Below, piece by piece: positions 1 to 64,000 of a DNA stretch of 64,000 nt. A program made the position numbers and the translations under genes. Position 1 is the first letter of the stretch. Each line of letters starts with the position of its first letter. The notes below the pieces were generated by a model, which saw nothing but the letters and a program-made list of their open reading frames with translations, was not told where the DNA came from and did no database searches. Source of the stretch: Candidatus Poribacteria bacterium (GTDB taxonomy: Bacteria; Poribacteria; WGA-4E; WGA-3G); NCBI GenBank assembly GCA_965242965.1, contig OZ251518.1:832001-896000 (forward strand), given 5' to 3'.

Positions 1-360
1 CGCGAGCCGGCCCAACCCGTAGCGCGAGGGCCTGTCCCTCGCGATCTCGCGGAATCAGAGAACCTACGCGATCTCGCGGAATCAGAGAACCTACGCGATC
101 TCGCGGAATCAAAAAACCTATGGCTCCCCACGCGCGAACAACTCCTCGCGCTTTTGGCGGAGAAATTACCCTATCCAGAAACATCCATTTTTCGCCAAAC
201 TGCCGACGGATGGGAATACCAGACATGCCTACGCGAATGGGCATCAGATTACGGCACCTATATCGATGCACACCGCCGATTCGTCGGCACTTGCCCAGAA
301 ATGGTGCTGCTGCAGGCGTTAACCGCAACCCTCGGCATCGGCGAACGATGGATGGTGTAA
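1..360 (+). CDS. 3' part of a hypothetical protein running in from the left edge; contains an in-frame REP hairpin and 3x RDLAES(E/K)NL
   Basis: Frame +1 is open from base 1 (REPAQPVARGPVPRDLAESENLRDLAESENLRDLAESKNLWLPTREQLLALLAEKLPYP...) to TAA at 358-360, so it extends the 154..360 ORF. Confidence 0.6.
   Translation, partial: REPAQPVARGPVPRDLAESENLRDLAESENLRDLAESKNLWLPTREQLLALLAEKLPYPETSIFRQTADGWEYQTCLREWASDYGTYIDAHRRFVGTCPEMVLLQALTATLGIGERWMV
40..120 (+). repeat. 3 x 27-bp tandem repeat cgcgatctcgcggaatcagagaaccta
   Basis: Units at 40-66, 67-93 and 94-120; the first starts in the 3' arm of the REP at 19-45. Confidence 0.9.
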
Positions 361-383
361 GGACAGAAAAACGGAGGAACGCG

Positions 384-1091
384 ATGAACTTTGGAACCCT
401 ATTGACAACAATCCAAGAATACCAACAGGCACAAATACCGACTTTCGAGACATTAAATTCCCTCCTGAACGATACGTTCGGCGGCTGGCTGGCATCGCAA
501 GGCATTAGTCACCTCGCGCTGCTTCCGAAAGCCAGGCTCTGTCTCAACGTGACAGGCCAACTCCAAAACGCCGCGCAGATCGAAGGGATTGAATTATATC
601 AACGCTTTCTCATTGTCGCCTTGCGAGAAATTGCAGGGCCCGATGCAATTGCGGCGGCACTCACGCACTACGATTCCGATGGTGACGGTGCTTACGTCTG
701 GCTCATCCCGGACGGCTACATGGCGGCGTTAACCCCGGCCGAACAGGAGTGGGAACGAGATGGCGGCGGCTATTTCTCGCACGAATCCATCTGCATCTCC
801 AATACGTCAGACCGCGGGACCCGGTGTCTGTTAGAGGTGCTTTATGAGGATACGTCCATCGCAAACGTTTCTTGCGAGTTTGACGTGCCGGCGCACCGGT
901 CCGTGCATTATCGCTTGGATAAACTGCAGGACGACAGCGGCGCACCGCTCATCGCGAAAGACGCGCCGGTCAGTTACAAAATCACGAGTCGCTACGCGCG
1001 CATTGTCGTCCAAGGCTCACGCATCCTGACTAGCGGCGAAAATAGCGCGTTCGCCAGTTTCGGCACCGTCATGGCATGGTGCCCGCAATAA
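384..1091 (+). CDS. Protein with C-terminal Anabaena sensory rhodopsin transducer (ASRT)-like domain
   Basis: GGAGG RBS at 373-377, ATG at 384. WLIPDGY...SHESICISN...VPAHRSVHYRLDKL...IVVQGSR matches the ASRT pattern. Confidence 0.75.
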   Translation: MNFGTLLTTIQEYQQAQIPTFETLNSLLNDTFGGWLASQGISHLALLPKARLCLNVTGQLQNAAQIEGIELYQRFLIVALREIAGPDAIAAALTHYDSDGDGAYVWLIPDGYMAALTPAEQEWERDGGGYFSHESICISNTSDRGTRCLLEVLYEDTSIANVSCEFDVPAHRSVHYRLDKLQDDSGAPLIAKDAPVSYKITSRYARIVVQGSRILTSGENSAFASFGTVMAWCPQ

Positions 1092-1112
1092 AGAAGAGAG
1101 GAGAACGAACTG

Positions 1113-1706
1113 ATGAAAATTCATGACGAGTCGGCGTTTGAGGCGGCATGCAAGCACTTTGACGAAGGCACCGCGAAAGTAGACCGGCTGCAATTTGACG
1201 AGGCTGTTGAAGACTTCAACGAGGCGATCCGATTAGCACCGGACTTCGCCGAGGCATACCATAACCGCGGCGTTGTGTTGGCAAAAACAGGACAATCGGA
1301 AGCGGCGATATCGGACTTTACCGAGGCAATCCGATCGAACCCTGTGCAAGCCATTTCCTACAGCAATCGAGGGTTTGAACGAGCGAACCTCGGGCAATTC
1401 CAAGAAGCTGTTGACGATTACGACATCGCCATCACCTTGGCACCCGATGTGACTGACAACTATGGCAAACGCGGATTTGCAAAGGCTGCCCTCGGACAAA
1501 CGGAAGCCGCCATTGAAGATTTCGACGAGGTCCTCCGTCGGAATCCCGATGATCTTGGCGCGTATGGCGGCCGCGGCCTTGCGAAGGCGATACTCGGCCA
1601 CATCACGGAAGCGAAGCAGGATATCCAAAAGGCATTGAAACTCGCCGAAGGCGGGGACCCGAGAGTTATCGCCGCTCTTCAGCAAACCCTCTCTGGTCTT
1701 GGTTAA
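1113..1706 (+). CDS. Tetratricopeptide repeat protein
   Basis: 34-aa repeats of type AYHNRG...EAAISDFTEAIRxNP. Confidence 0.9.
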   Translation: MKIHDESAFEAACKHFDEGTAKVDRLQFDEAVEDFNEAIRLAPDFAEAYHNRGVVLAKTGQSEAAISDFTEAIRSNPVQAISYSNRGFERANLGQFQEAVDDYDIAITLAPDVTDNYGKRGFAKAALGQTEAAIEDFDEVLRRNPDDLGAYGGRGLAKAILGHITEAKQDIQKALKLAEGGDPRVIAALQQTLSGLG

Positions 1707-1728
1707 GCAGTGAGAATTACCCTCTTTC

Positions 1729-1980
1729 GGTCCGTAGGACCTTAATGTCTATAGCACGTCCGCATTAACCGTAGCGCGAGGGCCTGTCCCTCGCGATCTA
1801 GTATTCTTCTTTCACCGTAGACCGTTTCGGGATCAGGCGATCCCGAACTACTTTATTAACCCGTAGCGCGAGGGCCTGTCCCTCGCGATCTAGCATTCTT
1901 CTTTCACCGTAGCGCGAGGGCCTGTCCCTCGCGATTGCCGCTTATTAACCCGTAGTGCGAGGGCCTGTCCCTCGCAATCG
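1729..1980. repeat. Intergenic REP-like cluster (one family D half-site, four family A, one family B)
   Basis: ggtccgtaggaccttaatgtctatag, gtagcgcgagggcctgtccctcgcga x4 and ttcgggatcaggcgatcccgaactac. Confidence 0.9.
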
Positions 1981-2003
1981 CCCGATCCGACAAGGAGACT
2001 CAA

Positions 2004-3470
2004 ATGAACCCAAAAACCCAATTCCCGCGGAAACGACTCCCTTACCTCACCGTCGCCGCCCTGTTCCTCTTCTCCATAACAACCGTTGCATCTGCCTTAA
2101 CCACGGAACAGATTGCCAAAAAAGCGTTAGCCGCCACTGTCTATTTAGAGATGAAAAATAGCACCGGCACGACACTCGGTTTTGGCAGCGGCTTCTTCGT
2201 CAAACCGGACCAGATTGCCACCAATTTCCACGTCATTGAAGGCGCAGCGCGAGGCACAGCGAAGTTAGTCGGCAAATACGCGCGGTATCAAATCGAAGGC
2301 ATCATCGCCACCGATAAGGACAACGATCTCGCCGTTCTGAAAGTCACCGCGTATGGTATCCCCCCGTTGTCCCTCGGCGATAGCGATACCGTGAATATCG
2401 GCGCGAAGGTTTACGTCGCCGGCAACCCGAAAGGACTAGAAGGGACATTCTCTGATGGCCTCATCAGCCGCCGCGAGCGTTATCCCAAAAAGCGGCTCCA
2501 GATGACAGCACCGATTTCGCCGGGGAGTAGCGGCGGGCCCGTGCTGAATAGCAAGGGACAGGTTATCGGGATTTCAGTTTCTGTCCATCGTGCCCTTGAC
2601 GCGCAGAACCTGAATTTTGCGATTCCATCAAATTACCTGAAGGTGCTGTTGGCAAAGGCGCGTCCTGCCAAACCTTTGTCGAAGAATAGCCCATCCATAT
2701 CTGCGGAGACCTACTTCCTTCGCGGGAATGCGAAAGATGAGTTGGGGTTGTATCATGCCGCCATTTCTGATTACGATGAGGCTATCCGCCTCAAACCTAA
2801 CTATGCCGGTGCTTACAACAACCGGGGACATGCGAAAGCGGCATTAGGCGAATACTTTCCCGCTATTGCTGATTATGATATGACTATCCGCCTCAAGCCA
2901 GATGATGTCAATGCCTACTTCAATAGGGGAATTGCGAAGTATGCTCTGGAGCAATATGAGGCCGCGATTGCGGATTATACGGCGGGTATCCGTCTCAAAC
3001 CTGATTATGCCTTTGCCTACTACATGCGGGGACATGTGAAGTATGATCTGAAGCGATATGAGGCCGCTATTGCGGATTATGACGTGGCTATCCGCCTCAG
3101 ACCTGATTATGCCGGTGCCTACTACAATCGGGGACATGCGAAGTATAGTCTGAAGCAATACTTCCGTGCCATCTCTGATTATGATATGGCAATTCGCCTC
3201 AACCCCGACTATGCCAATGCCTACGTCTATCGGGGACATGCGAAGCGTGATCTGAAGCAATATGAGGCCGCTATTGCGGATTATGATATAGCGATTCTTC
3301 TCAAACCCGACTATGCCGATGCCTACTACATGCGGGGATTTGCGAAGGCCCTGCTCAAGCGGACTTGGGAGGCGAAGCAGGATTTTCGGACTGCATGGGG
3401 ACTCGCGGAAAAGGCGGGCGATGAGAGCCTTAAAGCCCACATTGAGGAAACTCTTCGGCTTCTTGAATAG
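2004..3470 (+). CDS. Secreted trypsin-like serine protease with C-terminal TPR repeats
   Basis: Signal peptide, catalytic triad motifs TNFHV / DLAVL / ISPGSSGGP, then about 7 TPRs. Confidence 0.92.
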   Translation: MNPKTQFPRKRLPYLTVAALFLFSITTVASALTTEQIAKKALAATVYLEMKNSTGTTLGFGSGFFVKPDQIATNFHVIEGAARGTAKLVGKYARYQIEGIIATDKDNDLAVLKVTAYGIPPLSLGDSDTVNIGAKVYVAGNPKGLEGTFSDGLISRRERYPKKRLQMTAPISPGSSGGPVLNSKGQVIGISVSVHRALDAQNLNFAIPSNYLKVLLAKARPAKPLSKNSPSISAETYFLRGNAKDELGLYHAAISDYDEAIRLKPNYAGAYNNRGHAKAALGEYFPAIADYDMTIRLKPDDVNAYFNRGIAKYALEQYEAAIADYTAGIRLKPDYAFAYYMRGHVKYDLKRYEAAIADYDVAIRLRPDYAGAYYNRGHAKYSLKQYFRAISDYDMAIRLNPDYANAYVYRGHAKRDLKQYEAAIADYDIAILLKPDYADAYYMRGFAKALLKRTWEAKQDFRTAWGLAEKAGDESLKAHIEETLRLLE

Positions 3471-3510
3471 TCACATTTTCTCGCGCAAAAATGCCTGCAG
3501 CAAAATTAAT

Positions 3511-3540
3511 TTGACATGAAAGCGCGAAATGTGGTATCCT
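3511..3540 (+). promoter_or_regulatory. sigma70-type promoter for the Thoeris operon
   Basis: TTGACA-18 nt-TATCCT with extended -10 TG. Confidence 0.6.
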
Positions 3541-3760
3541 ATTTGCAATGCAGTGGTTAATTCCTTTGAGCATCCGCAACCGATTCGCGGTTGCGGATGG
3601 ACATTGCATCCGGAAATTTGCGACCGCGAAGCCGGAAGAACCAGATACGGGTAGTTTTCACATTTTCCTCTCTAAAAATCCTTTTCTGTGCTAAAATGGT
3701 TTGCACAGACTGATATCAAGGAATTAACTGAAACCATCTTCAAACCTAGCAGGTGGAGTT

Positions 3761-4342
3761 ATGAGTACCGACAAGAAATTCCACGTTTGCTTCGACGGTG
3801 TTAATGATTTTCATTACTACCGGATGATGCAAGAATGGAAGCGAAACCACTACCTGAGATTTGATTTTCACCACTCACGTGGCTTCGGTGGTGAAAACCC
3901 CTGGGAAACGGCTAAGTCCGGCCGAGTAAAGTCAATTCGTCCGGATGAACCCTTCGTCGTTTTGATTGGGGAAAGCACGCGCTATCTCCGTTTTGTGGAT
4001 TGGGAGATAAGACAGGCATTGGAACAACACGTGCCCATAATCGGGGTGAACTTGAACGGCCTGAGATTCCAAGACCTCGATCGGTGTCCCGATATTCTTC
4101 ACGGCAAACTAGCTGTTCACATCAGCTTTAACGCCCTTATCTTGCAGCATGCTTTGGAGACTTGGCCAGGGCATCACGACAGATTGCGGGAACAAGGGAA
4201 ATCGGGGCCCTACTACTACAACCAAAGCCACTACGAGAAATTAGGCATAGGACGGACGCAGAACGAATCCCGTGGGCGCGGTGACAAACCGCGTAATCCT
4301 GCACGTGCGTGGTTTCAAACCGAGTCTACCAGGGGGAAATGA
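3761..4342 (+). CDS. thsB: Thoeris ThsB-like TIR-domain protein
   Basis: VCFDGVNDFHYYRMMQEW, FVVLIGE, FVDWEIRQA (catalytic Glu), PIIGVNLNG, GPYYY; adjacent to a TM-Macro gene. Confidence 0.85.
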   Translation: MSTDKKFHVCFDGVNDFHYYRMMQEWKRNHYLRFDFHHSRGFGGENPWETAKSGRVKSIRPDEPFVVLIGESTRYLRFVDWEIRQALEQHVPIIGVNLNGLRFQDLDRCPDILHGKLAVHISFNALILQHALETWPGHHDRLREQGKSGPYYYNQSHYEKLGIGRTQNESRGRGDKPRNPARAWFQTESTRGK

Positions 4343-5319
4343 GGACATTTGCGCAGGTCCTAAGTTCTATGAAACCACGTATGAAATTACCCCTTATGTT
4401 CACTAAGGACCTCCGCCGCTCCATGCTGGCTGGGGGCGTAAAAATTTTCCTCACGGTTTGTGGCGGACTTTGGTGCTTAGTTGAAGTTCCCGCTTTCTTC
4501 TTTCCCAAGCATTTGGAATGGGCACAAGGAAACTTATGGGCGTTTTGCGGATACGTTGTATTTGCCCTAGTTGTAGTTATCTTTAAGGTTCGGCAACAAG
4601 CGAACGCTATGCTTTCGGTTCGTGAGAACTTGGAAGGAAAAGACTGTTCAATAGAAATTCAAGTCGGTGATATTTTCAAAGTGAAGGAGAAAAGTGATTT
4701 TATCATTGGCACGAATACGGACTTTGACACCGATATGTCCGACGGCCCGATCTCAAAGGACAGTTTGCAAGGGCAGTTCACAACAAAGTACTACGCCGGA
4801 AGGGAACAACACCTATATCGGGATTTGGAAGCCTCCTTGGCGGCCGAAAAGCACCCTCTTGTCGAAAATACGCATCGGCAAACCAAACGTTACGAGTTTG
4901 GCACTGTGGCTGAGGTGTCTGCTGACGATCGAGAGGTTTACTTCGTTGCCATTGACGAGTTGGACAAACAGGGAGTTGTCACTAGTTCACTCGAAAATGT
5001 CAGACAGAGTCTCTCAGAACTTTGGGGGTACATCGGCGACTATGGTGAAGTCGGGGAACTTGTCATCCCTATCTTGGGCACAAGAGGGGCTAAGATTCAG
5101 GTTCCGCGAGAGGTTATGATTATCGAAATTATTAATTCCTTTATCAAGGCTACGTATTTAGGAAAGACAATCTGCGAACGCCTGAAAATTGTTGTTTATG
5201 AGGAAGACTATCGAAATCATAACATAGATTTGAACAAATTGCGGAGTTACCTCCACGTTCACGCGACACCGAAACGATGGCAAGCTGAGGAATACGAAGT
5301 GCCTGGGAAATCTGTCTAA
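4339..5319 (+). CDS. thsA: Thoeris type II ThsA-like effector (2 TM helices + Macro domain)
   Basis: ATGA overlap with the thsB stop, two hydrophobic helices, IEIQVGDIF, IGTNTDFDT, SLQGQF, IPILGT. Confidence 0.8.
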   Translation: MRTFAQVLSSMKPRMKLPLMFTKDLRRSMLAGGVKIFLTVCGGLWCLVEVPAFFFPKHLEWAQGNLWAFCGYVVFALVVVIFKVRQQANAMLSVRENLEGKDCSIEIQVGDIFKVKEKSDFIIGTNTDFDTDMSDGPISKDSLQGQFTTKYYAGREQHLYRDLEASLAAEKHPLVENTHRQTKRYEFGTVAEVSADDREVYFVAIDELDKQGVVTSSLENVRQSLSELWGYIGDYGEVGELVIPILGTRGAKIQVPREVMIIEIINSFIKATYLGKTICERLKIVVYEEDYRNHNIDLNKLRSYLHVHATPKRWQAEEYEVPGKSV

Positions 5320-5337
5320 ACCAGAAATCCACAGCAC

Positions 5338-8088
5338 CTACCTCTTCGGATTCCAAAACGCGCAAATCATCGCGGTAATCGGAATCGCCAACACCAATCC
5401 TAACGTCCCGGCCAACAACCGCACAATCTCCGCGGACACCACGCCAATGCTCAATAACTGCGCCGGCGGCGACTTGAAAAAGTCTAGGTTCGGCGCAGCG
5501 ATTGTGATGACCAGCAGTAACTCTACGCCGAGATACGCAAATACTAACGTGTTTACCATCGTGCCCAGGATATCCGTGCCGACGTTAAGGCCTGAGGCGA
5601 TGAGCCGCCACGTCGGCATGTTCGGATTCGCACGCCGAATCTCTTCCATGCTGGATGCCACCTCAATCGCGCCATCAACTGCCACGCCTAATACGCCCAT
5701 CAACATCCCTGCCAACAGAATCTGCACGAAGTCAAACGGCGGCGTGCGCGTCGCTTCGACGATGTCCGCCGAAATGGCGTTCTCTAACCCAGAAAAGTGG
5801 AGGTGCTGCTGCGCGTAGAGGACGATGAGCCCGGCGACAAGAATGCCGCCCATCGTGCCTAGCACTGCCGAAAACGTTTTTCGGCTCGGACCGATGACGA
5901 AAACAAGTGAGACGAACGCAATCACGCCAGAAGTCAGCGTCACGATAAACACGGCGTTCGCGCCTTGCGAAATGAGCGGCAGCATGAAGAAGTAGATAAC
6001 CGTCGCGGAGATGAGCATGGCGCACGCGGTGCGGATGCCCTCAATTCTGCCGACGATAATGATGAGCAGTAACATCCCGCCTACCATCCATACCAAAAAC
6101 CCATCGCGCCCGTATTCTTGGACGATATTGACAAGACCGACTCGCTCGGGGTCTCCCCCAACGCGGCACAGCACGATGTCCCCGGGCTCCGCAGGGATAC
6201 TCAGCAACGGCATGTTATGATTGACGATGTTTCGCAGGACGAGGCGTTGTCCTTGATACATGCCGCTCAGCATTTCGACTTCAAGGATATGATGCTCGGT
6301 TTTGGTGTCGTAAACGTGTAGGGAGCGAGGAACAGAAGGGTCTGGGGAGATCGAGGGTTCGCGAGGGACAGAGAGGTCTGGTGAGACCGAGGAGTCGCGA
6401 GGGACAGGCCCTCGCGCTACGGTATCAGGCGTGGTAGGGACAGGTCCGCGCGCTGCGGGATTGGGTGTGGTGCGGATGCTGTAGGTCTGCTCGTATTTTA
6501 CATCGGAGATGAGCCAGCGGCTGTCTTTCCACGGCTTAATCGAAACTATAACCTCCTCGGAAATAGGGATGTTGTGTTTTTCAAACGCCTCGCGCAAAGC
6601 AGGTGGAAAGACGCTGTTGTCTAAATCGGCAGTGACAGAATCAGGCGATTCCGTTCTATTATCAACGGTAAACAGGAAATCGCCACTGGATTCCAGCAGT
6701 CGGATGACCTTGCCTTTCGCATATTCCGACTGCGTGAGGATGCCTCCCTGTTCGTCGCGCTGTTCGCTGATTGTGGCGGCGTTGCGTTGGACGCGTTGAT
6801 AGACAAAAGTTGTGCCGACTAGCACCAGCACCATCGCGATGGGCACGGCGATGCGGGATGCACTGCGCGGGTTCTCGGCACGGAACAGTTCCTCTAATTC
6901 CTCCTCTGAAGGCAGGTCTTCGTGAATTTCGGTTCTGTCCACTTTGGCGTATTGGGTGAGGAATCCGGCGATTGTCGCCGCGATCGGCACGGTCAGCACC
7001 AATCCAATCGTGCCGACAACGGCTTGGATAATGGCCACCGAAGTCGCTTCGTCATTGACAAGTCTGAGGAACGGATAGAGGGTGCCTGCTTCTGGGAATT
7101 CGATGCGCGGGAGGAGCATCGTCATCATGTGCGCGCCGAGGTAGGCGAAGATGAGCGTATCTGCCATCGTCCCCATAATATCGCGTCCGACGTTCAACCC
7201 CGCACGAATAGATTGCCGCACCGTGATATTCGGGTTAACCTGTTTGACTTCGTGCACGCTTGAGGAGATGGACATGCTCACGTCCATCATCGCGCCGACG
7301 GCACCGAGGATGATGCCTGCGGAGAGGATGCCGGTGAAATTCCAGTGATGCGATTCGGGTGTCCGCCACAGCGCGATGCCGAGTTCAAGAAAGCCAAACT
7401 CTTGCGCAAGCCCAGTCAGCACCAATGCGTGTTGGCTGATAACGGATAGCACGCCTACTGCCGCCAAACCGCCGAGTGTGCCTAGCACCCCAGAAACGAC
7501 TTTGAAACTGAACCCGGTAATCAAGACGAATGTCGTCAACGTCAACAGCGCGGCGATGCCGAGCGCGATGGCGATGGGGTTGTAACCGGCGATAGTCATC
7601 GGGACGAGCAGGTAAAGCACGGTGAGCGCGGTGACGAAAAGCGTCAAAATTGCGCGCACGCCTTTCATCCCGGCGACGAGAATCATCAGCACGCCGAGCG
7701 CGCCCGCGAGATAAAGCAGGAAGGGGGTCCGGAAATACTCGCGCATTCGGACATTGTCAAGCGTCGGATTGCTCGGGTCGCGGAGGGGGATATCGAGGAA
7801 CAGCACATCGCCGCGGCTGAGCACCCGGTCTCCGAAGGCGCGCCCTGTCCAGATGTTATTTACCGCGACTGTCTCGCCGCGAAACTGCCCGGAGAGGATG
7901 CGGAACGTTAACACCTGGTCTGCCTCATCGCTGGTATCTATCGCAACGACGCGGCCGAGGCAGACGAGCACCTGCAAGGCACCGTCGTGTGTAATTTCTG
8001 CGAACCGATAGAGTCTGACATGCAACACGGCAACGCTGAGCAGAATGAGCAGGATGCTGATGATTTTGATTGTTTTTGTTGATGCCAT
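5338..8088 (-). CDS. Tandem YibE/F-family membrane protein with a REP-derived insertion
   Basis: Two YibE/F-type domains (GAVGAMMDVSMSISS...GRDIMGTMADTLIFAY and GVLGVAVDGAIEVASS...GTDILGTMVNTLVFAY). Confidence 0.85.
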   Translation of the reverse strand: MASTKTIKIISILLILLSVAVLHVRLYRFAEITHDGALQVLVCLGRVVAIDTSDEADQVLTFRILSGQFRGETVAVNNIWTGRAFGDRVLSRGDVLFLDIPLRDPSNPTLDNVRMREYFRTPFLLYLAGALGVLMILVAGMKGVRAILTLFVTALTVLYLLVPMTIAGYNPIAIALGIAALLTLTTFVLITGFSFKVVSGVLGTLGGLAAVGVLSVISQHALVLTGLAQEFGFLELGIALWRTPESHHWNFTGILSAGIILGAVGAMMDVSMSISSSVHEVKQVNPNITVRQSIRAGLNVGRDIMGTMADTLIFAYLGAHMMTMLLPRIEFPEAGTLYPFLRLVNDEATSVAIIQAVVGTIGLVLTVPIAATIAGFLTQYAKVDRTEIHEDLPSEEELEELFRAENPRSASRIAVPIAMVLVLVGTTFVYQRVQRNAATISEQRDEQGGILTQSEYAKGKVIRLLESSGDFLFTVDNRTESPDSVTADLDNSVFPPALREAFEKHNIPISEEVIVSIKPWKDSRWLISDVKYEQTYSIRTTPNPAARGPVPTTPDTVARGPVPRDSSVSPDLSVPREPSISPDPSVPRSLHVYDTKTEHHILEVEMLSGMYQGQRLVLRNIVNHNMPLLSIPAEPGDIVLCRVGGDPERVGLVNIVQEYGRDGFLVWMVGGMLLLIIIVGRIEGIRTACAMLISATVIYFFMLPLISQGANAVFIVTLTSGVIAFVSLVFVIGPSRKTFSAVLGTMGGILVAGLIVLYAQQHLHFSGLENAISADIVEATRTPPFDFVQILLAGMLMGVLGVAVDGAIEVASSMEEIRRANPNMPTWRLIASGLNVGTDILGTMVNTLVFAYLGVELLLVITIAAPNLDFFKSPPAQLLSIGVVSAEIVRLLAGTLGLVLAIPITAMICAFWNPKR

Positions 8089-8166
8089 GGCGTTTCTCCA
8101 GTCATGCCGTATCACTTACGGTTGTGTTTCAGAACGAGTCAGTTCACGTATCTTCTGTTTTTTCTT

Positions 8167-8182
8167 TGCAAATAATATGCCA
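8167..8182 (-). promoter_or_regulatory. Putative sigma54 (-24/-12) promoter
   Basis: Minus strand TGGCATA-TTAT-TTGCA upstream of the YibE/F gene. Confidence 0.6.
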
Positions 8183-8274
8183 ACGAAAAACGGGTTCAGG
8201 AGCCTTATTTGCACGATTTCGGGCAAAACGCCAGATGCAAAAGCACAAATTCGGGCAAAAATCCCATTCTCCTC

Positions 8275-8425
8275 ACCGTAGCGCGAGGGCCTGTCCCTCG
8301 CCATTTTGTTGCAAAAACCCTGTTGCGATCAGGCGATCGCAACCTACAGAAAGAGAAGCCTGTGCCTTGCGATCCCTCGACCGCCCCGCGGCCCGTAGCG
8401 CGAGGGCCTGTCCCTCGCGATCTCG
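8275..8425. repeat. REP-like cluster (families A and B)
   Basis: gtagcgcgagggcctgtccctcgc x2 and ttgcgatcaggcgatcgcaacctac. Confidence 0.85.
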
Positions 8426-8452
8426 CGACCGCTCCTCCCTCACCATTTCGCC

Positions 8453-10276
8453 CTAAAGATGCTTTCGGATATTCTCAGCGACGCGACGCGGAATGCCCTT
8501 TACAGACAAAAGTTCATCTAAACTTGCCTCCCGAATAACGTCAACCGAACCGAAGTGCTGAAGCAACGCCTGCTTGCGTTTCGGGCCGATGTCTGGAATT
8601 TCATCTAGCACCGACTCGCTCAGTGCCTTCTGGCGGAGTTTACGATGATACGTCACGGCGAACCGATGCGCTTCGTCTCGTAAACGTTGGATGAGATGCA
8701 GTGTCGGGTTATCCTTCCGCAGCACTATAGGTTCCGGTTTCCCCGGCACGAAAATCTCCTCAACCCGTTTTGCGAGTGCAATTATCGGAATCTTTTGCGG
8801 CAGTTTCGCTTCATGCACGCGCATGGCGGCTTGCGCTGCACTCAACTGTCCCTTGCCACCGTCGATTAAAACCAGGTCTGGCAGTTTGCTAAACTTTTCG
8901 TCTTGTGCAATGGCGCGGCGGAGTCTCCGAGTCAGCACTTCGTTCATCATGGCGAAGTCGTTCTGTCCTGCAACGGTGCGAATCTTAAACCGCCGATATT
9001 CTCCCGAAGCCGGTTCGCCATCTTCCATGACAACCATTGAACCGACAGCAAACCTGTCGCCGAGGTTGGAGATGTCAAACGCCTCAATGCGCCGCAACGG
9101 CTGTGGCAAGTTGAGTAGTTCTTGGAGTTCGGCGAGTGCAGGATGTGTGCCGCGCCTATACACTACGTTCTGTCCGTGTTGCGTGACGATAATGTCGGCG
9201 TTTTTCGTCGCCATCGCTACTAAGCGATGCAGCCTCCCGGCTCTCGGCACATGCAGCGTCACCCGGTTGCCGCGTTTTTCCGTCAGCCACCGCTCAATGA
9301 GCTCCACCGATTCGACCGGCGTTGGCAGCGCAATTGTCTTTGGCACGAAGACCGCGTTCTGATAATACTGCGTCATGAAGGCGGCGAGTGCATCAGCAGG
9401 CGAATCAGGGTTCGCATCGTTGAGATAGTAGTGTTCGCGCTCAAGCAGTTTCCCATCCCGCACGCGTAATATCTGCACACAGGCGACATCGTTTTTCGCC
9501 GCAATGCCAAGCACGTCTTCATCTGTTGCCGAGACGTTGTCCAGACTCTGCGTCGTAATCGCTTGTTGCACGTCGTTGAGCGTGTCCCGATACTTCGCCG
9601 CCGCTTCAAAATCGAGTGCTTCTGCGGCGGCTTGCATCTGCTTTGACAACTGGTTCACGACAGCATCCGTGTTACCGCCGAGGAAGTGGCATACCTTCTG
9701 CACTATCGCGTCGTAATCCTGCGCGCTGATCTTGTCTGCACAAGGAGCCGGGCACCGGCCGATGTGGTAATCAAGGCAGACTCGGTGGCGGTTGCCTATC
9801 TCCGCAAGTGGTAGGTTGCAGGTGCGGATCGGAAAAACCTTGGTCAGCTGTTTCATCGTTTGGCGCGTGGAACGGACATGAACGAACGGACCGAAATACC
9901 GCGTGCCGTCATTTTCGGCATTGCGCGTAATCTGGATGCGTGGAAACGGTTCGTTTACAGTTACCTGCAGATACGGGTAACGTTTGTCATCTTTCAGTTT
10001 CACGTTATAGCGCGGCTGATGCGCTTTGATCAGGTTGTTTTCAAGGATGAGTGCCTCAACTTCTGTCTCTGTCACGATGTAATCAATGTCGGCGACATAT
10101 CGCATGAGTTGCACAATCGTCGGAGTTGGTGTGCCTCGGCGTTGGAAATAGGAGCGGGCCCGATGCCGCAAACGCAGTGCCTTGCCGACATAAATCACCG
10201 CGCCATCGGAGGCTTTCATCAGGTAAACCCCCGGCGCGTCGGGTAGAGATTGCCACAGTTTCTGTTGCGTGCTCAT
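8453..10276 (-). CDS. uvrC: Excinuclease ABC subunit C
   Basis: GIY-YIG (PGVYLM...IYVGKA), RIEAFDISN, LIDGGKGQL, RDEAHRFA, C-terminal HhH. Confidence 0.97.
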   Translation of the reverse strand: MSTQQKLWQSLPDAPGVYLMKASDGAVIYVGKALRLRHRARSYFQRRGTPTPTIVQLMRYVADIDYIVTETEVEALILENNLIKAHQPRYNVKLKDDKRYPYLQVTVNEPFPRIQITRNAENDGTRYFGPFVHVRSTRQTMKQLTKVFPIRTCNLPLAEIGNRHRVCLDYHIGRCPAPCADKISAQDYDAIVQKVCHFLGGNTDAVVNQLSKQMQAAAEALDFEAAAKYRDTLNDVQQAITTQSLDNVSATDEDVLGIAAKNDVACVQILRVRDGKLLEREHYYLNDANPDSPADALAAFMTQYYQNAVFVPKTIALPTPVESVELIERWLTEKRGNRVTLHVPRAGRLHRLVAMATKNADIIVTQHGQNVVYRRGTHPALAELQELLNLPQPLRRIEAFDISNLGDRFAVGSMVVMEDGEPASGEYRRFKIRTVAGQNDFAMMNEVLTRRLRRAIAQDEKFSKLPDLVLIDGGKGQLSAAQAAMRVHEAKLPQKIPIIALAKRVEEIFVPGKPEPIVLRKDNPTLHLIQRLRDEAHRFAVTYHRKLRQKALSESVLDEIPDIGPKRKQALLQHFGSVDVIREASLDELLSVKGIPRRVAENIRKHL

Positions 10277-10280
10277 TTGC

Positions 10281-11003
10281 TCACCTCTTCTCGTAAACCA
10301 CCCGATAAATCTGCCTGCCTTCCGCGCGATACTTCAGTTCAAAACTGGTAGGAATGTGGTGTTGTTCATGAGGCGGTTCCAGCGTCACGCGGTGCAACGG
10401 CGTATGTTGGGAAATCCGTTCTTGGAGTTCGGCGAAGTATTCGGCGTAATCGGTTACGATGTGGAGTCGTCCGCCAGCGGTTAAAGTTCTCGCGAGCGAG
10501 GCCAAGAAGTCCTGATTCCGAAAAATCCGTCGTTTGCGCTGCCGCTTTTTCGGCCACGGGTCTGGAAAATAGATGTGATACGCCTGCACCGATTCGGTTA
10601 ACACATACCGCGTCAAAAAGTAGGTAGCATCTGTCCAGACGAGACGGACATTTGTAAACGCGCCCGTGACTTTCGCCTCAGCAGGTGCTTCTGCCGAGTG
10701 CATCCTATTGTGCCTTATATGTTTCTGGAATCGTTCCCGCGTCAATTCAACATATTTATGCGCGCGTTCAATGCCGACGTAGTTCATTTCCGGGTGCCGT
10801 TTCGATGCCTCCAAGAGGAACCGCCCTTTGCCGCAGCCAATCTCAATTTCAATCGGCTGCGCGTTCCCAAAGAGTGCATGCCAATCAATTGGAGTTTGCA
10901 CCTCGCTGAGTGCTGTCGCTGTCTCACCGACGATGTCAATGAGTTGTGAGTGAACCGTCGTGGATTGATAGTAAATGTCGTTATAGCGCGGTTCTTCGTT
11001 CAT
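10281..11003 (-). CDS. trmB: tRNA (guanine-N7)-methyltransferase
   Basis: EIGCGKGRF, YFPDPWPKKRQRKRR, VTDYAEY, TSFELKY. Confidence 0.93.
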   Translation of the reverse strand: MNEEPRYNDIYYQSTTVHSQLIDIVGETATALSEVQTPIDWHALFGNAQPIEIEIGCGKGRFLLEASKRHPEMNYVGIERAHKYVELTRERFQKHIRHNRMHSAEAPAEAKVTGAFTNVRLVWTDATYFLTRYVLTESVQAYHIYFPDPWPKKRQRKRRIFRNQDFLASLARTLTAGGRLHIVTDYAEYFAELQERISQHTPLHRVTLEPPHEQHHIPTSFELKYRAEGRQIYRVVYEKR

Positions 11004-11761
11004 GAGTTGCCGTTCAAAAACTTGTGCAGATGCGTTTTCACCAAGTTGTCCTGTGGTTGATAGCCTAACACCTCAACCGCGCCGCTGATATCGAGAAAAC
11101 TTTGCTGATACCCATCCGAATTTGCGGAGCGGCCGTAGGTAATCAGATACTTCACTGGGCCATCGTAATCCACGGCGCGCCCAAAGAGTTGCACGCAATC
11201 ACGCGGGGTGAGGAGCGTGCTGCAGTGACGGATGCCGTTCGGTTCCGAAGTGCCGCTGAAAGTGCCGATGCGGATGCTGATGAACCGCATCCCGTGCGCA
11301 TCGACGAGATAGCGGCCGGCGATTTCCGCCATCCCCTTCATCGCGCCGTACCAGCTATCGGGACGAAACTGAGCACCGGTGGAGAACCTGGGCGGCGAGC
11401 TCAACCTTTCATTCCAGCCAGAGACGTGGTTCGTGCTGGCGTAGACGATTTTCTGCACGCCGCCTTCGCGCGCCGCTTCAAACAACGTCATCGATGCACC
11501 GATGTCGCTGACTTCCCCCGGCACTTTTCCAAGCGAATCTTGGCGCACATAGGCGAGATGCACGAGGACATCTTGTCCTTCGCACAATTCTTTCATGGCG
11601 GCGTAGTCGCGAATGTCCGCCTGTTCCACGCGAGACATTGCATCTTTAATCGGGTTGATATCCGTCAAAGTGAGCGCGTAGGTATCTTGTTTCTCCCATG
11701 CCTGCCAGAGCGCGGTGCCAACTTTACCTGCTGCCCCGGTGATGAGGACGCGTTGCTTCAT
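11000..11761 (-). CDS. NAD-dependent epimerase/dehydrogenase (uronate dehydrogenase-like SDR)
   Basis: ITGAAGKVG, YASTNHV, RPDSWYGAMK (YxxxK). Confidence 0.8.
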   Translation of the reverse strand: MKQRVLITGAAGKVGTALWQAWEKQDTYALTLTDINPIKDAMSRVEQADIRDYAAMKELCEGQDVLVHLAYVRQDSLGKVPGEVSDIGASMTLFEAAREGGVQKIVYASTNHVSGWNERLSSPPRFSTGAQFRPDSWYGAMKGMAEIAGRYLVDAHGMRFISIRIGTFSGTSEPNGIRHCSTLLTPRDCVQLFGRAVDYDGPVKYLITYGRSANSDGYQQSFLDISGAVEVLGYQPQDNLVKTHLHKFLNGNS

Positions 11762-11771
11762 ATTTTTCCCT

Positions 11772-12353
11772 CTATTCAAAAAGTTCCTCCACTTGACAAG
11801 CGAAACCTTCAACGACATCTTCGCCGGCGAGGGTGTCGCCGCACTTAAGCGTCCGGATGTCCGTGCGGGAACGGTAAACCGTCACCGTTTTCGTCACGGG
11901 TTCAATTACCCAGACGAGACGCGTTCCGGCATTGAGATAATCAAGTGCCTTTTCCGCAACGCTATAGAGGGTATCGGACGGTGAAACTACCTCGACTGCC
12001 AAATCGGGGGGTTGAGGTGAGCTCTGCCGTCTGTCTTCCGGCAAGTTTGCGGCTGCGACAAAGGCTGCATCAGGCTTCACGGCGCGCTCGCCGAGGCGGA
12101 ACGTAGTTTCGGCTGTGTAGACACGCCCCAGCCGGTGCTCGCGAACATGCGACTGCAAATACCAGACAACGTTGGTGCTGATTTCGCCGTGCTCCATTGT
12201 CGGTGGTGCCATCGGCACTAATTCTCCTTTGACGTATTCGTATCCCTCCACATCGCTGGCAAGGAACGCCTCCAACGTCATCGGGAAACTTTCAACAGCC
12301 GTGGCAGGGGGAGGACTTCCTGAAAGGAGTTGAGAAGTTTCTAGTGCCTTCAT
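11772..12353 (-). CDS. Uma2 family endonuclease
   Basis: YEYVKGELV, KPDAAFV, PDLAVEVVSPS, GTRLVWVIEP. Confidence 0.9.
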   Translation of the reverse strand: MKALETSQLLSGSPPPATAVESFPMTLEAFLASDVEGYEYVKGELVPMAPPTMEHGEISTNVVWYLQSHVREHRLGRVYTAETTFRLGERAVKPDAAFVAAANLPEDRRQSSPQPPDLAVEVVSPSDTLYSVAEKALDYLNAGTRLVWVIEPVTKTVTVYRSRTDIRTLKCGDTLAGEDVVEGFACQVEELFE

Positions 12354-12357
12354 CTGC

Positions 12358-15102
12358 TTATCCCTCCTCCAATTCGGCGAGGATTTGTTCGTGCAGGGCG
12401 CGTGTATCCACAACCGGTGGAACATAGAACCTATCTACGGCTTGCCCGCCGAGGACGGAGCACTTGCACATATCAACGTTCAATCCCAACTTTGCGAGGA
12501 TGCCGCTAAAATAGTGGAGGAATCCCAACTTTTCCTCAGCTTTGACGACAATTTCGGTGTAGCTGCGCGCCATTTCTACGCGGACATCGTCAACCCGCCA
12601 CGTGCCAGTCGGATTCACGTAGTGTCGCTCGAAAATCTGCTCCAGCGTCACTTCCTGTTCTAAAAGGCTGCGGATGTCAAAATCGAGGTTGCGTTTCAGT
12701 TCTTCGTCAAGCGGCATCGGCTCCCCGCGCAGATGCGGCGGCTGATGCACCAGTCGATAGATTTCCAATTCTACCGACGTGTCTTGTTTCGGGTAGACGC
12801 GCGCGTCGCGCACGTCAATGTTATTCGCGAAGAACAGCCCGCTCACCGTGTGTAACCTGCCGATGCGGCTTTTCCCGCACAGATGCAACTCTGTGAATCC
12901 CGGCTTATCGACAAATTGGATGATAGCCGTGCTTGCTTCCGGGCTTGCCTCCGCGCTCGCTTCCGGGCTTGCTTCTGCCTGGGCCACCATTTTCATGTGC
13001 ATCGCAATCTCTTCCGGGGCGAGACTGATGCGATAGGAGACAGGCATCTGCTGCAAGAACTGCTGGAACTCTTCCGGCGGCGCGTAACTACCCCACTGCG
13101 CCTCCTCTTGCCCGACATAACGGCTGCGGACCACTTCATACAACCGCTTCAGGTTATGCTTGACGAGATTGTTGAAGTTCTGCGGCCCGTTCGCTTTGGA
13201 ATCGCAGTAGGTGAGCAGATAGAGCGCGGACAGACGTTCTAGCGTGTTTACCTTCTGGCAAAACTCGGAGATGGTGCCTTCCTCCCACTGATGATAGCGA
13301 GCGAGGGAAATCATCGCCAGATGCTCGCGAATCAGGAAGCAGATCTCCTCTGTCTGCTGCGCGTTGAACCCGAATTCGGGTGCGATGCGTTTCGCCTTTT
13401 CCGCGCCTGTCTCCGGATGCCGCGGATCGGGTTTATCGATATCGTGCAAAAAGATTGCCATGTAAAGCGGGCCCGGGTCTGCGAGGGACTTGAAAACGGT
13501 GTTCAGTTCCTCAAGCTCACTATTCGCAGACGGTGACGCTGACGCTGGCGATGGGGTTGGCGGCATCTGACGCGCGCCACCGAACGGGCTGCTCGTCTCC
13601 GTTTGGCGGATCTCATCGAGATACCCTATCGCAACAAGCGTGTGCTTGCCGACAGTGTAAGGGTCTTGGCTCCGTTCACTGCGTGTGAGCATCGCCTGCT
13701 CAAACCGTTTTCCGCCTTCGCCGAGCCGCGCCAGAATGCCGAGCCGGTGCAGCCGCGTCAGACTCTTTTCTACATTGCCCGGTAGGTTCATCAACTCTGC
13801 CATTCGGTTGCTGAAACGTTCCAGGTCAAACGCCGAAATATAGGAGAAGATGAAACTGGACAGCGAAGCGTCTATCTCGAAATCATACTGCTGGAAGTAG
13901 GAGAACAACTCAAACAGTTCGTCGATATCCAATTCGCCGAAGTTGTTATCGATGCAGTAAAGCAGATCTCGCCGCACGCCAAGGACTTCTGAGAACGGTA
14001 TGCCGTTTGCGAGGAGCCGTCGGATCAGCAGTTCCGATTTGAAGTGCAGATACTTCGCCTTCGCGTAGTAGTCTGCCATGAACGCGTAACGGCATTCTTC
14101 GGGGGGTTCGTCAGTTTCAGAGACAGATTCGCCTGCGTATCCCAATGCGGCGGCGACGCGCGTCTGCATTCTGTCGCCGGTTTCGGGTTCGTAAGACAGG
14201 AGATCATGCTCATCATTGGCGAAAACGTGGAGGAGGTTCCGCACTTTCAGGACGAAATCGAGCGCAGGCTCCAGTTCGTCATCGTGAAAGCGTTTATAGA
14301 GGTCGATGCTCGGTGTGAACCCGGCGAGTCCGTACATCCAAAACGCGTACTGAAGCGTGCGCAACCCGCCGCGTCCTGTCTTGATGTTCGGCTGGTTCAT
14401 GTAAATCGTGTCCTCGGCTGCCACGGACGCGCTATCCCGCGATTTCAACAGATCCAGGACAAGCGAAATATCGCATTTTTCGTCCTGCACTGTTTTCTTG
14501 AACCGGTCGGTGAGGACAGCATCCCCTGCGATGAACCGCATGTCGATGAGTGCCGTCATGTCCTGATAGTTCCACTGCTGGATTTCGCCCAGGGGCCGGT
14601 AGATGAAACTGAATTCAAAACCGGGTATGACGGCGTGGAGGCTATCAAAGAAATCGTAGAACCATCGGATGAGTTCTAGCGTTCGTTCGTCGTAGACTTC
14701 CTCGAGATCTACGGCGGAAGTGTAGATAACGTCCAGATCGGAATAGTAGCAGAGTTCCTGCCGTCCGTAGCTGCCGACGGCATACAGGGCGATATCGGGT
14801 GTCCAGGGCCCTGTCAGATCCGACAGCAGTTCGGCTATCTCGCTATCGCCAAGTTTGGCGAGCTCTTCGATCTGGTTGGCGAACTCGGTCTGGATTTGGT
14901 AATGCGCGACGTTGTAAACTTTCTGGAGGACCGCGTCCCACATTTGCGTATGCTGGTTGCACGCGGCGAGCCCGCTTTCACCTTTGAGGATGCAGGTTTT
15001 GAGCTGCTCCCGTTCGGTTTGAATGAAAGCGGTAAGTTGCTTTTGCAACTCGTCAAAAGGGACGTTCAAATCGGGAACGTATGAATTAATTCGATTTTCC
15101 AT
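12358..15102 (-). CDS. glnD: PII uridylyltransferase / uridylyl-removing enzyme
   Basis: AVGSYGRQELCYYSDLD, NIKTGRGGLR, HD domain (YTVGKHT, LHDIDK), C-terminal ACT domains. Confidence 0.9.
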   Translation of the reverse strand: MENRINSYVPDLNVPFDELQKQLTAFIQTEREQLKTCILKGESGLAACNQHTQMWDAVLQKVYNVAHYQIQTEFANQIEELAKLGDSEIAELLSDLTGPWTPDIALYAVGSYGRQELCYYSDLDVIYTSAVDLEEVYDERTLELIRWFYDFFDSLHAVIPGFEFSFIYRPLGEIQQWNYQDMTALIDMRFIAGDAVLTDRFKKTVQDEKCDISLVLDLLKSRDSASVAAEDTIYMNQPNIKTGRGGLRTLQYAFWMYGLAGFTPSIDLYKRFHDDELEPALDFVLKVRNLLHVFANDEHDLLSYEPETGDRMQTRVAAALGYAGESVSETDEPPEECRYAFMADYYAKAKYLHFKSELLIRRLLANGIPFSEVLGVRRDLLYCIDNNFGELDIDELFELFSYFQQYDFEIDASLSSFIFSYISAFDLERFSNRMAELMNLPGNVEKSLTRLHRLGILARLGEGGKRFEQAMLTRSERSQDPYTVGKHTLVAIGYLDEIRQTETSSPFGGARQMPPTPSPASASPSANSELEELNTVFKSLADPGPLYMAIFLHDIDKPDPRHPETGAEKAKRIAPEFGFNAQQTEEICFLIREHLAMISLARYHQWEEGTISEFCQKVNTLERLSALYLLTYCDSKANGPQNFNNLVKHNLKRLYEVVRSRYVGQEEAQWGSYAPPEEFQQFLQQMPVSYRISLAPEEIAMHMKMVAQAEASPEASAEASPEASTAIIQFVDKPGFTELHLCGKSRIGRLHTVSGLFFANNIDVRDARVYPKQDTSVELEIYRLVHQPPHLRGEPMPLDEELKRNLDFDIRSLLEQEVTLEQIFERHYVNPTGTWRVDDVRVEMARSYTEIVVKAEEKLGFLHYFSGILAKLGLNVDMCKCSVLGGQAVDRFYVPPVVDTRALHEQILAELEEG

Positions 15103-15169
15103 TTTCTCCTACTCGGCGTTAATGTCTCGGAACGGATTTGGTGTTTCGTGCTTGCGATTCACGTGATAT

Positions 15170-15198
15170 ATTATACCGCAAATGCATAAAAAAATCAA
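15170..15198 (-). promoter_or_regulatory. sigma70 promoter for the glnD-uma2-SDR-trmB-uvrC cluster
   Basis: Minus strand TTGATT-17-TATAAT. Confidence 0.6.
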
Positions 15199-15314
15199 GT
15201 TTTTTATTTATGAGAGCCGCGGCATTTCGTTTTTTGCTTTCGCTACACGTGATCTCAAGCAATAGAGGTTCATTTGGTATTATACAATTTCGCGTTAGAA
15301 TGTGCAAGAAAAAA

Positions 15315-16270
15315 AGCGCGGGGGATAGGTTTCCCCCGCGCGATGGATTCAGCACGGCTTATTTTTTCGTAGGGCGAGGGCCTGTCCCTCGCCATGCAGC
15401 GATCGCGAGGGAAACCCGCTCGGAGCCTGAAACGATCGCGGGGGACAGGCCCCCGCGCTACGGTAGCCGGAAACGGCCCGTTTTATCGTAGGGCGAGGGC
15501 CTGTCCCTCGCCATGCACCGATCGCGGAGGAAATCCGCTTGGAGCCTGAAACGATCGCGGGGGAAACCCGCTCGGATGCGCGTGTGGCATCCGAGGGCCC
15601 CCGCGCTACGGTATCCTGAGCGTCCCGTTTTATCGTAGGGCGAGGGACAGGCCCTCGCCATGCAACGATCGCGAGGGAAACCCGCTGCGGAGCCTGAAAC
15701 GATCGCGGGGGACAGGCCCCCGCGCTACGGTATCCGGAACGGCCCGTTCTACCGTAGGGCGAGGGCCTGTCCCTCGCCATGCTGCGGTCTACCAGACGAT
15801 AGCGGGGGACAGGCCCCCGCACTACAGGCGAAAAAAAAGCGCGAAGGACAGGCCTCCGCCCTACGCGGAAAATAACGTCTCTCGTTCTCTTAAGGTCTGT
15901 AAGACCTTAATGTCTATAGCAGCCCAAACGCAAAAGGCCTTAAGGTCCTTTAGGTCCTTAATAGAGTTTGCCAGGGCCGCGCGTGTTTTTATTAAGGACC
16001 TAAAGGACCTTGAAAAGGGAACGACACGTTTTTCTATAGACATTAAGGACCTAAAGGACCTAAAGACATCACTTGACAATGGACGATCGCGGGGGATAGG
16101 CCCACGCGCTACGGTAAGACGGGCCTACTCCTGTAGGTCAAGAGCACCTGCTCTTGACCCGATTGCGATCAGGCGATCGCAAACTACAGAGGAGGAACGC
16201 GAGGGACAGGCCCTCGCCCTACGGACCAGGAAGAAAAAATGCGCGGGGGCCTGTCCCCCGCGCTACGGTG
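15315..16270. repeat. Large mosaic REP-like cluster (families A, nested A, B and D)
   Basis: Repeated inverted pairs gtagggcgagggcctgtccctcgcc ... cgcgggggacaggcccccgcgctac; family D element at 15891-16063. Confidence 0.92.
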
Positions 16271-16280
16271 ATCGGAACGG

Positions 16281-19200
16281 CTATTTTCGCCGTTTCAACG
16301 CACCGAACGTCGTCAGCATCCGATTTGCCGCAGAAACAGGACCCGGCAACAACCGCGTCACTAACGTCTCCGGCTTACCATCAAACGCAACTTCCTCAAT
16401 CTGGTAGTAATACTCAATCCCCGGCTTCGCAGACGTATCCGTAAACGTATACGTTTGACGCTCACCTGTCGTGCCGGCACCGGCGATGAGCGCAGGATTC
16501 AAGAGCGTGAAACCGCTCGCGCGCTTTTCACTGCGACGCAGGTTGAAGCCCGCGTTGTCGACTTCAGATTCGGTTGTCCATGTCAAGACGACAGCACCTG
16601 CCTCGGTGCGCGTCAGCGAGAAACTCGATAACTCCACCGGCAATGCACCGCCTTCACGATGCCCCGGCGTGCCGATGTCTTCGGCATCACCCCAGTAGAG
16701 CGCATCGCTGCTAGAGACAACTTTCTTGACACGCGCCGCCAAAACCCAACTCGCACGCTTTTGTCCCGGCAGCGCAACACCTTTATCATAACGCCGAATG
16801 ACAGAACTCCGCGAACCTTCCTCAAAACTCAACGGTAATGCCCATGCAGGCGCATCGTCCGAACGCCTGTCGCTGTCCCTATTCCCGACTTCGTCAACAA
16901 GATTCCCGTTCCTATCGGAGAGTTGCAGGTAGAATCCCTCGGTACTTAGGAACGTATCCCGCGCCCGCTTGATGCGCAGATTCTTCTCATGCAGTGCGAG
17001 CAGGTCATAAACCCTGTCCGCCGGCAGATACGAATCCGACGAGGCACGCGCCGGACCTGCGACGATGAGCAACGTTTGATTCGGCTGAATCACTTTCTCG
17101 CTGAGCGTCAACGTGACAATCGGGCGGCCGACTAAATCCTCGGAATCCACATTCTGAATCTCCAACCTCCAGCGGTTGAGATTAATGGCATCCGTTTTGG
17201 AATTGTTGTAGAGTTCGATCCACTGCGGCAGTGTGCGCCCGCCGGAATCCACCATGATTTCGCTGAAGGTGACGCTGCCTTTCGGCGTGGCGGCTTCCGT
17301 TTTCACTGCACCATTCGGATAGCCCGGTGTGCCGGCAGTGGCAGCCGACTCCGAGACCTTCCTATCATAACCGATACCGGTGAATGCCGATTCTGCCCAG
17401 GCATCCCTGTGGTATCCCACAATGTCCGCCTTGGCGCGCTGCCAGACTTTGCCTGAGCCGAGTGCATCTTCGGTGTCACCACCGGGTGCCTGCAGCACTT
17501 GCAAGGGCCAGACATGCGTATCATAATCGCCTGTCTGTTCACGGACAAACGCATCCGTGTCACTGCCGCCACCACCAGCGACATCCACGAACGCCTCGTT
17601 CAAGCCGCGTTTATCCTTCGCGTTCCGGAGAATTAACAGGAATTTTCCATCATCTGGCAGGGACAACTCCGATTTGACAAAATATAGGTGCGAAGAACCT
17701 TTTGTCTCGACCTCGGCAGTCGCCACGTTATCACCGCCTGCAAGCGCGTTGCCTTCCGCTGTCGGATCGCTGTTGGTAATCAACAACAGCCCATTCGCCG
17801 GCACACTCACATCTTCTACGAAAGCAATCAGGGAAGTATCTTCCTTCTTGCCATCCTGCACGACGCTGAGCTCCCAGTCTTTCAAGGAAACAGCCGCGCC
17901 GGTGACATTGCGAAGTTCCAGCCAATCATCAGCATCGCCGCTACCGTTGCCGAGTTCGTTGAAGACAACGGGACTGCGCGGCACATCAGAGGTCGGCGAC
18001 TTCGGATCTGACGTTTCCGGAAGGTAAATCACCGGCACCACCGGTGTCTCCGAAACTACCGGGGCAATCTCACGGCCAGACGTATCTTCCAAAGGCAATG
18101 GATCTGCCACCGGCACCGTTGTTGGCGCAGCACCAGACTCCGCCGCAGCCTCCTCTGTCCCAACCTGCCGCTCAGACGGTGCAGTCAGTGGCCCAGAAAG
18201 CAACATCGTCTTGTCCGGCACGAGTATCTTGACAGAGGGGACACGCACTGCCTCCGCCACCGTGTCCGTTGGTGCCACCGTATACGCGAACGTCACTTTC
18301 GTCGAATTCGTGTCTTCTGAGGCACTCCAGACAGCATGCCGAGCATTTGCCTGCACCTCTTCACCCAGATACACCGTCACATACGGCGGGTTCTCCCCTT
18401 CATAGCGGAGATTCTCCCTGTCATATGTCACTTCAACTTCAATCTTATCCCCAGCGGTATAGGCACCGGCGGGAGGCGCGACAATCTCCGGCTTTTCCAC
18501 CACGCGCAACGGATTATCCACTGACACCGTCAACGTATTCGATGCGAGATTTTTGTTGCGAGCGATGTCCATCGTGACCTCCGCAGGCACCTGGATAGCC
18601 ACATCTCCCTTAAAAGCAAGCGGCGGCGCGAGGGTGACACGGTAGACTTTGCTTTGCGGATGGCCCACTCCGAAACGCGGCACCCTCGTTATCGGCACAT
18701 AACTATACCCGATAAACTCTGGGGTTGATACCGTCCACCCCTCCAAGACATTCCCGGAGGCATCGGTGAAACGGAGAGCATCGGCATCAATGTCCGCCAC
18801 TTCATCGGCGATATCCACCGTCCGGTCCGGTGCACCATCCGAGTCTGGAGCAGACATGACATTGTAAAACTTGATGTCCACCGTGAAAGGCCCCGTCACG
18901 TCTGTCCCCTCATCAACTTTCGTCAGTGCCACCGACGGCCGGATGCCATCCACTTGGTGCTCAAGTCCCCCTTGCCAATTCTTCTTCGTATGCGAGGCAT
19001 AGTTACGAAAACTGTCTGCTCCCGGCTTACCCCTTGAATTCGTGTTAAGCTGCGTAAAGGGGTTACCGCTCAAGTCTTGGATTGCATAGGTAGTTTCGTG
19101 ATGCTGAATGTGATTTTCACCCGGAGCCGCCGGATGCTGAGTATGACCCGGCCCCCCGAACGGATCGTTCGGGTCTTCGCTGCGTGTGGCAAAGGGCCAA

Positions 19201-20435
19201 AAGGTGCTAATGCCGCTACTGAAAGCACCGTCACCCTCCTGCACGGTGTAACCGAAGTATAACTTGTTGTCAGCATCACTCCTCGTGCCACGGCTGAGAC
19301 TTGCAAGTCGCGCCTGCCCGCTGAAAGTCAGGATCATGACAACATCAGGATGGGCTTCAACAGGTCTCGTAAACTCCACCGAAACCTCAAGCGTATCCCC
19401 TATCCCGTAGAAACGGGTGGATTTCGGGGACAGGTCGTCAACCGTAGGTCCCCGAGCGAGCCCATCGGCATCAAGACATGCCGCCACCGGCATCGGATCA
19501 CCGTGCATGTATTGCTGCAACCAAGCAGTTGTAGGGCTCCCTCTATAAGTCGTCAGGTCTACCCCAGTGCAGACTTCGTGAACCGCGGCGGCGAGACTGG
19601 GGCCTTTATGCGGTGCTTCGCTAACCAACTCATACGGGCTTGTCAGCATGACAGAGTCTGAATTAGCGGCTGGATCCACATCTGGACCCGGCGGCGAAGA
19701 ACCTTCCGGCCCGAATGTTGCATCAACGATCGTCGGGCTAACGGCATATATCCTGGGATAGTAGATAGTGCCGGTATAAGTTGCGCTTGTCGCTCCAACC
19801 CACCGTTGGAAAGGCTTGTCACCACCACGCAGATGCAACCAACTGCCATCCTCGTCCGTGTCGCCTGACTTCACGCGGTAGGCGTATACCACAGTAAAGG
19901 AGTAGGGTGTTCCTGGGGGTATATTCACCTTCACATTCCGACTTGCTTCTATGAAGCGGCTCGGGGACAAGATCTTTGTATATGTGGTACTTGTCCATGA
20001 CTCATACACTGTCCTGTGCGGGCCGCCAGTATCCCAACCACTGAGAGATATAACTGAACCGTGCCTGACATCAGGACCGTTCCTGGTTACCTTAAAGGCA
20101 ATCGCGATAATGTCACCAGCCTTCGCAGTATAGGGATCTGCGCCACCGTGCGCCTTAGCTTCGGTGATTTCAACACCACCGTCATCAATGCTCAGCGTCC
20201 CTTCAGAGAACTCGTCAACCTCCGGCAGCATGTCGCTACCGTTAATGACAATGGGAGTCTTCCGCGCGCCGTCAAACTCCTCTGGCATGCCATCCTCACT
20301 AGGGGGCACCATGTCAGGGTTCACATAAATTCTAACATTATTAATGGTGTAACTTGCCTGCGCGTCGGTTCCCGTTCCGAGGGAAACCACCAGGGTGACG
20401 ATGAGCAAGCAACCTAAGCAACAAAACGTTTTCAT
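16281..20435 (-). CDS. Large secreted/surface protein with Ig-like and two lamin-tail (LTD)-like domains
   Basis: Signal peptide, VVFNELG...DWLELRN and VTFSEIM...QWIELYN with GTPG motifs, LPVELSSF domain, C-terminal LTTFGALKRRK. Confidence 0.8.
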   Translation of the reverse strand: MKTFCCLGCLLIVTLVVSLGTGTDAQASYTINNVRIYVNPDMVPPSEDGMPEEFDGARKTPIVINGSDMLPEVDEFSEGTLSIDDGGVEITEAKAHGGADPYTAKAGDIIAIAFKVTRNGPDVRHGSVISLSGWDTGGPHRTVYESWTSTTYTKILSPSRFIEASRNVKVNIPPGTPYSFTVVYAYRVKSGDTDEDGSWLHLRGGDKPFQRWVGATSATYTGTIYYPRIYAVSPTIVDATFGPEGSSPPGPDVDPAANSDSVMLTSPYELVSEAPHKGPSLAAAVHEVCTGVDLTTYRGSPTTAWLQQYMHGDPMPVAACLDADGLARGPTVDDLSPKSTRFYGIGDTLEVSVEFTRPVEAHPDVVMILTFSGQARLASLSRGTRSDADNKLYFGYTVQEGDGAFSSGISTFWPFATRSEDPNDPFGGPGHTQHPAAPGENHIQHHETTYAIQDLSGNPFTQLNTNSRGKPGADSFRNYASHTKKNWQGGLEHQVDGIRPSVALTKVDEGTDVTGPFTVDIKFYNVMSAPDSDGAPDRTVDIADEVADIDADALRFTDASGNVLEGWTVSTPEFIGYSYVPITRVPRFGVGHPQSKVYRVTLAPPLAFKGDVAIQVPAEVTMDIARNKNLASNTLTVSVDNPLRVVEKPEIVAPPAGAYTAGDKIEVEVTYDRENLRYEGENPPYVTVYLGEEVQANARHAVWSASEDTNSTKVTFAYTVAPTDTVAEAVRVPSVKILVPDKTMLLSGPLTAPSERQVGTEEAAAESGAAPTTVPVADPLPLEDTSGREIAPVVSETPVVPVIYLPETSDPKSPTSDVPRSPVVFNELGNGSGDADDWLELRNVTGAAVSLKDWELSVVQDGKKEDTSLIAFVEDVSVPANGLLLITNSDPTAEGNALAGGDNVATAEVETKGSSHLYFVKSELSLPDDGKFLLILRNAKDKRGLNEAFVDVAGGGGSDTDAFVREQTGDYDTHVWPLQVLQAPGGDTEDALGSGKVWQRAKADIVGYHRDAWAESAFTGIGYDRKVSESAATAGTPGYPNGAVKTEAATPKGSVTFSEIMVDSGGRTLPQWIELYNNSKTDAINLNRWRLEIQNVDSEDLVGRPIVTLTLSEKVIQPNQTLLIVAGPARASSDSYLPADRVYDLLALHEKNLRIKRARDTFLSTEGFYLQLSDRNGNLVDEVGNRDSDRRSDDAPAWALPLSFEEGSRSSVIRRYDKGVALPGQKRASWVLAARVKKVVSSSDALYWGDAEDIGTPGHREGGALPVELSSFSLTRTEAGAVVLTWTTESEVDNAGFNLRRSEKRASGFTLLNPALIAGAGTTGERQTYTFTDTSAKPGIEYYYQIEEVAFDGKPETLVTRLLPGPVSAANRMLTTFGALKRRK

Positions 20436-20497
20436 CAAATTTTCTCCTTAAAGGTTTGATTCCTCTCCTGTTAGGAGAGAGCAGCGTGTTCTAGGAG

Positions 20498-20538
20498 AAA
20501 AACAGGGTAACCGTGGGCGGGCGCCCACGGTTATCCTG
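20498..20538 (-). terminator. Intrinsic terminator-like hairpin inside the 5' leader of the surface-protein gene
   Basis: 16-bp stem (one mismatch) caggataaccgtgggc / gcccacggttaccctg followed by TTTTT on the minus strand. Confidence 0.7.
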
Positions 20539-21010
20539 CCCCTTAATACCCAAAGTGGGGATTGAATTTTCCCCGGAACAACGCTGGTAGATTTCGGCGT
20601 TGCAGTGGAAAGTGCAACGCGAAAAGCCCCGTGGCAGGCGCGTTTTCGCGAGAGCGTGCGCGTGCCAAGAGGCGATATGAAAAATGGCGCGCTTTGCAAG
20701 CGCGTCCGTTTTCGTCATGTTGGAATTGTCTGTAGGGATACTCCCCCGAATCGGCTTCCTGCGGAGAACGCAAGTGGTTAACAGCCGTATATGAAGGGGG
20801 GGGTAAATCGGAATTATGTTTAGTGTGGGAGTGTCCAGAGGCGGCGCGAACGTGAACAGCGCGTAGCCTGGGCGGCTGGCGCGTCGCTGCAATGGCGTTA
20901 TTCGGGCGGATGTGCGTATCCGCGATGAGAAGAACGGGTTGAGTGTTCACGTTTGGCATCCTATGTTTCGTTTCCGCGCTAAACATGTCAATTTTCACTA
21001 TATGTTATAT

Positions 21011-21039
21011 AGTATACCACATTTTTCTGCGTTTGTCAA
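21011..21039 (-). promoter_or_regulatory. sigma70 promoter for the surface-protein gene (long leader)
   Basis: Minus strand TTGACA-17-TATACT with extended -10 TG. Confidence 0.75.
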
Positions 21040-21159
21040 ATTAAAATGCGATTAAAATGTGATTTTAGCAGATTTTTGCGTTTTTTTCAAGACTTTTTTG
21101 AAAAAAACGCGTTGCGCGCGGAAAAAATCGCGTTGCGCGCGGGAAAAATTTTGTTTTCA

Positions 21160-21515
21160 CCGTAGCGCGCGGGCCTGTCCCGCGCGTTTTTCGGATTCCC
21201 GTAGCGTTTTCCCGTTACCGTAGCGCGAGGGCCTGTCCCTCGCGTGCAGCAAACCACGCTCCGATCACCGTAGCGCGAGGGCCTGTCCCTCGCGATCTCT
21301 CGGTGGAACACAAAACGCCCCGTTTTACCGTAGCGCGAGGGCCTGTCCCTCGCGAATGTTCCGCGCGTCCCGGGCATGGCGGGGGACAGGCCCCCGCCCT
21401 ACGGTTAAAAGGAGCCTCCTCCTTCTGTAGTTCAAGAGCACCTGCTCTTGACCTGATGGCGATCAGGCGATCGCAAACTACAGAGGGGGAACGCGAGGGA
21501 CAGACCCTCGCGAAC
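21160..21515. repeat. REP-like cluster (families A and B)
   Basis: Four direct family A copies, an inverted A copy and a family B doublet. Confidence 0.9.
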
Positions 21516-21633
21516 GTTCGCAAACGACAGAAATACGAAAATTCAATTGGCCTATCAAAACGCGATTTCGGTTTGCATTTTGTTTCAAAAAGGTGTATAC
21601 TATACCTAAAACTTTCATGAGGAGGCACAAGAT

Positions 21634-22152
21634 ATGAAATACTGCACCCTTTTTGTGGTTGGGGTTTTGCTCTTAAGTTTCACTGCGTTCGGCGAGCTAA
21701 GCGTCAAAGACCTCGAGAAATTCCACGGGATGTTCAAAGAATCGGAGGCGCGGATGCAGGAATTCATGAAGGAGTCCGAAGAACGGACGAAGGAATACGT
21801 ATCGCAAGAAATCGCGCTGGTTAATCTCCGCATTGACGAGACGAACAAGCGGATAGAGAACGAATCTAAAGCGGCAAACATCCGACACGATTCGGTAAAC
21901 AACCGGTTTAGCGATGTGAACCGTTTCTTGAGTTTCATCTTTGGTTTGCTGGCGGCGTTGATTGTTGCTGTCATCGGCATGCCGTTATGGGAGCGGAAAA
22001 AGGCGCGTGAACAAGACGAGCAATTGAAAGCGCAACAACGGCAACTTGAGGCGCAACAACAGCAAATTGAGGCACAGCAGCGGCAACTTGAGGCGCAACA
22101 AGTTGAACTCAACGCGATGCGAGAGGCATTGGCAGCTCTGGAGCAGCGTTGA
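21634..22152 (+). CDS. Signal peptide + coiled coil + TM + coiled coil hypothetical protein
   Basis: GAGGAGG RBS, TTGCAT-17-TATACT promoter at 21573-21601, EAQQxQL heptad repeats. Confidence 0.75.
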   Translation: MKYCTLFVVGVLLLSFTAFGELSVKDLEKFHGMFKESEARMQEFMKESEERTKEYVSQEIALVNLRIDETNKRIENESKAANIRHDSVNNRFSDVNRFLSFIFGLLAALIVAVIGMPLWERKKAREQDEQLKAQQRQLEAQQQQIEAQQRQLEAQQVELNAMREALAALEQR

Positions 22153-22179
22153 GGCGTGCAGCAAACCATGCCGCGACAA

Positions 22180-22555
22180 CCGTAGCGCGAGGGCCTGTCC
22201 CTCGCGAACGCTCGATCTCCGTAACGTTTTCGCGATTCCCGTAGCGCGAGGGCCTGTCCCTCGCGAGTGTTCCGCACGTCCCTGGCATGGCGGGGGACAG
22301 GCCCCCGCCCTACGATTAAGAGGAGCCTGCTCCGTCTGTAGTTCAAGAGCGCCTGCTCTTGACCCGATGGCGATCAGGCGATCGCAAACTACAGAGGGGC
22401 GCGCGGTTTGTCCCGCGCGTGCGGCAAACCACGCCCCTTCACCGTAGCGCGAGGGCCTGTCCCTCGCGATCGCTCGATTACCGTAGACGGGAAGAAATCG
22501 AGACCAGGAGGTCTCTCCTACCCTATTGCATCGAGACCAGGAGGTCTCTCCTACC
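22180..22555. repeat. REP-like cluster (families A, B and C)
   Basis: Layout similar to 21160-21515 plus atcgagaccaggaggtctctcctac x2. Confidence 0.9.
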
Positions 22556-22585
22556 AAGAAGCCATTGATAACAAAAAATATATTG

Positions 22586-22614
22586 TTGACAAACACCTCA
22601 CAATTTGCTATAAT
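22586..22614 (+). promoter_or_regulatory. Consensus sigma70 promoter
   Basis: TTGACA-17-TATAAT. Confidence 0.8.
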
Positions 22615-22654
22615 AAAATTGCTTAATTTCCAGAAGGCATAAGGAACGCATCAA

Positions 22655-23461
22655 ATGAAAACCAATTCATGGTTCATCGCGGGTTTATTCGTCCTATCGG
22701 CGGTAGGCACCGGGTTTCTCTACTGGTTCCGCGTTGAGACAGATGCGCGCGTTGTTCAGCGTGCGCCGCTCAGCAGCGAGGCACCAAATCACGCGCTATT
22801 TGACGAAGTGTTGCAGGCGCATGTCAACGCCGAAGGACAAGTAGACTACGCAGGGCTGAAAGCACACCCTGAAAAATTGGAGGCATACTTGGATATGCTG
22901 GCAATGACGAACCCGGCGGCGTTATCCTACAACGAACAACTGGCGTTTTGGCTCAATGCCTATAACGCGCTCGTCATCAAAGCCGTTGTAGATAGATACC
23001 CGACGACGAGCGTCCGAAGCATCAAACCGTTCGGTGGGTTTTTCTCTCGGCTGAAATTTCAGGTAGCTGGCAAACCTTACACGCTCAATGAAATTGAGCA
23101 CGACGTTATCCGCGCCGAGTTTGTGGATGCGCGCGTGCACTTCGCGCTCGTCTGTGCATCGGTAGGATGCCCGGCGTTAGAAAACCGCGCCTTTTTCGCC
23201 GATACGCTTGAGGAACGGCTTGAAACCGTCACGTTTAACTTCGTTACTAATCCAGAAAAAGTGCGGCTTGAACGCGGCGAACGTCGAATCTATCTCTCCA
23301 AAATTTTTAAATGGTATGCCGCTGATTTCACGGAGGGATACGCGGGCGTAACCGATTTCCTCGCGGATTACCTGCCGTTGGAGGATGCGGCATTTCTTGA
23401 AACGGAAGAGGTTGAATTGCACTATTTGGATTACGATTGGACGTTGAACCATCAGCGGTAG
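22655..23461 (+). CDS. DUF547 domain protein
   Basis: GQVDY, LAFWLNAYNA, TLNEIEH, RVHFALVCASVGCP, LSKIFKWY, YDWTLN. Confidence 0.88.
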   Translation: MKTNSWFIAGLFVLSAVGTGFLYWFRVETDARVVQRAPLSSEAPNHALFDEVLQAHVNAEGQVDYAGLKAHPEKLEAYLDMLAMTNPAALSYNEQLAFWLNAYNALVIKAVVDRYPTTSVRSIKPFGGFFSRLKFQVAGKPYTLNEIEHDVIRAEFVDARVHFALVCASVGCPALENRAFFADTLEERLETVTFNFVTNPEKVRLERGERRIYLSKIFKWYAADFTEGYAGVTDFLADYLPLEDAAFLETEEVELHYLDYDWTLNHQR

Positions 23462-23479
23462 GAGATACGGCCTTGACAC

Positions 23480-23640
23480 CCGTAGCGCGGGGGCCTGTCC
23501 CCCGCGTTGCCGGAGCGTGGCGAAGGCTTGTCCCTCTGTAGTTTGTGATCGCCTGATCACAAACGAGTCAGGATCAGGCGATCCTGACCTACAGAGCCTG
23601 GCGCGCGAACGCTGGCGAGGGACAGGCCCCCGCCCTACGA
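23480..23640. repeat. REP-like cluster (A-B-B'-A')
   Basis: gtagcgcgggggcctgtcccccgcg, gtagtttgtgatcgcctgatcacaaac and an inverted A copy. Confidence 0.88.
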
Positions 23641-23666
23641 AAAAGGAGAATTTTGGAGAAATTTTT

Positions 23667-24704
23667 ATGACAAACACTGCAATAATCGGTTACGGCTATG
23701 CCGGCCGCGCGTTTCATTCCTATCTCGTCGGTTTGGCAGATGGATTGAACCTTTACGCCATCGCCACGCGGGATGCTGAACGGCAGGCCGCCGCACGCGA
23801 AGCCTACCCAAATGCGCGGATTTACCAAACCATTGACGAAGTCATCGCAGATGATGCTGTGGAGCTCGTTGTGCTGGCCACGCCGCACGATACACACGCC
23901 GAACTCGCCATCAAAGCGATGAATGCCGGCAAACACCTCGTCACAGACAAGATCATGGCGATGAACACGCCCGAGGCGGACGCGATGATTACCGCCAGCA
24001 AACGGAATAACGTCATGCTCAGCGTCTTCCACAACAGGCGATGGGATTGGGACTACCTCACCGTCAAAAAGGTTATCGCCGATGGGCTGCTCGGCAGGCC
24101 TTACCTTTTCCAAGTTGCGATTATGCGCTATGGGAAGCCCGGCGGCTGGCGGGGTATCAAGAAACGTAGCGGCGGTATCCTCTACGATTGGCCCGCGCAC
24201 TTCGTCGATCAGGCGTTGCAGCTCGTGCAGGCACCGGTCTCGTCTGTCTTCTGCGATATCTACTACGATACAAAATGGGGCGTGGACATCGGCAACTACG
24301 CGAATCTCATCATTAAGTTCATGAACGATGTCCGGTATCAGATTGAGATAAGCAATCTCTCCAAGGCTGAGAAGCCGCGGTGGTATGTCGTCGGTGACGA
24401 GGGCGGCCTCATCAAATACGGGTTGGACCCGCAGGAGGGCCCAATGCGCGATGGCGATATCGATGCCGCCGAGGAAGACCCGGGCAATTACGCGAAAGTC
24501 TGGACAGAATCGGGCGGTGAACCTCGCGAACTCGTGATTGAGAGTGTGCGCGGCACGTGGAAATCTTACTATCAGAACATCGCCGATGTGCTGAACAACG
24601 GCGCGGAATTGGCTGTCAAACCTGAGGAAGTTCGGAAAGTCATGCGGGTTTACGATGCGGCGATGAAATCCGCGGCAACAGGCAGAACGGTATTTCTCCG
24701 GTAG
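23667..24704 (+). CDS. Gfo/Idh/MocA family oxidoreductase
   Basis: AIIGYGYAG, ATPHDTH, VFHNRRWD, GGILYDWPAHFVDQ. Confidence 0.9.
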   Translation: MTNTAIIGYGYAGRAFHSYLVGLADGLNLYAIATRDAERQAAAREAYPNARIYQTIDEVIADDAVELVVLATPHDTHAELAIKAMNAGKHLVTDKIMAMNTPEADAMITASKRNNVMLSVFHNRRWDWDYLTVKKVIADGLLGRPYLFQVAIMRYGKPGGWRGIKKRSGGILYDWPAHFVDQALQLVQAPVSSVFCDIYYDTKWGVDIGNYANLIIKFMNDVRYQIEISNLSKAEKPRWYVVGDEGGLIKYGLDPQEGPMRDGDIDAAEEDPGNYAKVWTESGGEPRELVIESVRGTWKSYYQNIADVLNNGAELAVKPEEVRKVMRVYDAAMKSAATGRTVFLR

Positions 24705-24784
24705 GAGGAATTCTGCTGCGTTGTTCAAATTCTGGACAATCGTGTTCATTTTGTCACGGGTATTGTCGAGGCCGTTTCCCTTTC

Positions 24785-24966
24785 ACCGTAGGGCGAGGGC
24801 CTGTCCCTCGCCATCGTTTTGGTGTCAGACTGCATCACCTCTGTAGGTCAAGATCGCCTGATCTTGACCCGTTCGGGATCAGGCGATCCCGAACTACAGA
24901 GTGGGCCCGATGCTGAAACATCTCGCCGGCAACGAACGATCGCGGGGGACAGGCCCCCGCCCTACG
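24785..24966. repeat. REP-like cluster (A-B-B'-A')
   Basis: Same modules as the other clusters. Confidence 0.88.
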
Positions 24967-25012
24967 AAACCTGAATGCGAACCGAATGCCTATCCCTATC
25001 GCATCACAAAAC

Positions 25013-25028
25013 TGGCATGATACTTGCT
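25013..25028 (+). promoter_or_regulatory. Putative sigma54 promoter
   Basis: TGGCATG-ATAC-TTGCT. Confidence 0.65.
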
Positions 25029-25088
25029 ATAACATCTAGTAAACACCAATGCGCGCTGCGAAAGCACGCGAAATCAGGAGAGTCAAAA

Positions 25089-26195
25089 ATGAAAACGAAT
25101 TTTTGGAGCACAAGCCTCGCATTCCTGCTGATAGTCCTCTTCGCTGGTGCGGTAGCGGCAGACCGGCATGCCGCGGAGTCGCCTTACCACGAACTCAACC
25201 AGCAAGTCATCGCGAGCATTGACAAAGGGTTGGAATGGTTGAAGGCACAGCAGGGAGAAGATGGCCTCTTCCGCAACCATCCTGGGATAACGGCACTTGC
25301 GGTTACCGCCTTTTTGCGGCATCCACAGGGAAAATACACGGAGGCGAACAGCCCGTTCCTCCAGAAGGCCATCCGGCAGCTCATCGCGATGCAACAACCG
25401 AACGGTGCTATCTATGACGCGGACAAGCAACCGGCGTTGCCGAATTACAACACCTCTATCTCCGTGATGGCACTCGCCTCAACGGGAAATTCGGCATACG
25501 CCGAGGTTATCGCCAAAGCGCAAGGGTTCCTGAAGAGCCTGCAAATCACCGATGAAGAGAGCGTCTATTACGGCGGTATCGGCTACGGCAGCCGCGAAAC
25601 CGTGCATGATCTTTCCAATTTGAATATCGCTGTTCAGGCACTCAAAGAGAGCGGCTCCGATGACGACGAAGTCTGGAACAAGGCGATTAAGTTTCTGGAA
25701 CGGACGCAGAACCGCAGTGAGAGCAATGACCAGGGATGGGCAGGCAACGACGGCGGTTTCATCTATTCGCCAGACGGCGAGAGCAAGGCAGGCACGGATG
25801 AGGCGGGGAGTCCGCGCAGTTATGCGAGCATGACTTATGCGGGGTTGTTGAGTTTCATCTACGCGAACGTCGATAAAGATGACCCGCGCGTGCAATCGGC
25901 TATTGATTGGATTCAGAAGCACTTCACCTTGGAAGAAAACTACGGCATGGGTGCGCAGGGGCTCTATTACCACTATCACACCATGGCAAAGGCGTTGCGG
26001 CTTTACGGCCAGCCGGTTCTTGTGGATGCGAAGGGCATCTCGCACGACTGGTATCAAGAATTCGCCGGAAAGTTGATGGAATTGCAGAAACCGGAAGGCT
26101 TTTGGCTCAATGAAGAGAGCCGCTGGATGGAGGCAGATCCGGTGTTAGTTACGAGTTATTCTGTTCTCGCGCTGGATACGGCTTACCCGCGTTAA
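25089..26195 (+). CDS. Exported prenyltransferase / squalene-cyclase repeat protein
   Basis: Signal peptide and QW-like repeats (KGLEWLKAQQGEDG, LIAMQQPNG, LMELQKPEGFW), DGGFIY. Confidence 0.8.
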   Translation: MKTNFWSTSLAFLLIVLFAGAVAADRHAAESPYHELNQQVIASIDKGLEWLKAQQGEDGLFRNHPGITALAVTAFLRHPQGKYTEANSPFLQKAIRQLIAMQQPNGAIYDADKQPALPNYNTSISVMALASTGNSAYAEVIAKAQGFLKSLQITDEESVYYGGIGYGSRETVHDLSNLNIAVQALKESGSDDDEVWNKAIKFLERTQNRSESNDQGWAGNDGGFIYSPDGESKAGTDEAGSPRSYASMTYAGLLSFIYANVDKDDPRVQSAIDWIQKHFTLEENYGMGAQGLYYHYHTMAKALRLYGQPVLVDAKGISHDWYQEFAGKLMELQKPEGFWLNEESRWMEADPVLVTSYSVLALDTAYPR

Positions 26196-26212
26196 TTTCA
26201 TGTTGCGCTCGG

Positions 26213-26238
26213 GGGCGGATCTCCGCATCCGCCCTTTT
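26213..26238 (+). terminator. Intrinsic terminator
   Basis: gggcggat-ctccgc-atccgccc-tttt. Confidence 0.65.
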
Positions 26239-26259
26239 CCTATATTTTATCTTCCTGCA

Positions 26260-26622
26260 TCACGATTCCCCAGTAGGAGAGACCTCCCGGTCTCGATGCA
26301 TTTCTCGCTGCAGCTGTTCTGCCTTCAGCGTTATCCACTGTTTAATCTCGGTTAATTCCTTACGCATCGTTTCCAATTCGCGCGCTTGTGCTTCAATGCG
26401 CTTTTCTTGCGCATCAAGGCGTTTTTCTTGCGCCGCCAATTTTGCATCCTGCTCGCGTTCCTTTTTCCAACCTAGGATGAGCAGCAGGCCAATCAACGCC
26501 AACAAAGCGACAAACAGCATAAAGACGTGACCGAAGTTTTTGTCCACCGAACTTATCTCGCTAAAAGTGGGGATGCCCAAGAACAACAGCCCACACATCA
26601 AAAATAGGCAAATTAACTTCAT
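26260..26622 (-). CDS. Small membrane / coiled-coil protein, paralogue of 21634..22152
   Basis: AAGGAGG RBS, TTGACA-17-TATAAT promoter at 26654-26682, WKKEREQD..AQEKRxxAQ heptads; C-terminus encoded by a family C REP. Confidence 0.7.
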   Translation of the reverse strand: MKLICLFLMCGLLFLGIPTFSEISSVDKNFGHVFMLFVALLALIGLLLILGWKKEREQDAKLAAQEKRLDAQEKRIEAQARELETMRKELTEIKQWITLKAEQLQREMHRDREVSPTGES

Positions 26623-26722
26623 CGGTTGCACCTCCTTGACAAAGATTTCTTATATTATATCGTAATTGCTAGGAAATGTCAAGCAAAAATAAACTTATTT
26701 CCGCGAATTGCGTTAAAATAAC

Positions 26723-27132
26723 TGAGGGTGTTTCATATTTCGAGGCGTTCGGTAGGAGAGACCTCCCGGTCTCGATTTTCCCGCATCGCGGTGGCCTGTC
26801 CTCCGCGATGGCTCAAGAACCGTTTTTTATCGTAGCGCGGGGGCCTGTCCCCCGCGATCTCCATCGTCACGATGTGTGTTTTCCCTCTGTAGTTCGGGAG
26901 CGCCCGCTCCCGAACGGGTCAGGATCAGGCGATCCTGATCTACAGAGCCTGGGGCGCGCGAACGATGGCGAGGGACAGGCCCTCGCCCTACGATGAAGGG
27001 AGACCTTCTGCTGCCGCTGCCGCGGGAGGCGCGCCGCCTATTGCATCGAGACCGGGAGGTCTCTCCTACCGGCAGAAATCGAGACCGGGAGGTCTCTCCT
27101 ACGGGTGTGCATCGAGTTATGAAATACCCTCA
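26723..27132. mobile_element. MITE-like element filled with REP modules
   Basis: TIRs TGAGGGTGTTTCATA / TATGAAATACCCTCA, flanking direct repeat AAATAAC on both sides, no coding capacity evident. Confidence 0.7.
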
Positions 27133-27177
27133 AAATAACACCAAAGCGAACAGATTGCGGGTATGTGCACACAATAT

Positions 27178-27245
27178 AAACCTATTTCCTCAAACTGCGT
27201 CTAAACGTACAAAATCCGAACTTTATTCGTCCTTCGTTTGTCTAA
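27178..27245 (+). promoter_or_regulatory. Tandem ECF-sigma-like promoters
   Basis: AAACCT-15-GTCTAA and GAACTT-16-GTCTAA upstream of the ABC permease genes. Confidence 0.45.
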
Positions 27246-27286
27246 AAGTTAGTAATTAAATATCATTTTGCAGGTTCAGGAGGAAA

Positions 27287-28591
27287 ATGATGCGCATATT
27301 GGAGGGAATATCTGTTGGCATCGCGGCGATCCGCAGCAATAAATTGCGTTCCCTACTGACAATGCTCGGGATTATCATCGGCGTTGCATCGGTGCTCGCG
27401 ATGATAGCCATCGGCGACGGTGCCAAAGTCATCGTGCTACAAGATGCCCAGAAACTCGGCGGTGTGAACCAATTTACGATGTATCGCAGCAGCCATAAAC
27501 GCGTTGGCAACCGGTGGGTGCGGAATCGCAGCAACGAATACTTTGAATATGAGGACGTTCTCGCGATTGAAGCGGAATGCCCCTCTGTCAAGGTAGTCGT
27601 GCCTAGAATTCCTGAATGGCGAGGCGTGCTGGTGCAAGCCGCCGACGGTTCCGAAACCCGAACCGGCTATAACGGCGTAAATGCCTCATTTGCAACAGCA
27701 ATGGATTGGGATACATCGCAAGGACGTTTTATTTCCGAGGAAGATATTGATAATGAGTCCAAAGTTTGCGTGCTGGGCTCGGACGTGGTGACAGCCTTGT
27801 TTGGCAACGACTCGCCCCTCGGCAAAGAGGTGAAAATCGGCAGAGGTGGTGGCCGTTATGACAGATACGGCAGGAAAGACCGGAGGCGGACGACCGAACG
27901 GTTCACCGTTGTCGGAACAATGGAAGTCAGAGGGAGAAGTCTCCGGTTCGGTTGGAATCTGGACGACATGGTGTTTCTCCCACTCACGACGACGCAAGAA
28001 CGCTTCACCGGCAACGACCGGATTGTGATGCTTTCTGTCCAAGCGAATACTGTTGAAGAGGTGCCGAAGGCGATCGAAGAGGTGAAAACGGTTCTCCGGA
28101 AACTGCACAACAATCAGGACGATTTCTTCAGTATCTGGGATATGCGGGAAGGCATGGCGCAGTTAGAGAAAATCAGTAAAGTGATCAAAATCGCGTTGGG
28201 GAGCATCGCCGGGTTCTCGCTACTTGTCGGCGGCATCGGCATTATGAATATGATGCTCGTCGCAGTTACCGAACGCACCCGCGAGATTGGGCTCCGGAAG
28301 GCACTCGGCGCGAAGCGGATGGATATCTTGGTGCAGTTCTTAATGGAGGCGGTAGTGCTGTGTAGCATCGGCGGCGCGCTCGGAGTGGTGCTCGGCATCG
28401 CGGCTGGCGAAGGCATGGCAATGCTGGCGGTGAACATCGTTCAGATTGTGCCTGAATGGCCCTCGGTGGTTTCAAAGGAGTGGATTGCCATTGCAGTCTC
28501 ATTCTCGGCGGCAATCGGCATCTCCTTCGGGATGTATCCCGCGATAAAAGCGTCTTCGTTATCACCCATCGAAGCATTAAGAACGGATTAA
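27287..28591 (+). CDS. ABC transporter permease, MacB/FtsX family
   Basis: RSLLTMLGIIIGV, VGGIGIMNMMLVAVTERTREIGLRKALGA, PIEALR. Confidence 0.93.
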   Translation: MMRILEGISVGIAAIRSNKLRSLLTMLGIIIGVASVLAMIAIGDGAKVIVLQDAQKLGGVNQFTMYRSSHKRVGNRWVRNRSNEYFEYEDVLAIEAECPSVKVVVPRIPEWRGVLVQAADGSETRTGYNGVNASFATAMDWDTSQGRFISEEDIDNESKVCVLGSDVVTALFGNDSPLGKEVKIGRGGGRYDRYGRKDRRRTTERFTVVGTMEVRGRSLRFGWNLDDMVFLPLTTTQERFTGNDRIVMLSVQANTVEEVPKAIEEVKTVLRKLHNNQDDFFSIWDMREGMAQLEKISKVIKIALGSIAGFSLLVGGIGIMNMMLVAVTERTREIGLRKALGAKRMDILVQFLMEAVVLCSIGGALGVVLGIAAGEGMAMLAVNIVQIVPEWPSVVSKEWIAIAVSFSAAIGISFGMYPAIKASSLSPIEALRTD

Positions 28592-28612
28592 GCGGAGGAG
28601 GAACGTTAACAA

Positions 28613-29926
28613 ATGAATCTCATTGAATGTGTCATTCTCGGTATTGCGAGTCTTCGGCGGAACCCGCTACGTTCCTGCCTTACCATCTTAGGCATTATCG
28701 TCGGTGTCGGCTCTGTTGTGAGTATGGTATCTGTCGGCGACGGTTCTAGCGCGATGGTATTGCGCGAGATTGAGCGGACCGGCGGCACGAAAATCATTGA
28801 AGTCGTGCGAGACGAATGGGACAAACAGGCCGGCACGCTCAGCCGCGCCGCCGGACGCGCCGTGCGCGGCAAAAGCCGCTGGCAAAGAAACCGGGCAGAA
28901 CACTTGGAAACCGACGATGCTTTCGCATTGCAGGACAGCGTGCGCGGGATTGTCAACGTCGTCGCTGAAGACGATATGCCAGGGTGGAGTGTGAACTATG
29001 CGGGCCGCAGCAAGGAATCACGCATCGTCGCCTCAACTGCCGGCTATGACAGATCGCACAACTGGTACCCCGAAAGTGGACGCTTCTTTACTGCAGAAGA
29101 AGTCGAATCGGCGAGTACCGTCGCTGTCATCGGCGTGAAAATTAAGGAAGAAGTGTTTTTGGGCGAAGACCCGGTGGGAAAGGAGATTAAGGCATCTCGT
29201 CAGTCTTCTTGGCGGCGTAGTGGCCGCTATGATGTCCGCTTGAAAGTCATCGGTGTCATGGAGGAGAAAGGCGATGCAATGGATACCTCTGGCTGGGATG
29301 ACAGGTTTATCATTCCGATAACCACACTTCAGCAGCGGTTTAAAGGCCGGCAGGATGTTGAACGCATCCGCATCGAAGCGATGGACATTGACACGATTCC
29401 GCTCGCTATCACTGATGCAAAGCGGGTTCTCGGACGACGGCATAATAACACCGGTGAAGAATATAACTACTGGACAGCCACAGAGGAACTCGCAACCGCT
29501 AACAAGGTGGGGGTTGTCATGAAACTGCTGATGGGCGGCATCGCGGGCATTGCCCTGCTTGTCGCGGGCATCGGTGTGATGAACATCATGCTCGTCTCTG
29601 TTACTGACCGGACTCGCGAGATAGGTTTGCGCAAGGCACTCGGCGCAACGCGTGGGGACATCTTGGCGCAATTCCTGATTGAGGCATCCGTGCTCACTCT
29701 CGCCGGTGGCATCCTCGGTGCAATTGCAGGTATTTTTATGGGACAGGGGACAGCCGCGCTCATCTCTAAATTCGTCTGGGAAGGGAGCGACTGGCCCTCG
29801 GTAGTCTCTTTTGGAACGATGCTCATCGCGCTGCTTGTTTCAGTGGCAATCGGTGTCTTCTTCGGGCTTTATCCCGCGAACAAGGCGGCGAAACTCACCC
29901 CGGTGGAGGCACTCCGTTCCGAGTAA
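28613..29926 (+). CDS. ABC transporter permease, MacB/FtsX family (second copy)
   Basis: RSCLTILGIIVGV, GIGVMNIMLVSVTDRTREIGLRKALGA. Confidence 0.93.
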   Translation: MNLIECVILGIASLRRNPLRSCLTILGIIVGVGSVVSMVSVGDGSSAMVLREIERTGGTKIIEVVRDEWDKQAGTLSRAAGRAVRGKSRWQRNRAEHLETDDAFALQDSVRGIVNVVAEDDMPGWSVNYAGRSKESRIVASTAGYDRSHNWYPESGRFFTAEEVESASTVAVIGVKIKEEVFLGEDPVGKEIKASRQSSWRRSGRYDVRLKVIGVMEEKGDAMDTSGWDDRFIIPITTLQQRFKGRQDVERIRIEAMDIDTIPLAITDAKRVLGRRHNNTGEEYNYWTATEELATANKVGVVMKLLMGGIAGIALLVAGIGVMNIMLVSVTDRTREIGLRKALGATRGDILAQFLIEASVLTLAGGILGAIAGIFMGQGTAALISKFVWEGSDWPSVVSFGTMLIALLVSVAIGVFFGLYPANKAAKLTPVEALRSE

Positions 29927-29999
29927 GAATCAATCAACCGGAGGTGCCGATTCGCATTCGCATTGGCACCTCCTATAACATACACAGGAGAAATTAACC

Positions 30000-31883
30000 G
30001 TGAAAAAAGTAATTATTAGCGTCGCTGTCCTCCTTGTCCTCGTCGTCGCAATCGGTTGGGCGGTGCTAGGACGTGGGAAAAACGGCGCGGCCCCGGGCAT
30101 GGAGAAGAAAATCGAAGTTGTTGAACGCGGCGACTTCCAAATGCGCATCAGCGCGACCGGCAACTTGGAACCCCTCCTCGACGTGGAAGTCAAGGCTCAA
30201 GTTGAAGGCGAAGTCATTAACCTCCACGTAGACGATGGCGATTATGTGGAGAAGGACCAGGTTTTGGTGGAGTTGGACCCGGAGCTCTATCAAGAGGAAC
30301 TCAAACAGGCGAGAGCGGATGTCAGTGCCGCCAAAGCACAACGCACCCAAGCAGAATTAAATATCGAACTCCGGAAAGAACGGCTTGAAAGCGAATTGAC
30401 GCAGGCGGAAGCCGCTGTCAAAATGGCGCAGGCGAATCTGGAGACGAGCCAGGCCACGACGATAACACAGATTAGCCAAACGGAGACTGATATTCAGACG
30501 ATGCGGAACGCGCTCGCTGAGGATAAGATTGAATTGGAACAGGCCAACATTGCCTTTGAACAGGCGGAGCTCGCGCTGGCTGAACAAGAATCTTCGCGGC
30601 AATCCGCCGAAGTGGATTTGAAAACGGCTGTCGCCGAATTGGAGCGGAACAAATCGCTCTATGAGAAGAACCTCGTCTCGAAAAAAGCGTTGGAAGACGC
30701 TGAATCGCGGCACGCAAACGCTGTCACGCAGCGAGAGAACGCGATGAAGCGGGTCGAATCGCAAAAGAAGACGGTTCTGTCGCGGGAGCGCACCATCTCT
30801 GCACGCCAATCCGCTATTAGCACGCGGGAAGCAACACTGGAACAGCAGCACATTAACCTAGAAAACCTCAAGAAAATGCGCGAGAAGGCGGAAGAAGAAG
30901 ACCGGCTGCAACTAGAGAACGCCGAAACCCGCTGGCAGGAACTGTCCCTGACTATCAACAACGAGAAATTGCTCACCGAGCAGTCTAAAGTCAGCGCGGA
31001 TGCCAACCTGCTTCGCCGGCAAAGTAGCCTGAAGAATCAGAATGAGCGACTCGAGTGGACCACGATTAAGGCACCGATGGCGGGAACCGTCACGCTCCTT
31101 GCAATTGAAGAGGGTGAGATTGTGACTTCCGGCCGTTCCGCCTTTTCGCAAAGCCCGCCGCTCATGACAATCGCTGATCTTTCCCGAATGGTAGTCAAAA
31201 CCTATATCAACGAGGTGGATATGGAACGCCTGCGTCTCAATCAGCGTGCCGAGATTAAGGTGGATGCCTACCAAGAAAAGAAATACGAGGGACGCGTCTA
31301 TGAAATCTCGCCGAGTGGACAGGAACAGGATAACATCATCTCTTTTGAGGTGATGATAGAGGTGGTAGGCTCCCCCGAAGAGCTGCGTCCAGGGATGAGT
31401 GCTGACGTGGACATTATCACTTACGAAGAGAAAAACGTCCTCTTGCTACCGCTTGATGCGCTGATAAAACAGCCCTCGGCGACGCTCACCGCGCAAGTTG
31501 ACGATATATCACCCTATAAGGCGGGGCAGCCGATTGAGGTGCAGACTATCAGCGAGAAAATCTTCCGCGGCACCATAGCGAACGTCGGTTCCGGTTCGGT
31601 GACAATTAGTCTGGATAGTTCGCAGCGCGGCATTCGCCCGGGCCCGACGACGCTTTCGTTGCTCGTCAAAGGGCAAAAGAAGGCAGATGGCGTGCGAGCC
31701 GACATCAAAATCTCGAAAGGGAAATCGGTTATGTTGGATAGTGGCGACGGCCCCGGCACAAGCACCCCCGTGGACGTTGGCATGCAAAACGAAACAAACG
31801 TGATTGTCAAAAGCGGGCTCTCCGCCGGTGACCGGGTTGTGTTACAACAGCGGAAGCCGCAGCGGGGTGGTTGGGGAAGATAG
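30000..31883 (+). CDS. MacA/HlyD-family periplasmic adaptor with long coiled coil
   Basis: N-terminal TM, ATGNLEP, TIKAPMAGTV, INEVDM, LRPGMSA. Confidence 0.9.
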   Translation: MKKVIISVAVLLVLVVAIGWAVLGRGKNGAAPGMEKKIEVVERGDFQMRISATGNLEPLLDVEVKAQVEGEVINLHVDDGDYVEKDQVLVELDPELYQEELKQARADVSAAKAQRTQAELNIELRKERLESELTQAEAAVKMAQANLETSQATTITQISQTETDIQTMRNALAEDKIELEQANIAFEQAELALAEQESSRQSAEVDLKTAVAELERNKSLYEKNLVSKKALEDAESRHANAVTQRENAMKRVESQKKTVLSRERTISARQSAISTREATLEQQHINLENLKKMREKAEEEDRLQLENAETRWQELSLTINNEKLLTEQSKVSADANLLRRQSSLKNQNERLEWTTIKAPMAGTVTLLAIEEGEIVTSGRSAFSQSPPLMTIADLSRMVVKTYINEVDMERLRLNQRAEIKVDAYQEKKYEGRVYEISPSGQEQDNIISFEVMIEVVGSPEELRPGMSADVDIITYEEKNVLLLPLDALIKQPSATLTAQVDDISPYKAGQPIEVQTISEKIFRGTIANVGSGSVTISLDSSQRGIRPGPTTLSLLVKGQKKADGVRADIKISKGKSVMLDSGDGPGTSTPVDVGMQNETNVIVKSGLSAGDRVVLQQRKPQRGGWGR

Positions 31884-31931
31884 GAGAATGTGAGGAATGT
31901 GAGGGCGGATGCTGTATCCGCCCTTACGCTT

Positions 31932-32726
31932 TTACAAATAAATCACTTGTCCATCATACGCGAGCGTCGCATTATCGGGCAGTTCAATCTGCTGTTCCGC
32001 GCACTGCTCTGGGAAATACCGATGATCGAGTCGGTGCATGATGTGCGTAAAATAGGTGGCTTTCGGCTGCAGTGCCTCGCTAATTTCCAACGCCTGTCCT
32101 ACGGACAAATGCGTCGGATGTCTCGGATTGAAACTCAGCGCGTCGATAACCAGCACCTCAATTCCTTCCAGCAGTGCCTGCGAAGTTGCCGGCAACTGTT
32201 TGACATCCGGCAGGTAGCCGAAGTCGTCAATCCGGTATCCGTATGTCTCCATGTTGCCGTGTTCGACAGGAATCGGCGTGATGTCAAAACCGAACAGTTG
32301 AAACCGCTTGCTGACAACGTTCGGCAGGAGATGCCCGACACCGCCGCCTTGGAACGTCTCTTTGGTGAACATATAGTCAAAGTTGCGTTGCAAGACGCGA
32401 ATCGTCTGCGCGGGCGCGTAGATAGGCATGTCCATCTGCTGTTTGCGGCACGGCATGACGATGTCGTTGGTGCCGCTGACGTGGTCCGCGTGGCAATGCG
32501 TGAAAATCACCGCGTCTATCCATTCAATCCGATTCCGAACAATTTGATCCATGAAGTTCGGCCCCAGGTCGAACTGCAGATTTTTTCCGTCCTTTTCAAT
32601 ATGGATAGACGAACGGGTGCGATAGTTTTTAGAGCCGAACTGCATCGCGTCTTGGCACGTTTCGCAATCACATTTATACTCCGGCACGCCGGTTGAGGTG
32701 CCTGAACCTAAAATCGTAATTTTCAT
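31932..32726 (-). CDS. MBL-fold metallo-hydrolase (PhnP-like)
   Basis: LGSGTSTGVP..CDCETC, THCHADH, HPTHL, AYDG. Confidence 0.9.
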   Translation of the reverse strand: MKITILGSGTSTGVPEYKCDCETCQDAMQFGSKNYRTRSSIHIEKDGKNLQFDLGPNFMDQIVRNRIEWIDAVIFTHCHADHVSGTNDIVMPCRKQQMDMPIYAPAQTIRVLQRNFDYMFTKETFQGGGVGHLLPNVVSKRFQLFGFDITPIPVEHGNMETYGYRIDDFGYLPDVKQLPATSQALLEGIEVLVIDALSFNPRHPTHLSVGQALEISEALQPKATYFTHIMHRLDHRYFPEQCAEQQIELPDNATLAYDGQVIYL

Positions 32727-32758
32727 TTTCTATCTCCACCTGTTTTGACAAAAAACCT

Positions 32759-33568
32759 ATGCGAAAATTAACACCCTCCGAATGCCGGAGCCTCGCGAAG
32801 CACCTCGGCGATACGCCAATGACAGTCATCACCGCGGCCCGATTACAACAAGGGATGTGCCGCGCTTATGCATCGGGAGCGGGAGGTTTATCCGATGATG
32901 CATCGAGACCAGGAGGGCTCGCCTACGGGGATGCGCCTATCGCCGCGCTTGTCTTTGACGAATTTTGTCCGGAAGAACCCATCGGTTTCGGGATGGATGC
33001 CGATGCGCTGTGGACGTTGCTCAAACCGCAGGACGGTTGGAGTTGCATTAACGTTAACGCCGAATGCGCCGAACCCCTCGGTCAGCGCATCGCAGCGGAA
33101 CTGGGACAAACTGTCCGTTACTACGGCGATGTCTGTCACGCGCTCTTAGAACCTGTCGTCGTGTATCCCAACGCCTCTGTTCGCCTTTTGACAGCGGCGG
33201 ATGTGCCTCTGCTGTCCGATGCCCCTCAAGCAGTGCAGGGTAACGGTTACAAAATCGCCACGGACATGGTAACAGAAGGCATCGCCGCCGCTGCTATCGT
33301 TGAAGGAAAAATCGTCGCGATTGCACACGTCTATGCCGAGACAGATTTGCACGCCGACATCGGCGTATCCACGTTGGCGGAATGGCGCGGAAACGGATTT
33401 GCCACCGCCGCGGCCGCTCTCGTTGCATCGCGGCTTCAAGCGCGCGGCAAAGTCCCGGCTTGGAGTTGCGGGGAGGATAATGCAGCATCGCTACGGGTGG
33501 CACAAAAATTGGGTTTTACGGAAATCGAGCGGCGCACCTACGTTATCCCTGAATCCGCCAGCGAGTAA
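32759..33568 (+). CDS. GNAT acetyltransferase with an in-frame family C REP insert
   Basis: DIGVSTLAEWRGNGFAT, NAASLRVAQKLGF. Confidence 0.85.
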   Translation: MRKLTPSECRSLAKHLGDTPMTVITAARLQQGMCRAYASGAGGLSDDASRPGGLAYGDAPIAALVFDEFCPEEPIGFGMDADALWTLLKPQDGWSCINVNAECAEPLGQRIAAELGQTVRYYGDVCHALLEPVVVYPNASVRLLTAADVPLLSDAPQAVQGNGYKIATDMVTEGIAAAAIVEGKIVAIAHVYAETDLHADIGVSTLAEWRGNGFATAAAALVASRLQARGKVPAWSCGEDNAASLRVAQKLGFTEIERRTYVIPESASE

Positions 33569-33582
33569 GAGCGGATATCTCG

Positions 33583-34842
33583 CTAACCTAACGCTGCATC
33601 AACCTTATTAATCGCCGCCGCCATTAATCGCGCGTGTTCCTCCTGCATATTGACGTTGAACCCGAACCGCAGCGCGCGGCCGAGGATGGACAGCGTCATC
33701 GGGCACATATCCGGTGAATACGCAACATCGCCGGTATAACTCGGGTCGTTCCATGGATACCCTGAAGGGTGCGGCGAATGTTTAAACAAAATGGAATCCC
33801 AGTAGGCATAGATATGCCTGTCGGGAAAACCAGCGTTGTAAGCGGTTCCGGCGTTAAGTCCTTCCGCCTTGAGAGCCTCGGTATATTTTCGGGCAAGTTC
33901 CTTATCGCCGACAATAATCGCCGCGCTGATGCCACACTCGCCGCTCGGGTCATCGACGTGTTGGCGGCTGTAGCCTTCCGGTTTTTCGGCGAGTTCGGCG
34001 AGAAACGCCTTCTTGAGCCGCCGTGTATGCCCGAGGATATCGCCTAACTTCGACAATTGGACGCGCGCGAGTGCTCCCAGTATTTCACTCGGCCGGTAGC
34101 ATTGGCACGAGAAGGGTTTGTTCTGCCATTCGGCATCGCTCATCCACATCGGCAGTCCGGGTTCCGCTGCGAACGCGGCGCGTTCATAAACGTCGTAATC
34201 GTTGCTGAAAACGAGGCCGCCTTCTCCGCAGGAGATGACCTTGTAGTAGTTGAGGCTCCATGCGCCGGCATCGCCCCAGGTGCCGGCGAACTTGCCTTTA
34301 TATTGCGCGCCGACGGCTTGGCAGCAATCTTCCACAACCTTGAGCTTGTGTTTCCGCGCGAGTTCAACAATTACTTCAAGTCTGCACGGCACGCCTTGCA
34401 TGTGCACCGGTAGAATCGCCTTAGTATGCGGCGTAATTTTCCGTTCCACATCTGCCGGGTCCAACCCGAGTGAATCGTCAATTTCGGCTATCACCGGAAT
34501 CGCGCCGACACCGACGATGGCGGCCGCCGTTGCGATGAACGTATAACCGGGTAAAATGACTTCATCTCCGGGTCCGACACCAATGCCGGTGAGGGCACAA
34601 ACGAGTGCAGATGTGCCAGAGTTTACCATCAAGGCGTGCTTCACGCCGAGTTTTGCGGCGGCTTCCGTTTCAAAACCTTTCACTTGTGAATCTTCAACGA
34701 ACCGGAAGAGTTTCCCGCTCCGTAAGACTTCGGTGACTGCGTTGATTTCCCGTTCGTCTATCACGCTGGGTCCGTGCATGCCGCCCGGTATTGGTTCGGT
34801 GATAACGGGTGTTCCTCCATCTATCGCTAAACGCGCTGGCAT
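33583..34842 (-). CDS. DegT/DnrJ/EryC1/StrS aminotransferase
   Basis: VNSGTSAL, GPGDEVI, VEDCCQA, SLNYYKVISCGEGG. Confidence 0.92.
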   Translation of the reverse strand: MPARLAIDGGTPVITEPIPGGMHGPSVIDEREINAVTEVLRSGKLFRFVEDSQVKGFETEAAAKLGVKHALMVNSGTSALVCALTGIGVGPGDEVILPGYTFIATAAAIVGVGAIPVIAEIDDSLGLDPADVERKITPHTKAILPVHMQGVPCRLEVIVELARKHKLKVVEDCCQAVGAQYKGKFAGTWGDAGAWSLNYYKVISCGEGGLVFSNDYDVYERAAFAAEPGLPMWMSDAEWQNKPFSCQCYRPSEILGALARVQLSKLGDILGHTRRLKKAFLAELAEKPEGYSRQHVDDPSGECGISAAIIVGDKELARKYTEALKAEGLNAGTAYNAGFPDRHIYAYWDSILFKHSPHPSGYPWNDPSYTGDVAYSPDMCPMTLSILGRALRFGFNVNMQEEHARLMAAAINKVDAALG

Positions 34843-34908
34843 TTTTGTTCCTCCTGAATTTTTCTGTGCGGTGTTTCCAGTGCCCTACATTTATCCTCTT
34901 GTGGTTAC

Positions 34909-34985
34909 ATATTATCAGATACATGTTGTTTTGTCAATAGATATTGTCAGAAAAATTTGACAATTATGTTGCAACATGCTATAAT
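34909..34985. promoter_or_regulatory. Divergent sigma70 promoters with a palindromic operator candidate
   Basis: Plus strand TTGACA(34957)-17-TATAAT with ATGTTGCAACAT in the spacer; minus strand TTGACA(34937)-17-TAATAT. Confidence 0.65.
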
Positions 34986-35045
34986 AGAATTAGAATCTGA
35001 TTAAACTGGGCGGCAAGCTGTGCCCGGTGAAAGAAACGAGGGAAC

Positions 35046-35591
35046 ATGTCTAAACAAGATATGCTCAAACTTACCTTGGGGCAAATTGTCCTCGGCGGTG
35101 TGGTTGGGCTCATCAGCGGTGGGCTGTGCCTTCTCCTTTTTGAAGGCGTGATTTGGGGGCAGCTCATCGGCGAGCGCGTGACAGATGGGTTTTGGGTAGG
35201 TTTACTCCTGCTCATCTCACTAGGTATTACTTACGGCGTGATGATAGCGGGTGCGAGCGAAGCGGTGCGCTTTGTCAGCAGGAAATTCGGTGCCGAGATT
35301 CCGTTTAAACCGGTGTTCTCTGGTGCGCTACTCGGTCCGCCCGCGATAGTCGGTTTGCAAGCCTTGTTGGATGTCCCGTGGGAGATTTTCGGTGCGCCGA
35401 ATGTTCTTCTGGCGGTGCTTCTTCCAGTGCTGAAAGTATTGGCGTTTGTCGTCTCCTTACCGATGCGCGTATGGCTGCTGAATCTCCAATGGCCTATTGA
35501 GATTTGGTATATTCTTGCCGTGCCGCTCGGCGCGATATTAGGTTACAGATTACCGGCGGTGCAACGTGAACCGCGCGCTGAACCTGTCTAA
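35046..35591 (+). CDS. Hypothetical integral membrane protein
   Basis: 4-5 hydrophobic helices; directly upstream of purF. Confidence 0.7.
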   Translation: MSKQDMLKLTLGQIVLGGVVGLISGGLCLLLFEGVIWGQLIGERVTDGFWVGLLLLISLGITYGVMIAGASEAVRFVSRKFGAEIPFKPVFSGALLGPPAIVGLQALLDVPWEIFGAPNVLLAVLLPVLKVLAFVVSLPMRVWLLNLQWPIEIWYILAVPLGAILGYRLPAVQREPRAEPV

Positions 35592-35603
35592 TTGAGCTAA
35601 ATT

Positions 35604-36983
35604 ATGCGATACGATGATGATAAAGCGAAGGACGAATGCGGTGTGTTCGGTATTTTCGGGCATCCGCGTGCTGTAGAATTAACCTATTTAGGGTTGCGTG
35701 CCTTGCAGCACCGTGGGCAAGAGAGCAGCGGCATTGTCGCTTCAGATGGTGAACGTCTCACGTCTCACCACGGCATGGGGCTTGTCGCCGCGGTTTTCGA
35801 TGCGGATGCCCTCGCGAATCTCCAAGGGGATATTGCGATAGGGCATAACCGGTATTCAACCGCTGGGGAGAGCACTCTTGACAATGCGCAGCCCCTCGTG
35901 CGAAATTATCGGCACGGCCCGCTCGCGCTTGGGCACAACGGCACGCTTGTGAATGCACGGCGGCTCCGCGACGAGTTAGAGCGCGCGGGTTCTATCTTCA
36001 GCACGACGCTGGACACAGAGGTTGTTTTTCATCTCATCGCGCGTTCCCGACTTCCGCTGCTGCCAGAACGGATAGTTGAGGCACTTCGCGCCGTGCAAGG
36101 TGCGTATTCGTTCGTGATGATGAACCAAAACATGCTGATGGGTGCCCGCGACCCGCACGGATTTCGGCCTTTGTGGATTGGGCAACTCGGCGATGCGTAT
36201 GTGCTGGCATCCGAAACGTGCGCGCTGGACGTTATCGAGGCAACGCCGATTCGGGAGGTTGAACCGGGCGAGTTGGTTGTTGTGCGCCCAAACCAGAGCG
36301 GCATAGAATCCATTCAGTTCCAACCGAAACAGGCAGAATTATCGCAGTGCATCTTTGAATATATCTATCTTGCACGTCCAGACAGCCTGATGTTCGGACA
36401 GAGCGTGAACAGCACGCGTCGTGAATTCGGCAGGCAGCTCGCCCGCGAGCATCCAATGAAGGCGGATGTCGTTATCCCTGTCCCTGATTCAGCGACGATT
36501 TCTGCGCTCGGCTACGCGGAGGAATCGGGCATCCCGTTTGATTTGGGGCTTTCGCGAAACGCCTTTGTCGGCCGCTCTTTCATGAACCCTGCGCAGACTA
36601 TCCGCGAACTCATGGTGAAGGTAAAACTCAACCCTATCCGCGATGTGCTAGAGGGCAAACGGGTTATCGTCGTTGACGATTCTATCATGCGTGGGACAAA
36701 CGGCAGGAAACTGGTGAAAATCGTCCGGCAGGGCGGCGCGACCGCGGTGCATTTGCGTATCGCCTCCCCACCGAATAAATTTTCGTGTTTCTACGGCGTG
36801 GATACGCCTACGCGCAGCGAACTCATCGCGAGTTCTCACACGGTTGAGGAGATTCGGAAATACATCCGCGCCGATAGCCTCGGGTATCTGGGGATTGAAG
36901 GGATGCTCAAGGCGATGAACGCGCCGCAGGATTTTTGCACCGCCTGTTTTGATGGGAACTATCCGGTTCCGTTTGAGGAGTAA
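35604..36983 (+). CDS. purF: Amidophosphoribosyltransferase
   Basis: ECGVFG, QHRGQE, GHNRYST, VVDDSIMRG, YGVDTP, CTACF. Confidence 0.97.
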   Translation: MRYDDDKAKDECGVFGIFGHPRAVELTYLGLRALQHRGQESSGIVASDGERLTSHHGMGLVAAVFDADALANLQGDIAIGHNRYSTAGESTLDNAQPLVRNYRHGPLALGHNGTLVNARRLRDELERAGSIFSTTLDTEVVFHLIARSRLPLLPERIVEALRAVQGAYSFVMMNQNMLMGARDPHGFRPLWIGQLGDAYVLASETCALDVIEATPIREVEPGELVVVRPNQSGIESIQFQPKQAELSQCIFEYIYLARPDSLMFGQSVNSTRREFGRQLAREHPMKADVVIPVPDSATISALGYAEESGIPFDLGLSRNAFVGRSFMNPAQTIRELMVKVKLNPIRDVLEGKRVIVVDDSIMRGTNGRKLVKIVRQGGATAVHLRIASPPNKFSCFYGVDTPTRSELIASSHTVEEIRKYIRADSLGYLGIEGMLKAMNAPQDFCTACFDGNYPVPFEE

Positions 36984-37078
36984 CGTTCGCGCGGGATATA
37001 AAAACGGTAGTTGTCCCTTTTCATGCCACGGGCGAAAATTGAAAACGGAATAGTCCTGGGCGTTTACCGCAAAAAAAC

Positions 37079-37107
37079 TTGACAGTCACCGTGCGTTGTG
37101 ATATTCT
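37079..37107 (+). promoter_or_regulatory. sigma70 promoter for rpn (probably leaderless mRNA)
   Basis: TTGACA-17-TATTCT with TG; ATG at 37114 lies 7 nt downstream and has no SD. Confidence 0.6.
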
Positions 37108-37113
37108 ATGTGT

Positions 37114-38109
37114 ATGGAAAATCACACTCAGACACCCTTTGACTGGAACAATTTGCCCGCGCACCGTTATGATGTCGCAGCGAAGCATGCGGCGCGGGCT
37201 TTTCCAAACGACATGCTGCGCCTGCTACTCGGCACAGTCGATTTTGAATTCATTGAACATCTGGATATAGAATTCCCGGTGATGAATGTCCGACGCATGG
37301 ATAGCCTCACGAAAATCTCCTTGGAAGGAGAACTGACGCTCATCCACCGCGAATATCAGCTGCACGATAGTTATCCCATCCCGATTGAACGCCGCATTGC
37401 CGGCTACCGCGGGAGAGGCGCAGAGAACAACGAACTTCCTATTCGTTCGTATGTTATCTATTTTCACCCAGCTGCCGGACGTAGGGACCCGGGAGGCTTT
37501 TTCCGAAATGCCGACGTGCCGGGACAACGGTTCATTTCAGAATACGAAGTGATTCGGATTCCTGAACTAGCAGGCGGTCCGCTGCTGGAAACGCGCCCGC
37601 CCGGTTTGATGCCGTTTCTGCCGCTGATGCAACCACCGGCGGGTGTGGACAGTCTCGCGTGGCTTCGGCAATGTGTTGAGACGACGCGGCAGCTGCCGCT
37701 AGACACAGCGAATATCGACAACCTATTGATGTCAACGGGGATATTTGGCAATTTAGCCTACGACGAGGAGACAATCTATTCAATTATTTCGGAGGAAGAC
37801 ATGAGAAATTCATCGATTTTCCAACGCCTCATGGAGCAGCCGTTGACAGAGGCACGCCAAGAGGCACGCCAAGAAGGGATAGAACACGGCTTTGAACGCG
37901 GCGAGCAAAAAAGAGCCGTTGATGCCCTCATGGCTGTCTTGGATGTCCGCTTCCAAGACTATGATGTGCAAATCTTAAAGCCCACGTTTGAGGCGATCAC
38001 CGATTTGCAACACCTTGAGCAACTGTTACGCACCGCCGTACAAGCATCAACCATCGATGACATAACCCGAACGCTGGTGCTCCACCGAAACAACGGGACT
38101 AATACATGA
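37114..38109 (+). CDS. Rpn-family (recombination-promoting nuclease / YhgA-like) PD-(D/E)xK protein
   Basis: YDVAAK, RRMDSL...IHREYQ, LMPFLPLM, C-terminal EARQ/EGIE repeats and LEQLLRTA. Confidence 0.8.
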   Translation: MENHTQTPFDWNNLPAHRYDVAAKHAARAFPNDMLRLLLGTVDFEFIEHLDIEFPVMNVRRMDSLTKISLEGELTLIHREYQLHDSYPIPIERRIAGYRGRGAENNELPIRSYVIYFHPAAGRRDPGGFFRNADVPGQRFISEYEVIRIPELAGGPLLETRPPGLMPFLPLMQPPAGVDSLAWLRQCVETTRQLPLDTANIDNLLMSTGIFGNLAYDEETIYSIISEEDMRNSSIFQRLMEQPLTEARQEARQEGIEHGFERGEQKRAVDALMAVLDVRFQDYDVQILKPTFEAITDLQHLEQLLRTAVQASTIDDITRTLVLHRNNGTNT

Positions 38110-38408
38110 GAAATTCATCGATTTTCCAACGCCTCATGGAGCAGCCGTTGACAGAGGCACGCCAAGAGGGGATAGAACGCGGCATTGAACTCGGCTTTGA
38201 ACACGGTGAGAGGAAAAATGCCGTTGATGCCCTCATGGTTGTCTTGGATGTCCGCTTCCAAGACTATGATGTGCAAATCTTAAAGCCCACGTTTGAGGCG
38301 ATCACCGATTTGCAACACCTTGAGCAATTGTTGCGCACCGCCGCACAAGCGTCAACCATCGATGACATAACCCGGACGCTGGTGCCCCACCGAAACAACG
38401 GGACCTAA
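38106..38408 (+). CDS. Stand-alone duplicate of the Rpn C-terminal module (RpnS-like)
   Basis: Near-identical to 37801-38100; ATGA overlap with the rpn stop. Confidence 0.75.
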   Translation: MRNSSIFQRLMEQPLTEARQEGIERGIELGFEHGERKNAVDALMVVLDVRFQDYDVQILKPTFEAITDLQHLEQLLRTAAQASTIDDITRTLVPHRNNGT

Positions 38409-38479
38409 TTAGGCGTGCCCGGTTGAAAACCGCGCCTACGGGGCTCGGTGCCCCCTGCGTTAGTTCCAAGGAGATTTCA

Positions 38480-38794
38480 ATGCTTAGTATCAATAGTGGT
38501 GGAAATAAGCGAAGACCGCGTCCGATCGGCACGCCACAAGGCCAACACACACTGATTACGCTCCTCATCTGCGCGATACTCGGTATGGTGCTCAGCCGCG
38601 TGCTGCCGCCGATTCTGCTGAAATTGCGTCCGGCGATGACAGCAGTCGAAGCGCAAGACCTGGGTGTGATGCTCGCCTTAGGCATTAGCGGCGTTGTGAT
38701 GGTAGTGCGACTCCTCAAACCGCCTAAAAAGAAAAAAGGCACCTCTCTTCGGGAACGATTTTTAAAGGAGCAGGAAAAATCGGATGGCAGCTAA
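38480..38794 (+). CDS. Small 2-TM hypothetical protein
   Basis: AAGGAG RBS, two hydrophobic helices, overlaps the purM start. Confidence 0.65.
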   Translation: MLSINSGGNKRRPRPIGTPQGQHTLITLLICAILGMVLSRVLPPILLKLRPAMTAVEAQDLGVMLALGISGVVMVVRLLKPPKKKKGTSLRERFLKEQEKSDGS

Positions 38795-39818
38795 AAACTC
38801 GTTGACTTATGCCGATGCCGGCGTTTCGTTTGAGGAAGAAGCGAAGGCTATCGCGCGCCTCAAAAAGTTAGTCCAAACCACATACCGGCCCGAAGTCCTC
38901 AGCGATGTCGGCAGTTTCGGTGGACTTTTTGCCCTCGGTTCGTATCAAGAACCGGTGCTTGTCTCTAGCACAGATAGCGTCGGCACGAAACTTAAAGTTG
39001 CGTTTCAAGCGGAACGACACGACACCGTGGGGTTTGACATCGTCGCGCACTGCGGGAACGACATCGTCGTGCAGGGTGCGGAACCGCTCTTCTTTCTTGA
39101 CTACATCGGCATCAACAAGGTATCCGCCGATGTTATTGAACAGATTATGAGCGGGCTCGCAGCGGGATGCAGGGAAATCGGGTGCGCGCTCATCGGTGGG
39201 GAAATTGCCGAACTTTCAGAACTCTATGCCCCAAACGAATATGACCTGGTTGGCACTATAGTCGGCGTAGTTGAGAGGACATCTGTCATCACCGGCGATG
39301 CAATTGAACCCGGTGACGCGCTCATCGGGTTGGGCTCCGTGGGGTTACATACCAACGGCTTCACATTAGCGCGACGCATCGTGTTTGAGCGGTGTAACTA
39401 CGGCGTTGACACCTATCTCCCAGAACTCTCTGCTACGCTTGGAGAGGAACTGCTGAAGCCGCACAAAAGTTATGTCACGTCCATTCTGGAACTCCGCAGG
39501 GTTTGCGATGTGAAGGGGCTCGCGCATATCACCGGCGGCGGGTTGCCGGGAAACGTGCAACGCATTCTGCCAGATGGATGCACGGCGCAGATTCGGAAAG
39601 GCACCTGGGAGATTCCACCGGTTTTCCCGTTTTTACAACAGAAAGGCAATGTTGCCGAGGAAGAGATGGCCCGGGTCTTCAACATGGGCATCGGCATGGT
39701 GATTGCGCTCGCGCCCGATGCTGTTGATGCCGCCGTTGCCGCTCTCAATGCCTCAGGCGAATCTGTCTACCGGATTGGCGAAGTGCTTGCCGGCGAAAAG
39801 GGGGTGCGCCTTGTCTAA
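38784..39818 (+). CDS. purM: Phosphoribosylformylglycinamidine cyclo-ligase
   Basis: LTYADAGV, STDSVGTK, EPLFFLDY, GLHTNGF, AHITGGG, FNMGIG. Confidence 0.97.
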   Translation: MAAKNSLTYADAGVSFEEEAKAIARLKKLVQTTYRPEVLSDVGSFGGLFALGSYQEPVLVSSTDSVGTKLKVAFQAERHDTVGFDIVAHCGNDIVVQGAEPLFFLDYIGINKVSADVIEQIMSGLAAGCREIGCALIGGEIAELSELYAPNEYDLVGTIVGVVERTSVITGDAIEPGDALIGLGSVGLHTNGFTLARRIVFERCNYGVDTYLPELSATLGEELLKPHKSYVTSILELRRVCDVKGLAHITGGGLPGNVQRILPDGCTAQIRKGTWEIPPVFPFLQQKGNVAEEEMARVFNMGIGMVIALAPDAVDAAVAALNASGESVYRIGEVLAGEKGVRLV

Positions 39819-40518
39819 ACCTTTTGCCGAGACGCAAGAATTGGAGACGCTGCTTGACGAAACGCATCCACAGGTGATTTTGGCGGCGTTACAGCAAGTG
39901 GACGATGCCGATGCCGCGCTCTTTTTGCTCATGCTCAAAACCGCCTCCGATGCGCTCACCGCGCACGCCGGGAAAATCTTCGCGCAATTGCCGTTCGAGA
40001 GACAGGTCAGCATCGCCGAAAAGGTGATTGCGACAGAGATTGTCGAATCGGAACGCGCGAAGCAACTCTGGGACATCCTCGTGGGGAAAATTCAGGAGGC
40101 ACACACCCAGAACCTGTTTTTAGGCGAGGGCGCGGGAAATCTGGCGAAACTGCTCTCACACGCCGATATCGCGACGCAAAGCCGACTATTGGAAGCGTTG
40201 GGAGAGAGACAACCAGAAGTAGTCAATAGCGTTGAGGCACAACTGTTTCCTTTTGATGAATTGGCGCGCTTGGAAGATGAGGCAATCTCAACTATCCTGC
40301 ATGCGTTGGACACCTCCACGTTAGCCCTCGCTTTGCACAACGCGCCCCAGGCGATTCGGGACAGGTTCGTTGAGAACATGTCGGCATCGCAAGCGGAGGA
40401 GCTTGAGGCGGCAGCGGCGCAGTTGACGGTTGAACAGACGCAGCTCGTTGACACGGCGCGCCAATCAGTTGTGAATTTGGTGCGCAATTTCGCGGCGAAG
40501 GGTATGTTGAAGATGTAG
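39811..40518 (+). CDS. FliG middle/C-terminal-domain-like protein
   Basis: ETHPQVI (EHPQ-like), QLFPFDEL (MFxF-like), LALALH...FVENMS...ARQSVVNLVR; TTG start overlaps the purM stop. Confidence 0.7.
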   Translation: MSKPFAETQELETLLDETHPQVILAALQQVDDADAALFLLMLKTASDALTAHAGKIFAQLPFERQVSIAEKVIATEIVESERAKQLWDILVGKIQEAHTQNLFLGEGAGNLAKLLSHADIATQSRLLEALGERQPEVVNSVEAQLFPFDELARLEDEAISTILHALDTSTLALALHNAPQAIRDRFVENMSASQAEELEAAAAQLTVEQTQLVDTARQSVVNLVRNFAAKGMLKM

Positions 40519-40652
40519 AGGATAAGCGAAGGGGAGCGCGCATCGGGCCCACCTCTGTAGTTCGGGAGCGGGTGCTCCCGAACGGATCAGGAGCAGGTGC
40601 TCCTGCCCTACAGGGGTGATGCGCTCTGACAGCCAAACGCACTGGGGCTCAC

Positions 40653-41606
40653 CTAATCTTCCAACGTAAACTCAAAAGGAATCTTCACCCTCTTGCTCAC
40701 CGGTTTTCCTGCCTGCATAGCAGGGGTGAAAGTGGATTTGCGCAGTGCGGCAATTGCCGCGTCTTCAAAGCCGAAACCGAGACTAGTAAGGGGCACGATA
40801 TCCTGGGCGATGCCGTTCTCATCAATAGTGGCTTGCAAAAACACGATGCCCTCTTTTCCTGCGCGTTTCGCGGTTTGCGGATAATCCGGCTTCGATTTGA
40901 ATTTGAACTTTGGGTTGGTGCCCTTGGGTCCAATTTTGATATCCCCGACGTTCAAATCCGGCGCGTCATCTACGGCGAGGGGTTCAACCTTGTCAAGCAG
41001 CGAATCCGAGGAACGCTCCGGTGCAAAATCGAGAGGTTTTATCTCTACCTCATCTGCCCCGGTTGGCCGCTCAAGTCCCTTCCCAAAATCAAGAGCCTTC
41101 AGTCCGCTGGTTGTCGACGGTTCGGGGACTTCCACCGCCGCGTCGGGTGCCTGATCGATGGTGAACCCGGTATCTGCTAACGGCAGTGTCGTAGTCGTCT
41201 GGACAGGTTTCCGCGTTATATTCTTTTGCGTATCCTGCCGCTTGGTTTCAAACTGCTGTTTCGGCCGCGCTCGGAATCTGCGTTTCGTCGATGGATTTTC
41301 TTTCACGACAAGCACCCCATCAATTGTCTCTGTCTCGGAGACAATCCGGTCGGTGATGTAGAAAATGCTGATGAAGAACGCTATAATGACATGAAATGCC
41401 ACGGACACCGTGAGTGCAGTGGAGTTGCGGCCCGCGGTTTTCTGCAAAGTCATCGGCGCGCTCATCGGTTGCGCCTGCGCTTGAGAGACAGCACTCCGCT
41501 GCCCCGTATCAAGCGGCATCCGCTTCAACGGTTTTACCCGCTTCGGCTTTTTACGTTCCGCCCGGCGCTGCTGAAGAGTGGCGACAATGTCGGAACTTCT
41601 ACTCAT
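40653..41606 (-). CDS. tonB: Energy transducer TonB
   Basis: TM helix SVAFHV; C-terminal PDYPQTAKRAGKEGIV...FTPA...IPFEFTL. TTGACA-18-TATAAT promoter at 41722-41751. Confidence 0.88.
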   Translation of the reverse strand: MSRSSDIVATLQQRRAERKKPKRVKPLKRMPLDTGQRSAVSQAQAQPMSAPMTLQKTAGRNSTALTVSVAFHVIIAFFISIFYITDRIVSETETIDGVLVVKENPSTKRRFRARPKQQFETKRQDTQKNITRKPVQTTTTLPLADTGFTIDQAPDAAVEVPEPSTTSGLKALDFGKGLERPTGADEVEIKPLDFAPERSSDSLLDKVEPLAVDDAPDLNVGDIKIGPKGTNPKFKFKSKPDYPQTAKRAGKEGIVFLQATIDENGIAQDIVPLTSLGFGFEDAAIAALRKSTFTPAMQAGKPVSKRVKIPFEFTLED

Positions 41607-41771
41607 CTCTTTTTCCTCCTATAACTCTAACGTGCGATATCGGGAATCTGTGAGTTACAATACTTAACGTTACGATTCGCAAAAAGTTTACGAATGCGCG
41701 ATTTTTCTAACCCTAATGCGAATTATAGCGTATTTGCGTTATTTTTGTCAAATCAACGAAAATCTAGTTAG

Positions 41772-42140
41772 AACGTAGCGCGGGGGCCTGTTCCCCGCAA
41801 GCGTGGTGTAACGTAGCGCGAGGGCCTGTCCCTCGCGATCTCCATCGTCCCGATGTGTTTTTCCCCCTCTGTAGTTTGTGATCGCCTGATCACAAACAGG
41901 TCAAGATCAGGCGATCTTGACCTACAGGTGTGATGCGGTCTGCCCCCAAAACGCATGGCGAGGGACAGGCCCTCGCCCTACGGTGAAGGGGACTGTTTTT
42001 TATCGTAGCGCGGGGGCCTGTCCCCCGCGATGGTGCATGGCGAGGGACAGGCCCTCGCCCTACGGTGAAGTGCCGTTTTTTATCGTAGCGCGGGGGCCCT
42101 CGGATGCCACACGCGCATCCGAGAGGGTTTCCCCCGCGAG
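41772..42140. repeat. REP-like cluster (A, B, nested A)
   Basis: Same modules as the other clusters. Confidence 0.88.
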
Positions 42141-42156
42141 CCAATATCTCCAAAAT

Positions 42157-44361
42157 CTACGGATTCCACCAATACGTGAATTTCCCTACCACTGTCGAAT
42201 CCAACAGTGCCGACTTCGTGGTTCTATCCGTATCGTAAGTCTGATTGAAAACAAAGTAGAAATCGCTCCCTGGACGGTAAATGTAGTTAATCAGGAAGTT
42301 CGTCGAGACTATCTGCGAATCGGTGTTCCACTGCGCGAAGAGTTTGGCGAAAAGACTCGTGGAGAACGAATAGTTGAAACGGCTCGTGAAGAGGTTCGCG
42401 TCAAAATTGCCCGCTGGCAGGTTGACGCGGTTAGATTGATAGAACGTCTCCACACTCATCCGACTCGTCGGTTTCAGCGTTACGTGGACATAGAATTTCC
42501 GAATGTCCCCGTTGTAGAAATTCCCGAACTCAAACCCGGTTGTGGTGTTGAACGCCCGGGTGTCACTCGTAGAAATGCGGCCGCCAACCCCACTGAACTG
42601 ATAGTCGCCGATTGGGATGAGCACGCCGTCGCGAATCTCAAAATCTTCGTCTAATCGCTCAAACTCGCGCTTCGCATAAAACAAGATGGAGTCTCCCGTC
42701 GAGAGACTAAACCACTGCGTGTAGTTGACATCCCACTGCTCAACTTCGTTGTCCTGATTGAGGACGATGTCAACTTCGGGGCCCGAGTAAATTTCACGGA
42801 TGCCGTATTTATGCGGCCTGGGTGCCCAGCGGAATTGTCCCTGCATCCGTCGGATGCCGCTTTGCCGGACATAACCCACCGCGGGGTTGAAGTCCTCATC
42901 AATGTCGGTATAAGAACCCGATGCGCGGAAAATGTCATTCCGCCAGCGGGTGCCGAGATACCACGCGTTATTTCTGCCGGACATATCGGGTTCAAACGTC
43001 CGGGACCACATGCCGCGCACATCTAGGTTATTGCTTGGCCGGTATTCAAAGTCCATCCCACCGGCGCGATTGTAACCGTCGATTTCGTCTTTGTTGACAG
43101 CAATCACGCCGATGCGCGAGCCCGCGGCAATGTCCTTGGTAACCCGCATCACAGAATAATTGGTGCGCGGAATGTCAACAGCATCGTCATCTTCAGTCGC
43201 CGCCGAGTAAAATTCGTTTGTCAGCACGTTGAGGATACCGACACCGTAGGAACCGACTTTGCCGGTGGCTTTTCCGCCGAAGACAATGGGGATGGCGTTG
43301 CCTTCGGCGAGCCCGATGCGTCGGCTATAGAAGAGTAGCATCGGGGGCGGCCTGCGGAAGCTGCTCCGCGGCACACCGAAATCAAATAACCCCGCGCCTT
43401 CTAAAAAGAACGGCCGTTTTTCTGGGAAAAAGAGGTTAAATCGGGTGAGGTTAACCTGCTCCTGGTCTGCCTCAACTTGCGCGAAGTCGGTATTATAGGT
43501 GATGTCGGCGATGAGATTTGAGGTGATGCCGTATTTCGCGTCAAATCCCACCTTGAATTCGCGCGTCGTCTCCAACACGTCTCCATCGCCGTTTGCCTGC
43601 GTGATGCCGGGCAGCACATAAGGCAGGACTTCCAAGTGTCGTGAAGGCGCGATGCCTTCCAACCCGACAAGCGAACCGACATTCGCTGTCCGATACTTCG
43701 CTAAGCCGCCGTAAGATGCAGGAACCGGTGCCCAGATGGATTCCTCCTGATTCCGCGGGAGTTCGCGCCCCAAGTTGAGTCCCCATACCATCGGTTCGCG
43801 TTTATCAAAGCGGAGTTGACTGAACGGGATGCTGAACTCCAATGTCCAGTAACCATCGTGGATTTTCGCTTTGCATGCAACGATGGCATCCCAGTCGGAG
43901 TTAAACGTGTCACCGCTATTCGTCACGGCTCTGTCCTGCACTGCGCCGAGTGCGTTCATGCGGAAGAAAAACCCGCTCCGTTTGTCGTTATAGGTATCCA
44001 ACAGGAGAAAAACGTTGTCGTTTTCGTGTATGTCGCGAGAATCGCGACGCATCTCGTTGGCAATGAGTTTTGACATCTCGGAATCGTAGCATGTGAAGCC
44101 GAAGTAGAGATTCTCGTTATCGTAGAGGATGCGCGCCTCCATCGGTTCGGTGAGTGCTTCGCCTTCATACGGTTCGATTTGCGCGAACTCCGTTATCGGC
44201 TCGGCGTTCTGCCAGTCTTCTTCGCCCAAGTCGCCGTCAATCTCAATGTTTTGGTAGGTGCGGTATGCTTTCGTTTGGTATACATCGTTTACCTCAGCTT
44301 GCGCGCCGGGTGCGAAGAAAAGTAACAGCACGCCGATGCATCTAAATAGATAGTTGTCCAA
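42157..44361 (-). CDS. CBM9-like / DUF5916 outer-membrane protein
   Basis: IEIDGDL.EEDW, WTLEFSIPFSQLRF, NTDFAQVEAD...NLTRF.LFFPEKRPFFLEG, FYSRRIG. Confidence 0.88.
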   Translation of the reverse strand: MDNYLFRCIGVLLLFFAPGAQAEVNDVYQTKAYRTYQNIEIDGDLGEEDWQNAEPITEFAQIEPYEGEALTEPMEARILYDNENLYFGFTCYDSEMSKLIANEMRRDSRDIHENDNVFLLLDTYNDKRSGFFFRMNALGAVQDRAVTNSGDTFNSDWDAIVACKAKIHDGYWTLEFSIPFSQLRFDKREPMVWGLNLGRELPRNQEESIWAPVPASYGGLAKYRTANVGSLVGLEGIAPSRHLEVLPYVLPGITQANGDGDVLETTREFKVGFDAKYGITSNLIADITYNTDFAQVEADQEQVNLTRFNLFFPEKRPFFLEGAGLFDFGVPRSSFRRPPPMLLFYSRRIGLAEGNAIPIVFGGKATGKVGSYGVGILNVLTNEFYSAATEDDDAVDIPRTNYSVMRVTKDIAAGSRIGVIAVNKDEIDGYNRAGGMDFEYRPSNNLDVRGMWSRTFEPDMSGRNNAWYLGTRWRNDIFRASGSYTDIDEDFNPAVGYVRQSGIRRMQGQFRWAPRPHKYGIREIYSGPEVDIVLNQDNEVEQWDVNYTQWFSLSTGDSILFYAKREFERLDEDFEIRDGVLIPIGDYQFSGVGGRISTSDTRAFNTTTGFEFGNFYNGDIRKFYVHVTLKPTSRMSVETFYQSNRVNLPAGNFDANLFTSRFNYSFSTSLFAKLFAQWNTDSQIVSTNFLINYIYRPGSDFYFVFNQTYDTDRTTKSALLDSTVVGKFTYWWNP

Positions 44362-44440
44362 AAAAGTGCCTCCTGCGGGTAAATAGAGTCAGAATTAATT
44401 TTTAGACGCAAAAGAGGCAAATTGGGTTAATTATTTTTTT

Positions 44441-44685
44441 CAGGGTGCTCATAAATCGCTCAACGTTAACAACGGTGACAGGCCCCGCGCTGCGGTGAAA
44501 AAAACGCCGTCCCTTCACGTAGGGCGAGGGCCTGTCCCTCGCCATGCCAAACGCGCATGCGAGCGGGTTTCCCTCGCCACGCGTTTGGATGTCAGACCGC
44601 ATCACCTCTGTAGTTCAGGAGCACCTGCTCCTGACCCGTTCGGGAGCAGGTGCTCCCGAACTACAGAACTGGGCCCGATGCGCCC
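44441..44685. repeat. REP-like cluster starting with a degenerate MITE end
   Basis: cagggtgctcataaatcgctcaacg resembles the reverse complement of 62255-62281; followed by A and B modules. Confidence 0.75.
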
Positions 44686-44726
44686 CCTCGCTTTTCTATC
44701 GCAAAAGCGCGCCGGTTTTGGCAAAC

Positions 44727-46802
44727 TCAAAATTCCAACGTCACCGCCAAAAACGGCACGATGGGCAGCTGATAGTTCGGTACCTCTTTCGTGAAACCGC
44801 TGTCATACCGGACCTGGAGGAAATTGGCGCGGTTATAGACATTCCAAATTTCAAGACGCACCTCCACTGTGACTAAATCGCCGAGAGGCTTGGCGTATGC
44901 CATCGCCAGATCCAAGCGGTGATACGGCGGTGTCCGTTGCCGTTCACCGTAAATCGGCACCCATTTCTGCTCTTTAGTAAAGGGATTGGTATACCGTTCC
45001 CGGTCGGCGAGAGGTGAATAGAGCGCGCCGCTCATGTATTGCCACTTCGCACTGACGCGCCACGATTCGCTGCTGTAGCGCGCCGCCGTTGTTACCGAAT
45101 GCGGCCTGTTGTAGGAATAGTCCCGTTCGGCTTCGTTCGGAAAATCACGACGTTTGGAGAGGGTGTAGGCATACGAAAGCCAAGCCTCAAACGCCTCTGA
45201 AATTTGGTGCTGGACAGAGCCCTCAACGCCGCGCGCGAAGCCGACTTGCGCGTTCTGATACTGCCTTTCAGCTTGATTGTAAACAACCAGATCGGTGAAG
45301 GATTTGTGATAGCCAGCGAGGTATATTTTCGTTTGCGATGCCAATTCCTGTTCCAATTCCACGACGTAGTGCGTGGCAAGGCTCGGCGTTAAGTCAGGAT
45401 TGCGATTGCCAAGCACACCCTGGTCTAGCCGTGGACTCTGGGTATAACGGCCATAACTGACGTGCAGGGAGGCATCCGAACCCAACGCGAAACTGAGCGA
45501 ACCGCGTGGTTGAACGGAGAGACTATCTGTCAGATTCAAGTAACTCAGCCGTGTTCCGAGTGTTCCGGATAAAAACGTCAGCGACTGATAACTCGCCTGC
45601 GCGTATCCTTCAAAGCGATGCAGGTTTGAGGTTTCAATAACAGAGACTTTTTCGCCGCTGCGCCGCACTCGGAATTCGTAGTCTTCGTCACCTTCTTCCG
45701 GTCTGCGCGCGCCATCGCTCTGAATTATGGTCGGACTTCTGGAAAGCAGAATCCCGAATGCTACTTCGGTGCTGCCGGCAGCGGCGTAAGTTACGTCGCT
45801 GCGGAGGGAGTAATCAGACGCGGCATCGCGATAGAAATACCCCTCGCCAAACGCCAATTCAATCTCCGAGAACGAACGAGTGAGCGAGGTAATTGAACGC
45901 AGTTTGGGGGAAAACTGCGAGTAGAGATGAACGCCTTGCGCATCAAACGGGTTATCCGAATCAACGGGCCCACGAAGATCGCTTTCGTGAGTCTCGCGCG
46001 CGCCGAGGTATAATTTGGAGGCATCATACGCCGAGACAGCGTTGATAACGATACCGTGGGTAGCATTCAGTTTGTAAACGCCTTTGAGTTGATAACTCCA
46101 GAAACTCGGCACTTCTCTCACCAGTTCTTCTAACTCCACTAGCCGCGAAGCCAGTTGGTAAAACGGACCCAGGTAACTCCGCCTGCCGAACGCATACCAA
46201 TACCCGTGTCCTGCCACCTCATTTTTGAGGAATTCGGCATCGGTGGAAACTGGATACGGTTGTGTTTTCGGGGAGTTGTGTCCTATTTTTCCGCCGAGGA
46301 ATGCCTCGGAATAGATAGGATTGACCTTCACGATTCCATCGAAAAGTCCTGTTGTTCGCGGGCGGGAGTGGATGTCAATTACCGCCTGTGAATCCGCGCC
46401 GAACTTTGCGTCAAACCCGCCCGGGTAAACGTCAATCCGTTCAATGACATCGGCACTGACGACAGAGACGATGCCGAGCAGATGGTAAGGAAACGCCAAC
46501 GGCAGCCGGTCGAGGTAGTAACGGTTATCGCCGGGTGCACCACCTCGGACAGAGAGGACTCCCATGAAATCGTTTAGCGTGCTGATACTCGGATGTAGCG
46601 TTATCGCTCGGAACGGATCATCGGCACTGCCGGGGAGTGCTGTTAACGTTTCGCCATCAATTATCTGCGGTTTTTTGCGGAGCCGCTGCGTCATGACTTC
46701 AATGGGAGCCAGTTGATGCACGTCGTCATCGTTGTCTTGCGCAAAAGGTGCCGTTGGGATGATGAACAGGAGTAAGGTTAAATAGAGAATGGGCCGCGTC
46801 AT
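44727..46802 (-). CDS. TonB-dependent receptor
   Basis: Plug (LSVRGG..DNRYYLD, IDVYPGGF), YHRLDL, NVYNR, C-terminal Phe. Confidence 0.9.
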   Translation of the reverse strand: MTRPILYLTLLLFIIPTAPFAQDNDDDVHQLAPIEVMTQRLRKKPQIIDGETLTALPGSADDPFRAITLHPSISTLNDFMGVLSVRGGAPGDNRYYLDRLPLAFPYHLLGIVSVVSADVIERIDVYPGGFDAKFGADSQAVIDIHSRPRTTGLFDGIVKVNPIYSEAFLGGKIGHNSPKTQPYPVSTDAEFLKNEVAGHGYWYAFGRRSYLGPFYQLASRLVELEELVREVPSFWSYQLKGVYKLNATHGIVINAVSAYDASKLYLGARETHESDLRGPVDSDNPFDAQGVHLYSQFSPKLRSITSLTRSFSEIELAFGEGYFYRDAASDYSLRSDVTYAAAGSTEVAFGILLSRSPTIIQSDGARRPEEGDEDYEFRVRRSGEKVSVIETSNLHRFEGYAQASYQSLTFLSGTLGTRLSYLNLTDSLSVQPRGSLSFALGSDASLHVSYGRYTQSPRLDQGVLGNRNPDLTPSLATHYVVELEQELASQTKIYLAGYHKSFTDLVVYNQAERQYQNAQVGFARGVEGSVQHQISEAFEAWLSYAYTLSKRRDFPNEAERDYSYNRPHSVTTAARYSSESWRVSAKWQYMSGALYSPLADRERYTNPFTKEQKWVPIYGERQRTPPYHRLDLAMAYAKPLGDLVTVEVRLEIWNVYNRANFLQVRYDSGFTKEVPNYQLPIVPFLAVTLEF

Positions 46803-46812
46803 TTGAATTATT

Positions 46813-47672
46813 TGAGGGTATTTCATAAATCGTTTTCCCCGGTAGGAGAGACCTCCTGGTCTCGATGCAATAGGGGGCGCGCCGGCAGAAAGCCCCCCCT
46901 TCATTGTAGGGCGAGGGCCTGTCCCTCGCCATCGCTCGCGCACTCCAACACTCGCGGGGGATAGGCAACCGCACTACGAAAAAAACGTCTCTTAGGTCCG
47001 TAGGACCTTAATGTCTATAGCACGTGAAGCTGCGAAGAACGCTAAGGTCCTTTAGGTCCTTAATAGTTTTTGAGATGCCGCGTGCTTTTTTATTAAGGAC
47101 CGAAAGGACCTTGACGTGAACCGGCACGTTTATCTATAGACATGTAGGACCTAAAGGACCTAAAACGCCCCCGCTTGGCGATGGAGATCGCGGGGGACAG
47201 GCCCCCGCGCTACGGTAAAAATAACGCCTGCCTTTCACCGTAGGGCGAGGGCCCTCGCATGCCATACGCGCATGCGAGCGGGTTCCCCTCGCCATCGCTC
47301 GCGCAATCCAACGATCGCGGGGGACAGGCCCCCGCGCTACGATAAAACGCCGCCCCATCACGTAGGGCGAGGGCCTGTCCCTCGCCAGCGTTCGCGCGCT
47401 AGGCTCTGTAGTTCAGGATCACCCGATCCTGACCTGTTTGTGATCAGGCGATCACAAACTACAGACAGGGAAGCACATGACGCTGGCGATCGCGGGGGAC
47501 AGGCCCCCGCGCTACGATAAAAATAACGCCTTCCTTTCATCGTAGGGAGGGCCCTCGGATGCCACACGCGCATGCGAGAGGGTTTCCCTCGCCAATGCTC
47601 GCGCACTCCAACGATCGCGGGGGACAGGCCCCCGCGCTACGGGAAAAATCGAGACCGGGAGGTCTCTCCTAC
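46813..47672. repeat. Large mosaic REP cluster (MITE end, C, A, D, nested A, B)
   Basis: Starts tgagggtatttcataa; family D element at 46992-47163. Confidence 0.9.
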
Positions 47673-47688
47673 AACTCTGTGGCAAAAA

Positions 47689-49914
47689 TCAAAACGCCGC
47701 CGAAATGCCTAAATACGGGATGATCGGGAACTGATTCACCGGTTCCTTTGTCTTGTAATCCGCGCTGTAGTTGTATTGCAACAAATTTGCACGGTTATAG
47801 GCGTTGAGGAGCTCCAAGAAGACACCCAACTGCCACCCGCTAAATTTAAAGGTTTTACTGACGCGCAGATCCAACCGATGATAAGGCGGAAGCCGGTCCG
47901 AATTCGTCTCACCATAAGTCGGAATCCAGATGGCTTTTCCGTTTCTCGGGTCGATGCCAGGGGTTGTCGCAATAATAGGCGTGTAAGGGTTGCCAGACCG
48001 GTACTGCCATTTCGCGCCAATTTCCCACGTCGGTGAAAGGTTATAGCTCGCGACGAGAGTGGCGACATGCGTCTGATCAAACGAGTAGAGCCGATAGGGT
48101 TCTTCGGGCCGGTCGCGGCGTTTGGAGAGCGCGTAAGCGTAAGATACCCAGCCGAAAAACCGTTCTCCGATCCGATGCCGGAGGAAAATCTCAGCCCCTT
48201 GCGCATAGCCGGTGCCTTGATTCAGATAGCTGCCCTCGCGATCGGAAGTAACGAGACCTCTGAAATCTTTATAGTAACCAGCCATCTTAATCTCTGTATC
48301 GGGTGACAGCTCCTGTGTCAATTCCATGATGTAGTGACTCGCCTCACTGGCACCCAGGTCTGGGTTTCCAATGGAGGCAGAGAGGAGCCAAGGTTGCGGG
48401 CTCTGGTTGTAAACGCCGTAGGAGAATTGGAGTTCTGAGCTGTTTGGCAGTTCAACGAGGATGCTGCCGCGCGGTTGGATGGAGAGTTCATCGATGCGGC
48501 TGAAATAATCAAACCGCATCCCGAAAACAACGGACAACATCGGTGTCAGTGCGAACCGGTCTTGTAGATATCCTTCAGTTCGTATGCCTCGGACGGACTC
48601 ATCCACGGTCTGCCGTTCCTCAAAGCGAATGTCGTAATCCTCTTCGCCTTCGTCGGGTATGCGACTGAAAGTGCCGGTGACTTGACCCGGTTCCAAGGCG
48701 AGGACGATGCCGGATTCCAACTGATGCTTGGGTGTGACATTGAATGTGAGGTCTTCGCGTAGGACGTAGTCCGGTGCGTCAATGTTGAGTGAAAACGCGG
48801 AACCGATATCAACGTCAAACAAGAAATCGGAACGGGTTAAGGATAAAAAAGAGGTTAACCGTTCTGATAAAAGGGAGCGGAGGTGGATGCCTGCGCCGTT
48901 GAACCCGCTTTGAAATTGCGAGTCGCCCCGGAATTCTTCGTCCACGTCTTCGCCATCTTGCCTGAAAGCGAACCGGTCGCCGGATGCGAAGAGGTTCGCC
49001 GACAATTGATGTTTGTCTCCGAGATCGTAGCCTCCTTTGAGTTGGTAATCCCAGAAGCGTGGAAATGCCGTAATCGCGCCTGTATCAAAGGACAACGAAT
49101 TAATAAACAGATCGATGTAGCTACGTCGTCCTGCGGCGTACCAGTATCCGTTGTCTCCGATGTCGCCTTGGAGGACACCTTCCGAGTAAAGGAGATTCAG
49201 GTTAAATTTTCCGTGCAGTCCGCCACGGCTACTATCTTGTGAATAGATGTCAATGACTGCCTGCGAGTCAATGCCAAATTCTGCGCCGTAGCCGCCGGCA
49301 TAGACATCAATCCTGTCAATAATTTCGGAGCTCACGGATGAGACGAGTCCTCCGAAATGGTAGGGATATCCAAAGGGCACCCTGTCAAAATAGTAAAGAT
49401 TGTCTTCGTCGGAGCCGCCGCGGATATAGAGTGCGCCGCTAAAATCGTTCGCGACACCGATGCCTGGGAGCGCGGGTAAGGCGCGCAGCACATCGCCGCC
49501 GGTGCCGGGTAAACGGGTGAGTTCCTCGGCACCGAGGCTTTTCTTGCTTACCGTTTTCGCCTCCCGTTTATCGGTTACCTCTATGCCTTCCAGTTCATAA
49601 GTCTCCATTTCGACGTTAATTTTGGGATTAGCCGTCTCACCGGCGACGACGGTGACAGCGGTTCGCGTTGTTACATCGGAATTCGGAACCGCGACGACGA
49701 GGGTATAAATGCCTTCGGGGACATCTGTGATGACAAACCTCCCGTTTTCATCGGTGGTTTGAAGTTCGTTTGTCTGGAGAAGGCGGACTTCGGCATTCGC
49801 TAACGGTGTGCCGGTGTCCCGGCGAGAGACGGTGCCTTCAATATTGCCTGTTTGTGCAAGGGCGGCGAAGGGTAATAATAACACCAACGCGCTGTAAAAA
49901 AACTGCTTTACCAT
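47689..49914 (-). CDS. TonB-dependent receptor with N-terminal carboxypeptidase-regulatory-like domain
   Basis: AQTGNIEGTV, LYIRGG, IDVYAGGYGAEFG, YHRLDLR, C-terminal Phe. Confidence 0.92.
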   Translation of the reverse strand: MVKQFFYSALVLLLPFAALAQTGNIEGTVSRRDTGTPLANAEVRLLQTNELQTTDENGRFVITDVPEGIYTLVVAVPNSDVTTRTAVTVVAGETANPKINVEMETYELEGIEVTDKREAKTVSKKSLGAEELTRLPGTGGDVLRALPALPGIGVANDFSGALYIRGGSDEDNLYYFDRVPFGYPYHFGGLVSSVSSEIIDRIDVYAGGYGAEFGIDSQAVIDIYSQDSSRGGLHGKFNLNLLYSEGVLQGDIGDNGYWYAAGRRSYIDLFINSLSFDTGAITAFPRFWDYQLKGGYDLGDKHQLSANLFASGDRFAFRQDGEDVDEEFRGDSQFQSGFNGAGIHLRSLLSERLTSFLSLTRSDFLFDVDIGSAFSLNIDAPDYVLREDLTFNVTPKHQLESGIVLALEPGQVTGTFSRIPDEGEEDYDIRFEERQTVDESVRGIRTEGYLQDRFALTPMLSVVFGMRFDYFSRIDELSIQPRGSILVELPNSSELQFSYGVYNQSPQPWLLSASIGNPDLGASEASHYIMELTQELSPDTEIKMAGYYKDFRGLVTSDREGSYLNQGTGYAQGAEIFLRHRIGERFFGWVSYAYALSKRRDRPEEPYRLYSFDQTHVATLVASYNLSPTWEIGAKWQYRSGNPYTPIIATTPGIDPRNGKAIWIPTYGETNSDRLPPYHRLDLRVSKTFKFSGWQLGVFLELLNAYNRANLLQYNYSADYKTKEPVNQFPIIPYLGISAAF

Positions 49915-50008
49915 GTCGGTAAATTTCTCCTTATTGTGCGAAAATTGGATATGTTTCAATTGTAACATTTCCATCGTCAGAATTGCCAAGAATTGGCGAA
50001 AATTAAAA

Positions 50009-50490
50009 TGAGGGTGTTTCCTAACTCGTGAGACCTTGAACGATTCCGTTTCCCCAGTAGGAGAGACCTCCTGGTCTCGATTTCTTTCTTCTTTCTGTCG
50101 TCGTGCCTACCGGGGCCGCGGTGCCTGTAGGTCAAGATCGCCTGATCTTGACCTGTTTGTGATCAGGCGATCACAAACTACAGAGGAAGAAACACACATC
50201 GTGACGTTGGAGATCGCGGGGGACAGGCCCCCGCGCTACGGTTGTCGAGGCCGTCTTCCTTTCATCGTAGGGCTTGGGCCCTCGCATGCCACGCGCGCAT
50301 GCGAGAGGGTTTCCCTCGCCATCGTTCGCGCGCCAGGCTCTGTAGTTCAGGAGCACCTGCTCCTGAACTGTTTGTGATCAGGCGATCACAAACTACAGAG
50401 GAGGGCACAATGTCTTCCGGGAACATCGAGACCAGGAGGTCTCTCCTACCGGGAATGCATCGAGACCCCGAGGGCTCTCCTACCGGCCCC
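50009..50490. repeat. Mosaic REP cluster starting with a MITE-type end
   Basis: tgagggtgtttcctaactcg followed by C, B, A, nested A, B, C, C modules. Confidence 0.88.
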
Positions 50491-50492
50491 CG

Positions 50493-52799
50493 TTAAAATT
50501 CATAAATAATGCCGGTAGAAACAATGAAGGGAAACTGCGGAATCTCCGTTAATTCGTTTAACTCCTCAGCATTAGATTCTTCGTTTTGTGAAACGACTTC
50601 CAGCAACTCATCGGAGAAAACGAATTTCATCACATTTCTGCGGTTGTAGACATTCAATACTTCCACAAATCCAGTGAGCGGGAGTCCCCACAATTCCCGT
50701 TTGGCGTTCATCCGCAGATCTAACCGGTGATACGTCGGCAGGCGTGTCCGGAAGGCAGAGCCCACCTCTCCAGAAAGAAGCGGGTGCATGCCGCGTGTCC
50801 CCGGGTCTTGGATGAGAATCAATTCGCTCAACGGGACAGCAGAAGTGCCGCTGGAAAATTGCCACTTCGCGCCTACCTCAATCCGAGGTGTGAGGCTGTA
50901 ATTGCCCACGATGCTGACGATGTGAGTATTATCAAAGAGATAGGGTTGATACTCGGCATGCGGGTAAGCGCGTCGCTCGGCATGCGTCCATGCGTAAGAG
51001 AACCAACCGAAGAATTTCTCATTGACTCGGTGCCGCACGAAAACCTCCGCGCCGCTAATAGTTCCATCTCCCTGATTGCGATAGCCTTCTGCCTCGTCGC
51101 GAGTGACGAGATTCTCCGATGTCTTGTAATATCCTGCCAATTTGAACTCCGTTTGCGGTGACAAGTCGTGCTCTAATTCGGCGATATAGTGGTGCGCGAT
51201 ACTGGATTTCAAATTGCGGTTTCCTCTTTCGGTAAACAACTGATACGGCTGTGGGCTCTGTTCATAGCGGCCGTAAGCCAACCGAAGCCGGGAACTGTTC
51301 GGCAGCGTGAACACGAAGGCACCCCGCGGCTGAACGGAAAGTTCCTCTGTTAGATTGAGATGATCAAGTCTCACGCCTGCGGCAGCCGACAGAAAGGGGA
51401 CAGGTTCATAGCGCGCCTGCAAGTAACCTTCCGTTCGGCGGACTTGGATGTTGAAATCGTCGCGGGTTTGTCGCCATTCCATCTCTCCATCGTCTCCATC
51501 GTCACCTAATTCAGAAGGGAGGATAGGGACGGTGGATACCTCGAAACTTTTCGGTGAACCGAAGGCAATCAGGAACCCGGGCTCCAACCGAAACTTCGGC
51601 GTTAAGTGATACGTCACGTCCTCGCGGAGGGTGTAGAGAGGCGCGTTCACTACGACGTTGTATCTGAATTCTTCATCGGCATCACTCGCTTCCGCACCGA
51701 AATTGATGTTGAGGAAATTGAGGGAGCGCGTCAGCGATAAATGCGACGTAAGTTCCGGCGTAATCTCCGAACGGAGATGAATGCCGCCACCTTCAAACCC
51801 GTTTTTGAAATAGGCATTGAACGGCGAGACTTCCTCATCTTGCCCTAAATCGGCGTTGGAGAAATCGAAATGATCGTTCGCGCTCAAGGCGTTCAGCGTC
51901 AGGTGATGTTTGTTCGTAAAATCATAAGCGAATTTGAACTGATAATCCGAAACGTAGGGAATCGTGAAATTGAAGAAGAGCCCGAAAATGAGATCGGGAA
52001 TGGAACGGCGCGCGGCGGCGTAGGCGTATCCATTATCCCCGATTTGTCGCTCAACGAACGCTTTCGGATATAAGATGTTCAGGTCAAGGACACCGCCCCA
52101 TTTTTTAGTTGCACGTTCGCGGGAACGGATGTCCAACACCGCCTGCGAATCCATGCCAAATTCCGCGCCGTAGCCGCCGGCATAAATCTGAATCTCGTCA
52201 ACGATATCTACATTTATTGTTGAGACGAGCCCGCCGTAATGGAACGGATAACCGAACGGCACTCTATCAAAGTAATGGAGGGTATCTCCCGGTGCGGCAC
52301 CGCGGATATAGAGGATACCGAAAATGTCATTTGGAATGCCGATGCTTGGCAGCGTCGTGATGCCCTTGAGTGCATCGCGTCCCGTGCCGGGGAGACGAAT
52401 CAACTCGCTTTTGCGAATATCTTTGCGGCTAACAGTCGACGGCAGTCGTTCGCCTTCCACAATAATTTTCTCCAACGCGACGACTTCGTCAAGGCGGATT
52501 TCCACCCGCGTCGTTTCGTCTGCCTTGACGACAAACGTGCTTTGTTGCGGTGTATCAAAAGACGGATGCGAGATGGACACCGTGTAGGTGCCCGGGGCAA
52601 TGCCGGTGAACGTGAATCGTCCTGCTGCATCGGTTGTTTGGTGCATGTCGGTTTCAAGCATAAATATATCGGCACCGGCGAGAGGGGTTCCTGTGTTTTG
52701 ATTGATGACGGTGCCTTCAATCGCGCCGGTCTGGGAAAAAACTATCATTGGCATCGCGAGAATCAATAATAGCGAGAAAAGAGTGCTTATGCTTTTCAC
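50493..52799 (-). CDS. TonB-dependent receptor with N-terminal carboxypeptidase-regulatory-like domain
   Basis: SQTGAIEGTV, LYIRGA, IQIYAGGYGAEFG, YHRLDLR, C-terminal YEF. Confidence 0.92.
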   Translation of the reverse strand: MKSISTLFSLLLILAMPMIVFSQTGAIEGTVINQNTGTPLAGADIFMLETDMHQTTDAAGRFTFTGIAPGTYTVSISHPSFDTPQQSTFVVKADETTRVEIRLDEVVALEKIIVEGERLPSTVSRKDIRKSELIRLPGTGRDALKGITTLPSIGIPNDIFGILYIRGAAPGDTLHYFDRVPFGYPFHYGGLVSTINVDIVDEIQIYAGGYGAEFGMDSQAVLDIRSRERATKKWGGVLDLNILYPKAFVERQIGDNGYAYAAARRSIPDLIFGLFFNFTIPYVSDYQFKFAYDFTNKHHLTLNALSANDHFDFSNADLGQDEEVSPFNAYFKNGFEGGGIHLRSEITPELTSHLSLTRSLNFLNINFGAEASDADEEFRYNVVVNAPLYTLREDVTYHLTPKFRLEPGFLIAFGSPKSFEVSTVPILPSELGDDGDDGEMEWRQTRDDFNIQVRRTEGYLQARYEPVPFLSAAAGVRLDHLNLTEELSVQPRGAFVFTLPNSSRLRLAYGRYEQSPQPYQLFTERGNRNLKSSIAHHYIAELEHDLSPQTEFKLAGYYKTSENLVTRDEAEGYRNQGDGTISGAEVFVRHRVNEKFFGWFSYAWTHAERRAYPHAEYQPYLFDNTHIVSIVGNYSLTPRIEVGAKWQFSSGTSAVPLSELILIQDPGTRGMHPLLSGEVGSAFRTRLPTYHRLDLRMNAKRELWGLPLTGFVEVLNVYNRRNVMKFVFSDELLEVVSQNEESNAEELNELTEIPQFPFIVSTGIIYEF

Positions 52800-52819
52800 T
52801 AAAAAACGCCTCTCCTTTC

Positions 52820-53110
52820 CGTAGGGCGAGGGCCTGTCCCTCGCCAGTGCTCGCGTACTCCAACGCTCGCGGGGGACAGGCCCCCGCGCTACGATAAAAA
52901 ACGCCTGTCCCTCACCGTAGGGCGAGGGCCTGTCCCTCGCCGTGCCTAGATCTGCACGGGAAACGGCCTTGGTCTGCGTGCGGTTTTCGCGCGGATCGAA
53001 CGATCGCGGGGGACAGGCCCCCGCGCTACGGAAAAAAACGTCTCTTGAACGATCGCGGGGGAAACCCGCTCGGATGCGCGTGTGGCATCCGAGGGGCCCC
53101 GCGCTACGAT
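52820..53110. repeat. REP-like cluster (family A doublets, nested A)
   Basis: Inverted family A pairs. Confidence 0.88.
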
Positions 53111-53224
53111 AAAAAACGTCTCTTGAGCCAATGAAATCAACATTGCATTTAACGTTAGGGGAGGCTTTTGGGTTGACCTGAATACGGAAGACAGAGATAG
53201 AAATTTCCAGACGGCAGGCAATAA

Positions 53225-54061
53225 TCAGCGTGCTAACAGATTCGCCAAGGCTGCGAATTCAGCAATATCCAGCGTTTCGGCGCGCCGCTGAGGAGATATA
53301 TCAAGTGCTTCAAACGCCGAAGTTAACGCCTCGGCTGAGGCAAACTTGCCTTTCGCTAAGGCGTTTTTCAACATCTTCCGACGCATCCGAAACGCTGTTC
53401 GGACTACTTGAAAGAAGTGCGCTTCGTCATCAACGGCGACTGGCGGGACATCGCGCATCGTTAATTTCAGGAGTGCCGATTCTACTTTGGGAGGCGGGTA
53501 AAAGTTGTCGGGGGACAGCAGCGCGATAAACGTCGCTTCGGCGTAATATGAGACACCGATTGTCAACGCGCCGTAATCTTTGCCGCCGGGTGAGGCGACG
53601 ATTCGTTCCGCTACTTCTTTCTGCATCATTAAGACGCAGCTGTCAAGCCGCTCATGATGCGCTAAGAGTTTCCACAAGATAGGCGTTGTGATGTGATAGG
53701 GCAAGTTGGCGATGACCTTGGGCGGCGTATCTGCTTCCAACAACACGTCAAGGTCCGATTTGAGGATATCGGCGTGGATAAGTCGGACATGTGAGTTCGC
53801 TGAAAATTGCGCTTTCAAGGCGGCGGATAACAGCGCGTCCACTTCAACGGCGATTACTTGTTTCGCTTGCGCGGCTAGGACGGTGGTGAGGCAGCCTAAC
53901 CCGGCACCGATTTCTATCACGGTGTCGGTATCGGTTACCTCGCCTGTTTCAAGGATAAGTGTCAGCGCGTCGGGATTTATGAGGAAGTGTTGTCCTAAGT
54001 GCTTTTTGGGTCGGGTGTCGTTGATTGCGAAGAAGTCGCGGATTTGTTGTTGGAGTGTCAT
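53225..54061 (-). CDS. rsmA: 16S rRNA adenine dimethyltransferase
   Basis: KKHLGQHFL, EIGAGLG, IANLPYHIT, MQKEVAERI, PPPKVES, RAETL. Confidence 0.96.
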   Translation of the reverse strand: MTLQQQIRDFFAINDTRPKKHLGQHFLINPDALTLILETGEVTDTDTVIEIGAGLGCLTTVLAAQAKQVIAVEVDALLSAALKAQFSANSHVRLIHADILKSDLDVLLEADTPPKVIANLPYHITTPILWKLLAHHERLDSCVLMMQKEVAERIVASPGGKDYGALTIGVSYYAEATFIALLSPDNFYPPPKVESALLKLTMRDVPPVAVDDEAHFFQVVRTAFRMRRKMLKNALAKGKFASAEALTSAFEALDISPQRRAETLDIAEFAALANLLAR

Positions 54062-54114
54062 GGTTTTTTTTGTATTGGGGCGTTTTGCAGTGGGAAAAAA
54101 ACGCCGCCCCTTCC

Positions 54115-54565
54115 CGTAGGGCGAGGGCCTGTCCCTCGCCATCGTTTTGCTGCCAGACCTCCTCCCCTCTGTAGGTCAGGATCGCCTGATCCTGACCCGT
54201 TTGTGATCAGGCGATCACAAACTACAGAGGAGCGAAACGTCCCCCGTCACCGTAGGGCGAGGGCCTGTCCCTCGCCATGCCTCGGTCTATCGAACGATCG
54301 CGGGGGACAGGCCCCCGCGCTACGGTTGTGGAGGCTGCCTTCCCGTTACCGTAGGGCGAGGGCCTGTCCCTCGCCATCGTTTTGCTGCCAGACCGCATCA
54401 CCTCTGTAGGTCAGGAGCGCCTGCTCCTGACCTGTTTGTGATCAGGCGATCACAAACTACAGAAGGGGAAATACACATCGGGACGATCGCGGGGGCCTGT
54501 CCCCCGCGCTACGATACTCGCACGCGCCAACGATCGCGGGGGCCTGTCCCCCGCGCTACGGTAGG
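54115..54565. repeat. REP-like cluster (A and B)
   Basis: Repeated A-B-B' modules. Confidence 0.9.
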
Positions 54566-54580
54566 GAGACGGTTTCGGAC

Positions 54581-55915
54581 TCAATAGACTGCCAAATAAT
54601 TATCAGTCTCCCACTGGCTGACACTGCGATTGTAGCGATTCCACTCGGCGCGCTTGACTTCAATGTAGTAGTCGGCGTAATCCGCACCGAGCGCGTTCTT
54701 GATAACCTCATCGTGTTCAAGATAATCAAGCGCATCGCTGAGCGTCGTCGGTAGAAAACCGATGTTCCGACGTTTGAGTTCATCTTCCGGGACTACGTAA
54801 AGATTGTCGACATTCCGTTCCCCAGGATCGATCTGGTTTTCAATGCCATCTAATCCGGCGGCGAGGAGGACTGTCATCGTCAGATACGGGTTCGCCGCGC
54901 CATCGCCCAAGCGGTTCTCAATGCGTCCCGGCGCAGGAATGCGAATCATCTGCGTCCGATTATTGGCACCATAAGTAACATAAACGGGTGCCCACGATGC
55001 CCCAGACCTCGGCGCACCACGGACGAGACGTTTGTAACTGTTGACGAGTGGATTCGCAACCGCCGTGATGGCCTTCGCATGCTTCAGAATCCCGCCGGTA
55101 AACCAATAAGCGAGTTGCGTCAAACCGCATTCATCGTCCTCATCGAGGAACAGGTTCGTCTGATTAGGCTCGTCCCAGAGGCTCATGTGAAAGTGCGCGC
55201 CGTTGCCGGTCAGATTGGTGAACGGTTTCGGCATAAACGTCGCCAACAGCCCGTTTTCTTCCGCGACCGTTTTAACCATCCACTTGAAAAAAGTGTGCCG
55301 GTCTGCTGTCGTCAGCGCGTCGGCGTATGTCCAGTTTGTCTCGTATTGACACGTCGCATCCTCGTGGTCATTCGCGTAAGGATCCCACCCTAATTCTTGC
55401 ATGTATTTGATTAAGGTAGTCATCATGTCAAGATTGCGATGCAATGCGCGCAGATCATAGCACGGTTTATCCAGCGTGTCAAGCGTGTCCCACGGGGCGT
55501 ATTGCCCCCTTTCGTCCTGCTTCAACAGCATGAATTCCGCCTCAACGCCGACGTTGAAAACGTAACCTTTCGCCTCCGCTTTCTCCAATTGCTGACGGAG
55601 GATGGTGCGCGGACAGCAATGCCACGATGCGCCTTCGACATACATATCGCCTGCTACCCAGGCGAGGTTTTTGCGCCACGGGACGATGGTGAGTGAATTG
55701 AAGTCGGGGATGCACGCCATTTCAGGTTCGTGGGGCCATTGCCCGATTTCGCCGGCGGCGAATCCGCCGAAGCCGGCACCTTCTTCTGCCATATCGTCAA
55801 GGTGCGTTGCGGGGATGACTTTCGCCTTCGGCGCGCCGCTCATTTCTACGAAAGAGCAGAGGAAAAATTCGATGCCTTCTTCTTCGATTAGATATTTGAC
55901 ATGGTTTCGTGTCAT
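54581..55915 (-). CDS. glnT: GlnT-type glutamate-ammonia ligase / possible gamma-glutamylmethylamide synthetase
   Basis: GAPKAKVIPA, GAGFGGFA, KPCYD, NDHEDATCQYETNW, FMPKPF, SGASWAP. Confidence 0.8.
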   Translation of the reverse strand: MTRNHVKYLIEEEGIEFFLCSFVEMSGAPKAKVIPATHLDDMAEEGAGFGGFAAGEIGQWPHEPEMACIPDFNSLTIVPWRKNLAWVAGDMYVEGASWHCCPRTILRQQLEKAEAKGYVFNVGVEAEFMLLKQDERGQYAPWDTLDTLDKPCYDLRALHRNLDMMTTLIKYMQELGWDPYANDHEDATCQYETNWTYADALTTADRHTFFKWMVKTVAEENGLLATFMPKPFTNLTGNGAHFHMSLWDEPNQTNLFLDEDDECGLTQLAYWFTGGILKHAKAITAVANPLVNSYKRLVRGAPRSGASWAPVYVTYGANNRTQMIRIPAPGRIENRLGDGAANPYLTMTVLLAAGLDGIENQIDPGERNVDNLYVVPEDELKRRNIGFLPTTLSDALDYLEHDEVIKNALGADYADYYIEVKRAEWNRYNRSVSQWETDNYLAVY

Positions 55916-55959
55916 AAGATGGTTCTCCGTGTTGGGACGATAAAAAACGTCTTCTTTCA

Positions 55960-56670
55960 TCGTAGGGCGAGGGCCTGTCCCTCGCCATGCCTCGATCTAC
56001 CGAACGCTCGCGGGGGACAGGCCCCCGCGCTACGGGTGTCAAGACCGCCTTCCCCTCACCGTAGGGCGAGGGCCTGTCCCTCGCCATGCTGCGGTCCACC
56101 GGAAACTCGCGGGGGACAGGCCCCCGCGCTACGGGAAAAATAACGGTTTTTTGAGCTCAATAAAAACACCCCTTCATCGTAGGGCGAGGGCCTGTCCCTC
56201 GCCATGCCTCGGGGCACCGAACGATCGCGGGGGACAGGCCCCCGCGCTACGGGAAAATAACGGTTTTTGAACTCATAAAAACGTCACCCCTCATCGTAGG
56301 GCGAGGGCCTGTCCCTCGCCATGCTGCAGTCTACCGAACGCTCGCGGGGGACAGGCCCCCGCGCTACGGGAAAAATAACGGGTCTTGAGCTCAATAAAAA
56401 CGTCACCCGTCACCGTAGGGCGAGGGCCTGTCCCTCGCCATGCTCCGGTCTACCGAACGATCGCGGAGGACAGGCCCCCGCGCTACGATAAAATAACGCC
56501 TTCGCGCGTTCCAACGATCACGGGGGACAGGCCCCCGCGCTACGGTTGTCGAGGCCGCCTCCCCTCACCGTAGGGCGAGGGCCTGTCCCTCGCCATGCTC
56601 CGGTCTATCGAACGATCGCTGGAGAATCGAGACCAGGAGGTCTCTCCTACGGTATTGCATCAAGACCGGG
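55960..56670. repeat. Tandem array of six family A REP doublets (about 100-155 bp period, core units about 118 bp)
   Basis: Units start near 55961, 56060, 56178, 56296, 56414 and 56569; the linkers resemble each other. Confidence 0.92.
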
Positions 56671-59658
56671 GAGGACGATGCCGCGGGCGGCGAGGAACTC
56701 CCGTTCACGCGATAAGGCACAGGCATCTTCCGCTGACGTGCCAGGGATGCCGTATTCGGCGCGCTCCTTTGCCAAATCTGTCTTACTTTTTTTTACGCCA
56801 CGAATGCTCGGTTCAGCGGCTAGCATTTCACGGAAAGGCTGCATCGCCGCGTGAACAGCAGGCTCATTGATGCCGAGTATCGTCAGCACCCATGCATCCA
56901 AAACCGCGCGCCACTCGTCGACAGCGCACTCGTTATACGGCAGGAATCGACGCGTCTTGATACGCTCCAGCACCACCTCCGCCTCCGCCAACTGTGCATC
57001 GTCAAGTTGACTGACATTGAGGGTAGGAAGAAACTCCAGAGCTCCAAGAGATGTCCTACCACGTTCCTTCTGCTGTTTACCGGCAAACATCCAATGCAAA
57101 AGCAACCCCAGAGAAGAATTCGCCCAGAGTGTCCACATCGCTTCATGCGACGGGTTGTCAAACCGAGCATTCGTCATCGAACTGACACCGAGGGATGGCC
57201 GTTCTGTCCAAGTTGCAAGCATCGAGTTGGCTGAATACGTAATATTGAGATGATAATGCGCGCGACTCATAAGTTTACGAATCTCATTCGCCTTCTTAAT
57301 CTTCGCAGGCTTCGCCTTCGCCTTGTAGTCGGGTTTTGACACAATTGCGCGCTGCGTCTCGGCTTGCGTCTGCCATAATGCATCAGTTCCTTCGTTTGGT
57401 GACTGCGCATAGGGATACATCTCAAACGCACCCATAGTCTTATGCTTAATAACGGTGTGACTTATTCCCCTCTGCGCAATCTCCTTAAACTCGCAAATCG
57501 GAACGGAGATTCCCTCTGCGGTTTCAGGTAAGTGTAACACACTATTTTCTAGATGGCGCCCTACTTGCACTAATTGAAGCGATACTGTCCGTGTCGCGCT
57601 CCATGCGGAAGTGTTCAGCGGGCAATCTAGCATTTTCCCGATAGTTGTCTCGCCTATACGAAGTGTGTCACTGCCTTCAGGTGTATCTTCAAGGCGACGT
57701 GTTGCAGGCATCTCCCGAATTTCCCTTGCCAGCATTTCAGCCGAAATCAGGTCTGCGGGACGTTCTGTAATGCAGACGAACTTTGCGCGTCCTGTATTCT
57801 CGCCTACGCCTTTCGTTGCTACCACGATGCATTCTGCCATCCCCGTATCGTGAGAGAATGCGCAATCATATATTTCTGCTGCTGCAACCGTAACCACGAT
57901 CACGTCGTGATATTCTGTCGCCCATAGTTTTCGCGCCTTCTCTCCTGCGGTGCCGGACAGGGTTGCGATGGGTAAGATAAATCCCATCCGTCCATCGTCA
58001 CGCAATTTCAAGTCGGCGAGTTCGACGAAATAGGAGCCGAGTCCGTTAGCCATGTCGCCGACTCTCGGATTTTTCGTCTTAAGTGCGGCGAGCATCGCTT
58101 TTTTATCATCGTGCGTATGTCCGCTACCGTCAAATGCGGTTTTCTTGACCTGGCTGTTGCTATCGGCATTAGCGGCGGCAAACGGCGGATTCTGTATTAT
58201 GATATCAAACTCGCCGTTGGCAAAGGTCCGTTTGAAGTCTACCGTTACCCCGCGGTGCCCGCCGAGCTGCTCTGCTTGATGCGTGAGTTCGGAGATTTCA
58301 AGTTGTTCGCTGTCGAGCAATTCGAGTGAGCCGATGGCGTATGTCCTGTCTTCCTGTTCGCCGTAGGGAGCGGTAATTACCCTTGTTGCGCCGAGTATCT
58401 CCTTTGGAAACGCGCCTGCCATCGCTGCGAATGTCAGGTGTGTGCAGTGCGGGTAGATGTCACTGCCGGCGAGGTTATTTTCCAGCATCTCGACGTGGAT
58501 GTCGCGTGGGTTATTGCCTTGCACTTCATGGAGCCGCTGGATACGTTTGTAAACGCCGTTCAGGAGCGCGCCTGTCCCGCACGCCAGGTCTGCCACTTTC
58601 GGTAAGGTGTCATCTTCGGGCAAGTTTGGACAGACAAGTGCGGAGAGCAAAGCCGCGCTTTCTGGCAATGTGTAGTTTGCCTTGACAAACTTGCGATCTA
58701 CGATAAGTTCTTGGAGGACTATGCCGAGGAGTTCATGAACTTGTCCCAGTTGCGTTTCGTTGACTCGCAGTGCGGCGTTGCATAACGATTGCAACACCGT
58801 GTTAACGCGCATGTCATACTTGGCGATTGCGTTGACAAGCGATACCGCCACCTTGAAAATGGGGTAGTAGTTGACTTCGAGGATCCAGTTCCAGTCGTCA
58901 ACAACTTCGCGCCAGTCGGTGTTATGCGAGTGCCAATTCGGGGAACGGACTTCGCCGAGTTCCTCGTAGTTTTCGTCGTTCCCGGCTATTGCGGATTGAA
59001 AAGCGAACGCCTCCATGATGATTAAGCAGGACATCCGATATGTCTGAATTCCGGAGGGTTGGTTTAAAATTCCTGCGAGTTCTTCGCCGATGGCGGGGTG
59101 GTGTTTCACGGCTTTCTGCAGTTCGTCGGCTGCGGCGTTAATCTCCTGTTCGAGTTTCTCCGTTGCTGCAGTCAGCGTTTCCATTGGCACTGCGCCGAGG
59201 TGCAATGCCATCGCTACGTCGGCTAGCGAGCCTTTGGCGAATCCTGCGCGCGGGAAGCGCGTTTCTCCATCCCGATATCGGTTTATCAGCATGTATTCAA
59301 ATTCGGTGCAGGCTGCAACCGCTTTTTCGAGTTGTGCTTCTGGCTCTTCCTTCAAGTAGACAGGATATTTGAGTGCCATTACTGCCTGCACGCTGTTGCC
59401 GTATTCGTTGAACGGGGGTTTCAGTTTTTTGCCGAAATGCGAGCGCGCTTGTGCTAGGACATCGTTCGTCTTGGCTTGGCTGTCCGCCCATTTCGCCTCA
59501 ATGACGATTGGGTGGTGACTCGCCTTTGTCATGAAGATGTCGGGCCGGCGGGCCTGATTGACTAGGACGCGTTCTTCTGTGCGGAGCGTCCAAGATTGAC
59601 TCTTTTGCTGAAGAATTGGTGCGACTTTCTGTGTAATTTTTTCTTCGATGTGTGCCAT
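56647..59658 (-). CDS. Type IIG-like fused restriction endonuclease / DNA amino-methyltransferase
   Basis: N-terminal RPDI...IEAKW (PD-(D/E)xK), ADLACGTGALL (motif I), IQNPPF (motif IV), GRMGFILP. TTGACA-17-TATCAT promoter at 59692-59720. Confidence 0.85.
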   Translation of the reverse strand: MAHIEEKITQKVAPILQQKSQSWTLRTEERVLVNQARRPDIFMTKASHHPIVIEAKWADSQAKTNDVLAQARSHFGKKLKPPFNEYGNSVQAVMALKYPVYLKEEPEAQLEKAVAACTEFEYMLINRYRDGETRFPRAGFAKGSLADVAMALHLGAVPMETLTAATEKLEQEINAAADELQKAVKHHPAIGEELAGILNQPSGIQTYRMSCLIIMEAFAFQSAIAGNDENYEELGEVRSPNWHSHNTDWREVVDDWNWILEVNYYPIFKVAVSLVNAIAKYDMRVNTVLQSLCNAALRVNETQLGQVHELLGIVLQELIVDRKFVKANYTLPESAALLSALVCPNLPEDDTLPKVADLACGTGALLNGVYKRIQRLHEVQGNNPRDIHVEMLENNLAGSDIYPHCTHLTFAAMAGAFPKEILGATRVITAPYGEQEDRTYAIGSLELLDSEQLEISELTHQAEQLGGHRGVTVDFKRTFANGEFDIIIQNPPFAAANADSNSQVKKTAFDGSGHTHDDKKAMLAALKTKNPRVGDMANGLGSYFVELADLKLRDDGRMGFILPIATLSGTAGEKARKLWATEYHDVIVVTVAAAEIYDCAFSHDTGMAECIVVATKGVGENTGRAKFVCITERPADLISAEMLAREIREMPATRRLEDTPEGSDTLRIGETTIGKMLDCPLNTSAWSATRTVSLQLVQVGRHLENSVLHLPETAEGISVPICEFKEIAQRGISHTVIKHKTMGAFEMYPYAQSPNEGTDALWQTQAETQRAIVSKPDYKAKAKPAKIKKANEIRKLMSRAHYHLNITYSANSMLATWTERPSLGVSSMTNARFDNPSHEAMWTLWANSSLGLLLHWMFAGKQQKERGRTSLGALEFLPTLNVSQLDDAQLAEAEVVLERIKTRRFLPYNECAVDEWRAVLDAWVLTILGINEPAVHAAMQPFREMLAAEPSIRGVKKSKTDLAKERAEYGIPGTSAEDACALSREREFLAARGIVLPGLDAIP

Positions 59659-59744
59659 TTTTTGGGTTCCTTTGGAGGTTTATTTTTAATTATGATACCA
59701 TAAAGGGGTTGAAATGTCAATTTTTTCCGTTTTTTCTCATTTGA

Positions 59745-60565
59745 AGGATCGCGGGGGACAGGCCCCCGCGCTACGGTAAAATAACGGTTTTTGAGCTCGA
59801 TAAAAACGCCCTTTCATCGTAGGGCGAGGGCCTGTCCCTCGCCATGCCTCGCGCGAGGGAAAATACGTCTTTTCCTCATTTGAAGGATCACGGGGGACAG
59901 GCCCCCGCGCTACGGTGAAAAAAAACGCCATCCTTCCTCGTAGGGCGAGGGCCTGTCCCTCGCCATCGTTCACGCTGCCAGACCCCTTCCCCTCTGTAGG
60001 TCAAGAGCGCCTGCTCTTGACCCGTTTGTGATTAGGCGATCACAAACTACAGAAGGGAAACTGTCCCTCGCCAGTGCTCGCGCAATCCAACGATCGCGGG
60101 GGACAGGCCCCCGCGCTACGGTGAAAACAAACGCCTTCCGTTATCGTAGGGCGAGGGCCTGTCCCTCGCCATCGTTCACGCTGCCAGACCCCTTCCCCCC
60201 TCTGTAGGTCAAGAGCGCCTGCTCTTGACCCGTTTGTGATCAGGCGATCACAAACTACAGAAGGGGAACACGCATCGTGCCGATAGAGATCGCGGGGGAC
60301 AGGCCCCCGCGCTACGGTGAAAATAACGCCTGCCTTAAAAAACGCCTGTCCCTCGCCATCGTTTTGCTGCCAGACCCCTTCCCCCCTCTGTAGGTCAAGA
60401 GCGCCTGCTCTTGACCTGTTTGTGATCAGGCGATCACAAACTACAGAAGGGAACTGTCCCTCGCTAGTGTTCGCGTACTCCAACGATCGCGGGGGACAGG
60501 CCCCCGCGCTACGGTGAACAATGGGGCTTTGAGAGATCGCGGGGGACAGGCCCCCGCGCTACGAT
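59745..60565. repeat. Mosaic REP cluster with three copies of a ~120-bp A-B-B' supermodule
   Basis: Copies near 59939-60057, 60145-60265 and 60345-60450. Confidence 0.92.
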
Positions 60566-60607
60566 AAAAAAAACGGTTCTTGAGCCATCGCTACGGGGCC
60601 AGGCAGG

Positions 60608-61828
60608 TTATTTCGTATTTCGCATGGAAACGACCCGCGTTAAAATCTTATCAGCGACGGCGCGTTTGGAGAGACGCGGGAGCTGTTCGCACGTGCCATC
60701 CCAATCTAATAAGGTGACAATGTTCGTATCTACCTCAAACCCTGCACCCTCGGCGAGAATATCGTTCGCGACGATGAGATCGCAGTTTTTTCGGACTAAT
60801 TTTTCTTTCGCGTTGGCAAGCAGTTCTTCCGTTTCGGCGGCGAAGCAGACAAGAAATTGGTGCGTTTTCCGTTCGCCGAGGTCCTGCGCGATATCCGGAT
60901 TCCTTTCAAACGTGAGCGCCAATGTCAACGGCGAGTCTGTCTTCTTTATTTTCTGCGGTGCGCGTTGCGTTGGCCGATAATCGGCGGGTGCCGCCGCCAT
61001 CACGACGATGTCTGTCTCGTCGAAAGCGCGCAAGACTTCCTCGTGCATCTCCACCGTAGTCCCGACGCGCCGAGTCTCAATGCCGCCGGGGGCCGGCACG
61101 GTGGTATGCCCACAGATGAGTAGCACCTCGGCACCGCGGGCTTTCGCCGCCGCCGCGATGGCGTATCCCATCTTGCCGCTGGAAGGATTCGTGATAAAGC
61201 GGCCCGGGTCGATGTATTCGCGCGTCGCCCCGGCAGTAACCAGCACCCGTATCCCTTGCAAATCGGCGTTTTCCTGAAAGCGCGCGCCGAGGATTTCAGT
61301 GGCGCGTTGGAGGATAACGTCTACCGTATTCAGTCTGCCAACGCCTTCATAACCGCAGGCTAAATCGCCGCTGGCGGGTTCAACGAAGTGGACCCCGTGC
61401 GTTTTCAGCGTCTCCATATTCCGTTGCACCATCGGATTGTGGTACATGTGTCCGTTCATCGCGGGTGCGAGGAGTATCGGGCAATGCACGGAAATAGCGA
61501 CGGTAGAGAGCGCGTCATCGGCGATGCCGTTCGCCATTTTCCCGATGATGTTGGCAGTCGCCGGCACGATAATGAGCAACGCGCCGTTGTCAGCGAGTTC
61601 GATGTGGGGAGGCTTCCAATCTGTCCCTGCGGCAAACAGGTCTGACAACACTGGGTTTCGTGAGATAACTTGGAATTGCAGCGGCTGCACGAGGCGCGTG
61701 GCGTTGGGTGTCATCACGGTATGCACATCGGCACCGCGCTTGACGAGTTGACTCGCCAGGTCTAGCGATTTGTGGATGGCGATGCCGCCGGTAACGCCTA
61801 AGATGATTGTGTGGTTGCTGAGTTCCAT
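60608..61828 (-). CDS. coaBC: Bifunctional phosphopantothenoylcysteine decarboxylase / ligase
   Basis: GVTGGIA, PATANIIGK, APAMN, LACGYEGVGR, VTAGATRE, SSGKMG, FAAET. Confidence 0.97.
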   Translation of the reverse strand: MELSNHTIILGVTGGIAIHKSLDLASQLVKRGADVHTVMTPNATRLVQPLQFQVISRNPVLSDLFAAGTDWKPPHIELADNGALLIIVPATANIIGKMANGIADDALSTVAISVHCPILLAPAMNGHMYHNPMVQRNMETLKTHGVHFVEPASGDLACGYEGVGRLNTVDVILQRATEILGARFQENADLQGIRVLVTAGATREYIDPGRFITNPSSGKMGYAIAAAAKARGAEVLLICGHTTVPAPGGIETRRVGTTVEMHEEVLRAFDETDIVVMAAAPADYRPTQRAPQKIKKTDSPLTLALTFERNPDIAQDLGERKTHQFLVCFAAETEELLANAKEKLVRKNCDLIVANDILAEGAGFEVDTNIVTLLDWDGTCEQLPRLSKRAVADKILTRVVSMRNTK

Positions 61829-61852
61829 GTTGTGCTGCCTTTATAGTTAAAT

Positions 61853-62281
61853 GAGGGTGTTTCATAATTCCGTTTCGGATTTATCCCGCCTTGGAGGGTG
61901 GGATAACACCAGAAGGCATCGGGCCCACCTCTGTAGTTCGGGATCGCCCGATCCCGAACGGGTCAGGAGCAGGCGATCCTGACCTACAGGGGTGATGCGC
62001 TCTGCCAGCCAAACGCATGGCGAGGGACAGGCCCTCGCCCTACGGTAACCCGGGGCGTTTTTTTCTGTCGATCCGTTCGGGATCAGGCGATCCCGAACTA
62101 CGGTCTTTTCCAAGGTCTGGGCACGGCGAGGGAAACCCGCTCGGATGCGCGTGTGGCATGCGAGGGCCCAAGCCCTACGCGAAGGGGTGGCGTTTTTTTA
62201 TCGCAGCGCGGGGCCCTCGGATGCCACACGCGCATCCGAGAGGGTTTCACCGCGACGTTGAGCGAGTTATGAAACACCCTC
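61853..62281. mobile_element. MITE-like element filled with REP modules
   Basis: Perfect 15-bp TIRs GAGGGTGTTTCATAA / TTATGAAACACCCTC; exact 8-bp flanking repeat AGTTAAAT at 61845-61852 and 62282-62289. Confidence 0.8.
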
Positions 62282-62378
62282 AGTTAAATGCATCGAGACC
62301 AGGAGGTCTCTCCTACTCCCCATCTGTAGTTTGTGATCGCCTGATCACAAACGATGCATCGAGACCAGGAGGGCTCTC

Positions 62379-63023
62379 CTACCGAGTGAATCGTTGATTA
62401 ATTGTTTTCACCAAACCTGCGTCGATTCGGCAACGTTCCGCCGCAATAATCGCCTGAATCTGAGCCACAGCCTGTTTTATCCCACCGTCATGGTTAGTAA
62501 CGCAATAGTCGTAGTGCTGAATTTGGGCGATTTCGGATGCCGCGATGTCCAAGCGTTGCATCAGTTCCGATTCCGATTCCGTTTTCCTGCCGCGGAGTCG
62601 TTTCTCCAAATCGGCAAACGATGCAGGGACGATGAAGATGAGTAGACTCCTAACAGTTCCATGTCCTATCCGTTGGCGCGCTTGTAGCGCGCCTTGGACT
62701 TCGATCTCCAAAACCGAGGCTTTCCCTGCGTTTTGTCCGAGCGCGATTTCAGACATGAGTGTGCCGTAGAAATTGCCGCCGTATTCTGCCCATTCGAGGA
62801 ACCCTTCCTGCTGAATCAGTTCCTCAAATTCGGATTTTGACAGAAAGTGATAGTCCACGCCGTCCACTTCGCGTGGGCGCGGCGTGCGCGTCGTTGCGGA
62901 AACGGCGAGTCTCAACGTCTCATCTGCTTTGCAGAGTGCATTGACGACGGTGCTTTTACCGGAGCCCGAAGGACCCGAAATAACGACGACTAAATTGGGT
63001 TGATAGAAATCCTTATGTGCCAC
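62379..63023 (-). CDS. gmk: Guanylate kinase
   Basis: SGPSGSGKST, SATTRTPR..EVDGVDYHF, FLEWAEY.GNFYGT, EIEVQGA. Confidence 0.97.
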   Translation of the reverse strand: MAHKDFYQPNLVVVISGPSGSGKSTVVNALCKADETLRLAVSATTRTPRPREVDGVDYHFLSKSEFEELIQQEGFLEWAEYGGNFYGTLMSEIALGQNAGKASVLEIEVQGALQARQRIGHGTVRSLLIFIVPASFADLEKRLRGRKTESESELMQRLDIAASEIAQIQHYDYCVTNHDGGIKQAVAQIQAIIAAERCRIDAGLVKTINQRFTR

Positions 63024-63038
63024 GACGATTTTCTGCGC

Positions 63039-63497
63039 TCAACCCGCCGCATCCTCAAGTTCTAACAGCACCGGGGATTCAATGCGAATTGCATCTTTGA
63101 TGCAGACTTCTTCACAGAGTTTGCATCCGACGCAGTCCTTCGGTTTGACGAGTTCGCAAATTCCGAAGAAACTTTCGGCATGTTCGCCCGTCTCGGGGTC
63201 TTTCAGTTCGAGGCAGTCCCACGGACAGATATGGACGCAGAAGTCGCATCCGGAGCAGAGTTCTTCGTAGATAACGGCGATAGGACGGTGCGTTGGGCGG
63301 CGAATGAATTTGCAGACTTCGCCGAACTGGTCGCGGATTGCCTCTACCGGGCAAACCATCCCGCACGCGCTGCAATCAATACAGACACCCGGGTCGATGA
63401 TGTGCAACATATTCCGGTCGCCGGTAATCGCATCGACCGGGCAATTGGTAAGGCACGCCATGCACCCGATACATTCATCAGTGATATAATAGGCCAT
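63039..63497 (-). CDS. 4Fe-4S polyferredoxin (four cluster motifs)
   Basis: Four CxxCxxCxxxC motifs. Confidence 0.92.
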   Translation of the reverse strand: MAYYITDECIGCMACLTNCPVDAITGDRNMLHIIDPGVCIDCSACGMVCPVEAIRDQFGEVCKFIRRPTHRPIAVIYEELCSGCDFCVHICPWDCLELKDPETGEHAESFFGICELVKPKDCVGCKLCEEVCIKDAIRIESPVLLELEDAAG

Positions 63498-63654
63498 CAG
63501 TTGTTTACCTCCGATTCTATTTTACCACAAGGTTTGTGGATTTTCAAGGTGTATTTTCGGTTTCTGTTGTGTAAGGTCCTCAGCACAGATTCATGATATT
63601 ATATATTATACCTAATTTGCAGAAAAAATGCAATGAAAAAAATGCTGTCGTTTC

Positions 63655-64000
63655 ATCGTAGGGCGGTAGGAAAACCTGTCCCTCGCGATGCATTTTGGTG
63701 TCAGACCGCATCACTCCTGTAGGTCAAGATCGCCTGATCTTGACCCGTTCGGGAGCAGGCACTCCCGAACTACAGAGGTGGGCGATGCCTTCCGGTAGGA
63801 GAGACCTCCTGGTCTCGATGTTCCCGTAGCGCGGGGGCCTGTCCCCCGCGATCTCCATCGTTACGATGTGTGTCCCCCCTGTAGTTTGTGATCGCCTGAT
63901 CACAAACAGGTCAGGATCGCTTGGCAAAGATGCCAGAGCTTCAGACGATCCTGCCCTACAGGGCCCGGCGCGTGAACGATAGCGAGGGACAGGCCCTCGC
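63655..64000. repeat. REP-like cluster (A, B, C), truncated by the window end
   Basis: Same modules as the other clusters. Confidence 0.88.

Follow-up and report, generated by a model that had tools for sequence, protein, structure and literature searches.

The hairpin repeats that fill much of the intergenic DNA in a 64-kb stretch (the window) of Candidatus Poribacteria, a sponge symbiont, are probably non-autonomous members of the superfamily of GTAG-tagged REPs, arranged in inverted doublets of REPIN type and mosaics of BIME type. Judged by sequence, they have every feature by which this superfamily is recognised. The GTAG REP/REPIN identity given to them in a preliminary description of this DNA is sustained by the GTAG foot, the inverted heterodimeric doublets, the BIME-like arrays and the compensated stems. 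Elements of this kind are already well described; here they are unusually dense and nested. No published report of REPs in Poribacteria was found in the literature searched.

Hairpin families and their distribution

Family-specific patterns identified 134 GTAG-footed hairpins in the window, 80 of family A, 39 of family B and 15 of family C. When units no more than 200 bp apart were linked, these fell into 24 clusters (Table 1), and the clusters make up 59% of the window's intergenic DNA. Within the window there are 2.1 to 2.25 units per kb, and the stretch from 27.1 to 40.5 kb is without any GTAG hairpin unit. The preliminary description, which had reported about 20 intergenic clusters of unusual density built from several co-occurring palindrome families with a shared GTAG foot, agrees with these counts. 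The family A motif GTAGSGCGRGGG has 78 matches against 0.03 expected, a number reached in none of 100 shuffles. With up to two mismatches allowed, GTAGGTCAAGATC and GTAGGAGAGACC each have 19 matches, against 1.06 and 2.81 expected. Like REPs, the units are high-copy and mostly extragenic in the window, with 126 of the 134 outside called ORFs. Of the eight inside ORFs, seven occupy a doubtful ORF or N-terminal extensions that are doubtful.

The GTAG foot is specific. Hairpins with a stem of at least 7 bp and at most one mismatch, directly behind a tetramer, number 144 for GTAG, whereas the 11 remaining permutations of these letters give 5 to 65. The highest of the alternatives, TAGG with 65 hairpins, overlaps GTAGG. 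In the aligned units, GTAG is invariant across all 80 of family A and all 39 of family B.

All three families are short palindromes, within the 20–40 bp length, 5–13 bp stem and short loop of REPs. Unit, stem and loop measure 25 nt, 8 bp and 5 nt in A, 26 nt, 9 bp and 4 nt in B, and about 22–25 nt, 7 bp and 4 nt in C. The stems are paired at 98.2% in A (90.1% in shuffles) and at 97.0% in B (78.7% in shuffles). Three of the eight A pairs and five of the nine B pairs vary on both sides, and G-U accounts for only 5 of 384 and 2 of 270 cells, respectively. The stem changes are compensated Watson-Crick changes, and the near absence of G-U pairs makes a constraint on DNA more likely than one on RNA. 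In 4 of the 80 A units the loop is inverted, from CCTGT to ACAGG, and the stem is unchanged. A T-run (at least six T in the nine bases behind the hairpin) follows only 4 of the 134 units, which sets them apart from intrinsic terminators, where a G+C-rich hairpin is joined to such a run.

Table 1. Repeat features of the window, with coordinates counted from its first nucleotide
Position	Strand	Organisation	Remarks
19..43	+	single A unit, subtype A3 (GTAGCGCGAGGG...)	precedes the part covered by the preliminary description
40-120		further GTAG-tagged motif, 27-bp x3 tandem on minus strand	after A3 unit 19..43
1771..1976	.	>A <B >A >A >A	A3 units head-to-tail, periods 43-92 bp
6325-6407		36-bp x2.3 REP-derived linker	holds A3 unit of YibE/F double-domain ORF
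6396..6420	-	A3 unit	in frame within 925-aa YibE/F double-domain ORF
8278..8419	+	two A3 units head-to-tail	lone B-like unit between, 8347, minus strand
15369..15864	.	A1/A2 heterodimer doublet array	doublets 93, 94, 72 bp; 147-bp tandem period
about 15560-15609		longer hairpin module	within A1/A2 array 15369..15864
16088..16266	.	<A >B <B' <A <A	directly 3' of 1385-aa LTD gene stop; last unit with flipped loop and T-run
21162..21481	.	>A >A >A >A <A >B <B'	shares 87% identity with 22182..22554 across 250 bp; the two are direct repeats either side of small coiled-coil gene
22182..22554	.	>A >A <A >B <B' >A <C <C
23482..23638	.	full composite A-B-B'-A	reversed relative to most copies
24788..24965	.	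full composite A1-spacer-B-B'-spacer-A, 178 bp	ssDNA fold: A arms paired, B at apex
26273..26294	+	single C unit
26723..27132	.	mosaic of four nested layers: F> C> A2> B> <B' <A1 <C <C <F
40557..40611	.	isolated 55-bp B doublet	between convergent genes
41775..42063	.	>A >A >B <B' <A >A <A	composite and 59-bp A doublet
44519..44664	.	partial composite: A1, left spacer, B doublet	without right A unit
46813..46930	+	F motif, C unit, A1 unit	left edge of cluster 47189..47672
47189..47672	.	<A <A >A >B <B' <A <A <C	C 17 bp downstream of receptor gene stop
50009..50483	.	F> C> B> <B' <A2 B> <B' <C <C
52821..53029	.	two doublets of 72 and 113 bp, both A1/A2 heterodimers
54116..54559	.	partial composite, 72-bp doublet, full composite, extra A2	two A2 with flipped loops
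55962..56650	.	five 72-bp A1/A2 doublets in tandem, period about 118 bp	terminal C unit provides methylase gene's TAG stop codon
59750..60562	.	largest cluster, 813 bp, 15 units: composites and A doublets	composites (two full, one partial) lie in tandem and are 84-87% identical
61852..62382	.	mosaic F (61852+), B, B', A, B, long hairpin module, F (62268-), C, B, C	second F inverted relative to first; last C unit provides guanylate kinase TAG stop codon
63719..63906	.	>B <B' >C >A >B	runs towards window end

Doublets, composites and tandem arrays

Often the units are found as inverted doublets. Fifteen head-to-head doublets contain A units only, and all 15 are heterodimers. Eight of them are 72 bp with related spacers, and no two of the 15 are identical in this small sample from one window. 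The 19 B doublets are every one 55 bp from outer G to outer G, and each pairs a [G/T]TCA[A/G]GA.. unit with a TT[T/C]G.GA.. unit, so they too are heterodimers. These 15 A and 19 B doublets are inverted REP pairs with a spacer, predicted to form a single-strand hairpin, which is the form of a REPIN. The predicted ssDNA fold of the 72-bp A doublet (-29.3 kcal/mol, z -5.6) has its two A arms paired.

Of the 19 B doublets, eight lie inside a pair of outward-facing A units, six more have such an A unit on one side only and five have none. The resulting A-B-B'-A' arrangement is a composite of roughly 180 bp with homologous spacers, present at no fewer than eight separate intergenic sites. In an alignment of 14 full or partial composites the spacers are shared, with two types of left spacer. 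The spacer columns have a mean pairwise identity of 49.8% (gaps counted as differences) versus 92.0% for the hairpin columns. The ssDNA fold predicted for the composite (-64.6 kcal/mol, z -10.3) pairs the A arms and places the B hairpins at its apex. Outside the composites lie further layers, made up of C units and another motif, F. Additionally, A1 and A2 alternate in tandem arrays with conserved linkers, the organisation of a BIME. For example, the array at 55962-56581 has a period of about 118 bp and 3.8 copies with 88% matches.

The inverted doublets and nested A-B-B'-A' groups of the preliminary description are real, but the ordered mixing that it found unusual calls for no unusual process. 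The order follows from one composite with shared spacers that was copied whole, plus local tandem duplication. Coexistence of several families, ordered two-family arrays, REPINs placed within or beside other REPINs, heterodimers, hybrid dimers and hybrid clusters have already been described (PMC3116915, PMC3733652). The presence of the composite at so many sites, with shared spacers, shows that it has moved at some time. The divergence of the spacers, set beside the near identity of the hairpins, argues against a recent burst.

Search for a RAYT gene and comparison with a related genome

Of the 121 window ORFs listed (at least 100 aa), 119 were scanned for Y1_Tnp and none matched; the other two are 5'-open variants at the window start. 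The search was extended to 31 loci that carry the exact A 25-mer, 29 of them from one related Poribacteria genome record, so that it covers the window and about 0.32 Mb of a relative rather than the source genome. None of the 26 H-x-H-motif ORFs and none of the 30 REP-flanked ORFs of the 31 loci matches Y1_Tnp. Queried with E. coli RayT, phmmer returned nothing, even at E values as high as 50, in the 5,224 frames (50 aa or longer) from the loci and the window. The earlier statement that no RAYT gene lies in the window is thus confirmed. The further claim, that an active trans-acting enzyme is implied, finds no support in 15 A doublets that all differ and composite spacers that are about 50% identical.

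The sample of the related Poribacteria genome holds 352 GTAG hairpins in 323 kb. These include a different abundant GTAG family, and family B is almost absent. At the orthologous site downstream of the LTD gene, both genomes carry REP clusters, which differ in content. The A-type 25-mer is also found in genome records of Chloroflexi and Myxococcales.

Origin of the repeats

By analogy with the REPs of E. coli, Stenotrophomonas and Pseudomonas, the hairpins would form in single-stranded DNA. The GTAG foot and stem may then be recognised by at least one HUH/Y1 'RAYT' (TnpA-REP) enzyme encoded elsewhere in the genome, and such putative RAYTs would cut and rejoin single strands at the hairpins. 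If so, whatever lies between two inverted feet would move as a unit. The composite could have originated from the arrival of a B doublet in the middle of an A doublet, followed by spread through A-specific activity. Tandem duplication also enlarges the clusters.

Are the hairpins instead relics of a perhaps lost transposase, kept for a host function and now subject only to duplication and decay? They might, for example, be 3'-end mRNA stabilisers, insulators between unrelated same-strand genes, or gyrase or nucleoid-protein sites. Since the copies have diverged, host function could be what keeps the hairpins 92% identical next to spacers at 50%. Same-strand genes flank most clusters, several C units are at or within 17 bp of stop codons, with two supplying the TAG stop, and RAYT was not found in the window or the 31 loci. 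However, the few T-runs indicate that the units are not standard intrinsic terminators, and the scarcity of G-U pairs fits a constraint on DNA better than one on RNA. The composites with shared spacers at eight or more intergenic sites also show that this unit did move at some time, and the family repertoire differs between the two Poribacteria genomes. We consider such relics, and the host functions suggested for them, unlikely.

Spread without a dedicated enzyme is a still weaker candidate, and a very improbable one. It would proceed through replication slippage, template switching at hairpins and unequal or ectopic recombination, with gene conversion keeping the stems uniform. Tandem arrays and near-duplicate neighbouring clusters are present, and the four inverted A loops would result from a strand switch or a recombination event inside a hairpin. 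Yet this leaves unexplained the invariant unpaired GTAG foot on three otherwise different hairpins, the fixed 55-bp geometry of the B doublet at 19 sites and the dispersal to many unlinked intergenic sites. Beyond repetitiveness itself, nothing favours an assembly artefact, a CRISPR array or an IS-derived MITE with terminal inverted repeats and target duplications, and the chance of any of these is minimal. The copies differ and are located between intact ordinary genes, and the same families are present in an independent genome record. The units are mostly inverted and irregularly spaced, with no regular direct-repeat/spacer layout and no match in Rfam, and the 119 ORFs scanned include no cas or transposase genes.

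Significance

REP and REPIN biology is based almost wholly on Proteobacteria. A PVC-related uncultured lineage of sponge symbionts with at least three GTAG families widens the known host range. A multi-copy 'REPIN inside a REPIN' bears on the target choice of these elements and on the mobilisation of anything between two inverted feet. REP mosaics also break short-read assemblies, create spurious ORFs and displace gene starts and stops in Poribacteria annotations. Several such annotation problems are present in the window.

A bolder view of these REP-superfamily hairpins, which we think rather doubtful, is that Poribacteria carry a REPIN mosaic that ranks among the densest and most deeply nested on record, with about 1–2 GTAG hairpins per kb, about 60–70% of the intergenic DNA covered, and doublets of one family as cargo within those of another in up to four layers (F, C, A and B). 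Were this true, nesting would result when new elements enter an already folded doublet at its single-stranded apex, and several co-resident, family-specific RAYTs would act hierarchically. These uncultured symbionts would then be a natural system for competition and co-operation in REPIN populations, and the A-type 25-mer in Chloroflexi and Myxococcales records would hint at RAYT-REP transfer between phyla.

Comparison with known REP systems

The BIMEs of E. coli are mosaics of Y, Z1 and Z2 REPs with conserved linker motifs. They share with the window two REP variants in alternating orientation, conserved linkers, tandem amplification and further non-REP motifs in the mosaic; BIMEs are named in the accessible text of PMC2817692. 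The window REPs are perfect palindromes without the E. coli bulge. Perfect palindromes are recognised by second-group RAYTs (PMC8266576). Unlike BIMEs, the window mosaic mixes clearly different hairpin families, not variants of one.

Pseudomonas fluorescens SBW25 has at least 1,422 units in a genome of about 6.7 Mb, and the density of the window is about ten times that. The REPINs of this strain (Bertels and Rainey 2011, PMC3116915) resemble those of the window in their inverted spaced doublets that form one ssDNA hairpin, three families per genome, tandem doublet arrays including flanks, ordered two-family arrays and a few clusters of REPINs inserted into or next to REPINs. The largest SBW25 cluster given there has four REPINs, and the nested cases are five regions. 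In contrast, the nested composite of the window is itself multi-copy, with up to four layers.

Also close are the 24 GTAG families of the superfamily described by Di Nocera, De Gregorio and Rocco 2013, among them those of two PVC-group species, Opitutus terrae and Rhodopirellula baltica; they have heterodimers, hybrid dimers, clusters, intragenic units and family-specific RAYT genes (PMC3733652, sections available). Common to them and the window are the unpaired 5' GTAG, stems of 6–13 bp, short loops, sub-families set apart by complementary stem changes, and head-to-head dimers with 20–100 bp spacers. Heterodimers, clusters, several families per genome, intragenic units and the use of the foot TAG as a stop codon are likewise shared (PMC3733652, same sections). 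Poribacteria are not among the phyla named in those sections. G-T/G-U pairing is frequent in the superfamily as described there and almost absent in the window. Head-to-tail arrays, which the same text calls rare in most genomes, are formed in the window by the A3 units, and the window further differs from the superfamily in its density of about 2 units per kb.

GTAG-footed hairpin families

The preliminary description had proposed three hairpin families, and their motifs do occur far more often than chance allows. GTAGSGCGRGGG is matched 78 times in the window (expected 0.03), and with up to two mismatches GTAGGTCAAGATC and GTAGGAGAGACC are each matched 19 times (expected 1.06 and 2.81, respectively). 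Family-specific patterns identify 134 units, of which 80 belong to family A, 39 to B and 15 to C, and these fall into 24 clusters of units no more than 200 bp apart. The tetranucleotide GTAG directly precedes a hairpin 144 times (stem of 7 or more, no more than one mismatch), against 5 to 65 times for the eleven other orderings of the same letters, the highest being TAGG, which overlaps GTAGG. The GTAG foot is therefore specific.

In the A unit, GTAG is followed by an 8-bp stem whose two arms enclose a CCTGT loop. Four sub-types arise from variation at stem positions 1 and 5 (Table), and the opposite arm always changes complementarily. In four of the 80 units the loop is flipped to ACAGG with stem and foot unaltered, as would be expected from strand switching or recombination inside the hairpin. 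All 15 A-only doublets, in which two units lie head-to-head with their feet outward, are heterodimers of A1 with A2 or A3 with A4. No two of them are identical. Eight have a length of 72 bp and spacers that are related to each other; as single-stranded DNA this 72-bp form is predicted to fold into a single long hairpin (-29.3 kcal/mol, z -5.6). A3 units are also found in head-to-tail arrays.

Family B units have GTAG, mostly within TCTGTAG, followed by a 9-bp stem with a GCCT or ACCT loop. The 19 B doublets are all exactly 55 bp and each joins a [G/T]TCA[A/G]GA.C unit to a TT[T/C]G.GA.C unit. Family C, GTAGGAGAGACCTCC[C/T]GGTCTCGAT, is found at the outer cluster edges with its foot outward in 12 of 15 cases, with two units internal and one solitary. 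Twice the C unit provides the TAG stop codon of the adjoining gene, and two further C units lie 10 and 17 bp past a stop codon. A fourth motif, F (TGAGGGTRTTTCATA, 15 nt), is matched six times in the window (expected 0.12) and twice encloses an entire cluster as an inverted pair. One such cluster has four nested layers, in the order F C A B B' A C C F. A longer palindromic module, GTAGGGC..GGGCCCTCGCATGCCACACGCGCATCCGAGCGGGTTTCCCTCGCC, recurs within several clusters. Upstream of the first gene and adjoining an A3 unit there is a 27-bp unit in three copies (96% matches), whose minus-strand reading starts with GTAG (GTAGGTTCTCTGATTCCGCGAGATC).

Location of the repeats and the genes they touch

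The clusters make up 6,435 of 10,953 intergenic bases (59%) in the first gene set. With corrected gene starts, intra-window repeats cover 8,183 of 12,099 intergenic bases (68%) and 2,291 of 51,901 genic bases, the genic repeats being TPR repeats and paralogous genes. Units are absent from 27.1 to 40.5 kb, a stretch of tightly packed genes. The genes themselves are ordinary chromosomal ones, including those for UvrC, a TrmB-like methyltransferase, glutamine synthetase, KsgA, CoaBC, guanylate kinase, TonB, TonB-dependent receptors and MacB/HlyD.

Three longest-ORF calls, for a GFO/IDH oxidoreductase, a 738-aa protein and KsgA, extend into REP units; their true starts are probably further inside, and gene calls in such genomes are likely to be distorted by REP mosaics. 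In a 925-aa ORF, the linker between two YibE/F domains is REP-derived; it contains degenerate copies as well as one intact A3 unit, with the in-frame reading ...VARGPVPR... Either a REP has inserted within a gene here, or two genes have become fused via a REP spacer that has no in-frame stop. A 1003-aa Eco57I-like methylase, with weak matches to type IIG restriction-modification systems (PADLOC E 1.5e-06), has the foot of a C unit as its TAG stop. The window also has a Thoeris-type defence pair, in which the gene for a ThsB TIR protein (PADLOC ThsB1, E 3e-40) overlaps by 34 bases the following one, for ThsA with a Macro domain (ThsA1, E 3.5e-60), and a 305-bp tandem duplication (91% matches) that takes in the last part of a 333-aa hypothetical gene together with the entire next 100-aa ORF.

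Table. Repeat features and other loci (window coordinates)
Feature	Position	Remarks
A1		Stem positions 1 and 5: G..A
A2		Stem positions 1 and 5: C..G
A3		Stem positions 1 and 5: C..A
A4		Stem positions 1 and 5: G..G
A units with inverted loop	15635-15659, 16242-16266, 54488-54512, 54535-54559	
Head-to-tail A3 arrays	1771-1976, 21162-21341	
C units providing a TAG stop	56647-56649, 62379-62381	
F motif TGAGGGTRTTTCATA	26723, 27118, 46813, 50009, 61852, 62268	No GTAG foot; outer edges of REP clusters; inverted pairs 26723+/27118- and 61852+/62268-
Nested mosaic	26723-27132	
GTAGGGC..GGGCCCTCGCATGCCACACGCGCATCCGAGCGGGTTTCCCTCGCC module	15560-15609, 47240-47259, 50267-50290, 62127-62178	
27-bp repeat	40-120	
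118-bp tandem repeat	56052-56498	
Neighbouring composites	59883-60518	
Likely GTAGGCGCGGTTT copy	38439	
Small gene between clusters	21634-22152	
Small ORF	20543-20998	
Longest-ORF starts in REP units	23517, 46943, 54142	GFO/IDH oxidoreductase, 738-aa protein, KsgA
YibE/F ORF	5338-8115	Linker, especially 6325-6458
Eco57I-like methylase	56647-59658	
Thoeris-type pair	3761-5319	
305-bp duplication	37799-38409	

A composite repeated unit

Several families are found together in the order A-B-B'-A', a B doublet inside an A pair. Is this the result of recurrent chance meetings between families? Or, has a single unit been copied? We aligned 14 full or partial stretches of this composite, which is about 180 bp long, complete at eight intergenic sites and partial at six further ones. 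The A-to-B spacers are homologous across composites, with two left-spacer types and one right spacer common to five copies. The composite is therefore a single repeated unit rather than the product of chance meetings, so that the ordered mixing previously reported is real but its regularity is accounted for by one copied unit. As single-stranded DNA the predicted fold (-64.6 kcal/mol, z -10.3) has the A arms paired mutually and two separate B hairpins at the apex. Clusters have also expanded locally: a 118-bp unit is present in 3.8 tandem copies, neighbouring composites are 84-87% identical, and one small gene is flanked by two clusters that are 87% identical across 250 bp.

Constraint on the hairpins

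Stem positions are paired in 97.0% of cases in B, versus 78.7% in shuffles, and in 98.2% in A, versus 90.1%. Changes on both sides are present in five of the nine B stem pairs (55 cells) and three of the eight A stem pairs, and G-U pairs are rare (2 of 270 and 5 of 384 cells, respectively). The shuffle control overstates significance because the copies are related to one another, but with slid-partner controls, which pair at 27-65%, the result is still clear. Across the eight full composites (28 pairs), mean identity is 92.0% in hairpin columns versus 49.8% in spacer columns, gaps being counted as differences. An alternative reading of the hairpins as intrinsic terminators was rejected, a T-run being found behind only 4 of the 134 units. 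Scans of the window for Rfam families and tRNA found none.

Comparison between genomes

The window UvrC is 77-78% identical to four proteins named Candidatus Poribacteria among 120 listed, the best listed matches being 90-98% identical. The exact 25-nt A pattern is present at a minimum of 31 loci in the genome collection; those listed are 29 from Candidatus Poribacteria bacterium (PYJE01), one from Chloroflexi and one from Myxococcales. None of the fetched loci overlaps the window by 300 bp or more, so the window comes from a different, related genome. The PYJE01 loci share the window's G+C of 54%.

In the PYJE01 loci (323 kb, non-redundant) A1, A2 and A3 are present, with a few C units, and B is nearly absent; F was not found in the 32 loci fetched. 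Another GTAG family, starting GTAGGCGCGGTTT, has more than 100 copies in these 323 kb (e.g. L025:9000-9900 and L014:2300-3000) and one likely copy in the window, which points to the expansion of different families in each lineage. GTAG hairpins number 352 in 322,852 bases of PYJE01, or 1.09 per kb in loci picked for having an A unit. The single comparable orthologous site is downstream of the stop of a large LTD-domain gene, whose proteins are 74% identical over 330 residues. Here both genomes have a REP cluster, with differing units and order. Together with the differing repertoires, this one site in two genomes indicates that repertoire and cluster content vary on the scale of species.

The Chloroflexi (66% G+C) and Myxococcales (70% G+C) matches, at L003:10001-10025 and L017:10001-10025, are of the G..G sub-type and have a few related GTAG hairpins nearby. 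By our own arithmetic about 0.02 chance matches to the 25-mer are expected in 596 Gb; A-type families may therefore, among the matches listed, be common to several phyla or convergent.

Search for a mobilizing enzyme

GTAG REPs and REPINs are spread by RAYTs, REP-associated tyrosine transposases with a Y1_Tnp domain. In agreement with the initial reading that the window holds no RAYT gene, none of its 119 ORFs of at least 100 aa (44 main and 75 others) has a Pfam match to Y1_Tnp. In the fetched loci the Y1_Tnp test covered a subset of the 245 ORFs listed, with no match in 26 having an H-x-H motif or in 30 flanked by REPs. A phmmer search with E. coli RayT gave no match at E up to 50 in the window and 31 fetched loci. 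The small gene between two similar clusters was considered as a REP-associated gene and rejected, its product being a signal-peptide and coiled-coil protein without the HUH motif; the ORF at 20543-20998 looks spurious. These results for the window and fetched loci are no evidence for genome-wide absence; RAYTs are described as mostly single-copy (PMC5581495). From homology of form, we infer that a RAYT may have spread the window repeats. The further suggestion that the repeats imply an active enzyme was not borne out, and the diverged spacers argue against a recent burst.

Comparison with known REP and REPIN systems

Much of this organisation has been described elsewhere. Di Nocera et al. 2013 (PMC3733652) report 24 GTAG REP families spread over many phyla, the hosts including two members of the PVC group, Opitutus terrae and Rhodopirellula baltica. 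One genome can have multiple families, sub-families differ by complementary substitutions in the stem, and the dimers described include head-to-head ones with spacers of 20-100 bp, heterodimers and hybrids of different families. Structured spacers, clusters, intragenic units, feet serving as stop codons, family-specific RAYT genes and family sizes of up to thousands of units are reported there too. In SBW25, Bertels and Rainey 2011 (PMC3116915) describe at least 1,422 REP units, REPINs, tandem arrays of REPIN plus flank, two-family ordered arrays, and REPINs inside or beside REPINs in five regions. The window units are of the perfect-palindrome type, like the second REP group of Corneloup et al. 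2021 (PMC8266576), which is recognised differently by its RAYT.

A search of the available literature for published REPs or Y1_Tnp/REP-associated genes in Poribacteria found nothing relevant; in one sponge paper that names a REP-associated tyrosine transposase, the genome is from Opitutales. Compared with the passages of PMC3733652, PMC3116915 and PMC8266576 consulted, the Poribacteria host is new, and, in their main-text passages, so are the multi-copy doublet-in-doublet and a density of about two units per kb. The observation is both real and striking, and the repeats are new families of a well-known kind of element.

Follow-up and report, generated by a model that had tools for sequence, protein, structure and literature searches.

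A probable DDE-type MITE family with a REP-cluster interior in a Candidatus Poribacteria genome

Bacterial repeats of the REP/REPIN and MITE types are generally considered distinct classes with distinct enzymes (HUH and DDE, respectively), and here one is found inside the other. The window, a stretch of 64,000 nucleotides from a Candidatus Poribacteria genome (GCA_965242965.1 OZ251518.1:832001-896000), contains between gmk and coaBC a block with the ends of a transposon and an interior of GTAG hairpins, raising the questions of which enzyme moved the block and how the hairpins came to lie within it. A first-pass annotation, made from the window sequence, had described a 429-bp non-coding block with perfect 15-bp terminal inverted repeats (TIRs) and an exact 8-bp duplication outside each end, and this description was confirmed at 61853-62281. 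From left to right the locus reads AGTTAAAT (61845-61852), GAGGGTGTTTCATAA (61853-61867), the exact reverse complement of the latter (62267-62281), and AGTTAAAT again (62282-62289). Complementarity between the two ends stops at nucleotide 16, so that the TIR is 15 bp. The features of the locus are listed below, with the strand where one was assigned (TSD, target site duplication; IS, insertion sequence).

60608-61828, minus strand: coaBC (Pfam DFP and Flavoprotein)
61845-61852: left TSD copy, 8 bp, AGTTAAAT, fitting the genome-wide TSD consensus A-N-T-T-A-A-N-T
61853-62281: probable MITE, 429 bp, with the canonical REP core reversed and ~160 bp of extra REP modules (consensus alignment)
61853-61867, plus strand: left 15-bp TIR, GAGGGTGTTTCATAA, identical to the TIR of a 1.1-kb IS of relatives
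61933-61987: inverted REP doublet within the core (GTAG...CTAC; D-type and E-type hairpins, REPIN-like; sequence reading)
62019-62043, minus strand: B-type REP hairpin with CTAC at its end (GTAG on the minus strand), of the 'GGCGAGG' family
62075-62101, minus strand: extra D-type REP, not in the canonical core, in a stretch not collinear with the consensus
62124-62257: long imperfect inverted repeat of two REP stems, with a nested hairpin insert in each (sequence and fold)
62267-62281, minus strand: right 15-bp TIR, exact reverse complement of the left
62282-62289: right TSD copy, 8 bp, AGTTAAAT (sequence reading)
62290-62385: three free-standing REPs beyond the element, C-type, D-type variant, and C-type (sequence reading)
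62379-63023, minus strand: gmk (Pfam Guanylate_kin), located upstream of the co-oriented coaBC

The left end of the element is 24 bp from the coaBC start codon. When the element is aligned to the 268-bp consensus of its family (see below), positions 1-213 correspond to consensus positions 268-55 at 92% identity and positions 395-429 to consensus positions 35-1, with ~160 bp of additional REP modules between the matched parts. Its interior had been called a shuffled mosaic of REP hairpins; given the 213 collinear bp this is overstated for the window copy, which has inserted modules in addition. Open reading frames (ORFs) overlapping the element cross hairpin repeats, and there is no transposase gene among them. 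As single-stranded DNA the element has a predicted folding energy of -155.7 kcal/mol (z = -16.7). Its sole Rfam matches are two miRNA precursors (RF00886 and RF03758) at 62124-62257, which are below the gathering score (43 bits vs 113) and were read as spurious.

Six matches to a 14-mer of the TIR, with up to two mismatches, are present in the window, compared with 0.54 expected. These include a second block, also reported in the first-pass annotation, and two solitary ends.

26715-26723: 9-bp repeat on the left flank of the second copy, AAAATAACT (8/9 match to 27132-27140)
26724-27131: second MITE copy, 408 bp, with another module order (sequence and TIR search)
27132-27140: 9-bp repeat on the right flank of the second copy, AAAATAACA (sequence reading)
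46814-46828, plus strand: solo left TIR with a REP mosaic after it; a right TIR was not detected (TIR search)
50010-50024, plus strand: solo left TIR with one mismatch, followed by a REP mosaic (TIR search)

The TIRs of the second block (GAGGGTGTTTCATAT and GAGGGTATTTCATAA) each differ at one position, and the flanking repeat AAATAAC noted earlier is a 7-mer within the 9-bp repeat. The claim that the internal modules of the two blocks are ordered differently also holds, with module strings of 'DBEd' and 'CADebcc'.

The genome consists of the 5.66-Mb contig that holds the window and a 38-kb contig (~5.7 Mb, G+C 54%). Across it, the TIR 14-mer occurs 1026 times with up to two mismatches (530 exact, 370 with one mismatch, and 126 with two); the chance expectation, from hand arithmetic with uniform base composition, is ~37, nearly all in the two-mismatch class. 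Adjacent plus and minus matches form 329 pairs within 5 kb, 298 of which are within 1 kb (hereafter compact pairs; modal length 250-300 bp, median 393 bp), and 368 matches are left without a partner. The genome search for TIR pairs and their flanking repeats that had been proposed as a check was positive. Exact 8- or 9-bp flanking repeats are present at 90 of the 298 compact pairs (30%; 64 of 8 bp and 26 of 9 bp), whereas dealing the right flanks at random among the same pairs produced 0.76 such repeats on average and never more than 4. Allowing one mismatch raises the number to 143, and the consensus of the duplicated site is A-N-T-T-A-A-N-T. The paired ends are exact over 14 nt in 335 of 596 cases with a per-site identity of 96%, values that are biased by the preselection of matches at no more than two mismatches.

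The length of the duplication had been left dependent on whether the terminal T/A is counted as part of the TIR. This ambiguity is settled by four pairs of back-to-back elements, all of which are separated by exactly 8 bp; the ends are thus GAGGG...CCCTC and the usual duplication is 8 bp. Such a spacing would be the outcome expected from a second insertion into the duplicated target of the first element. Intact copies of the IS described below agree, with exact duplications of 8 bp (10 copies) or 9 bp (two copies).

The abundance of these ends differs strongly among related genomes. A 15-mer of the TIR, with up to one mismatch, occurs 807 times in this genome vs 8 and 1 times in two congeners. 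Among 111 other genomes of the taxonomic family it is found in 87, mostly in 1-15 copies and in a few genomes in 20-60, while a reversed-pattern control gave 0-2 per genome. Matches are often situated at contig ends in the fragmented assemblies of the relatives, as expected for a multi-copy IS. We infer that the burst of TIR elements, amounting to 300 or more compact copies and some 1000 ends, is lineage-specific.

An element with the same ends that also encodes a transposase, which the first-pass annotation had recommended looking for, was found in relatives, and only remnants of it were detected in this genome. Three complete elements (L030, 1111 bp; L031, 1122 bp; L032, 972 bp) have perfect TIRs and one ORF. 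In a scan that covered one genome per prokaryote species, 48 loci encode relatives of the transposase, every one of them in a record with Poribacteria in its title. Complete IS copies of 1106-1124 bp, with a TIR of 15-17 bp as in the MITE, are present at 25 of these 48 loci. The ends are GAGGG on both sides in all 25, with one mismatch elsewhere in the TIR in two right ends. Measured from GAGGG...CCCTC, exact duplications flank 12 of the 25 copies (as above), and 17 have duplications with at most one mismatch. The targets are AT-rich and of the A...T type, the same kind as the A-N-T-T-A-A-N-T of the MITE.

The IS encodes a single 332-aa DDE transposase, which matches Pfam DDE_Tnp_1_3 (PF13612; 37.4 bits vs a cut-off of 27). 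In an alignment of nine transposases, identity to the first sequence is 81-87%, and all nine match PF13612. Residues D121, D213, and E269 are invariant among them, and the next invariant K is at 277, +8 from E269; the motifs suggest that these D, D, and E residues are catalytic. The exact protein is present in a public collection, where the sole named member of its cluster is a "hypothetical protein", and a PDB sequence search with the transposase profile gave no match at E values up to 1. An IS with the same TIR, TSD length, and target, encoding a DDE transposase, supports the proposal that the window blocks are DDE-type miniature elements. The guess that the parent would be IS5/IS1182-like was close, in that the transposase belongs to the IS4/IS5/IS982 clan.

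The best NCBIfam match of the transposase ORF is IS982 (NF033520), at 52 bits vs a cut-off of 130, and by profile the parent IS is IS982-like and is not placed in the IS982 family. According to the accessible text of PMC7335449, members of that family are ~1 kb in size, have one transposase gene with a PF13612 DDE domain, and generate variable direct repeats; their inverted repeats have a conserved 5'-AC in 57 of 69 members. The Poribacteria IS resembles them in size, single ORF, PF13612 match, and direct repeats within this variable range. It also shares their atypical DDE motif, without a K/R 6-7 residues after the E (here the K is at +8). In contrast, its inverted repeats begin with GAGGG instead of 5'-AC, and its score against the NCBIfam IS982 model is below the cut-off. 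The term IS982-like is therefore used on account of size, single ORF, and atypical DDE motif only, since the conserved end does not fit.

MITE and IS share their ends only. The likeness goes past the TIR of 15-17 nt by no more than ~4 nt, and that with a single IS copy, which leaves descent by internal deletion untraceable at the level of single bases. A 210-bp MITE in another Poribacteria genus (L093-L096) has the same TIR, an AT-rich target, and 8-bp duplications that are exact in two of four copies, and presumably shares the same parent IS. GTAG hairpins are absent from its interior and its copy number is low. REP content is thus not obligatory for elements of this IS, and the REP cargo is specific to the genus of the window.

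In the window's own genome, tblastn with the transposase at E values up to 10 returned fragments only, namely an internally deleted remnant at C1:2371380-2371666 and short N-terminal pieces. Pfam scans of the genome gave no match to PF01609, PF00872, PF00665, PF12762, PF01610, PF03050, or PF13612, and the repeats of 700 bp or more that were recovered by comparing the genome with itself are paralogous host genes, with no IS among them. As candidates for an autonomous element, 31 TIR pairs separated by 1-5 kb and another 17 at longer range with near-matching flanks were considered and rejected, as the ORFs that they enclose are host genes (ankyrin/dockerin, Type ISP-like restriction-modification, PhoU, LRR protein, enolase-like, and aminotransferase). 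With only decayed remnants and no intact transposase found in the assembly, the MITE family looks orphaned and is probably immobile now.

In this genome, the initial 130-138 bp of the IS are preserved in seven copies. Six of these 5' ends break off ~165-175 nt in (positions from hand reading) and continue into REP arrays, and the six chimeras form three pairs whose continuations differ between pairs. One chimera ends an 894-bp TIR-bounded element (C1:2778080-2778973) that has a perfect 9-bp duplication and an interior that is otherwise a REP mosaic. It is the best example of an intermediate linking the IS to a REP-filled MITE.

A test for hairpins after GTAG gave 9148 sites, compared with 3128 after the control tetramer GATG, and the main stem families have 1908, 1619 (the 'GGCGAGG' family), 1100, and 539 copies. 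The first-pass annotation had stated that GTAG REPs are linked to RAYT enzymes, and one RAYT gene is indeed present. It is the sole intact Y1_Tnp gene of the genome and scores 120.5 bits against NCBIfam REP_Tyr_transpos (NF047646; cut-off 80). D-type REP arrays and doublets, of the type found in the MITE core and of the same kind as the doublet at 61933-61987, lie on both sides of it. The other Y1 match is a broken IS605 tnpA adjoining a TnpB gene. The sequence evidence supports assigning the GTAG hairpins to a RAYT (HUH) system that is separate from the DDE ends.

Within the TIRs, the hairpins have a recurrent arrangement. A 268-bp consensus derived from 79 elements of 250-299 bp has the fixed order TIR, A hairpin, A-run, B hairpin, E/D inverted doublet, small hairpin, TIR. 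Its interior occurs in 150 copies genome-wide, of which 74 have both TIRs, 52 have a single TIR, and 24 have no TIR. The claim that the MITEs carry REPs therefore holds, with 126 of the 150 copies of this fixed arrangement accompanied by at least one TIR. Judged by its REP types, the MITE interior is a captured BIME-like REP cluster, that is, an A/B REP dimer and an inverted REP doublet of RAYT-associated types. The core is also present in a congener (L029 and L019).

The 298 compact elements vary in how much of this core they retain. Collinearity with the consensus extends over at least 240 bp in 58, over 120-239 bp in 110, and over less than 120 bp in 130, and exact duplications are equally frequent in the three classes (17/58, 33/110, and 40/130). 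Among the 58 most collinear elements, identity to the consensus has a median of 84.5%. As many as 207 different module strings are found among the 298 elements. Simple copying from a single master cannot account for interiors this diverse, of which only 58 of 298 are collinear with the core over at least 240 bp. The interior spread together with the TIRs and was probably remodelled later, and is not freely shuffled.

Orthologous loci were compared in two congeners, G001 and G002, which are MAGs 80-90% identical to this genome (one is 86% complete). The element is absent from both at all five loci examined.

gmk-coaBC: in G001, a ~32-bp spacer with one C-like REP and no AGTTAAAT; in G002, an unrelated ~226-bp spacer
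Second window block: in G001, continuous through a single AAAGCAAC-like site; in G002, element absent and no TIR
C1:1555160: in G001 and G002, a single AT-rich site; in this genome, element and duplication
C1:1544031: in G001, element absent, own REP-like sequence, unclean alignment; in G002, absent, unclean alignment
C1:1540018: in G001, five B-type REPs and no TIR; in G002, C-type and B-type REPs and no TIR

At two of the five loci (C1:1555160 and the second window block), the flanking sequences can be aligned as far as one AT-rich site. The prediction of an empty gmk-coaBC site with a single AGTTAAAT was not borne out, as the element is absent there and the spacer has diverged (~32 bp in G001 vs ~550 bp here). 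At none of the five orthologous sites in G001 and G002 is the identical 8-mer present in single copy, which is not surprising at 80-90% identity, and these absences are thus not exact empty sites. The C-like REP in the G001 spacer indicates that REPs at gmk-coaBC need no MITE.

Contigs from runs of three studies span the left junction at coaBC. The window insertion is thus present in several samples, which suggests that it is fixed. Contigs of four public runs at the window locus contain no joint from 61852 to 62282, only repeat-driven joints among REP modules. One X10 contig leaves the window near the left TIR, by 33 letters only, too short a stretch for interpretation.

Taken together, the block is in all probability a non-autonomous DDE transposon (MITE) whose parent is a ~1.1-kb Poribacteria IS and whose interior is a captured REP cluster. 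In this model, the transposase of the parent IS, supplied in trans, would have bound the TIRs and inserted copies through staggered 8-bp cuts, and so would have produced the lineage-specific burst. The MITE itself may have arisen by REP arrays replacing the interior of IS copies. After insertion, the larger, independent REP population would have remodelled the interiors by insertion, deletion, and recombination, giving them their mosaic look, and the loss of every intact transposase would have left the family probably immobile. A counterpoint is that the partner transposase was found intact in relatives only, so that mobilisation by it would be an extrapolation from those genomes. Other points against the model are the exact duplications at just 30% of the compact pairs, the 368 TIR matches without a partner, the diversity of the interiors, the failure to find the identical 8-mer in single copy at any orthologous site, and a descent from the IS that is not traceable by base. 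The median identity of 84.5% also looks old for a burst that followed the split from the congeners, for which fast REP turnover could be the cause.

An alternative origin of the interior is accretion in place, also implied by the earlier suggestion that MITEs nucleate REP assemblies, in which short or empty TIR pairs inserted first and attracted REPs later, the MITE acting as the seed of a REP cluster. The ~160 bp of REP modules in the window copy that are not in the core are in favour of it, as are the 130 elements with less than 120 bp of collinearity. A near-full-length partner was found for just 12 of those 130, so that many architectures are one of a kind and were probably formed at their present sites. 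GTAG hairpins are also enriched in the compact elements, which hold 1289 of them (14%) in 2.1% of the genome; however, this enrichment is relative to the whole genome, while both kinds of repeat live in intergenic space. The remaining 86% of the hairpins are outside TIR pairs, and MITE-free orthologous spacers hold REP arrays, which speaks against nucleation by the MITE. Further, one defined REP core is found in 150 copies, 126 of which have a TIR, and its presence in a congener indicates that REPs were aboard before the burst. We consider accretion unlikely as the origin of the interior. That the family is still mobile, by a transposase that was missed or that comes from other Poribacteria of the same sponge or from mobile DNA there, is more doubtful again. 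It would be consistent with the well-kept TIRs (subject to the selection bias given above), with the many intact IS copies in related genomes of the same family, and with a transposase scan of this genome that covered eight Pfam families. Nevertheless, the permissive tblastn search yielded fragments only, PF13612 and PF01609 are without a match in the genome, the assembly is in two contigs, and the contigs spanning the coaBC junction in three studies suggest a fixed insertion.

Movement of the blocks by the RAYT or another tyrosine (HUH) enzyme, with the TIR serving as a recognition arm as in 'TIRYT', would account for an interior of GTAG REPs in a genome with one RAYT gene, and TIR families linked to tyrosine transposases are described in the accessible text of PMC3733652. 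However, this TIR belongs to a DDE IS, it is absent from the 1.7 kb surrounding the RAYT gene, where that gene is flanked by REPs, and the blocks have 8/9-bp duplications. To our knowledge, single-strand transposition by HUH enzymes makes no such target duplications. Taken with the genomic context, this makes HUH movement of the blocks very improbable. Hardly any weight is given to the reading that the 15-mer and its AT-rich 8-mer are a host regulatory or structural site and the blocks ordinary REP clusters between two such sites. Solo exact 15-mers do occur in intergenic DNA of other genera, each beside an 8-mer resembling A-N-T-T-A-A-N-T, and the window copy is close to the coaBC start codon (24 bp). 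Yet hand comparison shows at least two such solo sites (in G002 and G014) running on into IS sequence, for which reason solo TIRs as a regulatory motif were dropped. The flanking 8-mers are, moreover, duplicated exactly in 90 of 298 pairs, and the element is absent at all five orthologous loci.

The nearest precedent for the DDE-type MITE with captured REPs is MITECca01 of a spider Cardinium endosymbiont, whose parent is ISCca4 of the IS982 family. It is ~240 bp long and makes up 3.5% of the chromosome in 169 copies (PMC9769881, accessible text). Both are lineage-specific bursts in a host-associated bacterium, with TIRs that match those of an IS982 or IS982-like IS and with MITEs outnumbering the IS. 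In contrast, the account in PMC9769881 derives the MITECca01 interior from the parental IS, intact copies of which persist, whereas the Poribacteria interior is a captured REP cluster, the copy number is higher (298 compact pairs and about 1000 ends), and no intact parent was found in the genome. Composite MITEs have also been described in Porphyromonas gingivalis, with a minisatellite (PMC4596501), and in a clam, with a tandem-repeat core (PMC3879986). In the available parts of both descriptions, these are TIR/TSD-bounded miniature elements whose interior is another class of repeat, as is the case here; their interiors are tandem repeats without a transposase of their own, whereas the cargo in Poribacteria is an independent mobile family with its own enzyme. 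The 210-bp MITE of the other Poribacteria genus resembles the window family in TIR, TSD, and target, and differs in its hairpin-free interior and low copy number.

From the side of the REPs, we know of no BIME or REPIN with DDE-type TIRs or 8-bp duplications. The BIME-like segment in this genome is, unlike these, packaged between IS ends and copied as a unit. Its GTAG hairpins, inverted doublets, and mosaic clusters are otherwise like those of the BIME/REPIN-RAYT systems of Pseudomonas and E. coli (PMC2817692, PMC3116915, PMC3337134, and PMC3733652, in their accessible portions), and the single-copy RAYT gene flanked by its own REPs is likewise a property of those systems in the portion of PMC3733652 available. 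A DDE-type MITE with a REP/BIME interior was not found in the literature searched, including the accessible text of PMC3184786, PMC9769881, PMC3733652, and PMC7335449, a scope that covers main texts. No MITE in Poribacteria was found in the same literature, nor any paper that combines 'Poribacteria' with 'miniature inverted-repeat'. The parent IS, which is unannotated and was found in Poribacteria records only, was likewise not found described there; an ISfinder entry with the same ends is possible. In the literature searched, IS982-derived MITE bursts in symbionts, REP/RAYT/BIME systems, and tandem-repeat MITEs are known.

With REPs packaged inside MITEs and the package present in hundreds of copies, this genome offers a natural system in which to study how REP clusters get to new sites and how IS families become extinct. 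Around 1000 transposon ends and thousands of REPs shape the intergenic regions of this genome. Repeats of this kind will affect assembly, operon prediction, and annotation (with spurious ORFs through hairpins) in uncultivated sponge symbionts. More tentatively, and with the odds well against it, RAYT-associated REP arrays may have invaded and destroyed the transposase genes of DDE IS copies. These would thereby have become TIR-bounded REP carriers that remaining transposases amplified, delivering REP clusters to hundreds of AT-rich intergenic sites. REPs would then be both the extinguisher of the IS and its hitch-hiking cargo, and the same ends could move host genes. The interest of the system would be higher if this coupling of the two systems, or the carriage of genes by TIR ends, proved functional. 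Two TIR-bounded segments with perfect 8-bp duplications each enclose a host gene, one for an ankyrin/dockerin protein and the other for a Type ISP-like restriction-modification protein.

On C1, the 5.66-Mb contig of the window's genome, the TIRs also bound segments that contain protein-coding genes, each flanked by an 8-bp repeat:

C1:54311-57212 (L001:501-3402), 2902-bp segment bounded by perfect TIRs, with the 8-bp duplication ATTTAAGT also perfect
C1:188873-192792 (L011), 3920-bp segment with the identical 8-mer AATAAATT flanking both outer TIRs

The 2902-bp segment contains REP mosaics and a single gene for a 588-aa protein that combines ankyrin repeats with a dockerin domain; the gene is preceded on its 5' side by a candidate sigma-70 promoter that is near-consensus in appearance (TTGACA, 17 nt, TACAAT). 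Internal TIRs were looked for in this segment and none were found. A gene for a eukaryote-like protein may have been moved by the transposon ends that bound it. Inside the 3920-bp segment are REPs, a short MITE, and a restriction-modification gene of the Type ISP-like kind (1023 aa). Several near-identical paralogues, each ~3.3 kb long, make up the family of this gene; a TIR lies less than 400 bp away from several of these paralogues in the genome.

A MITE right end, in a TIR variant with GACGG, joins the leader of an A-type REP directly, and this chimeric junction recurs at the following sites:

C1 near 189057, MITE right end/A-type REP junction
C1 near 189252, the same type of junction
C1 near 3359651, the same type of junction

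These junctions suggest that the two partners recombined at a short motif they share and that the product was then copied. Among the parent IS copies, three loci of one Poribacteria genome (L051, L052, and L053) are arranged such that the right flank of a copy recurs as the left flank of the one that follows (first AGACAATT, then ACTTAATT), which is the signature of rearrangement via recombination between IS copies. A sister TIR variant, GAGGGTGGTTCATAA, is present in genomes of family f3 (G057 and G065, with 10 to 14 copies in each) and in some genomes of family f1 (G096, G128, and G131), and in G065 it is often located ~125 bp from contig ends. This variant suggests a related IS lineage; the extracted loci show short TIR pairs or lack a transposase, and the corresponding IS was not recovered from them.

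The REP load of the window's genome is unusually heavy, with 9148 GTAG-tagged hairpins versus 3128 in the control (simple hairpin test, whole genome). The hairpins fall into at least five stem families, and the genome has only one RAYT gene. Intermixed with the REPs is a further repeat type, composed of AGGTCCTTTAGGACCT-like palindromes and TCTATAG motifs. These and other features are:

L013:1417-1890, minus strand, RAYT gene
Window 46960-47180, also L001 and the C1:539167 region, AGGTCCTTTAGGACCT-like/TCTATAG repeat type
C1:3123891-3127127 (L012), IS605-type unit
Window 16281-20438, minus strand, 1385-aa ORF in a nine-copy repeat family

In the IS605-type unit, a gene for a 408-aa TnpB (OrfB_IS605 and Cas12f1-like TNB domains) adjoins a tnpA that is broken by two TGA stops. 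The 1385-aa ORF, which on first impression from the genome self-comparison resembled a multi-copy mobile element, was rejected as such and is a paralogous host gene; lamin-tail domains are present in the paralogues that were inspected at other genomic sites (L008 and L009).
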